A stretch of DNA of 64,000 nt from Thalia democratica (Eukaryota): assembly GCA_965202585.1 (NCBI GenBank), contig OZ241829.1, positions 52,886,001 to 52,950,000 on the forward strand, in the 5' to 3' direction. Positions 1-64,000 of the stretch are shown in pieces. The notes beneath the pieces are model-generated. The model made no database searches. It saw only the letters and a program-made list of their open reading frames with translations, and was not told where the DNA came from. The position numbers and the translations under genes are program-made. The first letter of the stretch is position 1. Each line of letters starts with the position of its first letter.

Positions 1-33
1 AACTAGAAACAATATCAAAAAACAGCCATTATA
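1..33 (+). CDS. CSPP1: Probable CSPP1 exon cut by the window edge ([11 protein letters not shown])
   Basis: Open frame from base 2; GTAAGT donor at 34; phase 2 matches the exon at 3692. Confidence 0.5.
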
Positions 34-3000
34 GTAAGTGTATTTAGTACCTCTCGTATCTTTACGGATTTTTTCTGTGGACACAATGTGCGTAAATAAG
101 CGAGAGGTTACTGTACTTATAGAAAAATATATTTAAATTTAAGTTTAGATATGTCTAAAAAAGGAATGAAATTCAAATGTAATAAACAAGTCCAATTAAA
201 TTTGGCTAATTAATTACAAGCTGTAACTTAAGGCTTATTAGTATATTTAGTGATATCCTAAGTTTTTAAAAAAGATCCAAATCCGGATTTGGCCAGATCC
301 TAGATTTGGCCGATTTGCAATCAGCTTTTTTGATGAAAATATATTTCAAAGATTTCTGTAAATAAAATTAAGAAAGTATATTATTAAGATTATTATTAAT
401 AATTAAGAAGTTTAAAATTTTGTAAAAGTAACTTTAATTACTGATTTTATTAAAAATAAATTAAAGAATAAAGTTTTCAACATTTAAGTAAATGTATTTA
501 TTGAAATTTGATTTGGCAAAAGCGTACCACGCTTTATTACTGTAAAGTATAATTAATTATTTTTGTCTGTTTTTCAGTATTAATAATTAACAAAAGAGTT
601 AATCATATACTCTAAATGTCATGTTATAAATTGACATCTTTTTTATTTGAATACAAGAAATATATAGAAATAATATTTAGTTGAATTAGTTTTAATATTT
701 TTTTAATAACCAATTTTGTTAAAAGACTTGATTTTGAATAGTTTTGAAAAGTTATTATTTTTTGATTTGATAAAACTCAGGATTACTCATTCAGTTTTTT
801 TAAACGAAAAGAGTGGCAGCTCTGTAGAAATAAGAGACTAATTGTACGATTTTTTATTTTGTAATTTTGTAGCAGCACATAGTTTTTTTCTCACTATTTA
901 ATAATGTCATTAGTCTAGATTTTTTTGATATAAGTGTGAAAGATTCTTCTTATGCAGTTTGTAGCCTTTGCAATGCACTCATCAAAAGATTTGTTAGTGT
1001 TAAAGCGTACATCACCTCTCCTTAATAAAATATTTGAAAATAAAACATCAAAAGCAACATCCTGAAGCTAAAAAAGTATCATCAAGCTAGGATGCAGTCA
1101 ACAGTAGTTTGCCTCAAATCCAAAAAAAAGGAAATAACCAGCTATGAAGCAATCTAGAATTGACGATTATGGCCCTGTAAAAGTTTAGGACAGAAATTAT
1201 GCAAAAGCAATAATAATTTAAAAAAGAACATGAATGCTATGGACCTTTATCTATGTTAATGATCAATGATTCATAGACCTGTTGGCTGTTTGTTTTAGAG
1301 CAAAGATACTAGGTTTCGAGTATTACTTCACTAATACAATGCTTTCAACAGACTTATAAAACTTTAAAGATAGAAATAAGAACTAAGTTATCACAAGCTC
1401 CGTTTTTGTCATTAACAAGTTACATACGGATAGATTTCAAGACAAATGAATTATATCTTCCTTTAACAGCGTATTGGTAAAATGAAAGCTTTGAACACAA
1501 ACATCGACCTTTACACTCTGAGAAAATAGAAAGTTCCTACACTGGCTTTAATGTTTGTGCAAACATAAAGGAGATGCTTGAAAACTGGGGTATTTCTATG
1601 GATTGCATTCACGTGTTTCTGTGCGACAATGCGTTTAACATAAAGGCTTGTTGTTAGAAGCATCTTTAGTACCCTTTTATATCCACAAACTTGAACTGAT
1701 AATTAAAATTTCCATTTCCAATGACAATAACATATCATTGGAAAGAACATAAAACTGTTGGTCACTTTAGATATTCTTCTACAGCGTCAAGAAACTAAAA
1801 AAAAAATCCAGATAGGATTAGATTCAACACTGACAATGCAAAAAAACCTGGCTACTTGTGCAAGATGTTTAAAGAGGGTAGAACTTAATCTACCTTGTAC
1901 TGAATAGACTAGTAAAGTTAAAAGAAAGAGTCCAATACTACGTGGAAAAAAATATTTTTTTTCCCAATAATATTATTACAACTGAAGAACGGCAAGTTGC
2001 TAGCCACATTAATAAATTGCTTGAACGTTTTTACATATTAACGCAGCAGTGTAGTAGAAACAACGCATTGCTGTTAAGTGTATTCCCGCATGTAGATGTA
2101 CTAAAAACGTTTTTAATCATAAAGCGAGTAGTCCACCAGGTCAAAATAGTCCTACAACCTTAGCAACCTAGGCAGAAAATGTAGAAGAGGTTTTTTAAAG
2201 ACGGTTTTATACTTTAAATAATAGCACACGCTAAAATCTTTATAATAACGACTTGTTTTACTCACAATAGCTGTTTATTTACCTTATCAACTTTACTTTT
2301 TCCCTTTTAACCTCAAACACAAAGTTGAAGGATTGCTGAAAAGAAAATAGAAGTAAAAAAGGATAGTTGTCGTTAAACTGGTCAAAAAGTTCAAGTTTAT
2401 CTAATACCGCTTAAAGCTGAACTACCTACAAGTAATGTTCTAAAAGATTTTTTTGTTCTACTTCACATTTAAAACAAAAACAAGTACAGACACTCACGAA
2501 AGTGAGCAACAAGATTCACTTGGGACAAAAATTAAGGGTTTTTTTGCTGATGGAATTTACCTAAACAAGTTAAGGAGTCTGAAGTTTTGTTTTGGTCGAA
2601 CTTAAACAAGACAATCACATCTCGCCAGGTTTGCAAGAAAGTATCTTTCGTACCACCATCCTTTTTTTTCTATTCTGAAAGGTTATTTTCTTAAGCTAGT
2701 AAACTGTAAAATTACAAAATTCAAGTTTAGTCTTATAAGTAGCTTGAAATAATATCTCTACATTTAAACAGAATTTTCGTATAGATAGATTATTTTGTCT
2801 TTTTATATAATGTTTTTTTGCTTAGTGTTCAAATAAGATATTTAGAAAATGACAATGTGGTTTTTTAACAAGATGTTTGTATTTAACATTTTTACTAATT
2901 AGTGGTATTATAATAATAAATTTTATAAAGTTTGTTCTCTATCGACACTACATAACACTTAAATTATTTAGGATTCTAACTACTGGATCCGGTAGATTAC

Positions 3001-6000
3001 TAGTAAATATTAAAACATATTATAATCTAAGTAAACAAACTGTTACTATTTTTTTTGTAGCTTGTTGTAACTAAGGGTAGCCATATATAATACTTAAAAC
3101 AAAAAAAAAACCTTAAACACAACTTGATAATGAATTTTTTATGTCATATTATAACTTTTTGTTTAAACTATTGTTTGAACACATAATTTAGTTATTTTTG
3201 GTTTAGTTAGTTTTTTTAATTCAACACTGTTCTGTAGATTTTAAATTATTCCTTACTGGTTTTTCTAAAAATTGTACTTTGTATGTATCTCCTTATTTTG
3301 GTATATTTGCTTTATTAAACTTTTTATAGTGAATAACTATTGCAAATTGATCTTTTAGATCATGATTTGATTTAATTATGTTATGTTTCCAAATGTTTCT
3401 GTGTGAACATCTTTTTGCAAAACTTTTTGTTGTTTGCCTAATGTTAATTTATTATATACAGTAATCTTCCGGTTTGGTACGCCTTTTTTGAGTATGTACT
3501 GCCGGTTAAGTAAGAATCATAGACATAAACGCTGTTTTAAAAATGCAATTTATTTTTATATCGAAAAAAAAAAAATCGAATGTTGTAATACAAAATCAGC
3601 ATATTTTGATATGAATTTGCTTCTAAATAAATAAAACAAAAACTTTAATTAATTGATATATACATTTTAAATTATAACCTTGTAAATTCAGCAGAAAATT
3701 ACAAGCTAAAGTACAGCCAGTAAATGGTTTGAATAAATTTCCATCAAAATCGATGCTAAACCAAACAGGTATACCATACTCTAGCAGGTGAGCTCTTAAG
3801 AAATTTATATATGTTATTTAAAAAAAAGTTCTAATTTGATAGTTTAAAAATCTTTATTTTTATATGTATATTAAAAATAAAGCTTCTATTTTGTGAAAGT
3901 GTTGTTTCTAGCTTTTATCACATTAAACTTTACCGTTTTTAGCAGAAATACTAAAAAAATATATATTTATAACTGAATAATAGCTGAAAACATTTTGGCA
4001 ATATCCATCAAAATTCTATTAGTTCTGTTTAACGAAAAGTTCCGATGTTGTTTTTTAAATTTGTTTTTTTTTCATGTTACACATAATACAATTGTGTAAA
4101 TGTATATAATATGTTGGTTCACCTAAACAGTTTCTATAATTAAGTTGTATTAAATGTTTTTGTTTTGGTTAAGTAACATTAATTTCAATGTAGGTCTATA
4201 GTGCATTCTTCCACTCATCAACTCCCGCCAAAAGAGATTATAACTCCCGAGGATCAGGCTTACTTTTATTACGCCAACAAAAACCCACTTGATCCTGCTT
4301 TTAATGAATCACTACAAAATGCTATTCTTCCCAGAGTACCTTTATTAAACAATTACACTTATATTGATAATGAAGGTTTGTTCTTTTTAATTCAAATGTT
4401 TATTTTTGTACTTGTTAGAATAGGATTGGGCAACTTACGGCCCGCGGCCGGATTCGGCCCGCCTACCATACATTTTAACTTAAAAATACTTATACAAATC
4501 AAATAAAATAGATCTTGATTAATAAATATTTAAAAATTTGTTTTTGATTTGGTTTTAATTAACGTATTAGTGTTTATTAAAACCATCAGAAACTTTTTGC
4601 AATAATGACAATAATGCAGACTTAAATAAAGTTTTTAAATTCTATTTACTACTGCTTTGTAGTTTATACTTGAAGTATTGTTTGTTTTTTAGCTTATAAT
4701 TAAAAAAACCTCGGAATAATTTTTACGAGCTTTGAGATTCTTATTTTTAATATTTTTCAGTACGTTTTATTGCAACAATAAAAAATATTATTCTTACTAA
4801 ATCTTTAGTTTTTAATTTTTTGCGATAAAACTTTTTAATTAAAAAAGTCGTATACAGCTATATTTTTGTTATCTAAACAATATATTTTAAGAGGCTTGAA
4901 CGTTATATTCTAATTCTAGTCGTCCAATGATTAAAATAAGAACTAAATGCAAAATTGATCAAATATTTCTACTTTTCATAGTGACAAGAAAGTAAGATGA
5001 GAATTTTTCAATTAAAGCAGCTAAAATCGTTTTGTTTTCATTATAACAAAATCACTTAAGTACCAAATCTGAGAAATTTGAACAAAACAAAGAAGTTATA
5101 CAAAAGCTACAAACACTTGCTAAGAATTAACCATATCTTGACGAAAATACAGCTTTTAGATATTTAAAATAAGCTAATGAAGTTTATATGCTAAAATAAT
5201 TTTGCTTTAATAGTAAAAAGTACCCCAAACTATATTTTACACACATACCATGTAAAAAGAGGCAGCAAGCAATGCATATAAACGTATGCTTATTTTAGTA
5301 TAATTTTGCAAGTCAGAAAAAAATTCAGGACATTGTTCCACAGAAAAAAATCTTTGCTTAAAGTAGTAATAGGTTAATATGATTTTACGCACTTAAAGTT
5401 GAAGTCAGTGTTTGAAATATTTTTATACTTAATTGATTTGTACTGCCTGCAAACGCAGTGCGAACAAAATATCTATTAGCTTCTACGTGTAGAAATAAAA
5501 ATGATACTTTACATTTTAAATGAATTTAGGATAGGTAATTTGATTTGAGAAAAGTATTTAAAGTTATTAGTAAAGTTTTACGTATACTTCAAATGCTTCT
5601 ATTTATTATATTGACATTACTCATTACCCGCTTTAGTTTACTAATGTATATTTTTTTAGATAAAGAAAAATCAGTTATTCCTGAAGCTGTAATACCTGCA
5701 AGTTTGTCTGATAAAAAGTTTGTTTTATTTTTTTGAGTTTATGGATCATTTGTATGATTTTAGTATTGTCCATAAAAATACTGTAATTAAAGGTGTTTTG
5801 ATAAAAATTTAAAATTTTTAAGTTTTTAAAAGTTTAGTTAAAACTATTAAAATATTTTTATATTAAATGATAGAGTGAGGTAAACTAAAAGTATGTAAGT
5901 TTATAAGTAAAATCTATAAAAGTTTATAATTTTTTCTTCTAAAAATAATTATTTTTAAAGTTCATGAGCTATAGGTAGTTTTGTGTAAATTTTTAGTTTT

Positions 6001-9000
6001 AATTTTATTAAATAAAAATTTTCCAGTAATCAGTTGATATGATTTTAAATTTTATAGATACATATTGTCCAAAGTTTTAAGATAAACTTTGAGTAATTTT
6101 AAACGTATGAAATATAGTTTTAATACATACACTTAAAAGTATTTTTGTTGCTAGTATAATGTACCTTTTTAAAAAATTATATTATATTATATACAAGATT
6201 AGGTAGCAGTAATACTTACAATAAATATAAAGACATGTAATACAAAATGTTTTATTTATTTATATTTAGTTTACGCACAAACCATATGCCTTAAGTTTTA
6301 TATTCTAATTTATATTAGTTGACTTCCAGCTAATTGAAATACAAGTACATTAAACTGCTAAAAAATTCTGTGCATCTCAAGATTGTAAAGTAAGCTGCTA
6401 GTTATAGGAACACGCTAGTTATAGTAAGCTGCTAGTTATAGGTCTTATACAAAAAACACCTCCCAGTCCCTACTTAAACTCAGTACTATTAATAACGTTA
6501 TTAGAAAACAACTATGTAGCAATTTAAACTTAATGATTTTTAATATGGTGATAGAAAGTGGTTTTTTATCTTTATTTAATAAATATATAGTCCTCTGCTA
6601 TTACAGTGTTGTCTGATATCGCCTTGTGCAGGATCGAGACTGTGTTTAACTCAGGATTATTTTTACGAGCATGCCTATTAGTACTTGTAAGCCATTTGTA
6701 AGCCAAGTATTCTAAGCCATTTGTGCACGCGTAGCGTGCTTAGTAACTAGTTTCGAGAGGCTAGAGCTAGAGGCTCATAAGTTCCTAGCTTTCTTACTAT
6801 TAAAACTAATAGCTTACTTAGAGTTAAATATATTGTAAACGGTTAAACTAGATACTAATTATTTAAACTTAATCTATAATGATGTTATACAAGGCTTTAT
6901 GTATCATATATATATAAACTAAATACTAGTTATTTAAACTTAGTTTATGGTAATCCTTAAATTGAGTATTTTAAGATATACTAGTATAATCCTCAGCTCT
7001 TAATACTAACATATTTGGTTCGTCTGACAATTTATTGGGGCGGTCAGATATGTAAGTCAGCTCAGGATTACGTGCTTGACAAATGACCATGTTTACTAGC
7101 ATCTCTTACTTGACTATGTAACTATTACTATTAATATTATATTTCTAGCATGCTTTACTATGTTTACTAGCCTAAGCTTGCGGCTGAAAAAGGTATGGAT
7201 TTCTTGCTGCTAGTCCTTATAGTCACTTTTACAGTTACAGTTACTTTATAAAAACTTACTATAGCCTACTCAACTGTCGTTAGTAAACAAATGCAAATTA
7301 GCACTTACATTTTTTTACAATGTAAACAACCTACGATCTAAGAAAAGAACGCTTTAAAAAGAAAATAAAAGTTTTGTTGAACGAAAATCAGTAATGCACG
7401 CTTATCGACGTAAAGTTGAAAAGTGCTCTGCTAAAAAACCCAAAAGTACGGGAGGTCAAAAATCTCAATAACCAACTACGCTACTTTCGTGGTGTTATAA
7501 CGTTTCTGCGTTTTTCGAGTGTTTAATAAATCTCTTCAAAACAAGACAAAGCAGATATGCTTACGCTACTAAAATTATAATCTTTACTTACGTTCGTTAA
7601 ACCAATAAAACAAAAAAGTTAGCTATTCAGCACTTAAAGTTTATTTTAGAACTTAATAAATAAAGCGATTAGAAAAAAAAAACATTCACACTCTAGCAAG
7701 CCAGAGCTCGAAGGTTTGCTTGGACGATACTTTTAACTAGATGTATTAGCAATTGCTCTAATTTATCAGTGACTCTTACTAAAGTCAGAGCAAAGCTAAG
7801 ATTTTAAGCGTATCAAACGTCTAAAAGTCCGCTTTGGTTTATGTAGAATAGAAGTTTTTGTATGACTCTTATTGAAGTCAGAGCAAAACTAGCACTTTAG
7901 AAAATACCATCTAAAAACTACGGTAGTTGATCTACAAAATATATCTCTATGTCGCTCTTATTGAAATCAGAGCAAGGTTAGCACTTCAAGCGTATCAAAC
8001 GTCTAAAAGTCCGCTTTGGTTTATCTACAATATAAACCCAATACTTAAGAAACAGTTGTTAAGAAAACAACGAAATGTGAAAAGCATATAGTAAACAAAA
8101 TATAATCTAGGTGACTTTGAGAAACTAAAGTAAAACAACGTTCTTAAAAACATTTTCTAGATCTCGTTTGTTATTAAAAGTAAACAAATACACGATTCTA
8201 ACAAAGTGAAATTTCGTTCACAGAAAGATTGTTTAAGTGCATGTTAAAACCAAAGTTCGCTTGCTTAATCGTAGCGTAGCTTAATCACTTATAACTTTGA
8301 TAAAGTACATCTGCAAGTGCAACGCGTACTCGCTTAGCGATCTTAAACTTCGCTGAAAATTTAGAAATTATACTACCTTTCCTCGCGATGCTTGGCTTTA
8401 AATAGTGTTACGCAACAGTAAAAGCTCTTCTTTTTTATGAATCACTCAGGCGAACAAGCAGCTGATGCTTACAAAGATATTGAAACAAAAAAAAAGACAC
8501 AAAAAGCATTAAAAACAGTTAGATACGTTGAAAGCACTGTATCCTTTGGTGAACCTTGAACAACATTTCTTGGTGTCTAGATTTGTGAACTTAATACTGA
8601 ATTGATGTTTCTGATTGCATATAGTAATATTAGGTGTGAAAAGTATTGCTTTTTGAAAACTAAAAAGTTTTAAACGAATTAAAATATCTTAGTTTAAAAT
8701 TTTTTTTTTCTAAGTTCAGAATTAAATAAATTAAATTATTTAAATTAGCTCTTAACATTTCAGTAAAACGAGCAATCTTTTTTAGTTAAGAAAACAAACT
8801 GTATAAGTTCATAATTAAAAATAGCAATTTGGTTTATAATTTGTTAAGAGAAGTACATGCTTTTATATACTTCTAATATTTTTTTAATTGCATAAAAAAT
8901 TCTAAGATTAATACCTAGATGTAGAAAATTTATGCTTTAATTTTAGGTTAGAGTAATTTTGTTACAATTTCTAGAAAAATATAATTAAGCACATTTGAAA

Positions 9001-12000
9001 TAAAATATTGGTTTTGGGCTGGTATATTATAGTAAAATTAAATACCTTGCTGTGTCTATGATAAGAAAATTACAATTTTTTATTATGTATAGATCAATAC
9101 TTAATCATTACGATTAAAGTGTAAGATAAAAGACCCTAATTTTCATTTATAAAGTTTTTTAACTTGCAAAAAATCATTTGAAGATAAGTCACTTTTAATA
9201 TCATATTGATATACTAGCATTTGAAGTATATTAAACTTATACTACGGTTGCAACTGTTTAAAGCATAGAATTCCATAAATTGAAATAAATTAAGAGCCAC
9301 CAACTAAAATTAAATACTGTTAATAAAGTTTGTATACCTATTGTAGTTATGAAAACTGACTTAATATAAAAAAAAATAAAAGATAAATTGTTGCGTATAA
9401 AATGAAGACAGGAATTTAAGAAAAATGTTTAAACTAACCTGAGTTAATATAATTACATAATAAAGTTATCACTTAAGTACACTAAATAAACATTAATAAT
9501 TCTCTTCTGTAGAAATGTATAGATTAAGTAAAAATTGAATGAGCAGTATAAAATAAAAAAATAAGATTCTCAGGACATTATAAATTGATTTAAAAAAATA
9601 AAATTTTAAGTTTTAATGTTCAAAAGTTAGAAATTTAAAGTAAAACTTGTTTTATTAAAATTTTATGATAATTTTTTAAAATCTTTTGAAAGTGCATAAA
9701 ATTAACAACTAAGATTCCTGGTTGCTACTTAACATTGAATTTGAAGGAACTTCTGCTTTTTTATAAGGAATAAAATAATCAGAGTTGCCTTTTTAAAAAC
9801 CAAAAAATGTCAGCCTGAGTGACCAAAAACTGATTCATCTTGAGAGTCTTAAAAACAAAACAATTTTGAAAGCCAAAATCTGAAAATATAATATGAGTAG
9901 TTAATCAATCCGGAGTACCTAAAAATAGCATTATGATATTAAAAGGAATATAGGTCTAAAACATAAAAAAAACAATCTAAAGAAAAAAAGTTCTAAAATT
10001 ATAGAAACTAGCCTGAAGTTTGATAAAAAATATACCAAAATAACATGAGTTTTGCAAAATAACTATAAACAAGCCTGAGTCAGCCTAAGTTTTAGAAAAT
10101 TTTTATCAGAGTGTGTGGTAACTAGCCTGAGTGTGTGATAATTGAAAAAAAAACAAGACTTTTCTAACATTTTTTATGTACTGTTGAAATTCAGAATTAA
10201 GTTGTTCATAAATGTATAAAGAAAATCTTTAATAACTGTCTTCTTTATAAAAGTTAAGGGCATACGGGGGACCGACATTTTTTTGTTTACTAAAAATAAC
10301 ATTGGATCTTAGATGAAAGCTTAAAGTACAAACTACAAGCCACTTTTTATAGAATTAAAGAATGTAATTTAAATTTTGAGATATTGTAATTTTTATATAA
10401 AATTTTCGATACAAACGTATAGAATGTAAAATTTTCGTGGTCAATTTTCTCGGAAATTTGAAAAGTTACTAAAAACCTATCTTCTCCTTCATTTTTTGAG
10501 CTAGACACCTCAAACTTTCAGGAAACGTTTCTTTTATAATTTAGAAGACTTTGAATGTTGGAATTTGAAAAGTATTAAAAAATAAAAATTTTAGTTAAAA
10601 AAAACAAAAAAATAGGTGATTTTTTTTTATAAAAAATTTATTTTTCAAAATTAAAAAAATTCCTGCATTCAATCTTTTTTAAATTTAATAATACACATTC
10701 TGTGAAAATTTGAAGAAAATTGCTTAAAAAATGAAGGAGGAGATAGATTTTTAGTGAAATGGTCTTTTTTCGGGTTTTTAGTTTGCGCCTCCCATTAGGA
10801 ACCTATTGAGATCACCGACTTTGACCGCTCATATTTCAAAACAACTTTAATTTTTTTCAAGCGGTTAAAATTGTCTGATAGCTCAGATAAAACTTTATAA
10901 AATAAGATCAACTTGTAAAAACCCCCCTATGCCCTTAAGTTAAAGAAAAAAATTAAACAATATCAATAAATTCAAAATTATTTAACTTGGAAAATTTAAA
11001 TATGTATTTACAGAAATGTGTTAATAAATTAGTTTAATATAAGTTTTTAGATTCACAATAAGTACGCAATTATACCTGTAAGTATAAAATAATAACTTTA
11101 AAATTCAATTTTTACTAAAATAACACTGAAAGTATATTATGATAAGTATGCTACGTAAAATAAATTAATATAAATATAATTTTAAAAGTGTGTAGTATGA
11201 TTTTATTTTCACGAAAAAGGAATTTGTTTTTTCAAACATAATATTGTTACTAGAACATATTAACGTTTCAAATTTTAAACCTATTGTATTTAGTAATAAT
11301 AGAGTCTATTAAATGGATATTTTTTTTCAGAATTTAGTTGAACTCATTCATAAATACAGTAGTTTAAAATTTAACAACATCTTCAACACGAAAAATAAGA
11401 TAAGGGAAGTAAAACTGTAAACTTAAAATTTCCATATGAATTTTAGGGTACCCTTATTTTCCATGGTTGTTTATTGTTCTTAACTCATAAAAAACTCTTA
11501 CATTAGGTTGATGAAAGTTATAAGAAAAATACCAAAACGATCGAATGGGTACCAAGTGTTTAAAAGAAAGAAAAAGCAAAACAAATTACCATTGCAATTT
11601 TACCTTTAATTTCGAAGTTTATCGCTTGAAATTAATAAGTAGATAAAAAGAACTTTTTTTTTTTGCACAGCAAATAATCGGTGCACATATTCGAGTACCC
11701 TAAAATTCTTTAAAACACTGACTTTTACGTAAAAAATTTTATCATTAAAATCAGATATGTAGATAAATTACCATTTTTTTTAGCATGACTATTTAAAATA
11801 TATAAATAGTTCATTAAAAACTTAAAACTTAATAGTTTTGCACCAAAAAAGCAGTTTTAGTTGTGTAAACAGTATATATGTTATCTAGTTTAAAGCCTAC
11901 AAAACATACTTTTAGTCAGACCCTCAATGATTTTATACTTTAAAATTAAGTGATTTTTGGTAAAAAGTATATTAAAACTTGGAAAATTTTAATTTTAATA

Positions 12001-15000
12001 TTTAAAATACTTAATCTAGAGATGGTTTATTTTCATTCCACGACACCATAAGTCCAAGCAAGCAGCAAAAAGCTTTAACTTATCAGGAAGAACTTAAAAA
12101 ACAGGTTTGTAAAATATCAAACTTATAAGTCAATGTTGTATGATTTCGGGTATCAACGTTTTTATTATATTTACTTATATAAAAATGTAATCAATTGAAC
12201 TTTAAGTATTTAGTTTTCTTAAAGTAAGTAAGTAAGTACGTTTAAAACTAAATTAATTTATTTTTAGAATACAAGGGAAAAACCCATTAAAAAACCATTT
12301 GTCACTTAGTAAAAATGAGTTTTTACTTACTTTTTTTTGCAACAAAAAAAAATCTAATTGATTATGTTTACATTTCAAAAGTTTACAATTTATTAAGAAC
12401 AATTTTATTCATTACTAGGTGCCACTACCTCTTAATGAAAATAATATATATGTTTTGGAATATTAGTATTTATTTTATACTTTTGCAAGCTAAATAATGG
12501 TTTTTATAAGCTCTTCAATTTACAGTTTATATTAGACAGTGAATTTTGATTAATAGCTATGAAGTTATTTATTAATTTTTGTAATTCATATGTTAGCTTA
12601 TTAGAATTTTTTTATAGAAACGAAATAGTTGCCTAGTGTACGAAATTTTTACTAAATTAATATTTTTTGGAAATTAAAGAAAATTTAAAAAATAATACTT
12701 AATCCTAGTTTCATGACTTAAACTAAAACTAATAAAATAAACGTTTCAATTGGTGTAAGGTTTTTAAATTATTAATTAAAGATGGAAGAAAAAAAGCGTG
12801 CTAAGGAACTTAAAGAACAGGAAGAAGAAAGGTACAATCGTAAAATAGAGATGGAAATGAGAGAATATAATCCCTGGGGTAAGGGAGGAGGTGGAGCTCC
12901 TATGAAGGATGAAGGTGGAAAGACCATATGTATGTTTAGTTTTTTATTATGTTATATATATTTCTTCTATTAAAACCTAATCTTATGCAAACGCTACTTT
13001 TTAGATCATGTTTTGTTGAAAAACTGATATCAATTTTTGTTTTATGGGATGAGTAATAATTGTTAACATAAATACCCAACCAGTTATTAAAAAAATAGTA
13101 GTCATAAATCATTTATTTCAGCTCATTATAAGTCTAAAGGTATGTAGAACTGTAAAGAAGTTTAAAATTTGTTATATATAAGTTTTTATTAACTGGTTGG
13201 GGATATATTTCGTTCATTTCTAACTTGCTACGTATCTAACTTTTACTTTTATACATTTCTAACTTTAATTTTTCTCACTGAAAACGATTTAATTTTTAAA
13301 AATCTTACGTTTAGTTTGAACTTAACTTAATGTTGGTTTTAAAATAATTTAAGTTTATTTTTTAATTAGTTCACTTATTTTTAAAGTAACTTTTATTTAA
13401 CTTTAGTTTAGTTTTAATTTTATTTAAATTTAGTTTTAACTTGACTTTACTTAAATTTCTTTTTAAAAATTAACTTTAATTTTACTTTAATTGTAATGTA
13501 GATTTAATTTTTTTGAAATATAAATTTAAACAGGATTGAAATATTATATTTAACTTTAATTTAATTTTAAATTAAGTTTAATTATGATTATTTAAATAAG
13601 TTATAGCTTAGATTAAATTGATTTAAATTTAACTTTAATTTTAATTTATCAACGCTTAGAACACTGGTATGTTCTTTTTAAATATTTCTTCAGCTTAGTT
13701 TAAATATATATCAAAGTATAAAAGTAACAAATAACATATAATAAAATAACAAATATAACATATATAGTTACAAAATATATAAGTAACAAAAACTTTTGAA
13801 GTTAAGTATAAGAAATTACGTAATAAGGCAATCAAACAATCATAGATATCCAAAGATACAGCGGTCATTGAAAAAAAGAGCACTTTTTACATGTAGATTT
13901 TATTTTATGGATGTTCAACTATATAAAAGTTGCGTTTTACCGTTTCTTAAAAAAAAATAGTTTTTGAGGTATTACGGGATAAAAGCGAAGAGTTCATTAG
14001 GATCCTTATGGAGGGGCAAAGTTAAAACGGCAAAAAAAAAACTGTTTATTTAAAAATTTATCTTCTCCTACAGTTTTTTGCAACCATTCTCAAACTATTC
14101 TGTTAATCTAAAATTTTAAGTGATAATTGAAAATTAAGTTAAAAAATAACAAAAGAAAGAGATACAATTATAAACAATCCTTTGTAAAAATTAAAGAATT
14201 TTTAAGTATGAATAAGAAAAAAGTGATTATTTTCTTCTTTTATGTGATAAAATTTAATTTTTTTTTAGATTGATGCAATAGGATATTTTTTAACTAGCAA
14301 GAAATATTTCTTAAAAATTTGAGGTCAATAGCTTAAAAAATGAAGAAAGAGATAGAATTTTAATTAATTTCTAAATTTACTAGAAAATCGGCCTCGAAAA
14401 TTTTATTTCAATTCAGTTGTACCAGATTTTTTTAGGAAACTTGATTAATATCAAAAGCTAAATTATTTTTTTTATAAAAAGTTTAGTGCTTATTAGAGCT
14501 TTCAAATAAGAGTTAATGTTGATTAAAAAAATGTTGGATTCCCGCTGTGCCCTTAATTTATGTAAGTTAATTGTACATTTTTGAATAACATCTTTGATTT
14601 TACTATTATAAATCTGTTGTCTATAATTCTAAATATATTACTACTGATAGAAACCTTAACTTTTGAAGTAGATTTCAATATATATTTTATGTGTATATAA
14701 TGTTAGATATATATGTGTGTATAAATTATTTTGTTTTTTTTGATATATATATAGTCTTTTTTTGAAAAATATTTAACGTTGTAAAGTTTAATAGTCTCAT
14801 TTTTCATAGAGTTTTTCTTTATAGAATTTAAATTTTAAATGTAATTTTTTTATTTTATTTGTAGCTAATTATAATTGTGATTAAGTTGGGTATGCAACTC
14901 GATGACCGAGAGGTCTTTTTGGATATCCAAGTCCTTGAACCAAAAATTTTAAGCAATTTTTTGTTTTTGTTCAATAAACCATATTATAACTTATGCAAAA

Positions 15001-18000
15001 TTTTTTTATAAGCTTTTTTTCAATACGTAAATATATTTGAAAAGCCGAGAAACTTTAAGTTATAAAAAAGGAACTTGGTATTTGTTATTAGATACTATGA
15101 ACTTAAACTTTTAAGTACTTAAAAAGATTGAATCAAATTATAACCCTCAGCTCTTGATACCAACATTTTACTTGTATCTTCTGACATCAATTTTCGTCGG
15201 TCTGATATGTTAGTCGGCTCAGGTTTACTTGTTGGTATGTGGTTACTAGCATCAAAACCTTTTCAGCGGCTTGAGCACGCGTTGCGTGCTCGGTAATTTA
15301 CCTCGAGCGGTCATAGGCTGACAAAGGTATGGATTACTTGCTGCTAGCACTCATACTCATATTTCAGTGATTAGTGCTACTAATCGTGTAAATGAAAGTA
15401 TGTTACAATTAAACCTACTCTATAAGAGGCCTAATATAACTAGCCTATAAATAAGTGGTAGAAATATAACTTTAGCTCAACTCGGTTAAAATCTACTTAG
15501 TAAAAAAATGCGATTTAACACTCAATATTTATTTTACAATGTAACAATCTACGATCTTAGAAAAGAAACTAAGTAACTCGCTAAATGAAAATTAGTGATG
15601 TGGTCAAAAATATCAATCAATGCCAAATAACAAATAATACTTAGTAAGCGACTCAAAAATATGTCTCAAACATAATTAAAAGTAGTGCTCGAAAACATAC
15701 GCCTAAACCTACGCTAGACTTTACGAAACCCTTAACTTTATACAAGTGAATAATAACTTGAATTAAAAAAACTGTTTAACTATCTAAATTCAGTAAACTA
15801 GTTACTTGTTAAAAAAATCTAATTATTTTGTTATAATATCTAGTTATATATGCTGATTAAACTTTGCTATATACAGGGTTGCCACTTTACCTTGAATCCT
15901 GGAAAAACCTGGAATTTGACAATTTAGGCAAAAATAACCTGGAAAAACCTGGAACTTAAAAAATTTTGAAAAAAACCTTGAAAAACCTTGGATTTTGAAC
16001 AAAAAACCTGGAAAAACCTGGAATTTTTAAGAATTTTAACATGTTCAGTAGTAAAATTTCTGTTTGACTCAAAAAATTTATCATATAGATAAAAAAGTTT
16101 TATCATCACCAAAAATTTTTTTATGAAAAAACACGTTTTTAGTAGCTTTACAGTACCTTTTTAATTTTTCTATACTATTTAACACAGTTTCTTACCTTAA
16201 ATTTAACTTTAAACTAAAAATAGATTCAAGAATGTGTACTTTGAAAAACCTGGAAATTTTTTTGAAAAAACGAGTGGCAACCCTGTATATATACTTTTAC
16301 ACCGTTGTCGAAAATTTTTAGTACTATATTTTAAAAAATATTAAAATAATTGTGAAATATTTTATTGATTTACGACGTTTCGCTGCTCATAAAATTTGAA
16401 CAGATTTACAGAATAAAATTAAATTCAAAAATTATTCACTTTGTAAAGCTGTTCATATTTTATGAGCAGCGAAATGTCGTAAATAGATTAACTATTTGTT
16501 TACAAATACAGTTGTTTTAAAATTTATAGCCCACAAGAAATTGAATCTAAAGGGGAAGTTTTATTTTAATCAAGCTACATCATAAAATTGTCTTACTCAT
16601 AATTAGTTCTGGTCTGTTGTCTGGTACTCGTACGTTAAACGTACATTTTAAACTAACATGGTCATTAAATTCTATGTTTACTTGTTATTATTTTTGATTT
16701 TTTGTAAAATTCCCTTTACCATTTATAAATTAGTGGCAAAAAACAGCGGATTTACGTCAAATGAAACAGATAAATGATGAAGTATCGAATAATCCAGCAA
16801 AATTACGTCAAAAAGTTCTTTCTAACATATCTCCCCAACCACCTGATAGAATACAACATCAGGCTTCTTTTATATCACCCATGGATGATGCTATTGTTGG
16901 TTTTATGTTTTAAAAACATTTTATGTTTTTAAACTATTTTTTTGTTAATTTTATAATTAATATAATCTTTAAAACTTTCATTATACATTTTTAATGATCT
17001 TTCATGTTAATATTGTTTATTAAAAACTATGAGATAGGTTTTTTTGCCATTAAAATGTATACATTTATTTTATAATAATAACAAATTTAAACAGTTCTCT
17101 TTCTTTATTAAACTAACACATGTTTCTGTGTGTTAACAAGTTAACACACTTCAACGAAGCTCTGTAAAAAAAATACTTAAAGGGAAGAATATTATAGTAT
17201 TCTTTCCTTACAGTGTTTATTTTTTATTAGCAAACGATTGACTTTAAATTTTGAATATTTATGTTTATTGCATATTAAGTAATTTAGAAATTGATAGCTA
17301 AATCATAAACTGGAATTTCTGATAGAATTTAAATTTGATCATTTTTTGGCTATTTTGAAATAAAATTCTTATAAGTAAATTGATAAAAATTATAATTGTC
17401 TTTTATGTCTATTAAGATTTTTATTCTTTTTATTATATATTTTTAGGTCTAGATCAGCCGATCGGCAAACTGCTGCATGCGGCCCGCGAATATTTTAATT
17501 TTTGAAATTTGGCCCATGTAACCACTGAATTCTTGCTGACTCCTGGTCTAGATATACATTTACGATTTTAAAAATTGACATTTTAAAAATTGAAAGATAC
17601 TTTTTTTTTGCTAAAGTGCATAGTTTTGTTATTGAGTTTGAACTGTCGGAATTTGAAATTTTATATAACAAAGAAGTTGAATGCACAACGTTAATACAAA
17701 ATATTTTAAAATTAAGAACACTTTAATTATTTTAGCATTAATGGCAGGATACGTTACAAGCGACACCTCGAAACTTTGGTAGAAGTAATCCATTTGAAAA
17801 TAAGCAATCGCATTCACAAAAGTCACAAAAAGATGTTTATAAAGAAGAACTTCAAAAACAAGTTTATAGTACTTTTAACGTTTTCATATTTTTACCAATG
17901 TTGTCTTAGATTTTTTACACTATTTATTGGAAACGGGTCAAAGTTGCACGAAAAAAAAAATTGCACAAGGTTACTAAATTGTGCGAGGGGACTAAATTGC

Positions 18001-21000
18001 ACGAAGGCAAAGTTGCACGGGGGCACAAAATTGCACGAAGACAGTTTTGCACCAAGGGTCAATTTTGCACGAGTTACAATTTTGCACGGAGGGTCATTTT
18101 TGTCCGAGAGTATAAAAAAAAAAATTAAATTAAATTAAAAGATAAATTAATAAAAAAACAAAAAAAAAGACCGATAGTAAGGGTTAGAGGTAACAGTGAT
18201 AGTAAAAAAAAACTCTTAAAAAATAATAATAGTCTAAAAAAAAAGTATTAATAAGAATAAAATAAGTAACTGACCGAAGGTAAGGGTTAGGGGTAACAGT
18301 GATAGTAAAAAAAAACAAAATTAAAAAAAATTCAACCCGTCAAAAAAGTCTCCGTGCAAAATTGCCTGCTCGTGCAAAAGTGTCTTCGTGCAAAAGTGTC
18401 TTCGTGTAAAAGTGATCCTTCGTGCAAAAGTATCTTTGTGTAATTTTGTCCCCTCGTGCAATTTTGTACGCTCGTTCAAGTTTTACAGCTACCTCTATTT
18501 ATTTTATACTTTAGAGTTTCTGAAATGTTTTTTTATAAATCTGTTTGAAAAAAAAACTTTTTTTTGATAAATTTAAGCTTCCTTACATTTGAAGCATATG
18601 ACGAAAAACTGACTATTTAGTTAATAATGAGCCCAATCGCGCTGAACTGAAAGTAAACTAAAGTTTTGTATAAAATCGATATTTGTAAATTTTAACAAAT
18701 ACAAAAATTTTCGTACAGGTACTATACGAATTAATTTCTAAGCTAAGTAATAAAATTTGTTTTAAAGTATTAACAAACTTTCACTAACTTAAAATAGTAA
18801 CTTTCTGTTTATTTGTTATGCGTTTTTTAATCAAAAATAGGTTTATTTTAAACTTCAAAAAACCAAGTTAAACTCATACTTTACTTTATATTTTAACTTT
18901 AATTATGTTTTGAAAAAGCTTGTAGATACTTTATGGGTAGCTGTCAAATTTGCACGAGCGTACCAAATTGTACGCGGGGACAAAATTGCACGAAGGGTAA
19001 CTTTTGCACGAGTAAAAAATTTGCACGAAGACATTTTTGCAAGAGTTTATTTTTTTTTAACCTTTACATTAATTTTAAATTATTTTATTTTATATTAGTC
19101 TTTTTTTACATCCACTATTGCCCCTGACCCTTACCCTCGGTCGGTAACTTATTATTCTTTTTTATTAATTAATTTGTTTCTTTTTTTTTTAATTAATCTT
19201 TTTTTTTTCTATCACTGTTACCCCTAACCCTTACCCTCGGTCGGTAGCATTTTTTTCTTTTAAATTAATTTGTTTTTATTTGTTCATTTATATTATTTAT
19301 TAGTTATTTTTTTGTTTTTACTATCACCCCTAACCCTCGGTCAGTAATTTTTTTTTCTTTTTGTTATTTTGTAAATTTTTTTTTAAGTTTTTTTTTTGTT
19401 TCTTTTGTACATATTTTGGTTTTTTCTTTTACTCTTGTGCAAAAATGACCCTCCGTTCAAAATTGTAACTCGTGCAAAATTGAACCTTGGTGCAAAATTG
19501 TCTTCGTGAAATTTTGAGCCCTTGTGCAATTTTGACCCGTTCCCTTCTTAATAGTTATATTATAATATATGCCCGCTATCAGCCCAGTCGACTATGCGTG
19601 TTGTGCTCAAAAACGTACTTATGGATAGAAAAAAAAGTAAAATAAAAAATTACAAATACGGTGATGCAACAAAATATAAAGTAAATAAAAGTAAATAAAA
19701 CAGAATTCGTTTTGATTTTGAGTGCTTCGTCTGCTTTGGTTTCTTAAAGTAAATTCTTTTTTTTTTGTGTAGAATAACGCCGTTCGTCATGTAGCCAGCT
19801 CTTTCAATTCATCAGTGTTGACATTCAAGCCCTTTAGGTCGCGCTTGCAACGTTCTTAAAGCATAAGGTTTGGCGACCGCGGTTTTGTTTGCCAACTCGC
19901 TAACAACAGAGACTATTTGCTCTACCCCATCCAAAAAAACACCAATCCACTTAAACCTGCGCCGACTGAAGATTAAGTACTTAGTTGTGATACCAGTACG
20001 TCTCAATAGTTCGTCGTTGGTGATCTTTTGTTGCTTATCAGTTATAACAATACGACGGAGTCATCGTAGATGAAATGTGTTTACTTCTTCTCCTGTACGC
20101 CCGACAAGGTTTACGCTCTGCTACCGTATAGCAGAGTAATGCGTACACAGACTTTATAAATAGTTTATGTTGATTAGTAAATATGAAATATAAATATTTA
20201 ATTTAAAAAGATTTATATTACACTTAACCTCTATAAAATATTAAAAAAAATATTTTATTTTATGTATTACTCTAACATTGAAAAACCACTACTTAAAAAA
20301 ATAAATTTGGATACTTTATGTTAATTATAAAGTCAAAATTAGTTTAAATTGAGAATTGACAGGCTAAATTTGTAAAAAATCACAACACTGTAATAACAAA
20401 TTAGCGTGGTGAAATAAAAAGTTATATCCAATATGTACTTATCGAGTAAAATTAACTATATTAAGGATATTGTAGCCTAAGTTTAAGTATTGAAGAACCT
20501 ATTGGTTTCTCTAACTTTAACTCGTTACATATCGAGAGCTACTTAGAGTTTTAACAAACGGTAAAAAGAAACTTGTAGCTTGATTAAAAATCTAAAAAGT
20601 TGAAGAAAAACCCATACTACCTTCCATGTTCTTAAACTTCGTTCTGTCATACTGGTTGGATCCGTTTAATTTTTCTATAAGATGACAGTTTATAGTGTTT
20701 AAAAAAAGAAGCGTTGAACTATTTACTACTAAATTTACTAACAATGTATTTAAAACCTAAAGTAAAAGTTACAAAAGTCTTTCAGTCACGAAGACTTAAA
20801 TTATTTTAAAACATTTTCTTTTGCTCATCATTTTCTTTAGTATACTAAGTTCATGGACGTCATGTCATATTATACATAAATAAATTGAGTCTTAAAAGTC
20901 GAGTCTGAAAGCCATCATTTTTGCGAAAAAATTTTTGCATATCATAATATTGTTTTAGTGACATAAATAACTTTTAAGTATTTTTACAATAGATTGACGA

Positions 21001-24000
21001 AAAGAAACGAGTTGAAGCAGAAAAGAGAGAAAAATTACGAATTGAAGAAGAAAAAGAAGAAAGAAGACTTGAAGAGCAAAATAGAAAAATGCAGGAAGAG
21101 TTTGAAGCAGAAAAGCAAAAAAAGCAGGAAAAAATTGATCAAGTTAGTATTATCTTAAGACTTAGTGTATCCTAAGACTAAGATAGGCGCTACGTGCTAT
21201 GTTCTAAAAGATTTAGTTGACTTTAATTGCAATTAAATGAAAAAAAAAAAAGAAAAATATAATAAATTTTGTACTTCAAATTTTGTGAAAAATGTTTATA
21301 TGTATTAAGGCATAAATCGGCTAAATCCTGCTTTTAATGTTTAATTTTAGTGTATATTTAAAATATCAAGTTTCTTAAAAATTAACTTTACAGAATTCAT
21401 TTACACTTATGATTTAATATTTAGAATCTAATTAGTGTAGGCTTCATAACATTCAAAAACTTAAGAAAATTTATATTATATTTTTATAAGATTTAGTGTT
21501 TCGTACTTTATACTTTAAAGGTGGCAATCAAAGTTCTCAACTTAAATAAAAGGAGAATGATCATTAATAAATTTTAAATTTTATTAACAATACAATGTTT
21601 CACTCGTTTGAAAACGATATCTTCAGTTCTTTAAAATCTGTAAAAATTTATATAATAACATGTAGGAAGACATTATGCTAAACTTGAAATAAAAGAAAAA
21701 AAAAGTATATAGCAAAAAACTGAATAAAATCTAAGTAAAATTTATAGCTTAAAGTTACTAGTATATGAAGATTATAATGTTGTTAGGTTAGATTTAGAAA
21801 AATTTTAGTTACTTAATAATTATATAATCTTAAAACTTAAACATACAAATTAAGCAAGGCTACTAAATGTTAGTATAATTATTTATATATTTGTTTAAGT
21901 TTTAAGATTATATAATTATTGAGTAACTTACATTTTTCTAAATCTAACCTAACAACATTATAATCTTCATATACTAGTAACTTTAAGCTATAAGTTTTAC
22001 TTAGATTTTATTCAGTTTTTTGTTATATACTTTTTTTTTTTTTCTTTTATTTCAAGTCTAGCATAATGTTATTCCTACATGATATTATATAATTTTTTAC
22101 AGATTTTAAAGAACTGAAGATATCGTTATCAAACGAGTGAAACATTGTATTGTTAATAAAAATTGAAATTTATTATAGATTTAGTGTTTAACTAATTTTA
22201 TTATACTAAGTTAAAACTTTAAGGCTTAGAACATTATAAAAATAATTATACACAACTGCAAATGCTGTAAGCATTATCTGTTTGTTCCAAGAGACTTAAA
22301 AAAAGAGAAGTGTTTTTTACTCTAGCTTAACACTATATTAAGCCGAATGCGGCTTGAAAGTGGAGTTTTGCTGTTTTATGAATATTCTTGCGTGAAGTTT
22401 TAAACTTACAGCGCAGTTTTTGAATATTGTTGAGCAGAATGTTAAAACTCCCGTTTAGTTAAGCGTCGCAGCTTTTTGTTTAAAGCAAGTGCGCTTTGCA
22501 TCTGCAAGTTCATTCACTTTTCGTTCGGGCTGACTACCATTGTTTGCAAGAATAGTTACGATTAGTTACAATTAAACCAAACGCTCTTTTATTTAGCAGG
22601 CACATTTTAGATTCTTTGTGAATAAAATTTCATTGTTTTTTTAGAAACGTGTATTGTTTGACTTAGTAACATACAAGACCTAGAGAAACGTTTAACAGAA
22701 CGTGTTTCGTTCTAGTTCTGAACGTCACCTAGATTGTATTTTAGCTACTATATGCGTTCAGCTTTCGTTGTTTTTGGCGACTTTTACTCAGCACTGCACT
22801 TATATTGTAGTCCACTGACTTCAGTAAACCGCTAGGAAATGAAAGCAAGTGTAATTCAATACATTTTTAGGCTTTCGTTGATCGCTTACAACCGTTTTTT
22901 TTTTTTGAGCAGTACACTTCTACGGTGGGTCAATCGACCCCTGTAAAAAAGGAAAACTAAAGCAAGTATATATTGATTTGTATCTATTTTCAGCTTTCGT
23001 TGTTTTTTTGACAACTGTTTCTCAAGTAGAAACTTCTATTGTAGTTTAACCAAAGCGGACGTTTAGACGTTTTTACGCTTCAGGTCCTAGCTTGGCTCTG
23101 ACTTCAGTAAGAATTGCTGAGTACTGAAAACAAACGCTAATACATCTAGTAAAAGTTGCTGTGCAAACAAATCAGTGAGCTCTGACTTGCACGTGTGTTA
23201 GTCTTATTTTATCGCTTTATTGTTAAAATTGTAAAATAAGTTTAGGGTGCTTAATCTATATTTTTAGTATTATCGGTAGAGCGTAGATAAGTAAATTTTG
23301 TATAGTTAGTATAATTGTACCGTATATTATTCTATATTAAGATTATGTAGTAACTATAGAAAATTCACTAAATCTGAAATAAAGTGTTTCTTTCTAGTCT
23401 ATATTAAAATCATATATCAGGTTATATATTAGAATAATTATAGACGAAGTTAAATAAGTATTATATAGCTCATATCAAAAGGGGTAGCCTCAGATTTCCA
23501 CTACTTTTTTGAATTGCTTGAAAATCATGCAAATAATTTGCATATTTGCTGAGTCAGCAATTTTAAAAACTTTTATTTCAATAACAAAATTTTATTTTTT
23601 GATTTATATTTTTATGTTTGGGTAAGGTTGGTTAGGGATAAGGGTATAAATATCAAAAAAAAGCTAAAAAAAATATTTAGCTGGTTCAGTCAATATGCAT
23701 GATTTTCAACCTATTCTAACACATTAGTGGAAATTTGAAGCTACCCTGTTAAAAGTCATATTATGCGTTACATTAAATTATTTCATAAAACCACTAGTTA
23801 AATTTAGATAACTACTGTCTAGTTTAGTCACTAATAATATATTTAACTTTTATTAAGATATGAGTACTACCAGTATATAACTTAAGACGCTCTCGGCCTC
23901 TAGCCTTACAAAGCTAGTTTCTAAGCACGCTACGCAATCCCTATTCCCTGAAAAGATGTCAGGTACTAGTAGGCATACTCGTAAAAGTAATCCTTAGCTT

Positions 24001-27000
24001 AATACAGTTCCTGACCAACACAATGTGTTATCAGACAATACTATAATAGCAGAGGGTTATAGTGCAATAAAATTACTTTTTGGTTTTTATAATGAATACA
24101 TGTAGATTTTAAAATAAATTTGTATGGTATTAAGTTGTTATATTTTACTTAATTACATGACTTAATGAAAACTTTTCTAGTTTTTTCATAATTTTTTAAA
24201 TAGAATCGAGTAATTTTTCAAGCGAACCTAAATCTAAGCTGGTATTTGTTTATACATTAAAGTTTATAATAAGATCAGGGTGTCTAAAAGTCTGAAATCC
24301 TGGAAAAGCCTGGAATTTCAAAATTTAGGTTAAAAAAAACCTGGTAAAACCTGGAATTTAAGTAATTTTTACATGTTAAGTAGTCAAATTTCGATTTTAC
24401 GCAAAAATCTGTCATATAGACAAAAAGTTTGTGTCATCATCAAAAATTATTTTTATTAAAAAGCACATTTAAAGTAGCTTTACAGTTGTTTTTATACTAT
24501 TTCACACAGTTTTCTACTTTAAGCTTAATTTTAAACCAAAAATAGACCTTAAAAGGTGTACTTTTAAAAACTTGGAACAAATTCAGTAAACCTGAAAGAA
24601 ATTTCTTAACGACTAGTGGCCACCCTGTAAAAAAATCAATGAATAGATGTGCAATACATCGTGGATCAGTGGCGACGCTTGATGAGTTGCAGGGGAGAGC
24701 GCTTAGCAACATAAACTTCTTCCAATATAATTGTCTCACATACTTATAAATTCTACTTATTTTTGCATTTTTAACATAACTGCATAATTACATCTAAAAT
24801 ACAATAACATTTGTGGTAGTTTGAATTTCTCTGTAACCCCTATAACGTCATAATGCGTAGCCTCTGGTTTATATGTTTTCTAAAAAAAAATAAAGCTTTG
24901 TAACTTTTCTGAGTAATATCATTGCGGTATATAATTGATATTTATTGTAGTAATTTTGAGTTGGTAATTTTTTTTTTCAGAATTCCGTAGAACTGTTTTA
25001 TTAGTTTAATATAAAGAAACGACGTTAGTTTTAAATAAGCAAGGTCATAAAAATTTGTAGTTGTTTTACTTGAACAAACTTTTTGTTCGGATCCTTATTA
25101 GAGTTAAAATTTTTGAACATATTAGTCAAGTCAATCTTTTATTGATTTAACACTAGTGTAGTTTCAAATTCTTGGTTTCAAATCCATGCAAAATAAAAAT
25201 AGTTTTTGCAAAACTAAGTTTATTTTTTCCTGAAAAGGAAAGAAACACTTGTCTTTGATGGAGTTCTTTACAGTTATTAGTCTAAAAAAGAGTCTAATTT
25301 TTGTAATCTAAGTATAAAATAAAAATTTTCTCAGCAACGTCGCAAACACGAAGAACTTCATTTACAAACCGAGGAAAAGAAGAGAGTAGAAAAAAAACAT
25401 AAAAACGAATCTGAAATGATTAGGGAAAAAGAAAATAAAAGTAAAAAGCAAAATGAGATTCATGGAAGCCCTCAACAAGTTTAATATTTAATTTGAACCT
25501 TCAAAAAACTAGTTTTATTATAAAAGTTCAATATTTTTACTTAGTAATTTTTGTTACAATTTTTATTGTAGTATTCTTTGAAAGATTTTAACAGTTGTAA
25601 GTAGAAATGTTTTTTTTTAAATAATTTTAAGTTAAAACGATATATAAAACTATTTAGAAATTCAAAATTTAGAACTACATGTAATTCAAATTAGTTACTT
25701 TTAAAATAATTTCTAAAAAGTTGATTTTATAACTAAAATGGTATTTACAGTTTAATAAGTGCTGTAATTTTTTTGCTCTAATATCTGGTTTTGTTACAGT
25801 AAGAAATGTTTTTCATGCGTTTGTTAGTTGTAATCTTTGTATTTAATTAAAAATGTTTTATTATCCTCATTAGTTTGAGTTTATTTTGAAAAAAAAAAAA
25901 AAATTACTTTAGTGTTTATTCAGTCTATTATCAGACAGCAAGATTAAAAAAAATACAACCAGTAATTGCTGACGGTGAAAAAATTCCAAGAACTCCTGTG
26001 GTTCCGTTCCGAAAAACCTTACCAACTTCAACAAACAAGTCTGATGATGTTAAATTTAGTAACTTTAACAAGTATGTGTTTATATATCGATAATTTTTTA
26101 ATATGATTCTTTACTTAATAGACTGTTTTTATTATTTTTACCTCAAAACATCATTTTAATTTAAAAAGTCTACAAATTTCCGAGCACTAAAAGTTTGAAG
26201 CGCTTTCAAAAGTTTGATTATTATTATCAATAAACTTAAACAAACTAAACTTTCAAATTTTTTTCAAGCAGTTTTATTAAAAATACTAATATATATATAT
26301 ATATATAGTTTATTGCAAATATTTGAATTTGAAAAGGACAGTACATATGTTTCATAAAAACAATAAATTTGTTTAATTCTCAGCTGTAGTTCGAATTGAA
26401 TTGTTCTGTTTTTTAGATTAATCCAAAATTTGCACAAAAAAGCAAAAAACACTAGGAAGTAATTATTAAATTTTGTCGAGGACAAATTTCAGTGCAAAAA
26501 TTATTCTTCCTTTTATCCTAAACAAACAACTAAAATTTACAAAGCTACAAATAAGTGACCATAACATTAAACGTTTAAAAGTTTGGCTCTAATTTTTTTT
26601 CGTCGTGCCTTATTGACCGAAACCTTTAAAAAACTTTAACTAATTATATGAATAAGCAAATTATAAGCACAAAAATGTATAAAACTCGATATAATATCAA
26701 AATATACCTGAGTTCAAAATCCACCCGATCAAAATCTACCCACGTTCAAAATCCACCCGATTTTTTTTATATTTTCTTAATTAATTAATTTTATATATTT
26801 TTTGAATTTTTTTATTTAATTTTTATTTAATTTTCACTATCACTGTTACCCCTAACCCTTACCTTCGAATTTGACCGGGTGGATATTGAACGCGGGTGGA
26901 TTTTGAACGTGTCCCATAAAACTCAATGTTACCTTATAGTAGTATAAACGCATATTTTACAACATTCTATATACAGTTTCCAAATAAATTGCTTACAGTA

Positions 27001-30000
27001 AAGTAAACAACTACTTTTTAGCTCGTTTCTTTTGTTTAGAGATTTAGATATTTTTAATTTTAGATCTTATATCTTTTCTGTGCTACATAATTTGCGCCTC
27101 TTTTTTAGACTGTATTTTTTTAGTTTGTACTAATGTTTCCAAAATAGTTTTAAATTTGGTTTTATTGTTTTTAAGCATCCACATGTAAAGTTGTAGCATT
27201 GTCGTGATTTTAATTTTTGAAACTGTATTTGTGTTTTTGTAGCGATTTCTGAATGACAGTCTGGTCGTGCCAATATAAGAATTTGTATCATTTCATATTT
27301 TACGGTAGCCTTGTAAATTAAGTTTACTGCTAAGCAGTTGCTATCAGATTATGGTTTTTTGCATATCTGAAAGTATACGATTGTGTGTCATTATTAATTA
27401 CTACATGTTTTGCATACAGAAATAAGACAGTTATAGTGTATTCCTTTTGAAAATTTTACTGTATGAATGGTCTTCAGTAAATTTTTATCTTTAATCTCTA
27501 GAAAGCATCTCCCAACCCGGTACGCTACGCTTTTACAGAAATGAGCGTTGTTAAGAGAAATGGGGGGTAAAACACTTTTTCCGAAATTTAGTCTTGTTTT
27601 TTACATATTTTATTATGCTACCAGTTATTTTTTACCGCTTGTTGAATTTCGAAGTCATTTAAAAATAAAAGCGATCAAAGTTAGAGGGTTCAATAGGTTC
27701 TTTATAGTAGGTAAAAACTAAAAAGGCGAAATTAGACTATTTCACTAAAAATCTATCTCCACCTTCAGGTTTTTAGCAATTGTTTTAAAAGTTTCTCAGA
27801 GTAATTTTTATTAAGTTTTGAACTACTTGTGAGAATAAGATTTTTGAGTTTTAGTTAAGAAATATTTTTATAAAATCGTGTAAGTTTTAGTTATTATATT
27901 TTTTTAAATTGTTTTTTCAAAAATCTGCTTCCTACAAGTATTGTTATACCAAAAATAAATTTCTTGAAAATTTTGAATAAATTGTTTTAAAAATGAAGAA
28001 GAAGGTAGATTTTTAGTGAATTTTTCTAAGTCCCGAAAAAATTGGTCTTACAATTTTTTGATTTCATATGGTTGTATCGGATTTTTTATAGAAAACTGGA
28101 TATATCTGAAATGTTAATTAAATTTTTTCGTGTTCTATAAAAAGTATCTTATAGTATAACTGTAAGCTTTCAAATAAGAGCCAATATTAGTTTTTGTAAA
28201 GAAATGTTGGACTACTCCTATGCCCTCAATCTTATTTAAATTAGTTTTAGCTAGTGATCTACCGAATTCGGTTCCGGATCTACTATTTCAAATTAAGATC
28301 CGATCGGATCCGGATCTATTTTTAATTTAAGATCCGACCGGATCCTAAATGTTTTAAGTTTAATGTAGTTTAATAGAGAACAAACTTATAAAATTTAATT
28401 TTTATACTACCATTAGTTAGTAAAAATTGTTTAATACAAATGTTTTGTTAAAAAAACACAATATTATTGTCTAAATACTTTATTTGAACACTAGGAAAAA
28501 GAACGTTGTAAAAAAAAACAAAAAATCTACTAATAAAAAATCTCAAAACCAGTTTAAATGTTAAATTTAAAGCTACTTATACGACTAAACTTGAATTTTG
28601 TACCTTGTATGAAGTAAAAAAATAGATTAAATTTTACATGGTTTTAAAAAATAACGAACTTTATTAATTTTTTTATGATAAGCTTTTCATTATACTTTTA
28701 TTTATTAAAGTTTGAACTATAAGATGAACAATAACGTCTTTAGCAACTGTTTACATATATAAAAGTAAGCAATTTAGTAAATAACGTTTACCCATATCAA
28801 CGCCATTAAGCTACAAAGAAATATATTCTTATTTTTTTAAGTTGTGATGAAGAAGTAAAAGTTTTTCGCTGGTTTTTAAAAACAATTAATTTCACTTTTG
28901 TTCGTACAAGTTACCAGCTTGTGAAAATAACCTTTCAGAATAAACAAAAGATGGTGGTGCCGAAAGATACTTTCTTGCAAACCTGGAAAGATGTATGTAT
29001 TTTTTCTTGTTTGAGTTCCATCAAGACAAGACTTCAGCTTCTTTTACTTCTTCAGGAGATACATTTTCTTTTGCCAAAACACATTTCTGTCTCCATATCT
29101 TGATCAACTGAAACTGAATCTTGTTGCTCACTTTTGTGAGTGTTTGCACTTCTTTCCGATATAAATGTAGAATAGAACGACATAAAAAAAGATTGTGAAC
29201 ATAATTTTCAGGTAGTTAAGCTTTAAGTTTATTAGGTGGTACTAGACAAGCTTGTCCACTTTGACCAGTCTCACAAAAATTACTTCTGATTTCAGTAGCC
29301 TCACAACCTTCTGTTTGAGATTAGAAGGGAAAAAGTCAAGTTGATACCGTGGATCAACAGCTGTTGTGAGAAAAAATAATTCGTTGTCATGAAGGTTTAT
29401 TCCTGTGCTGTTATTAATAGTATAAAACCTTCTTTCGAAAGCCTTTTCTATACTTTTTGCCAAGGTTTCTAAGGTTGTAGAACTACTTTGACCTGGTGGA
29501 CTATTAGCTTTATGATTAAAAAATTTTTTAGTACTGCAGCATGCGGGATTACACTTGACACCAATGCGTTGTTTTTACTACACTGCTGCGTTACTATGTA
29601 AAAAGGTTAGTGCAGTTGATAAAGGAGGTTAACAAGTATCGATTCATCAGCTGTAAGAACATTTTTGGGTTTAAATTTGTTGTTAGCCACTTAGTTCTGG
29701 ACACTTGTTTTTAGTTTTTCAAGTCTTTTCAGCATAAGGTAGCTTGAGTTCTACCTTGTTTCAACATCTTGCACAAGTAGAAAGGCTTTTTGCATTGACA
29801 CTGATGAACCTGAAGTGACCTGGATTTTTTTTAGTTTCTTGACGCTGTAGAAGAATCTAATCTTAAAGAAACTTTTTAACAGTTCGCTATTTTAATTCTA
29901 ATGGATGTATTTACCTGTATGTTTATAACAGATGATTGAATTAACAGGGTTGCCACTTTACATGGAATCCCAAAAAAACATGGAGTTTGACAATTTAGGC

Positions 30001-33000
30001 AAAACAACCTCGAATTTGGTAAATTTTGAAAAAAAACCTGGAAAAACCTGGAACTTTGAAGAAAAATCACTAAAAAAGCTGGAGTTTTAACAATTTTCAC
30101 ATGTTCAGTAGTAAAATTTCAATTTGACTCAAAAAATATATCATATATATAATAATTTTTTGTCATCATCAAAAAAAAAACATCAAAAGTATCTTTTCAA
30201 TGTTTTTATACTATTTAAACAGTTTTTTACCTAAAACTTAACTTTGTACTAAAAATAGACCCAAAAATGTGTACTTTTAAAAACCTGGAAGACAATTGGA
30301 AAACCTGGAAAAAAATCTGAAAAAACGAGAGGCAACCCTGAATTAACTAAACTTTAATCAGACTATAATCCTCTGCTGTTACAGTTGGGTCTGATAACAC
30401 ATCGTGTTGATCAAGAACTGCATCAAGCTCGGGATTACCTTTATGAGTTTGCCTACTAGTACCTGATGCATTCTCGGCCGGTTGGGCACGCGTAGCGTGC
30501 TTATTAACTAGCTTTGTAAGGCTATTGGCCGAGAGCGCCTTGGGTTTTTTACTGGTAGTACTCATAGCTTACTATAAATAGAATAACTTATTTGTGACCA
30601 ACTAGATTGTATCTACGTTTAACTAGTTGTCTTGAGATATTTTTAATGAAACGTTTTATACAACTTTTAATATTAACTATCGTACTTATTTAACTTAGTC
30701 TACGAAGATTCTAATATTTACTTAATATATAATCTTAAATTAGACTATAAAGTAAATCCTTAATTTAATCTTAGTGATTTCAACGTATACTTCGCTATAT
30801 AGTTTTAATAGAGAACCAAAAAACGATACATTAATTAGATTAATATTACACTTACTTGATTACTTTTTACTCTTAATACTAAAAGTATAGATTCGGCACT
30901 CTAAATTTATTTTACAATGTTTAAGAACAAGCGATAAAAAATAACACTCACACACATGCAAGTCAGAGCTCGATGGTTTGTTTGCAAGGCAACTTTTATT
31001 AAATGTATAAGCCTTTGTTTAGTCCTCAGCTATTCTTACTTAAGTCAGAGTCAAGCTAGGACTTGAGGCGTATGAAACGTCTAAAAGTTCGCTTTAATTG
31101 AACTACAATAGAAGTTTCTACTAGGAAAACGGTTGTTAAAAAAACAACGAGCTGAAAATCAATACAGGTCGAAATATACACTTGCTTCCGTTTTTCGGCG
31201 ATTCTTACAGGAATATAATTCACTGTAGAAGTGTAGAGCTCAAAAAACGGTTGTAGCGAACTACGTAAGCTGGAAAGTGTAATGAACTACGTTTGCTTTA
31301 GTTTTTCGGCTATTCTTACAGGAAAATAATTCACTGAAGAAGTGTTAAGCTCGAAAAGCGGTTGTAGCGATCAACGAAAGCTGGGAAGTAAAATGAATTA
31401 CACTTGCTTTCGTTTCTCAGCGATGTTTATTGAAGTCAAAGGACTACAAAATAAAGTGCAATGCTGAGCAATAGTCGCTAAAAAACAACGAAAGCTGAAT
31501 GTATATATTCGCTAAAATACAACTTAAGTGATATTAAATGTGATTCTAACAAAAAATAATGAAAGCTAGTTCACTAAGAATCTAAAAAATGCCTGCTAAA
31601 AACAAAAGAGCGTTTGCTTTGATTGTAGCGTATTATAACTATGCTTGCCAACAATGTTAGCTAGCCGAAACAAAAGCGATAACGAATGACCCTGTATAAC
31701 CCTCACCTCTTACAATATCTTCTCTTATCTTAATTGGCTCAGGGTTTATAGTTGGTTTGTGATAACCAGCGTCCATACCTTCCTCAGCATCAGTAACTAA
31801 CCTCGAGCGGTTGTATACTGACACAGGTATGGATTTCTTGCTGCTAGTGCTCATACTCAAATTAGTGCTACTAATCGTGTTAGTGAGAGTATGTTACAAT
31901 TAAACGTATTCTACAGAAGGTCTAATATAATCTAGCCTATAAATAAATGCTAGATATATAAGTTAAGATTAACTAGGTTAAATTCTAGTTAGTAAATGAA
32001 TATGAATTAACACTCAACGTTTATTGTACAATGTAAAATTCTACGATCTTGGAAAAGAAACTAAATGACTCGCTAAATGAGAATTAAGAATATTAGCAAG
32101 AGTATGAATCAATGCCCAATAACAAAATAATGCTTAGTAAACGACTCAAAAGTACGTCTTAAACATAATCAAAATAGTGCTCGAAAAATAAACACATACG
32201 CCTACCCCTACGAGAACATAAATTAATGCCAACTAATATTAATGCTAACGCAACCACGTTACGGCCATCACGACTACAACGACTCAACTACCACGCTTGA
32301 TCTCTCTCGCGGTGATTTTTATACCGTTTTCGCGTTTTTTTTGCGTTTTTTATACTCTCTTCAGAACAATATGTGCAGCTATCGTTACACCTGCAAATGC
32401 AACTCGCTTTAAACAAAAAGCTGCGACGCTTAACTACGACAGAAGTTTTAACATTTTACTCAAGAATATTTAAAAACTGTAAAAAAGTCTCCCCTTTTGA
32501 GCCGCGCTCGCTTTATATAGTGTTAAGCTACAGTAAAAAGCTCCTTTCTTTTTTTCAAGTCTCTCGAAACTAGTGATGTACCGGACTCACTATCCGGGTC
32601 CGGATCCGGCCGGATATTGCCATTTTTGTCTGATATCCGGATCCGGCCGGATTCTAATTTGAAAAAAAAGTCCGGATCCGGTTCCGGCCGGATTCTAATT
32701 TGAAAAAAAAGTCCGGGTCCGGTTCCGGCCGGATTCTAATTTGAAAAAAAAGTCCGGATCCGGGTCCGGCCGGATCCTAACAGAGATCCGGCCGGACCCG
32801 GATCTAGTTAGTAAAAAAGAGCATACTGAAAAGTATTTTTCAAAAACAAACCCTGTGTAAATTAATAAGAGTTATTTTCGTCAGTTAAAATTAAACACCT
32901 ACCGTGATTGGCTCATTTTCTAAACGTGACTAATTTACATTTGTTTACATTTAAACTATGAAATAAACATTTCATGAAATGCAACTCTTTACATATGTTA

Positions 33001-36000
33001 TAAAATTGAAAACTTTGGAATACTTGCATTATTTATTGTTAGTTAAGTTAAGTATAAGTTGAGCTCAGAGAATATTTAGAGTTAATACGGTTGAATGTAC
33101 GAGCCAATGAGAATCATATGACGAAATGTTTCAAACTAAATACTGATGCAACAAAACATCAGAACATGACAGGCAGTTTATATGTAAGCAGATAGTTAGT
33201 TTGGCGTGTAGCTTGAAGCAAGAAAATATCTTGAACGTTTTTTTGAATGCTTATTGTAAGTAGTGTTTTGTTTTAAAAAAGAATATTTCAACAGGTGTTT
33301 AATTGTTTAAATATTTAATCCAGGTTTATAGTTTAATAGTTTATTAAAAATTTTACAGTTTCTTGTTTACGAATAGTTTTATTTAATTTTTATTTTTTTG
33401 TTTTAAGTCTTTTGATATAGATTTAAATAGCTTCCAGTTTTTAAAGTGTTACCAAAGTAATTAATAATTTTCTTTATGCTAGTATTTCTTGTTGTGTTTT
33501 ATATAAAAGATTCATCACTCAAAACTGTCGTGTCTGATTATAGAAAGTAGTCTCAGTTAGAATTTAGTGTTTGTTAGATATTAATTAGATAAGGTAAGAT
33601 TTAACTATGATGGGTAGTATAATAAGTTAAGTGTACCACAATCAGTCCACAACTTTGCTACCAAATTGTCAACCTTTGCTAGCTGTTCTACTGATTATTA
33701 GATTAAAGTAATTTTTTCAGTTTTTAAAAACCTCATTCTTACTCAGGCTTGTTTATACCCACTCTAGCTAGTTTTATTGACTTAAACAGTGGCAACCCTA
33801 CTAGTTTAAAAATTTTTGGGAATTTTAGAAAATCTTGGACTGCCTCAGGCTAGTTTAGTTTTATATAAAAACTCAGGCTAGTTTTCTTTTAGATTTTGAA
33901 TAAGTTTGAGCTGATCCAGTTTTAATATTTTGTAATTTTCTAGTGTATTTTGTTCAAGAACTTGATTTCAGATTTTTAATTGTAAATAACACCTAAATTT
34001 GTAAACTTTGGGGCTAGCTGTTCTACTTATTATTAGATTAAAGTTCTTTTTTTTTCAGTTTCTAAAAACCTCATTCTGACTCAGGCTAGTTTATTCTAGT
34101 AATGCACCGCACTCACTATCCGGGTCCGGCCGGATATTGCCATTTTTGTCTGATATCCGGATCCGGCCGGATTCTAATTTGAAAAAAAAGTCCGGATCCG
34201 GTTCCGGCCGGACTCTAATTTGAAAAAAAAGTCCGGATCCGGTTCCGGCCGGATTCTAGTTTGAAAAAAAAGTCCGGATCCGGTTCCGGCCGGATTCTAG
34301 TTTGAAAAAAAAGTCCGGATCCGGGTCCGGCCGGATTCTAATTTGAAAAAAAAGTCCGGATCCGGGTCCGGCCGGACCCGAAATTGTGGGTCCGGTACAT
34401 CACTACAGTCGAAACAAGCAGGTAATGCTTACAAGACTAATTTTATATATGTTAAGTATAAAACACAATAATCTAAGTATATAAAACTAAAGGAAGCTGA
34501 TGGCGGAAAACAAAATTTTTCCAAACTAACTAGATCCGGATCTTTTAAAAAAAGTTTAGGATCTGGCCGAATCCGGATCTTGGATCCGGTTCATCTATAG
34601 TTTTACCAAGCTTACTGATGAAAGTTTTTGCAGTAATAAATTTTCTACAGCTTAGTTTGTTAGAGAAGTCTGGTTTGTGATCTTCTAAAGCAGAGTTTTT
34701 AATTCCAAATGAATGCAAACTTTTTTATTCTTTGTAAAACCAAAGAAAACACGAGGCTTATCTAATAAGCTAAGTCAAGAGCTGTCTTGTACTAAGATCG
34801 TTTTCGAACTTTACTTGGATGGGAGCATTTAAAAAATATCTGTTAAAAACCAGAAAAAAAAGTACAATAACTATAATTACAGGTACTATTAATTTAATAA
34901 AAAATTTTTTACCTTAAATTTATTTCTATACTACAAATGGACCAAAAGACTTGTTTTTTAAATCCTGGAAGAAATTCAGAAAACCTGGAAGATATTAACA
35001 AAAAACTTTTGGTAACCCTGATTGTTTGTGTATTGTATGGTAACGCTAAAATGAGTTTTTATGTATTTTTTTATTTTATTATTTTACTACTATATGTTTT
35101 TAATTATTTCATAAGTTTATACTATAACATAACCTTTTAGTTTTATAACTTTCTTCTTTGAGTGCTTTTTGATGTTTTTTTGATTCCGTAGAACTGTACT
35201 AAAATGCACAGAGAATGTTAAAAGTTTAATAAAATAAGTACTTAAATTCACTATTATATTCCAAAAAATTTTTGGTATGTTTTAATTAATAAATTTGATA
35301 TATGTATATATTTATCTTTTTTTAATTACAGTTTTACATCTAAGAAGGAAATATCAGATGAAAACAACTTAAATAAAGTACCTACTATAAACAATAATCA
35401 CCGAACTTTGAAAAAAATTTCAAATAATCAACCAACTGACAAAAAAGAATTAGCTCCGAGATACCTCTACTCTAGAGGTTAGGTTTATAGAGTGTTATTT
35501 CTACATAAATAAGTTTTGACAGTATCTTCGCCAAGGGTACGCGTGATGACATCATTAGGGCGCGGAGAAACTTCACCTACCAAAAATGTTATTATTCTTA
35601 GTTTCCATAATTGAAATTTTTTAGTAGTTTACTAAAATTGCAAAAACATTTAAGTATAAGAGACAAACTATATTGAATGTAGTTTATGTTTCTCTGATTT
35701 TTTAAAACTTCATTACGTGTCGCCTCTAGTTGCCACATGATCCTTGAATAAAAAATTATTTAAAAATTATAAGACTGTGCTTAGCAAAAGCGATTATTAA
35801 ATACTTAGTATCATGCATTTAACATTTTGAATAACACACGTAAGCTCAGCTAATGTATCAGCTAGACACTATAAATAAGGTTTGGTACAAGTTTTCATAA
35901 TTACTCTTGGAAGTAGAATATTACTTAAAGTTGTGTTGCTTTTTTATGCATTAATTAACATTAAACAAGAGCAGTAACGGTTTCTACTTGAATATCTGGA

Positions 36001-39000
36001 ATTACTAAATATTATTTTAGAAATAAAACTGTTTTAAAGTTATTTAATTTTCTATGTTTTAAGTATAAATTTAGATATTCAGGGAAGTTATTATATTAAT
36101 AACTCTGGAATTATGTCAAAAGTCTTTGAATGAATATCTAAAGTTTAAACATAAAAAAATTCTGTTTTTTGAAAGTTTTAAAGCGGTTTTGTATGTCATA
36201 CAGTTTTTTATTTAGAATTCAAGAAAATAATGCTTAGATAATAAATATATATCTTAAGTAAATTAATTTGTTTTAAATATAGATAGTTAGCTAACTAAAA
36301 TTCATAGCTATATAAAATTTGTTTCAGCGTATACTTTCTTGTTAATTCTAGTCTTACTACAAGTTTTCATTCTGATTATAAACTTTACAAGTATTAGTAT
36401 CTTATAAGTCTATACCTATAACTTTAGCTAAGTAAGTCGGAACTCTGTTATACTTTCTATTAGATTCAACCCGCATATCCCGTGAACTCTCTGCATTGAG
36501 AAAACACTTAGTTGAAGAGCAAAAAAGAATTGAAAATCAACTAAAAACTGAAGACAGCGATCTTACATTGTTTGTTTCTTCTAGTCATATTATAATTAAA
36601 CTAATATGCATTTTAGATTTAAAAACATTTACTTTTTATTGTCACAAAGTTTTGAAAGATAAAGCGTAAGTAGAAAAAAAATTTATAACTGGAAGGTGTT
36701 TACGAGAGCTAAGATACCTAAAACTATTTTATTGATATACTTGAATCCTGTCCTTAATAGTAAAATAGAAATTAAATCCAAGGTTAAATAGTTACTATGT
36801 ACTTAGTGGTTTACTCGTTAATAAAATCCGTATCAATTTCCATCCATATGAATTACAGTAATAACTTATTATAAATACAATATATTTTAATCATATACAG
36901 TGTTAGATTACAAAAGTTAGCTGATAACTTTCAATTGCAGCACTATAATAAGAGTGTATATCGGTTATGTATTACAACTTAAAACAATAACTTTTGTTTA
37001 AAACGATTTATGTTAGGAATAGTTTAAAAAAGATTATTAAAAACAAAGGTAAAAGAAAAACAACTAACTTTTATGAAATTTTTTAAGTACTAAAAATTAA
37101 AACTAGTTTCATAGTAATAATATTTTAAGTAAAGTTATATTATAGTAATATTTTGTTTAAAATTATGTTGTAATTCTAATTAAATAAAATAGTTATAAAC
37201 AATCTTAGAATTGTATTAAAAAGACTTTTGAAATGTTTTAAATGCCTAAAATTTTTACAATTATTGTGAATGTAAAGTAACAAGACAAATACCATGTTTA
37301 ATTTTAAGTTTTATTACATAAGTTCTATAGATTTTTTACTGTGCTATAGTTGAAGCTTCGTTTGTATGTTAGTAATGTGTATGATTAGTACATAATATGA
37401 TTATTATTATTTGTTAACTTGTTTACTTAAACTTATTTAACACTACTTATGATTAAAAACATAAAAAGAGCTTTCTTAGTTTTAAATGAAAACACTTAAA
37501 AAATTTCTTTTGTTTATTACAATATTATTAATTGTTATGAAAAAGAGATAATTATAGAAAATATACAAAATAGTTTTAACTTTATTCAATTCCTCGTTAA
37601 ACATATTAAAGTTGTTAGTATATAAATAAGAATTTTTTAGCATAATTGTTAATGTTGTAACAACGAAGTATTTCTTTCTATGTGCTTTATTTTAAGAATT
37701 AAGACAACATAACCATAACTAGTTTTAAAGGGCTTTAAGGTCTACCTTTTTATTTTACAAATTGATCTTATTTTGTACAGTTTTATTTGAGCTACCAGAT
37801 ATTTTTAACGGCTAAAAAATTTCAAGGTAACTTTTGAGATATAAGCAATTAAAGTCGGTGTGCTCATTTAGTTACAAGAAGGCGAAAAACCAAAAACGCG
37901 AAAAAAAATATTTACTATTTTTTTTCTGCAAAATCTACGCCCTTAATTGAATTTTTACAAGCTGTAAAATTTTTTCTTAAAAATAGGTAGACTAACAACT
38001 TACCTTTCATTATTATAATTTAAATTTTGGAGAATGTACACATTTTATGTGCTTTTTTTTTGAATTTGCGGAATAATGTTATTATGAACTTGGTATCAAT
38101 ATTCAAACTAATAGAAACCGCAGAATATTTCTAATGTGGTATAAAGCGGGTTTAAGTAGATAAGCACTGAAGCGACCGTTTATGGGTAAAAAAAACCCTA
38201 TATCTACTTTAACTCCTTTTATATTACAGTAACTTATTCCATGTTTACAGTGATGGTCCGCGTAATGTTTTTAATTGTAGACTTTTTATAGATTTGAAAA
38301 GTTTTTTAAGCCAGTATAAACATGTTGATACACTAACTTATAAGCTTTTGTATAAAATATGTGTAATGTATTTTGTAGTAACTTTCGTGGTATTTGTAAT
38401 TTATATATAATTAAAATTTATTGCTTACATTTCTTCACACACTTTTAGAATTTTGGTTCGTTGATGTTTGTATGTTTTTGTTAAAAATAGATTTATAGTT
38501 TATATATTAATTTTTATCACTTACACTAAAATAGTTTTTACCTAATGTAGGTTATTATCATTAAATTATACTGTTGTTCTTGAATAAAACCTTTAACTAA
38601 AATATTGTTATGTGTTATACTACTCAATCAACAGCTTCAAGGATTTTATAGCTAACTATTTTACTGCTTTTATTTCTCAGAGAAAGGTGCTAATTTTAGA
38701 TCACAGTTTCACATCAATAATGATTTTACCTAATTTACAAATAAAGTAATCTATTTGTAATAAAAATTTAAACATGACTGATATTTAGAATTTTTTTATA
38801 GAAACTCTCATATAGTAGACTTGTCAAATCTGAAACAAAAACCGGTACAAGTCCAAAGGCTACCAAAACCACCAGTTGTTTTTAATAAAATACAAGATAA
38901 TATGCTGGCAGATGAGACTGCACTGCACGAGTTCAATAATTACAAGTATAAAAATGGTGAAGGAAAAGAAGCAATTAAAATTTTGAAAACCAAATTTCCA

Positions 39001-42000
39001 GAGCAGCCTGTTGATGCTGAAACATTAGAGAGACAGCAGCAGGAACTTATTGCAAATCAAATCAGAAATCTTGAAAATATTAGGTTTCATTTTAATTTAT
39101 TCATTTTCACACTGTGTAAACTTTTTTAGTATGATTTTTTTTTTTTGATTTAGAAAGTTTATAGAAGTGTTTAAATTTTCTAAATGATTAAAAAGTTTAA
39201 TGCATTTTTTGATAAACATTGTCAATTCATAGAAACTTAAATACACATAAAACTAGACTTTATAGTCAGGAGAATAATATTTTCGCGTACACGCTTTAAT
39301 AAATATAGCAGGAAGACCTTTAACCCGAAGTCATTGCTAACTTTATTTTTACTTTAAGGTATGTTTAAAGCAAACAAGCAGTTTACCTCGCAAAATATCA
39401 TTTTGCTGACAAAAAAGTAAACCCTCTCGCTTTTTTTGTTCAATTCAAAGCACAATATGTTTTTATCCTACAATAGCAAATAGATAAGAAATATAAAATT
39501 TAACTTTTTTATCAGAGTAGTCGCTTATATTTATTCTAACACGTTATTACTAATTTTAATGCCAATAAACTAATAATGTAATTTACTATTCAGGTTTGCC
39601 ACCAACTGAGGCTAACTCCATTATTGTTTTTATTAGTATTTAGTAAAAGTACTTTTTTGAAACTTAAGTTAAGTTGACATTTTTTTTTGAACTAAGGTTA
39701 GATTTTATTTTAATTTTAGTCAATCTTTTGCTAAAGTTAATGATTAAGTTTCTGAAATATATAAAATATTGTAGGTGATTTAGAGTAGTGATACTTTGCT
39801 TTTAGTCGAATATTCTACGTTGAAGCTAACACACTTATAATGCTCATTTATAACATTTTTTTATGTTGTACGTCTTAGGTTAATTCAATTTAACATGTTG
39901 CTTTTAACTACAACCGGTTATTTTTAGTTTGCTTTTTATATTATAGTCAAAAATAAGTTATAGTTATCTATTACAAACATGTTTTATAAGACATGTGTTG
40001 TTATATAAGGTTGACTAACAAACATGCTTACTCACGTAACCTAAAATTAAATATGTTTAAAAGTCTCCCTTATAGAGTTTGTCAAGTTTTTTTACACTGT
40101 AACACTACTGTGCACTCGCTAGAGAAAAAATAATAAGTATTTAGCTAATGTTGCTAAACAGTACTTAAGAATAATTGCAGCGAAAGCAGCGCGTATTCTA
40201 AGATTTTTTTAGTAAACGTAGTTAAGTGGGCTACCTAGCCTGGAATTTTAAAATATAAGCAAAAATCTTTAAATTTGATACTATAAAAAAAAAACTCTAA
40301 ACACAAATATTAAAAAAATACTTATTAATTTTTACGAGTAAAATAAAAAAAATAGATTAGATAAAAAATAAATATTTTTTACAATAATTTTAAAAAATAG
40401 TACTTTGATTTCTTACCTATACAACTCGTTAAAAGTAGCATTCCAGTATCTTTTCTTAATTTTTATACTACATAAAACATTTATTTTAGCCTAAATTAAA
40501 ATAAATACTACAAATCAGCGATTTTAAACCTAGGGGTAGATTTTTTTTATTACAAGTTTTATAAATTACTGTTTATTAATTGTCTTTTTAATTTATAAGT
40601 TAGTATTTAAGTGTAATTTTTTAAAAGTGGGTTTTAGCTACCTGTAAACAATGCTGGATAAAGTCCCGGAAAAAAGTTTATCAAAGTGACAACAAATGTG
40701 ATGATGAGACAAATGCACTTCTGATTTGTGGATTTTATAAACAAAATTTTGATAAGGCAGTTAATGCTTATCAATGTAGTTAAACTTAATCACTACGTCT
40801 TTGATTTTTTGAGTGGTTGGAAATAATCAGTATCACTGAAACATCCTACAATTCAATCAAAAGCTTCTATTGATAAACAAGCATACACCCAAATGAATAT
40901 AAAATGCCCTACACAAAATTATTGCGAAATCAACATTGTTACAGATACGGGTGCGCAGTCATGCCTATGGGAGCTTGATAGCTACCTGAAACATGGTTTT
41001 AGAAGTCATATCTCCTACCAGTCAAAAGAAATATAGTAGCGGCCAACAGAGAAGAAATAAAAATAACTGGGGCTATCTTTATGGAATTGATGGCTAAAGA
41101 TGAAAAAGGTAAATTTCATATAGCAAAAGAAATGATACATATCAGCCTAGTCACTAACAAGATTTTTCTTTCAAGAAATGCCTGCATAAAATTGGGTAAA
41201 ATAAGTCGTGATTTTTCTCGCATTGGTGCGTCCATTGAATCCTGTACTATCCGTGAAAAATTGAAAACTTGTGATTGTGTACCTAGAACTCCTCCTCCTG
41301 ATAGGTCAAAGGAATTTCCTTTTGCTTGCATTCCTGCAAACAATCAAAAGATGAGAGAGTGGCTTTCGAATAGGTACGCATCATTTACGTTTAATAAATG
41401 TACTCACCAATTGCTTCCAGAAATGACAGGTCCACTATTGAAAATTCATATTGAACTAGATGCCATTCCTAAAGCAATATCAACAGTTTTCCTAATTCTA
41501 AAACATTGGGAAAATGAGGTAAAAGAAACTTAGGATAAGGATACTCGATTAAATGTACTTGGTAAGACTACAGTTGGTGTTCCGTCTACTTCGGTACATC
41601 ATATGGTTGTGGTTGCTAAAGCTGATGGTAGCTGTAGAAGAATTGTTGACCTCTCACTTTTGATTAAGTATTGTGTACGAGAAACACTTGTAAAAGTGTG
41701 ACTGATGCATGGAATGGGTTTCATTCAGTACTACTTCGACCCGAAGATCATCATCTTACAACATTCCTTACTCCATGGGGAAGCTACTACAACAAAGAGG
41801 CACCACAAGATTATATAGCTATTAGAGATACATATACGCGCAGGTAAGATGTAATTATAATTGACATACCTAGAAAGACAAAATGTGTTGATGACACTGT
41901 TTTAAAGGATGAGAAGGTAGCTGATCATTGGTGGCGATATGATTGACCATTAGAGTTGATGGGGAAAAAATGGAGTTGTACTCAATCCCGAAAAATTCCA

Positions 42001-45000
42001 GTTTGCACAAAAAGAAATTGACTTTGCTGGAATTACCATTACTAAATCTGAAATTAAGCCACAAGAAAAGTTTATAAAAGCTATAAGGGATTTTTCTATA
42101 CCCAAGTCAATAACAGATGTCCGATCTTGGTTTATCAAACATCACATTATAACCAATTGAAATATTTGATGACTAAGTTGAAAACGTTTTAAGTCCCAAA
42201 ACAGGGTTATACTGGAGTTATGAGCTAGAACAGTGGTTGGCACGGTGTACACTGGTGCACACTGGTGCACACTTAAGTACATGAATTTCTTTTAGGGTGC
42301 ACGAGACTTTTGGGGTGCATGAAACTTATTTTGGGGTACATGAATTTTTTTTTTTGTGCAGAAACTAAGTTAAAGTTTTTTTTTGAATCTTTCTATATTT
42401 AAGACATATTAAACCTTGATATCTAATTGCTCATTTTGTTGTTAATATAACGACCAGTTTTGTATTCTCCTAGTTCTATTCTGTTACATTATGTAAAAAT
42501 TCTTCCACCCTTAGCCGCCCAAAGAAAAACCGAAGTGAGCAAATCTCATAGATTCTTAAAACAAAATAAAACGGTTAGTATTCTATTAATGTTTAATTCT
42601 ATTAACTCTTATTGTTTAAAAGCGTTTTGTTACATTAAAAATTACTATATTAAACAGCATAATCAACTGATATTTGACAAAAAATTAGTTAGGCCAAAAA
42701 AATTCAATTATGTTTTACTTGTAAAAAAATTAAAATATAGAAAGGGTCAATAACATCAGGGCTGTCACATACTTAGCTCTCTAAGAATAATTAAGTCTAG
42801 TTTTAAATCATGAAAAGCCTAGACCAACTGAGGCTAGTTTTAGTATATTTACAAAAACTCAGCTTGACTGAGACTAGTTATAAATTTAATGAAAATCTTG
42901 GGTTTATTTTGATATCTTTTAAAAATATTCAACTGTTGCTTTACTTGAATTTTTTAAACTTGTAATTAATTATTATTATTAATACCGAATGATTAGTAAA
43001 AAAAGGATTAAAAGTGTTTAAATATTCTTAAACACTAGCGGTGCTAAAGAATGCAAATTGGAGTGCACAGAATTTTAATTTTGAGATTTAGGGTTCACGG
43101 ATTCGAAGTAGCGTGCCGGCCACTGAGCTAGATGATACATTCTACTAATCAAAAGAAACTATAGTTGTAGCCATAACAAAGGGAATACAAATTTTCGATT
43201 TGGTAAAGCCCACTTGTATTTAACCAGACTGGTCCACAACTAGTATTGGTTAATTTTTATCGCAAAAACACTTGCTGTTATAGCTCTGCTGTGCCAGGAT
43301 GTTGTCAAGCTGGATAGCGTATTGTTTTGGCAGGCTCTCGTTTTCTTAGAACTCCAGAATCATGTTATGCTGCGGTAGAGGGAGAAAGCCTTGCAATTGT
43401 TTGGGCACTTGAGCATCACGGTATTTTTCACAAGGATGTAATAATTTGATGATTCTGACTGATCACAAACCACTGGTAAAATTGTTTGGAGACAAAACAC
43501 TTGATGAGATTGCAAATCCCCGCCTTTTCCGGTTGAAGCGGAGAAGTCTTTTGTGGCGATTCAAGATGCTACATAAACCTTGAAAATTACACTTTACCTC
43601 AGATGCAATGTCACGTCATCTAGTGGAAACCATTTATCAAACAACATATGAAGTTGAGATAAGTGAGTGTATCATTGCAAGTCATCAAGTAGGTGATAAT
43701 TTTCAAACTGTGACTTTTGACCGAATTAAAGAAGAAATTTTAAAAAATAAACAAATAATGAAGCTTTTTCATTATATTAAAACTGGTTTTCTGGAGACCG
43801 AAGACCACCTACCATTAGAATTGCATGAGTTTTTGATAATTCGCTATTCTTTATTTATGATGGATGGCGTCATCATGTGTGGCGATCGTAAAAGAAAACT
43901 GGATCATAATAAGCTTCTACCATCTAGCAGTATATTTCAGGATGATGTGAGTAGAATAGTTATTCCTCCATCATTAAGAAAAGAGGTTCTTAGAGTGCTG
44001 CATTCTGCTTATCAAGGGTTCACTGCAATAAACGAGCGAGCAAACGCGATTGTTTACTGGTCGGAAATAACAAATGACATTTAAGGTGTTCGGGAAAATT
44101 GCAATAGTTGTAACTTAATTGCACCAAGCAATCCTCGTCTACCCCCAAATGAACCATTAATTCCAAAACTTCTTTTTGGGATCAATTGTCTGTGATTATT
44201 TTCATTTCAAAGGGTGCTATTATTTTGTAGCTGCTAAAAGACGGTCTGGCTGGACAAAGAATTAAATTAGGTACAAATGAGTCTGGTTCAAAAGGGCTAT
44301 GTAAAGCTTTGCGTCGTGTTTTTGTCACTTTTCGTGTTTCAGTTAAAATATCTTCAGATGGTGGTCGAGAGTTTTCTTCAAAACTTACCAAAATTTTCTA
44401 AAACGATGGGGTATACACCATCGTATTTCATCTGCATATCATCCTATGTCAAACGGTAGGGCGGAACTAGCAGTAAAGGCCACTAAGCGATTGTTAATGA
44501 AAAACGTTGGTCCAAATGGTGAACTAAATAACGACAGAGTTGTACAAGCTTAATGTAATCACACAAATCTCAAATATGTGGCGTAACACATGGAGTAGAA
44601 AGGAAGAGGCTCTCAGGTCTCGCTATGTTAAGTTTTTGAAAATTTAAGTGAGCACACAAAATCATTGCCACCACTGAATTGCGGTGATCATGTCATGACA
44701 CAAAACTAAACAGGTAACTTTCCTAACAAGTGGGGGAAAATGGATTAGTAGTGGAACTAAAAGACTATCACAAATATGATGCTAAGGTTAGTGGATCTGG
44801 TCGCTTAACTTTTCGAAATCGTAAGTTTCTAAGGAAATTTTGGCCACCTGGTTGGAAATCTCTAAGCAGTATGTATTCCTTATCTGAAAAAAGCAAACAC
44901 ACCACTGCAGAAGTTTGTCTTTTCTGGTAATTATGAGAAAAATGATTTTCATGTCAATTTTGATTTTCTGCGCTCTCAGAAGGTAACTATAGCAAGATTT

Positions 45001-47183
45001 GCAATGCGAAACCTTCGCAGAAATTCGCAAAAAATTCCTTTCACCTGAAGACTCAGATTGCATGGGTGCAAGCCAATCCTCTACGAAGCAGAGAAATAGT
45101 GTATTGTCTCGTTTGGATCCTAATAATAAACCTGGGTTTTCTGAAGGAGATTTTGTTGACGATGGTGTGTCACCAAAGAATGAACTGCATCGTTCCAGTA
45201 TAAAGATATACGCTTCTGAAAGTAGTACCTATGTACCTGTTTAAACTGCAGTTTATATAAATAATTTTATTTAAGTTTAAAATAAGTTAACTGTAACAAT
45301 TAAATTTTTTAAGTTTTATTTCGTTAACTTCATCTAAGCTAGTTCTTTTTTTAAAACGAGTGGCAATCTTAATTATTTAGACAACTTTTACTTTGTTTCA
45401 ATTTTTGAAGTTTTTCATCATTAACAAAAAAATTTGCTTTCATAAAGAAGTCCAATTCAAACTTCTTTAAGGACTCGAAGAAATTCTAGAAATCCAAATA
45501 AGGAAGCTGCATTCTTAGCTGAGCCGGTGAATTTTTTTATTTGCTTATATTAGGGTTGCTATAAAACCTTTAATTTGTCAATTGTGACAAAAATTGCCTT
45601 AAATTTTAAAAACATGAACTTTGTACAAAAACCTAAAGAAAATTTTGAATTATAAACAGTTTATACATGTAAATTAATGATGTTTCGATCAGATACGAAA
45701 AACCTATCATATTCAATTTTTTTGTATCATGTAGAATTTTATTTATAATGTACACATTTAAAGTAGCACTACTAGTAAAGATTTTTATACTATTTAAACA
45801 ATTTTTTTATATAAAAAAAAATTCTTTCAGAAAACTGGAAATGTTTATAACTAAACCTATGGCAACCCTGTTATATTTAGTTTCTTAAACTTTTTTATAA
45901 GTAACTATTTTTCTTTACTTTAAAAGTTTCGATATTTTACACCGAAAAGAACTTCATCAAACAAAAATGATTAGTCTTGTTTCGTTATTTTTTTTACTTT
46001 TAGTAAATATTCTTCAAAATAATCTATTAAGATTTGTTGAAAATGACTTTAATTAATTTATTTTACATATATTTTTTAAAACACACAACAGCCAAAAACA
46101 GCCAATTCACTATTAGAAACTGAAACTACATACATACCAATAAGCGATGATTTTCCCCATACGCCAAAAAAATTGTAAGTTAAATCTACAATAGAGTATA
46201 TTAGGCTTAATAAATCTAAGCTTTGTTTTAAAAAACTTATCTTTTCTTTTTAAAGTAATTTTACAAACTCATAGCTTTTATAACCTTACGATTTATGGAG
46301 ATTAAAGCATACTGTCTAGGTAAACTAATTTTTTTTTTACAGAGTTCGTACTATAAGCAGTCGAAAAGTAAGTTTAAAATTAGTTTTGATAAAAGCAGCA
46401 AAATGTATATTAACTTATTTTTGTTGTAATAACAACTAGTTTTTTATATATTAAAGTAATGAATTCAAATTATAAAAGTTTAATTTGTTTTTAATTTTCT
46501 GTATTAAAATATTGTACTCCTATTGTTTTGTTACTAGCTTTAAAAAAATTAAGCAACGTCTACTTACAAAGCCTTCAACACCCGATCTATTGTCACTAAG
46601 TGATTTAAAGCTGCTAAGTGAAAAGAACAAAAACAGACTACATAATCTAGACTTTTCGACTAAAGGTTAATTTTGTAAAACTTTTGATAATATTTATGTA
46701 AGACTTTTTTTTGAAGCACCATGGCTTTTGATAATCAGAAGTGTAAATGATGAGTTAAATTGCTACTTTTGTATAAAACACAACTAATTATTTTAACATG
46801 TTGAAATAAGTCACGAACACTTTAAGCTAAAACTTATGCTTTTAAGTATATTTATTTCATATCTTGAAATCTCCATTTAAAAGATCAGCTTATATTTTGA
46901 TAAAAAGTATATTTATTTTGTTATAAGAATTTCGTTTTAAATTTTTGAGTTCTACACTAATTAAAAATATCTTCAAACAGATTCTATTTCAGTAAGTGAT
47001 GCGGATGAAATTTTGAGTCAGTTCGTTAGCAAAAAGAGCCCGAGATCAAGAAAAAACTCAAATGCGTCTAATATAATATTTCTGAACAACGATGTTGAAG
47101 ACGCTCTCACAAAAAATAAAAGATCTCCTTCGTTGACTACGTTAGAATCCGAACCTTGGTTAAGGCCTTCTTCTATAGTTTAA
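1..47183 (+). CDS. CSPP1: CSPP1-like gene, 5'-partial, spliced; 17 exons from 3692 plus a probable partial exon at 1-33
   Basis: All exons have GT-AG borders and matching phases. They total 2236 nt from 3692 (1 nt + 745 codons including TAA at 47181-47183). The translation contains motifs I recognise from CSPP1: [83 protein letters not shown] and C-terminal EPWLRP. Confidence 0.9.
270..3002 (+). mobile_element. Degenerate hAT DNA transposon, copy 1; 5' TIR not seen
   Basis: Broken transposase motifs at about 1130-2700 ([21 protein letters not shown]...SERLFS); ATCCGG subterminal block at 272-311; 3' end CCGGTAGATTACTA; homologous to the inverted copy at 28252-34599. Confidence 0.75.
3692..3787 (+). 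CDS. CSPP1: CSPP1 exon ([12 protein letters not shown]...PYSS)
   Basis: CAG acceptor, GTGAGC donor, phase 2 to 2, open frame. Confidence 0.75.
4194..4375 (+). CDS. CSPP1: CSPP1 exon (SIVHSS...[15 protein letters not shown]...DNE)
   Basis: TAG acceptor, GT donor, phase 2 to 1; overlaps ORF 4201..4506; conserved AY(F/Y)Y...N..DP motif. Confidence 0.88.
4424..5480 (+). mobile_element. Charlie-type hAT remnant (CGGCCCGC subterminal motif)
   Basis: 5' end GGATTGGGCAACTTACGGCCCGCGG resembles the 58139 terminus; coding-like decayed sequence follows; the right boundary is a guess. Confidence 0.35.
5660..5717 (+). CDS. CSPP1: CSPP1 exon ([19 protein letters not shown])
   Basis: Poly-T then TAG acceptor, GTTTGT donor, phase 1 to 2. 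Confidence 0.75.
6586..8473 (-). mobile_element. LTR-like family copy 1, composite of two units
   Basis: On the minus strand it starts TGTAAGC (8473) and ends ...GAGGACTATA (6586). An internal unit end lies at about 6986. Flanks AATA/AAGA (3 of 4 match). ORF remnants are disrupted. Confidence 0.7.
10258..10934. mobile_element. Kolobok-like MITE
   Basis: TIRs GGGCATACGGGGG / CCCCCCTATGCCC with TTAA on both sides. Purine termini plus a TTAA TSD fit Kolobok rather than piggyBac. Confidence 0.75.
12020..12104 (+). CDS. CSPP1: CSPP1 exon ([28 protein letters not shown])
   Basis: TAG acceptor, GTTTGT donor, phase 2 to 0. Confidence 0.88.
12782..12929 (+). CDS. CSPP1: CSPP1 exon with the [12 protein letters not shown] motif
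   Basis: AAG acceptor, GTATGT donor, phase 0 to 1; ORF 12782..12973. Confidence 0.93.
13875..14552. mobile_element. Kolobok-like MITE, inverted relative to the 10258 copy
   Basis: Ends GTGCCC|TTAA; its reverse complement aligns by eye with the start of 10258-10934; left end approximate. Confidence 0.55.
15138..15740 (-). mobile_element. LTR-like family copy 2, 5'-truncated, A-type unit
   Basis: 3' end GAGGGTTATA at 15138; disrupted [34 protein letters not shown]; GTATGT donor near 15700. Confidence 0.7.
15874..16285. mobile_element. MITE with CAGGGTTGCC TIRs and a 6-bp TSD
   Basis: CAGGGTTGCCAC...GTGGCAACCCTG; TATATA on both flanks; internal AAAAACCTGGAA repeats. Confidence 0.85.
16747..16895 (+). 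CDS. CSPP1: CSPP1 exon ([11 protein letters not shown]...MDDAI)
   Basis: CAG acceptor, GTTGGT donor, phase 1 to 0. Confidence 0.85.
17455..17545. mobile_element. 91-bp Charlie-type hAT MITE
   Basis: Perfect 8-bp TSD GTCTAGAT, matching the NTCTAGAN preference of Charlie hATs; CGGCCCGC motif. Confidence 0.8.
17748..17861 (+). CDS. CSPP1: CSPP1 exon ([17 protein letters not shown]...VYKEELQKQ)
   Basis: 38 open codons, CAG acceptor, GTTTAT donor, phase 0 to 0. Confidence 0.82.
17929..18493. mobile_element. Non-autonomous DNA element with AAAATTGCACGA subterminal repeats
   Basis: Ends GGAAACGGGTCAA / TTTTACAGCTACC; ~20-bp TTGCACGA repeats point inward at both ends; internal GTAAGGGTTAGGGGTAACAGTGATAG motif. 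Confidence 0.75.
18936..19543. mobile_element. Second, inverted copy of the TTGCACGA element
   Basis: Ends GGTAGCTGTCAA / TTGACCCGTTCC; reverse complement of the 17929-18493 architecture. Confidence 0.75.
19757..20110 (-). mobile_element. RTE-like LINE 3' fragment with an A tail
   Basis: Minus-strand translation FHLR*LRRIV...[12 protein letters not shown]...RRRFKWIG...ELKELAT matches the C-terminal region of non-LTR reverse transcriptases; a 10-A tract follows. Confidence 0.7.
20993..21142 (+). CDS. CSPP1: CSPP1 coiled-coil exon ([29 protein letters not shown]...)
   Basis: TAG acceptor, GTTAGT donor, 50 codons, phase 0 to 0. Confidence 0.92.
21565..22175. repeat. Foldback (hairpin) element, arms about 285 bp, loop about 40 bp
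   Basis: 21565-~21850 is the near-perfect reverse complement of ~21890-22175. Confidence 0.85.
22266..24061 (+). mobile_element. LTR-like family copy 3, single B-type unit, sense to CSPP1
   Basis: TGTAAGC...GAGGGTTATA; flanks ATGC/GTGC; AAG-at-ATG at about 23861 (MSTTSI*); a nested MITE at about 23480-23750 has GGGTAGC termini. Confidence 0.75.
24276..24627. mobile_element. CAGGGTTGCC-family MITE, diverged
   Basis: CAGGGTG...GTGGCCACCCTG with the same internal sequence as 15874-16285. Confidence 0.75.
25335..25478 (+). CDS. CSPP1: CSPP1 exon ([16 protein letters not shown]...GSPQQ)
   Basis: CAG acceptor, GT donor, 48 codons, phase 0 to 0. Confidence 0.85.
25935..26071 (+). CDS. CSPP1: CSPP1 exon ([25 protein letters not shown]...)
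   Basis: CAG acceptor, GTATGT donor, phase 0 to 2. Confidence 0.82.
26705..26914. mobile_element. Short MITE with TTCAAAATCCACCC subterminal repeats
   Basis: Inverted GTTCAAAATCCACCC / GGGTGGATTTTGAAC repeats; internal CACTATCACTGTTACCCCTAACCCTTACC motif shared with the 17.9-19.5 kb elements. Confidence 0.65.
27000..27380 (-). mobile_element. Penelope-like element fragment (degenerate GIY-YIG endonuclease)
   Basis: Minus-strand translation with frameshifts gives [19 protein letters not shown]...FRNRY, LYMWMLK, KLCSTEK and LNKRNELKS. This follows the PLE pattern CL..VYKA / YIG / F..RY / YIW.LK / LNKR.EL. Confidence 0.7.
27558..28227. mobile_element. Kolobok-like MITE, third copy
   Basis: TTAA|GAGAAATGGGGGG ... 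CCTATGCCC|TCAA; same orientation as the 13875 copy. Confidence 0.6.
29945..30340. mobile_element. CAGGGTTGCC-family MITE with 6-bp TSD AATTAA
   Basis: Perfect terminal 10-mers; AATTAA on both flanks. Confidence 0.85.
30364..34433 (-). mobile_element. LTR-like family copy 4, composite of A and B units, with a nested hAT
   Basis: TGTAAGC at 34433, TTATA at 30364, perfect 4-bp TSD AGAC; intact ORF starts 30565 (MSTTSKK...) and 31854 (MSTSSKK...); internal unit end at about 31695. Confidence 0.85.
32571..34405. mobile_element. Non-autonomous hAT element with 41-bp ATCCGG-rich tandem repeats
   Basis: TIRs TAGTGATGTACCGGA / TCCGGTACATCACTA; flanks CTCGAAAC and (CA)GTCGAAAC; the unit CCGGATTCTAATTTGAAAAAAAAGTCCGGATCCGGTTCCGG is repeated at 32650-32780 and 34170-34380. 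Confidence 0.8.
35332..35477 (+). CDS. CSPP1: CSPP1 exon ([12 protein letters not shown]...RYLYSR)
   Basis: Polypyrimidine plus CAG acceptor, GTTAGG donor, phase 2 to 1. Confidence 0.8.
36464..36569 (+). CDS. CSPP1: CSPP1 exon ([27 protein letters not shown]...)
   Basis: TAG acceptor, GTTTGT donor, phase 1 to 2. Confidence 0.87.
38802..39083 (+). CDS. CSPP1: CSPP1 exon ([10 protein letters not shown]...LHEFNNYK...[19 protein letters not shown])
   Basis: TAG acceptor, GT donor, phase 2 to 2; ORF 38821..39129. Confidence 0.9.
40630..45245 (+). mobile_element. Degenerate Ty3/Gypsy LTR retrotransposon internal region (PR-RT-RH-IN); no LTRs seen
   Basis: Protease [11 protein letters not shown] (40941); [12 protein letters not shown] and KCVDD (41881); RNase [13 protein letters not shown] and TDHKPL; integrase VLHSA..QG / C..C, SDGG and [10 protein letters not shown]; C-terminal [15 protein letters not shown]. 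Domain order PR-RT-RH-IN is Gypsy-type. Many stops and frameshifts; boundaries approximate. Confidence 0.92.
42231..43125. mobile_element. hAT MITE inserted between the Gypsy RT and RNase H regions
   Basis: TIRs CAGTGGTTGGCACG / CGTGCCGGCCACTG; TSD AGCTAGAA/AGCTAGAT. Confidence 0.8.
45490..45526 (+). CDS. CSPP1: CSPP1 37-nt microexon ([13 protein letters not shown])
   Basis: TAG acceptor, GTGAAT donor. It is the only candidate I found that converts phase 2 to the phase 0 needed at 46092. Confidence 0.7.
45551..45870. mobile_element. CAGGGTTGCC-family MITE with 6-bp TSD TTATAT
   Basis: TAGGGTTGCT...GGCAACCCTG; TTATAT on both flanks. Confidence 0.8.
46092..46174 (+). CDS. CSPP1: CSPP1 exon ([27 protein letters not shown])
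   Basis: CAG acceptor, GTAAGT donor, phase 0 to 2. Confidence 0.85.
46538..46665 (+). CDS. CSPP1: CSPP1 exon ([16 protein letters not shown]...[17 protein letters not shown])
   Basis: TAG acceptor, GT donor, phase 2 to 1; ORF 46485..46670. Confidence 0.85.
46993..47183 (+). CDS. CSPP1: CSPP1 last coding exon ([10 protein letters not shown]...[14 protein letters not shown])
   Basis: CAG acceptor, phase 1, TAA at 47181-47183; AATAAA at 47360-47365 is a candidate poly(A) signal. Confidence 0.9.
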
Positions 47184-48657
47184 AATATTGTTTTATTTAT
47201 TTAAAAAAGATTTTCCTTTCCTATTCTGTGTTTAATTTAGTATATTATATTATAAGTTTATTATTTAATAAGTTCCATGAGGTACACTCGGTTACATTGA
47301 AAAGCTTAAGAATGCATCAAATTTAAACAAAAAAGTGTTCACTTATATTTAGTATAAGCAATAAAACAAGTTTTTATTAGAAAATTTAAGCTATGATACT
47401 TAATAAATATTTCAATTTTTTTATCTAAAGTCATTTTGTATTTTATAATTACGATCTTTTAAAGGTAAATAATTAATTTATAATACTTTCAAACACTTTA
47501 TGTAAACTGTAAATTTACTTTTTTTTTAAGATTTTTAAAGTTTAACCTTTAAGTTTGAATAAAAAAATGTTGAAGTAGATATAATGTGTTGGTATTAAAG
47601 TATCAATTATAGTATTTGTTTTAACTGTATTTTTTATAGTTACATATCAATCATCGTCAAAAAAAAAATTACAATCTCCTGGTACTATATTTTTGAATGA
47701 TGATTAGTTTAACATTTTTTTTAAATCTAAAACCAGCTTTTATAGTGTATAACCTAAGTTAGGTGAAATAAAACACTGTCATTTATTGTAGATAAATTTT
47801 GTTATATGTTAAATATTTCTTATTGGTAAAAAAAGTAATACAGAGTTTTTATACATAATGTATTAATATTTAAATTTTTACAGCATGAAAAAAAACATGT
47901 TAATCCTGTCAAAAACTATTCTTTTTCATCTTGTTCACTTTTTTACCATTTTGAAATTGTTAGAGTTCTTCTGAGTTTTGATAGGTCTGGTTCAAAAAGA
48001 GGAAAATATTAAAATCTATAGTATATAATAAATTGATCTCATAACTTACCTTTTTTTACTTCATGACTGGTCATTTTAATAGTTAGTTCACATGTATTTT
48101 AGATTTTAGCGCCGTGTAACTTTTAAGTTTATAAAAGTTTATCTAAACAAATTTAAAATACAAAAATTAATGCGAGAAAATGTTTTTCTGAGGCTATAAA
48201 AAAATATTTTATTTTGTAGAACATAGATAGTCAACTATATATAAGTAAAAAGTCCTTTAAAACAAACAAAAACTTAGGGACAAGGGGAGGTCAATAAAAA
48301 AGGTTTAAAACAAAACTAACATTTATCTAAAATATGAAGCAATAGTTATATTCTTTGAATTATTTAAATATACCAAAGAAATATTTAGTTTTTTAATACA
48401 AGTAATAATGTAAAACAAAATCATGTTGAATAAACAAGTTTTGTCAATTACTCGGAAATGCAAATTTTTATTAACTGCTCATCTATTTTAGCTTTTTTAG
48501 TAAGGAGCTAAGCTTTTAGAGAACGTAAACTACGTTATGGTAAATACTTAGTTTAAACTCAGGTTTATTTTAAAACACTTAAAACAAACATAATAATTGA
48601 AAGGTTAACAAAAAAACGAGATAGGAAATATTTTGTAAAGTATTATATAGTTTACAT

Positions 48658-49147
48658 CAGTGGTCGGTACGCTACTTCGAATCAGTAAACCCTAAATCAT
48701 AAAATTTAAATTCTGTGCACCCCAATTTTCATTCTTTAGCGCCGCTAGTGTTAGATATATGTCAACACATTTAATCGTTTTTTTTTACTAATAATTCGGT
48801 AACACCCAGTTAATTTTTACAGGCTAACTTTAAATTTACCAGTTTACCCTATCCATTACAATAAACTTTTAATATTGATGATCTAATTTTTACAAAAATA
48901 CTTTATTTGTTTTACCCAGGTCTAAAATACTAACTAGAATTTTTACATAATGTAACAGAATAGAACTAGGAGAGTACAAAAATGGTCATTTTATTGACAA
49001 CAAAATGGTCAATTAGATATCAAGGTTGAATATGTCTTAAATGTAAAAAGATTTTAAAAAAATTCATGCACCCTAAAATAAGTTTCATGTACCCCTAAAG
49101 TCTTGTGCACCCTAAAAGAAATTTCATGTACACCGTGCCGACCACTG
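48658..49147. mobile_element. hAT MITE of the same family as 42231-43125, inverted
   Basis: TIRs CAGTGGTCGG / CCGACCACTG; perfect 8-bp TSD GTTTACAT. Confidence 0.88.
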
Positions 49148-50733
49148 GTTTACATCATTCTAGACCGCATTATAAAGCTGTATGTCGGAACATATTTGAA
49201 AGCTAAAGTTAAAACTTACAAAACTAAGCTTTAAAAACAGGAGTTGTTCATTATAACTTTTAGTTGTATACCTTAGTACGTATCCTATTTTTCTAACTGA
49301 AATCAATTCTATTTTAACTTCATACGTTTATAACATATTTTTTCATCATTCAAATTACTACGTTTAAACCGCTAAAGTAAGCTTGTGGCATTATAATGAA
49401 GTTTTGAAAAGAATAAATTAATTAAAAATTAGCATTAAATCGTAAAGACATAAACAAAAAAAAAAAAACTTGTTTCAGTTGGCAGTGAATTAAAACTAAA
49501 TTTTCAAATTAAAATTTCACATATAAAAAATAATACAATATTCTTTTTGTAAATTAAAAGTACCGAAATAATTTAAGTTAGAAACGCATCAACTAAAATT
49601 AAGTTTAGTATGAACCTTCAAAGTAATCAGTTATAGTAAACCGGAAACACAATTTAAGAATCTAAACTTTAAATACTTCCTTACATTACACAGATGCATA
49701 AGGTTTAATGCATTGAACTACATATATGCTGTATTAAAACTAGGACATTATTTATATAATTTTTTGATTTTGTAACATTGCTTTAAGTAGTCTAAATATT
49801 TACCTAATTCCAAATGTTTATCTTAAAAAGTTTTTTTTATTATAACGATTTTAATAATATAGAAAAAGAACGAATTTTTCTAACAGTTATTTTTATTCTA
49901 TTTATTCTAAAGCTCACTTAAAAAGCAATAAAAACCGTGCTGCACTGAAATAAATGATGAGTATTCGTAATAATACCTTTTAGACTAATTAGGTTTACAT
50001 TGTAATTCCCAGTTGCTTATCTAAGTTTCCTAAAATCGTATTTTTGATTTTGTTACCCAAAAAACTACATTCAAACCACAAAAATGTATAAATTACTTTT
50101 ATAACTTAATTTGGATTAAAAGAGATAAATTAAACGAAATATCCAGCAGTGATGCATTTGGTAACCTTATTTTCGACTGAATTTGTACCTAAAATGAACG
50201 TTAAAATGAGGTTTTTTAACTATACAATAACGATAGTTTATACATGTATTTTACCTTTTAGTTAAAAACAGTGTAAATTTTAAATCATTTTGATCTAAAA
50301 GCTATCAAAAAAACTAGAGCAGTTTTGTAGGGTGATAGAAATAAAACGATTATGATCTAAACTTGAACAACTCTAGACTTTACTCTATATCGACCTAAAA
50401 CTTCAGCTACATTGCCACCTATGGTGTAGACAAGTTAAAGATTTAAAATCGACTCAACCAAATTTTAATGTTGCTTCTGCATTCTTCACTTGAGATAGTT
50501 TAAAATACTGACGTGGTTACTAACTTCAAGTGAGTACATTAGGTGTTAATGACGTAGACCTAGTCCTTAAGATATCCCACAGATAAAATTCTGTCTAATA
50601 CAGCTACTTATACGAGTCACACGGACAGCTGATCATTCTCACATGAAAAGGCAGCTGTGATCATACCGATGTTATTTTCTGACGCGGAAGGAAACCATCC
50701 TTCGGGAACAACTAGAAGTTTTATTCACTTATG

Positions 50734-53700
50734 TCATTCTGAGACATAATTTTCAGGTTGATTATGGCCTGTTTTTTCAAGAGTTGTTGTTTTAAAGCTT
50801 AAGTGAAAGGAAACATAAAAATTGAATATACTTTGCTCAGTAGTTCAAAGCATCTCGAAAGATCAAATCTACTAAACTCTTAGAGATTAGAATTGTTTGT
50901 AAATTTGAGTTTTTTTTTTTCATTTGAAACACTTTTTAACTTTATGTGATGGTAAGTTTTTCATTATGTAACTTAAAGTGATATATTTAAACTACCTTGC
51001 AAAAAAGTTTAACTAGCTCTTTTTTTAAAGCCTCAAACTGAACAAATACATACAAAAAAAATTAACACGTTTTGTAATAAATTTAAACATTGTTATAAAT
51101 CTAAATGTAATATATTGTATAATACATAGTTTTAAATGCGAAAGCATTTTTGCATACATAAGTCGAATATTGTTATTCTTTATAAAAGTTTAAATAATTT
51201 ACTTGTTCATACTAGCAGATGTTTTTCTTTTACGGGTACCTTTACTAAACATATTTCCCCACTCCTCGACTGCTTCAGCTATTTTTAGTGGATTAGCTCC
51301 TAATAAATAAGCTAGTTAACTTTCAATGATCGGAAACATTTTTTTAGCTAGATTTAAACCACTTATATTTTGTAGCACTTAAAATAAAAATTTTTAGCAT
51401 TTTTATACAGATTTAACTTTACTTGGATTTTGAAGTGTATTTCAGGAGAAAAATTATGAGAAAATACCTTATACTGTAAATTAACTTTTTTGTTCACATC
51501 TCAAAAATTATTGTGAAAATAAAAACTTTTATAGGACTATATGTTTATAAGCTTTTCGATAAATACTGTGACAAACTTTTGACAAGTTTCAGATATTCTC
51601 TTGGTTTTTGCAATGAAAAAATGCATTCATCTATTTCTAGCTTATTTTGCGTAAAGTTTGTTTCGTCATTATCATCATGATATATTTTTCTCAAATCATT
51701 TTTGTTCCAAGCTGCAAGTACTTTTATTGCCGTATCTATTGTAAACTCGCAATCGGTGTATATATCTGTGTTCTAAATAAATTACAAATAAATCTAAATG
51801 CACTTTTTGTAACTTAATTAGAATTTTAAAACTTTTAAGGTATGACTAATCTATTTCTTATCAGGTAATGTGTTTAAAAAAAAAGAATAACATTTAACTA
51901 ATATAACATTTATTTTATTTTATTTCAAAAAATCAACAAAGTTTTTACTTTAAACTTATTAGTATCAACCAAATTAATCATATTAAAATTTAAATATTGT
52001 TGGTTTTTCTGAAGTATAATATTTTTGTACATAGTAAACAAGATAAAAACATAAATTACAAACAACGATTGACATACCAGAATAACGATTTGAGAAACTT
52101 TAATATTAAAGTATTATTACTGTAATTTAAAACTTTGTTTACTATATACTTGAACATATCCAAAAATTTCCTCAGCAAGAACTTTTTCTCTATCATCTAC
52201 AACTTTAGCAAGTAACTCGAACAATTGACCTAATTGCTTTACCCCAATCATTTCAGGTCCAAGCTCCGGCCTATATATGCGTTCCTTAAAATTTCAGAGT
52301 TTTGTAGTTAAATGATTAAATGTATTATAACAAACTATGTACATAATTACTTTTTTTAAAACAGTGAGTTATAATCAAAACAAATTTACTTTACTTATGT
52401 AACGTACAAAGTTTATAAAACTTACAGCGCATGATTTCATCGATTTGCATTTAGCTTGTCTTAAGCATGATTTCTGTAAAAAAATTCTATATAAGCAACA
52501 TCATTTAGTCAATTAGAAAACTCTAAGATAAGTTTAAAGACTTTTTTTTATTCAACTGCAATTAATTAATTAAGAGTAAACATCATGCAATAATCTCAAG
52601 TTAATAACTTAAGTTTTGGTGTATGTGTCGAGTGCTGGTTTTAAATCTACAACTTCAAATTTTAAGTATTTTATGTCATTAGGACCCCATCGCCACCACA
52701 TCACAATTCGAAAAAGTTTTATCAATAGTAGAAAAAAAAGCTAATAAATTTTTGATTTGTTGATTTGATTATAACTGAGTATTAGCATAAGTTTTTTAGT
52801 TTACTGTGTTTAAATAAGTAAAAACTTACTTTATTACTTTTTCAACAAATACTAATTCTACTTGTTAGAAAAGAGGTTTTTATTAGGCGAAAATATTTTA
52901 TAATAGTTGTATAAATTCTTTGTAGTTAATAATATTTAGTACTCTTAAAGCTAATTTTGATGGTATATTTATATTCTCTGGCTGCTTTATGAATAAACAA
53001 ACCAACAAGTATAAATTTAAATAAATGTTACATAAAAAATATTTGTCATACCAAAAAGAAAACTATATTTACATAAAATTTGTTGTTTTCCTACTGTGGA
53101 CCTGTTTGCCAGTATTTACTAAGAAAACTCAACTTACTATGCATTTTTACTAAAACTAAAAAAATATGTTAGTATATTTAAAATAAGTATGTTTTGTACT
53201 GCCTCAAAAACTTATAATACACACCTTTACTTAAATAAAGTACTGAAAATTGCAAAAAACCCATAGCTGGTTTCTTAAAGTTAAATGCTCAAAAGAATAA
53301 TTAAAAAATATATAGTTGTCTTATAATTCTCTACTATTACAGTATCGTCTAACCAACACACTGTGTTGGTCAGGAACTTTGTAATCTTAGGATTACTTTC
53401 ACGAGTATGCCTACTAGTACCTGACGTTTTTTAGCTGATTAGGCACGCGTAGCATGCTTAGAAATTAGCTTTGTAAGGCTAGAGGCCGAAAGCGTCTTAA
53501 GTTTTTTACTAGTAGTACTCATAGCTTAATATAAATTAAATATCTCATTAGCGACTAAACAAGACATCAGTTATCTAATTTAACTAGTGGTCTTAAGATA
53601 TAATTCAATGTAACGTTTAATATAAGCTATATATTACTTATTTCACTTAGTCTACAGCAGTGGCGTAGCGTGGTATTTTGGTCAGGGGTGTGCAAATTTT

Positions 53701-56700
53701 TTTCTCAAAAAATATCCTAAATTTAAACTTATGTAATTAGCTTTAAAAAGATCTTTTTATAAGTGTTATGATTGAAATAAATTCATTAAGTGAAATAAGT
53801 TCAAAGTAGATGTTTTAAAAAATATTTATATATTATAAAGTTAAACAATTATAAAAAAAAGTATAAATTTCATTAGAATTACTTATACTTGCACAAATGT
53901 AAACTTACTAAATAAAAATAGTTTTTACTACTTTCAGTAAACTTTATATCTTTTAAAATGAATATATTCAATAAAAAGAAAGTATCTGTTTTATTTAGGA
54001 AAAGAATATCAATCTCTTTAATATACAATACAACAGTGATAACAACACCTCATTGCACATAATTTAAATAAAGTTACACAGAAGTTAAAATAGACCAACT
54101 TTATAACTGTTATTACAATTTATTACAACTTTGTAAAATAGTTAAAAGTATACTTTTTAAATTTGATTCATCTGAATGTATCTCTTAAAATAAAAATCAC
54201 AAACAAAGTATATTTCTCATAGGCCGACACGCTTTTTCCTGTATGTTTACAAAAAAAAAAGATCAGAAAACTAGCAGTAGTCTTAACACTTATTGTTGCA
54301 TAAAAAAAAACTTGTAAAATCGTTTAACATTCCTTTAAACGTGACGTATTTTTGTAAACTTTTTGTAGAAAAATCTGTCATAAGGATATACTACTGCGGT
54401 GCACTAATTAGTTGCGTTCTTTTTGAGTCAAAATTCTTATGAAGTTAATGAAGTTATAAAATTTTTCCTTATTGAGTTTTTAATCAACATCGGTGCGTAC
54501 TTTCGCTTGCGCACCGAATCAGTATATTGGGTATTTTCCCTAACTTGTCACTAACTGGTATTCAAAATTTCATTTAACTTTTTGAATACTAGATAAACAT
54601 AGTTGAAAAAAGGCAAGTTAAGCAGAAAAATTAAACAATAAAGAATAAACAAATTACATTATTTTTTTTTACTTCTTTCTTTTTTTGGGTGGCACGCATG
54701 CGCCAGTGTCCCTCCTCACGCTACGCCCCTGATATCGTATGTAATATATTGAACTGTAGTAACTTCTCGATTAACTAATCAACCTCGTAAGTAACGTTCT
54801 TTCACAAGTGTTAAAACACACGGCAATCAAGCAAGTAAAATACAACCGGCATCACCATATTAGGATCCAAAAAATTATCTAATACACAGCAATCACGCAG
54901 AGCGTGAATTAGGTCATTTACCTCAGTATCACCTGCGATCAACACTCTGTTGATCTAGTACTTGAGCATTGCCTTCATTTGACAAAACTAAAGAACTCCA
55001 ACAGAAAACTTCTTTACTGAGTCGATTTAAACTATAATTATGCTGAATAAGCCCAAATACGATAAATTTTGGTTGAATCTCCAGCAACAAACTCTTATTT
55101 AAGTCAATTCTACAATTGTTTCTTGCTGAAAAAGCCCACGCATACGGTAGCATCAAATTTAGCTACGTATTACAACAACAAATTGTCTTAAAAGTTTAAT
55201 CAATTGTCAGAATACTTTTATCTTTCAGTTGTATATTTGAAGATCGTAATTTTATTTCTCGCCGCGCTCTGCATCCTGTGTCTTTGAAGAAGCATAAGTG
55301 ACAACGTCCTGAACCAGTAAATTGTATGAAAATCATCTGTTGCAGCACAACTAGAAGTCGTGAACTGCAAGAAATATTCTAAAGTAGATAATTGTAAGCT
55401 TGCGAACACCATTTTATTGTGTCTGTAGTTTTATTCTATAATGAAGTATATAAATACCTGTTCGTCTGTATTTGATTTAAAATTATTAAAATAGTGTCTC
55501 TAAAAGAAACATTGAAGCCTATAATAACGGTATAAATATTTAAAACACTCAGCACTCGGTATCAGATCGAAAAATTAAGTAAGAATCGAAATTGCCCTGA
55601 TACTGGCTCCTGAAGAGATTGCCGAACCTGTTACAGAGGTGGTTTCACCGGAAACAGGAGACGCAAATAGTTCGGAAAGCAAAAATGGTAAGGCAATATT
55701 TTACAAGCTTTTCTTATTTTTAAGATTTTATTTTCAAATTTTTCAATAATCGGTTTTAATTTTTCTCAATCTGATTTACTTTAATAAAAAAAAGACTTCT
55801 TATTACTTTTTAATTGTTCTTTAATTTATAATATTAAAATTCAAAAAAAAATATTTAGAACTTTTTATATACTACGATGTAAAATTATTTCCGAAATATG
55901 CAAGAAGTTTTTTTTTAAACTTAAAGTCCCAATCTTGAAAGTCTTTATAAAAAATACTTTATATTTTAAATTATTAAACTTCATAAAAAGTTGACAAAGT
56001 AGAAACTTGTTTTTTATAAATTAAGTATCAAATTAAGTGTATTTCAAGTCAATGCAAAGCATAATTACAAGATTTTAATTAGCTAAAAGCCACGTATTTA
56101 ACATAAATACATGTGAAAACTCAAAAGTTCCAGCAACTCTGCTGCAAAGTATTATACTCTTTTAAAGTAAAGTTATCTTTACACTTACAACTTAAATGTA
56201 ATAACAAATGTAGTTTTTGTAAAAAATCCAAGAAACCCTATCACATTATAGTAAAAAGAGAGTAGTTGTCATTGACAACTACACAACTTGTCAATAAACA
56301 AATGACAATTTTGTTAAGCTATAAAAATTTAAAAATTACTACAAATTTTTAAACCACCTCTCTACCGCTTTCACTATTCCAAGTGGGCCTAATCGGAGTT
56401 TCTATCACTTCATATTTACTTCTATTCTTATAGCTGTGCCCGACCTTTATTTTATAAACTTTTAAAGTAAATTGTTATTATATTAGATATAAGCATTAGA
56501 TTTAATGAGGTAGTTTTAAAAACATAAAAACTTCAGTATCCAGACAAGCAAGAGTATCCGAAAAATCAAACTAGCTGTTTCGTTACGTAAATATCTTCTT
56601 TAAATCATGAAATTTATTTGTCTTTTAAAAACAAACTGTTCAAGAGAGTTATACAAAAATCCAGAATCGGACTTTTTAAGATTTCGTAGAACTGTTCGTT

Positions 56701-57684
56701 TCCATTGGCAAGAAATACCATATTAGTCAGATAAAGTATTTAAGAACTTAAAACCATTATTTTTATAAAAAGCAACACTTTTACAAGCTAAAAATTTTAT
56801 TTAGTTGCTTCGTTACTTAAGCTTATAATTAGTTTCGTTCATGTAAATTAGCTAGCAAATATGTTTTTTAGTTGGTGAAAATATTATGAGCAATGATCAT
56901 TTTTATGGTAATTAAGCTAAACACAACAGCCTAGTTTATATTGTACAACATAAAAAGTTATTATAAATATTTTATCCAACTAATTAGTTTCTTACAATCA
57001 TGTTCTTAAGTCCGTTTTGCATTGTTTTGTAGATATATTTTTGTGGATCTGGGTTCACTACTTCTAGTCTGTAGGAAAAAACAGCTTAATAATAACTATT
57101 TTTATTATTATATTTAATAATTGTAAATTTTTTAAAACTAAAATTTCAAGGTTAGACCTTTTTCTAAAGCACATTAACTTAACTATTAAAGATTTCTTTA
57201 TACATAACTATTAAATATGTATGATGTAAAAACTCAGTTTAAAAATTTGTCGCACCTTTTATCGTTTATACACTTAACTTCGCATATAGGATTGCACAAA
57301 CTATTTCTATTTTTCTTTGCCCCTAAAATTATAAGTTTGTTAATATTTATACTTTTTAACTTACAAAATCATAACATAATATAGCATTTTTCGAATTTAA
57401 TTTATAAAAGTAATTATCTAAACTTTAATTTTATACTTAAACTGATTAAGTTTATTTACTTGCGTAAATATTTATTAAATTTACTATTTTTGTTCTTTTC
57501 TAGTCAGGATGCAAATAGTGTTAAGTTACTACAAAATAAAAGTTTCACCATAATTTTTAAATTACAGCTTATAAAAAATAGATTAAACAAAACTATTGTA
57601 ACAATATATTGCTCTAAATAAATTATATAACTGACATAACTTATAATTTCTAACTTACTTGTTTAGCTTTATAGTATCTTCCAT
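50734..57684 (-). CDS. Unidentified multi-exon gene, possibly an unprocessed pseudogene
   Basis: Phase-compatible open exons read on the minus strand: 57684-57659 (MEDTIKLNK), 57068-56996 (LEVVNPDPQKYIYKTMQNGLKNMI), 54954-54922 (INRVLIAGDTE, weak acceptor), 52473-52426 (KSCLRQAKCKSMKSCA), 52284-52150 (ERIYRPELGPEMIGVKQLGQLFELL...GYVQ), from 51772 (NTDIYTDCEFTIDTAIKVLAAW..., donor uncertain), 51299-51203 (ANPLKIAEAVEEWG...), 50797-50734 (FKTTTLEK...VSE*). Other exon-like segments in between carry in-frame stops. Confidence 0.5.
53322..53657 (-). mobile_element. LTR-like family copy 5, 3' part only
   Basis: 3' end GAGAATTATA at 53322; [30 protein letters not shown] from 53522; cut by the element starting at 53658. 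Confidence 0.75.
53658..54731. mobile_element. hAT-like MITE (CAGTGGCGTAGCGTG TIR)
   Basis: CAGTGGCGTAGCGTG / CACGCTACGCCCCTG; no TSD match, possibly because of an adjacent deletion. Confidence 0.6.
55950..56480 (+). mobile_element. Possible L1/Tx1-type LINE 3' remnant (zf-RVT-like)
   Basis: FQ..C.KVLYS...KCSFCKK..ETLSH reconstructed across frameshifts; weak. Confidence 0.35.
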
Positions 57685-58138
57685 GTTTTGTTTATTTTAT
57701 ATTTTTCAGATTTAAATTGTAACTGAAGATCTCTTAAAGGGTGAAACTTAGTTTTGCAAATAAAAATCTCGAATAATTAATTTTGTATATTTGTCTCCTT
57801 ATTTTTAAATAAGTTGAGAACTATTTTTGTTCAATTTAGAACCTCAAATATAAACTTATAAACTTTATATGCTTGAAAATATTAAAAAAAATAATTCTCT
57901 AACTATAAAATTATATATATTATATTAGGAATATGCGATTTGAAAAATTCCAGAACATATGTCTCATAAAGACAAAAAAGGATTGTCTTTAATCTTCAGC
58001 TGGGTAAATTTGAAATAAATAGCACTTTGGTAAACAGAGGTGCAAAAGTTATACAAAAAACAAAAAAACAATATGACGTAAGAATTAATTATTGTACAAT
58101 ACAAATATTCGGTGGAAAAATTGATCTTCCATCTAACT

Positions 58139-61100
58139 CAGGGGTCGGCAAACTGCGGCCCGCGGGCCAATTGCGGCCCGCGAAGGGTAAATCTGCGGCC
58201 CGCGAGAACGTTATTTTTGAATGGAATGCGGCCCGCAAAAGAAAATTTTGTGGCCCGCGAGCATGTAAATGTGGCCCGCTGAACAAAAATATATTTCAAG
58301 TTAAATTCTTTCGGTAATTCGATTGAATTTAATCAGTTTGGTTTTAAGTCTCTGTAAAACATTTTTAAATAATAAGAAGAAATTACTGCTTTAGTTTAAA
58401 AATTTTAAAAAGACAGATTAGCATTCTAACATGATTTTTTCTTAGTTTCATAATAACTTCTTTTTTACAACAGCAAATAGTTTTCTGAAAAAAGAGTGTA
58501 AAGTGTGCTTAAATTTAATAAGTTAATTACATAATACCTATTTATTTATTAAATAAACTAAATGTAAATGTTTTCCATTTTGTACAAAAGTAATGTACAG
58601 TAATTAACTCAAGAGTCATTTGTTTATAGCTTAGATATTCTTTTTGAATATTTTTTATACCTAAGTTTCTTTTATATATTTTTTTTTGTAAATGATAAAT
58701 TTTAGTTTAAAAGCATTTAAAATAACATTGTAATAAGAAATAATAAGAAATAAGGTTTATTTGATTTTTGTTTTGACACATTTTAATTTTTTAGAAGTTT
58801 TTTTTGCACTTTAAATTAATTTCTATGCACACCAACTTAAAAAGATGCTCATATTTTAAACCACTTTTTATTTAATATTTTAGTTAGTTTAAGTTTAGTT
58901 TATGCATAATTTTCTAACATTTATTTTACTACATGTAATATCTAAATTTGTACGGACACACTCAAAACAACATATATGACATAAATTAATATAATTTTTG
59001 TTAGGTATACACTTTCATTTTTCAAACATTGTTTTTGTCAAACTAAGTTTTTTTTTTATCTTTTGCATATCAATGCACACAATTGCTGTTTTTTGGAGCT
59101 ACCTATTTAATATAAACTAGATTTAGGGATGGTAAGTTTATTAAGTTTGTATATTGTTATTCAAAATAGTTCAAATTTAAGCAAATGAACAACTAAATAT
59201 TGCCAAACACTCAGACTATCTATATTTGAAGACTTTAAATCTCAGGGCAACTAAGTCATCTTATAAGTTTTTGGCTAGAATTGCTTTTTGTTTACAAAAA
59301 CATCAGGAATGTTTTTGTTGACTTAGGCTGGATTTTTTGCTTGAAAGAGTTGCATATTAAACTTATGATGTATGTTTTGCTCAATCCACACTGTGGATTC
59401 CACATTTTTAGTTTGAGTTATAAAATATATTAAATTTTAAGTCTTGCAGTTGATATAATTCAAAATATTATTTATATTATTGTGCACATTTAAGTGTGAA
59501 CAATCAGTGTTGCCAAAAAACTTGAATCCCTGAAAATCTTTGAATTTGAAAATTTATGATTAAAAATTCTGGAAAAAAACTTGAATTTGAGAATTTTTGA
59601 AAAAACCTGGAATTTCAAACAATTTTTACATATAAAATTTCGATTTGAAACAAAAAAGTTAGCAAATAAACATTTGTTTATTAAAAAAAAAATTAAAGTA
59701 GCTTAACAGTATTTTTCAAAATTGATATACTTTTTAAGACATTTTTTTTAAACGTTAATTAAACTTTATACTAAAAATAAAAGAAGGAATTGTACTTCCA
59801 AAAACTTTGTATTGGGGCATTGCACCTCAACTTGTAAAATTTCACCAATGGTTGTGCTTCGCGTTGGAACTAAACCAAGAAATTCTACTAAAATGTCAAA
59901 GTTATTAAAAACATATCTTATAAAAATTCTAAGATGAGCAATAGTTTTTCTATTAGTGCGATCATGTTAACAGATTGATTAAAGTACTAATTTGATTCAT
60001 GCAAATTTATAACCTTAATGCATTTCCTAAACACGACTACTTGTTGTCATAGAAGAAATAAACAAAAGTTTTTCATTACCACTAACATAAATTATTTAAA
60101 AAAGTTTTCAATTATAAACGGAATCTCATTTTAAGTAATAGATTTTGCTACTTTATAACTTGCCTTGACAATTTTTTTCTGATCATTTGTAGTTACTGAA
60201 GATAATCATGTGCTTTGTTGGAACTGACTTTGGTAATTTGTTTTTTTATCGTTTCTCGCAATAACTCCTAACTAACGTTTTTTTATTTTTGCTTAATAAA
60301 AAATAAGTTTTTCTACTTCGGTAATGACTCAATAAAGTTTTATACTTTTGCTAAAATTGTTAAACAAAATTAATTATCCATTCCAGCTGACTTATATATT
60401 TTTTGGCTTGTAATTTATTTAATGTTAATAACCTTCGTTATTTCTTTATGTTATTTTAACTGGGTTGCTACACAAACAGGCTACTTTAAAAGCTTGAAAA
60501 CTCAGGTATGTGTGAGAAACTTTTATTTCAAACACTTTAAAGAAATCTTTTAATTCTCAGAATACTTTTTATGACTGATCTGTAATTTCTTCTTGTTTTC
60601 TTAAACTTTGTGTACTTTTAGATAAAGATGATATTTTTACTAGGTATTTAAGCTTGATTAACAACTATTTATTAATTTTTCCAATTTTTAATAAACTTAG
60701 GCTGGTTTGATACAACTCAGACATTTTTGATTTCTAAGTGGCAACCATGTACAAGACTAAATACTAATAAAATACTTTATTAAAGTATTCGAAAATTATT
60801 TATTTTCAAAAATTTGTTCTAGTTTTTTGGAATACAAACAGGAATTTTATTAAGTTAACTAATTACTAAATTTTTTAATGAATGTAAACTATTTAACACG
60901 CAAAAACTTTTTTGAAAGTAAATATTCTTAAAAATATTAAAAAAGGGTTGATAACATAACAAATATATAAAAGTAACCCATAAATTATCTTTCAAGTTTG
61001 GTTTTTATAGAGAGTCAGGTTGTAACTAAAATTACAAAAGTATTAACTTATTAAGTGATTATGAAAGTACATAGTTTATTAACACTCAAGTATATTAGTC

Positions 61101-61322
61101 AATGTAAATTCTATTCTAATACGTATTAATTTAAATAAGCATTCTATTTATAGCTAAAAGTGATTTAAAATAATAAGGTGGATAAAAGTAAACTTTTCTT
61201 TAATATGACTAAAACTAAAATCAAAAGATTATTGAAGTGTCACTAAAACTAAAACTGCGGCCCGCCTAGACTTTTTAAATTTGAAATTTGGCCCGCGACC
61301 ACTAATTGCCTGCCGACCCCTG
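58139..61322 (-). mobile_element. Degenerate Charlie/GTF2IRD2-type hAT transposon
   Basis: TIRs CAGGGGTCGGCA / TGCCGACCCCTG; perfect TSD ATCTAACT; minus-strand remnants KASYKVAKSI..EIPF and AHLRIFIRYV.NNFDILVEFLGLVPTRSTTIGE; nested MITE pieces at about 59505-59800 and 60465-60750. Confidence 0.85.
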
Positions 61323-61783
61323 ATCTAACTAAACAAACAACTAAAATTCACAAAAACTTCAGTTAAATGTTTATAAAATACTTTAAAGTTTATTTTATTT
61401 CAAGAGTAGATTTTTCATATGTCTACAAGACGATATGAATTCATTCCTCTTATTAAAACAATCTTCCTTTTTCAACGCATACGCAACGGCTGTTGATTTT
61501 TTAAGCACAGCTTACAAACAGGGTTATTACTATCTGCAATTGGCTGTGGGTTATCACATTATATGTGGCATATGCCAATAGCAGATAGTAATAACCCTGT
61601 TTGTAAGCTGTGCTTAAAAGAATCAACAGCCGTTGTGTATGCTTTGAAAAAGGAAGTTTGTTTAAATAAGATAAGTGAATTCATATCGTATTGTGACATA
61701 TGAAAAAGCTCCTCTTGAAATAAAATAAATTATAAAGTATTTTATAGTCACTTAACTGTAGTTTTTGTGAATTTTAGTTGTTT

Positions 61784-62802
61784 TATAACCCTCTGCTGTT
61801 ATATTCCTCTCATCTATTTTATAAGGTTCTGTTGTTGTTGGATTGTTTGTTGACATATTAGAGTCTGTATTCAGCTCGGGGTTACTTTGTTGGGCGCGTC
61901 TACTAAAACTTACCGCCTTATCGGCCGAAAGTGCACGCTTCGCGTGCTTATTAACCAGATTAATGAGGTTGGTTGTCGAAAGGATTTTGGGTTTCTTACT
62001 AGTGGTACTCATTGTTCGAGGTGTTGACCAAACTTAGAGATTCCGCAATGGAATTCACCGCAATTAACCGAGGCTGGTATCAGTAATGCGGACTGGAAAT
62101 GAGGTGTGATGAACCGAATTTGGTCTTGGTGATGAGAATTAGAATACACCGCAATTAACCGAGGCTGGTATCAGTAATGCAGACTGGAAATAAGGTGTGA
62201 TAAACCGAGGCTGGTCTTGGTATTACGTTGATGACTTACCGTAGTCGAATTAAAGTAGTATATAACTTATTTAATCAAACGTTATTTTTAGTAATTAAAA
62301 GGTTAGCTTACAATATACTAATTTTAATAACTGAATTTACTTAACTATATCTTACTGTTATTAGACAGCAACTTAGCACTCAAAATTTAATCTACAATTA
62401 AAAATACAACACAATATAAAAAAGAAACACTCACACACGTTCAGGTCAGAACTCGAATGGTTTGTTTGTCAGTACTTAACTAGATGGAATCGAATTTGGT
62501 TTTCCTTAAAACGTTTCGAACCAACTGAATGAATCAAGGAAATGAAACTAAGTCAAAAGAGCCGAATCGAATGACTAGGTCGAAACTGTCACAATCCAAT
62601 GATAACTTCAAAATGGCCGCCTTCGTCTAAATGCCTGCGTTGAATGTCTTCTAAAATGCACAAGTCACTGAATGCTTAAGTCGAATGTCTACATTAAAAG
62701 CCTCAAATTACAATGCCTACGCCCTTCTCGCGGCGCTTGATTTTTTGCTACACGCAAAAAAAGACTCCTCTTTTCTCTCGGAAAGCAGGCGCAATGCTTA
62801 CA
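61784..62802 (-). mobile_element. LTR-like family copy 6, single diverged unit
   Basis: TGTAAGC at 62802, GAGGGTTATA at 61784; flanks GTTT/GTTC; intact ORF 62012-61752; GTGAGT donor near 62435. Confidence 0.85.
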
Positions 62803-64000
62803 GTTCGTTTAGTTAGATGGAAGATCAATTTTTCCACCGAATATTTGTAATGTACAATATTCAATTCTTACGTCATATTGTTTTTTTTGATTTTTGTATA
62901 ACATTTGCACCTCTGTTCACCAAAGTGCTATTTATTTTAAATTGAACAACCTTTTTTTGTCTTTATGAAACATATGTTCTGGAATTTTAAAGATTGCATT
63001 TTCCTAATCAACTATCTAAAAGCCCTTCAAGTGGGCTCTATAGAAAGTGATTAAATTTAATAATCACCTTATTTTCTATATATATAAATAAAAAAATAGG
63101 GTTCAGCTTGTATTTTATTTTACAAAGGTATAACTTACTTTATTTAAAATGTAACATGATTAATCATACGTGTTTTATCAAAGATTAACTTACAGTTTTC
63201 GTCGCTATCTTCTTTTATCATTTCTGTCTGTAATATGTTAAACTCATAAGAAAGTATACAAACAAAGTTCAAAAGGCGAGATAAACTTTTTGTTGTGAAT
63301 GACTACACTTTAAAGTATGTTTAGATAATGATAGATTCAAGTTTTGTAGGCTAACAAAGACAACTCAATTATTTACTCTATAAATTAATAAAAATAATTA
63401 CTTTTAAATATGTATGTTTTTAGTAGCAAATTGAAACATCCAGACAGATAAAATAACAAAAAACGCCTTTTAAATAAATTTTTCAATAGCACACAATGTT
63501 ATATTTTAAAGTTAAGTAAAATATCAATGGATGTCGTTTTAGGAAATAAGTTTGTTTAAACTAGTTTTCGATTTGTATGTTCTAACTACGTTTAAAATTG
63601 TATAACTAATTTTTAAGATAAGTAAAAAAAAATTATCTTGTTTCGTTGTTAATTTATATACATTATATCATAAACTCTTTAACAAACTTTATTATATCTA
63701 TATAAATGAAGCATGAGCGGTTTTAGGGTGGTTTCGTGGAGCATATGCTATCCATCAAATAAAAAAAAAAGTTTAAGTCATTCAATGAAACTTGGTTTAA
63801 TAAGAAATTTTGCTTATATTAGTAGATTCTCTAATACTTTCTTATTAAATATTACTTGACCAGTGAGCACAGAGCAACTTTCTCCAAAGTAAACAAGAAA
63901 AAACCTAGTAACTATACTCAACTACTTATGGGACCTGTACAAAGAAAACTTCAAAACATTGTTGAATGTAATATGATAAACAAATCAGAGGCAAACTCGA

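Follow-up and report, generated by a model that had tools for sequence, protein, structure and literature searches.

The six related repeats in a 64,000-nucleotide stretch of the Thalia democratica genome (hereafter, the window) are very probably solo LTRs and LTR fragments produced by LTR-LTR recombination, drawn from three sister families of a single Ty3/gypsy-type lineage. In this lineage, the gag ORF begins inside the LTR and crosses both the LTR end and the primer site without meeting a stop codon. The original prediction had offered two readings of the repeats. The first, solo LTRs with the gag start inside the LTR, is upheld by complete relatives that have the same LTR ends along with a primer-binding site (PBS), by at least nine intact gag ORFs and by a match to the public Gag protein P0002. 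The second, an undescribed non-autonomous class, is not supported: in the young family, gag is followed by a protease, a Ty3-like reverse transcriptase (RT) and an integrase.

Sequence comparison within the window bears out the relatedness of all six intervals but divides them among three sister LTR families, where a single family had been proposed. Type A comprises c1, c3, c4 and c5, type B is represented by c6, and type C consists of c2 and a further copy nested in c4. Both termini and one target-site duplication (TSD) are present in c1, c3, c4, c6 and the nested type-C copy, none of which adjoins a PBS or internal region; their 3ʹ flanks are mutually unrelated and lack a TGG-PBS. The type-A solo LTR c1 (6586–8473, minus strand) is decayed, with a broken ORF and a TSD that matches at three of four positions (AATA/AAGA on the plus strand). 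A short patch at 6985–7074 within c1 resembles the type-C 3ʹ end. The type-A solo LTR c3 (22266–24061, plus strand; TSD ATGC/GTGC) has an ORF broken by two stops, an additional internal segment of 267 bp at approximately 23482–23748, and a mutated GTTAGT at the GTGAGT position. Its end is 85% identical to c5 (53322–53657, minus strand), which is the 3ʹ-terminal 336 bp of a type-A LTR, also with a broken ORF. The type-C LTR c2 (15139–15745, minus strand) retains an intact 3ʹ end (GAGGGTTATA), whereas its 5ʹ end is truncated or diverged and its ORF is broken. The type-B solo LTR c6 (61784–62802, minus strand) measures 1019 bp, has the TSD GTTT/GTTC and is nearest to LTRs that flank gag-bearing internal regions (L037 and L039). 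Additionally, an L050-type sister LTR fragment (72–77% identity), absent from the original list, lies at 60095–60505 on the minus strand.

The largest interval, c4 (30364–34433, minus strand; perfect TSD AGAC/AGAC), is a composite in which a type-A solo LTR is split by a type-C solo LTR and by a TIR element; with both nested insertions removed, it is 1533 bp long. The nested type-C LTR (31695–32389, minus strand) is complete, running from TGTAACG to GAGGGTTATA between the halves of a perfect 4-bp TSD (CCTG/CCTG), and contains GTATGT (32199), CACTAAC and a second ATG. The TIR element in the 5ʹ part of c4 (approximately 32571–34408, strand not assigned) has hAT-like ends and 41-bp subterminal repeats; it is an unrelated insertion and no part of the LTR. 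Because c4 is composite, the motifs at 32199–31854 that had been taken for a second donor, branch point and ATG of the type-A unit, although present, belong to the nested type-C LTR. The reported positions of GTGAGT, GTATGT, CACTAAC and the tandem repeats are themselves correct, and the repeat in the type-A leader of c4 comprises 2.2 copies of a 111-bp unit (31182–31424, minus strand). A TATA box (TATATAAAG; 32511–32519, minus strand) lies about 80 nt from the 5ʹ end of the c4 LTR, and a TATA-like motif is found at an equal distance from the LTR start in types B2 and C. In L041, a young element whose LTR spans L041:336-1499, this motif is at L041:410-421 and an AATAAA at L041:783-788. A conserved block at 30906–30951 (minus strand), consisting of GTGAGTGT and a T-run with AATAAA 40 nt on and including the proposed donor at 30951, is a candidate poly(A) signal region at the R/U5 border.

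The ends of these repeats are fixed. The claimed start TGTAAGC is seen in the four full-length copies c1, c3, c4 and c6, and the claimed end GAG(G/A)(G/A)(T/C)TATA in all six. Genome-wide, 28 5ʹ ends and 15 3ʹ ends border unrelated flanks, and a 22-mer from the 3ʹ end has 99 matches at no more than two mismatches, compared with 0 for a reversed control. A genome-wide TSD of 4 bp, which along with fixed ends had been put forward as a check, is likewise found: at a length of exactly 4 bp, the flanks of 14 curated copies agree at 41 of 56 positions, versus 17.0 ± 3.7 of 56 for shuffled pairings, and none of 5000 shuffles attains 41. Lengths of 3, 5 and 6 give no signal in the same 14 copies. In all families the LTR termini are TG...TA, differing from the canonical TG...CA of Ty3/gypsy elements, and this 3ʹ end counts against the Ty3/gypsy reading. 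Non-canonical LTR ends do occur in the Ty3/gypsy group, and a TA end alone is no bar to membership.

Elsewhere in the genome, young relatives exist as complete Ty3/gypsy-type elements with two LTRs and a length of 8.7–13 kb. The internal region begins at base 1–2 past the LTR in more than 12 copies, the second LTR ORF start lies 7.5–12.5 kb downstream of the first in at least six elements, and the LTRs of the L050 pair are 8141 bp apart; this evidence from direct LTR pairs covers families B, B2 and C2, not type A. The PBS (TGGCGTCCT) is located 1 nt beyond the LTR end (TTATA), and an LTR end followed by 1 nt and TGGCGTC occurs at 34 genomic places, compared with 0 for the control. Nine nucleotides of the PBS form the complement of a tRNA 3ʹ end plus CCA. 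This tRNA has anticodon GTT, and its 3ʹ half, ending in ..GAGGACG, is present in 110 genomic copies. At C6:53866535-53866592, a tRNA-Asn 3ʹ half plus CCA is fused to a reverse-complemented LTR end, a relic that constitutes direct genomic evidence for the family's priming tRNA. The paired copies predicted to enclose an internal region, with an ORF continuing into gag and a PBS near TTATA, are found in the sister families. For type A, neither 15 sampled 3ʹ ends nor a pattern search revealed an LTR-PBS junction; the link of this type to an internal region therefore rests on the sister families and on P0002.

The gag ORF of 650–659 codons is stop-free in at least nine copies, and its ATG lies about 290 nt inside the LTR. 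Within the window, the ORF reaches the LTR end without a stop in the three cases claimed: 67 codons in c4 (30364–30565, minus strand, ATG at 30565), 76 in c6 (61784–62012, minus strand) and 53 in the nested type-C copy (31695–31854, minus strand). With no internal region behind it, the c6 ORF runs into a stop after 10 codons of flank. The 67-codon ORF of c4 is 63% identical, end to end, to residues 1–67 of P0002, a public Gag of 563 aa (E 5e-23) in which a type-A-like N-terminus is followed by the translated PBS. Since the alignment of this ORF with the beginning of a Gag protein spans its full length, the reading that gag begins in the LTR holds. In the Gag core, variable sites at codon positions 1, 2 and 3 number 9, 7 and 24, an excess at the third position. 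The LTR-coded part, in the young family, has 8 variable codons that are synonymous only versus 26 that are non-synonymous; there it evolves almost neutrally, which counts against the favored explanation.

An AlphaFold model of Gag (pLDDT 87.5) points to a retroviral capsid fold. Residues 1–80 of the model match retroelement capsid lobes, and residues 82–155 match a SCAN domain (Z 4.3). In a VIA-align comparison, approximately 35 top rows are retroelement or retroviral capsids with Z of 5–8.3 (Copia 8.3, PEG10 7.9, Arc 7.2, MLV 7.1 and Ty3 6.0); the best Foldseek match, the Arc CTD, is weak (E 0.34). Gag has no Pfam match, and a PDB sequence search with its core returned none. This failure of Pfam to recognize Gag, like the lack of a type-A LTR with an adjoining PBS, also counts against the favored explanation. 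The tail is rich in N/R/G/Y and has no zinc knuckle. A word-based protein search with Gag found four close relatives, and a full HMMER search found 40 proteins in 1.84 billion, none longer than 621 aa. Public data show a narrow Gag family, with no outside gag-pol among the matches.

Relative to gag, pol is in the −1 frame, and a slippery heptamer, G_GGA_AAC, is in the correct register. Pfam hits place the protease at residues 443–522 of the pol ORF. The start of RT follows the protease and has Ty3 RT (4OL8) as its best match (E 5e-13), the RT assignment being made from this start only. The integrase domain rve exceeds the cut-off about 1200 residues into a 1500-aa frame at C8:49104697, as it does at C10:13855384 and C10:22506474; the rve-bearing frames are 1500–1580 aa long, and about 550 residues of the same frame separate rve from the RT start upstream of it. 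The pol order seen is protease, RT, integrase. Membership in Ty1/copia was considered and rejected, as the integrase is downstream of RT, not upstream.

The LTR upstream of the gag ATG forms a long leader from which ATG is missing. In 7 of 7 LTRs, no ATG occurs in these 875–943 nt, AT-rich stretch included, whereas the permuted triplets of ATG each occur 55–169 times summed over the same seven leaders. Within the AT-rich stretch, 7 of 7 B2 LTRs and c6 have no ATG, although about 4.7 would be expected in each. Counted on aligned copies, 10 type-A copies share 3 ATG sites, none of them in the AT-rich stretch, versus 28–33 sites for AGT, TAG and GTA. Family C is an exception, with 2 ATGs common to both copies.

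This pattern bears on the proposal that the 5ʹ UTR is spliced, with the AT-rich stretch a spliceosomal intron that is removed from the gag mRNA and kept in the RNA that is reverse transcribed. That proposal seems unlikely. The GT...AG, branch-point and pyrimidine-tract motifs of an intron are present as sequence in four families: the GC-to-AT transition coincides exactly with a consensus donor hexamer (GTGAGT in A, B and B2, GTATGT in C), and acceptor-like sites close the stretch (TTTCCAG in B and B2, ACTAAC..TTAGTAG in C). The two shared ATGs of family C fall inside the putative intron, and the conserved TATA motif so near the LTR start implies a long leader, both of which favor splicing. However, the putative intron avoids ATG like the remaining leader, and because such avoidance is expected only if the stretch is kept in translated RNA, the unspliced reading is preferred. 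Moreover, the "donor" is part of the longer conserved block, which ends 40–44 nt later at a conserved AATAAA or ATTAAA, as fits a poly(A) region, and within type A the GT, for which an excess of conservation had been proposed as a check, is kept no better than its neighbors. No copy that precisely lacks the stretch, and no joint at its putative borders, was found among genome hits or contigs; contigs from four runs on L041:300-3300, all with DNA-like coverage, likewise contain no joint at the putative intron (about L041:738 to L041:984). A search for RNA sequencing runs containing the sequence returned none. An Rfam scan of L041 gave no match. The intron idea is not supported by these data; the avoidance of ATG fits an unspliced, scanned leader, and the AT-rich stretch is most likely the R/U5 border region, which carries the poly(A) signal and would stay in the translated RNA.

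Two other accounts treat the repeats as something other than remnants of complete retroelements. Type-A units might constitute a non-autonomous element able to transpose as one LTR-like unit, the integrase using one-LTR DNA as its substrate, and the missing type-A LTR-PBS junction agrees with this, as does a 1.2-kb deletion variant that has no ORF and occurs with both termini at several unrelated loci. However, no known mechanism copies a single LTR, sister families with identical termini have full-length copies, and P0002 joins a type-A-like N-terminus to a translated PBS. Furthermore, type A is old, its copies being 76–85% identical, and the loss of all full-length copies is therefore expected. 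A lone-LTR mover is thus very improbable. The chance that the copies are pieces of a Ginger-like TIR DNA transposon, or segmental duplications, is close to nil. Ginger elements likewise start with TG and have a 4-bp TSD, but the 5ʹ end (TGTAAGCATT) bears no relation to the reverse-complemented 3ʹ end (TATAATCCTC), and the flanks differ at every copy. The absence of terminal inverted repeats, together with the gag, protease, RT, integrase and tRNA primer site of the relatives, refutes the TIR-transposon account.

A working cycle can be proposed for the solo-LTR lineage on the strength of its sequence features. Transcription would start shortly past the TATA box, some 80 nt into the LTR, to give an RNA with a leader of 0.75–1.2 kb that is free of AUG by sequence and presumably scanned. 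Gag initiation would take place at the first AUG, 160–290 nt ahead of the LTR end, and translation would cross the integrase attachment end (..AEGY) and then the tRNA-Asn primer site (N/S-G-V-L) before entering the two-lobed capsid domain and the N/R/G/Y-rich tail. A −1 frameshift at G_GGA_AAC would yield Gag-Pol with protease, RT and integrase. Integration would generate the 4-bp duplications, and the poly(A) site would lie in the R/U5 border region.

The lineage resembles Ty3/gypsy elements (Metaviridae) in its direct LTRs, 4-bp TSD and tRNA PBS next to the 5ʹ LTR, and in its capsid-fold Gag, −1 frameshift, PR-RT-IN order and best RT match to Ty3; as in Ty3/gypsy solo LTRs, the original TSD flanks a single LTR. 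It differs from them in that gag starts 160–290 nt inside the LTR, making the U5 end and the PBS coding, in the short PBS of only 8–9 nt with tRNA-Asn as primer, and in the leader that is AUG-free over 0.75–1.2 kb. Gag, unlike that of Ty3/gypsy elements, has the N/R/G/Y-rich tail in place of a zinc knuckle, and pol opens with tandem repeats of about 40 aa, with no chromodomain detected.

The gag-in-LTR layout is already known from yeast Ty1; here it recurs, much enlarged, in a marine animal's Ty3/gypsy lineage. The Ty1 Gag ORF starts inside the 5ʹ LTR and crosses the LTR border, and the Ty1 LTR holds only a few dozen coding nucleotides, in contrast to the 53–97 codons encoded by the LTR here. 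Ty1 also differs in having integrase before RT, where the order here is PR-RT-IN, as well as tRNA-iMet and a 5-bp TSD. Both elements have a primer-binding site inside the gag ORF, as documented for Ty1 GAG (PMC4974528). Since the layout occurs both in Ty1 and in this Ty3/gypsy lineage, it arose more than once. Literature word searches returned nothing specific on gag starting within an LTR or on introns within gypsy LTRs.

The leaders of HIV-1, HTLV-1 and foamy viruses carry splice donors, or poly(A) signals in R. As in those viruses, a poly(A) signal that follows the start site has to go unused at the 5ʹ end, there is a donor-like GTGAGT near this signal, and the unspliced RNA would be both gag mRNA and genome. 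In the viruses, however, the intron reaches beyond the LTR and gag begins after the PBS, whereas the whole candidate intron here would sit inside the LTR. An intron retained in a terminal repeat would resemble the case of Penelope-like elements, but the elements described here have no GIY-YIG endonuclease and no Penelope-type RT, and possess true LTRs with a PBS.

Solo LTRs that contain the start of gag are an unusual variant of an ordinary thing. In annotation, masking should treat the six intervals as solo LTRs of Ty3/gypsy type that belong to three families and carry nested insertions, rather than as genes or a new element class. A stronger reading, which is rather doubtful at present, holds that they represent an undescribed Ty3/gypsy lineage distinguished by Gag coding that takes in the integrase attachment end and the tRNA-Asn PBS as well as the final 160–290 nt of the LTR, by translation that depends on an AUG-free leader of about 1 kb, and by a role for GTGAGT and swapped Gag modules. 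GTGAGT, 40 nt before AATAAA, may then be a U1-binding site or alternative donor that silences the 5ʹ poly(A) signal, and RNA-binding modules may have been swapped in Gags that lack zinc knuckles (the N/R/G/Y tail here, KH domains in P0014). The solo-LTR lineage is also a clean natural case of extreme genome compaction, in which U5, the integrase attachment site, the primer-binding site and the Gag coding sequence all share one stretch of DNA, and its 0.9-kb AUG-free leader provides a simple sequence signature for identifying the ATG in use.

Copies are distributed in the genome as one cluster per chromosome. A chromodomain was considered as the cause and rejected, as none was detected in B2 elements: with 150 of 168 genome candidates scored for PF00385, 0 of 66 matches fall within B2 elements. 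One loose contig end ahead of an LTR start is a G-rich 12-mer, which hints at a polypurine tract.

All six related intervals of the original prediction were recovered when the window was compared with itself using the longest copy as query (6586–8473, 15139–15745, 22266–24061, 30364–34433, 53322–53657 and 61784–62802; hereafter c1 to c6). The genome comprises 802 Mb at about 27% G+C, and long ORFs are almost absent from the window. TGTAAGC begins c1, c3, c4 and c6, and all six copies end in GAG(G/A)(G/A)(T/C)TATA. These ends are true termini: among 30 further genomic copies, the 5ʹ end meets unrelated sequence in 28 cases and the 3ʹ end in 15, and a 22-mer from the 3ʹ end has 99 genome matches at ≤2 mismatches versus none for its reversed control. 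In the 14 copies having both ends, the immediate 4-base flanks on the two sides agree at 41 of 56 positions, whereas shuffled flank pairings give 17.0 ± 3.7 matches and reached 41 in 0 of 5,000 cases. Lengths of 3, 5, and 6 bp yielded no signal in these same copies, and the target site duplication (TSD) is therefore exactly 4 bp, as had been proposed. While the observation as a whole is real, it lumps nested insertions with three sister LTR families rather than the single family first described: type A (c1, c3, c4 and c5, the last a 336-bp fragment), type B (c6) and type C (c2).

The longest copy, c4, is a composite in which a type-A LTR of 1533 bp is broken by two insertions. One is a complete type-C solo LTR of 695 bp (31695–32389) with its own perfect TSD, CCTG/CCTG. 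The second splice donor, branch motif and ATG reported for c4 (32199–31854) are present but are part of this nested LTR and not c4's own. The other insertion is a 1.8-kb, non-autonomous element with terminal inverted repeats (~32571–34408). It looks hAT-like, with inverted repeats of roughly 17 bp (TAGTGATGTACCGGAC), arrays of a 41-bp subterminal repeat at either end and a duplicated target of ~7–8 bp (GTTTCGA). As predicted, an ORF stays open to the LTR terminus in three cases, namely c4 (67 codons), c6 (76) and the nested type-C copy (53); in the remaining copies the frame is disrupted.

The proposal that these copies are solo LTRs carrying the start of gag proved right, as is evident from complete relatives elsewhere in the genome. 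On the chromosome-scale contig C8, a pair of c6-like LTRs surrounds a 4-kb internal region that is itself repeated, the match beginning 1–2 bases past the LTR TTATA in more than 12 copies. A young subfamily, termed B2 (loci L041–L049), is 91–99% identical and has LTRs of 1163–1198 bp (TGTAAGC...GAGGGTTATA), followed by one base and then TGGCGTCCTTAACC. Its stop-free frame of 650–659 codons has its ATG 251–290 nt inside the LTR. A whole-genome protein search found this frame intact in at least nine copies, with its first 97 codons recurring on their own 7.5–12.5 kb downstream of full frames; these solitary segments are the 3ʹ LTRs, giving an element length of ~8.7–13 kb. Genome-wide there are 34 instances of 'LTR end + N + TGGCGYC', compared with zero for the control. 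The c6 copy shares 82% identity with LTRs that border gag-bearing regions, and its ORF shares 53% with the B2 N-terminus. For type A, no junction between LTR and primer-binding site (PBS) was found among sampled 3ʹ ends or by genome pattern search, which fits the age of that family (76–85% identity). The 67-residue c4 ORF gives a gap-free alignment with residues 1–67 of P0002, a Gag of 563 aa encoded in a public assembly (63% identity, E 5e-23), which reads ..TAEGY-NGVLQRP.. on into the capsid core. Five public relatives share the signature '..GY | N/S-G-V/I-L', 9 to 86 residues from the first Met, which is the LTR end plus PBS in codons. Since the signature is common to these relatives and the c4 ORF corresponds to the start of P0002, a gag start inside the LTR is a trait of the whole lineage. 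Yeast Ty1, whose own PBS lies inside the GAG ORF, provides a precedent (PMC4974528).

Two variants of this organization were observed. A 1.2-kb type-A LTR lacks the whole gag-coding segment and retains roughly its last 17 bp (..CAGAGGATTATA); it occurs at several unrelated loci (L031, L032, L033, L006, L010 and L012), so its spread followed the deletion. In a sister family at G000:C5:18318800-18328799 (L050), LTR and internal region form a tandem array of period 8141 bp with at least four units by genome matches, the gag ATG is mutated to ATA, and the internal region holds a C-type lectin fragment (L050:5757-6176; Pfam Lectin_C, E 1.3e-4).

The candidate primer is a tRNA whose 3ʹ half, with anticodon loop ..TGTTAAT.. 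and ending ..CCCGAGGACG, has 110 genome copies; it is tRNA-Asn(GTT). The last 9 nt of its 3ʹ end plus CCA pair with TGGCGTCCT. At C6:53866535-53866592 (+ strand), three overlapping pattern matches place this tRNA-Asn 3ʹ half, CCA, a C and a reverse-complemented LTR end in succession, and an LTR end plus PBS faces the joint within G000:C6:53866475-53866592. This arrangement probably represents the remains of a tRNA primer linked to minus-strand strong-stop DNA.

Pfam did not recognize the Gag protein, and a language-model look-up returned Retrotrans_gag (score 0.92) as a lead only. An AlphaFold model built from a 28-sequence alignment (pLDDT 87.5) has about 35 top structural neighbors that are nearly all retroelement or retroviral capsids, including Copia (Z 8.3), PEG10 (7.9), Arc (7.2), MLV (7.1) and Ty3 (6.0), as well as RSV, dArc1, PNMA2 and HIV-1. 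The list is coherent, though the Z values are moderate; residues 1–80 of the model match retroelement capsid lobes, and residues 82–155 match only a SCAN domain (Z 4.3). Within B2, variable sites in the capsid core number 9 at first, 7 at second and 24 at third codon positions, a distribution indicative of purifying selection. The LTR-coded N-terminus, with 8 synonymous-only versus 26 non-synonymous variable codons, varies almost neutrally, yet its frame remains open. The C-terminal third is rich in N, R, G and Y and contains no zinc knuckle. In P0014, a 621-aa protein from a public metagenome or assembly with a related core (E 5e-28), KH domains follow the core (Pfam KH_1, E 1e-17), at a position that a zinc knuckle usually occupies in retroelement Gag.

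Pol occupies a second frame, at −1 to that of gag, which begins 40 nt ahead of the gag stop. The overlap contains the heptamer G_GGA_AAC in the codon phase that −1 slippage requires; pol would thus be reached from gag by −1 frameshifting. Some 400 residues, in part organized as 40-aa repeats, come first in this frame, and after them a DTG aspartyl protease (Pfam, E 4e-5) and the start of reverse transcriptase (RT), whose best solved relative is Ty3 RT (4OL8, E 5e-13). In three elements with stop-free pol frames of 1500–1580 aa, the integrase core (rve) scores above the Pfam cut-off about 1200 residues in. Protease, RT and integrase follow one another as they do in Ty3/gypsy elements. The alternative of a new element class is therefore not supported; the window copies are ordinary relics of a lineage that is itself an unusual Ty3/gypsy variant. 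None of 66 genome matches to a chromodomain fell inside young elements. The repeats at the start of the pol frame form arrays of a 120-bp tandem unit in L041–L049 (from ~3780 onward; for example, G000:C1:62426890-62429119). These arrays vary widely in length (0.3–2.2 kb) and precede the protease, and several copies keep the reading frame through them.

The AT-rich stretch of the LTR was originally read as a spliced intron. The expected motifs do occur: four families carry a consensus donor hexamer where GC-rich sequence gives way to AT-rich, and acceptor-like sites close the stretch. The intron reading now seems unlikely, in part from the distribution of ATG. All seven B2 LTRs lack ATG from their first base to the gag ATG (875–943 nt), whereas AGT, TAG, TGA, GTA and CAT each total 109–169 in these leaders and the first 875 nt of gag after its ATG contain 21–24 ATGs per copy. 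Similarly, c6 has one ATG in the 790 nt upstream of gag, and type A has three ATG sites common to half of ten copies versus 28–33 for AGT, TAG and GTA. The avoidance extends through the AT-rich stretch, with no common ATG site in type A versus 12–14 for AGT, TAG and GTA (ten copies), and no ATG in the putative intron of either B2 or B versus ~4.7 expected. Family C is the exception: there the stretch has two common ATGs at its beginning. Because the avoidance covers the AT-rich stretch, it would mark that stretch as part of a scanned leader.

Moreover, the 'donor' opens an extended block whose sequence is conserved among A, B and B2 (GTGAGTGT, a T-run, ~20 nt, then TGTAAAATAAA, or ATTAAA in c6). 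An LTR requires a poly(A) signal, and this block, the only conserved candidate, may mark the R/U5 border. Additionally, no genomic copy or contig lacks exactly the AT-rich stretch. These three points argue against an obligatory intron and favor a continuous leader. Survival of an intron through reverse transcription, raised as a concern, would be unproblematic regardless, since the RNA that retroelements copy is unspliced.

The LTR 3ʹ ends are clustered on chromosomes, which explains the presence of six copies in 64 kb. On nine chromosome-scale contigs, 80 of 97 mapped 3ʹ-end matches lie inside one interval of 15% length per contig, compared with 37 ± 2.5 for a uniform spread; contig C3 had no match in any search. 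As a guess, copies may have been retained where recombination is low, perhaps in pericentromeric sequence.

Other repeats are found in the window. A dispersed repeat at 15943–16305, 24501–24627 and 30003–30340 (62–78% identity) adjoins three LTR copies in inconsistent relative orientation, and we regard it as an unrelated family. Within a G+C-richer stretch at 40–46 kb, an ORF fragment at 43584–44081 (+) matches Integrase_H2C2 weakly (E 4.6e-4) and is probably what remains of another Gypsy element. Inverted repeats connect 42.4–43.1 kb with 48.6–49.1 kb.
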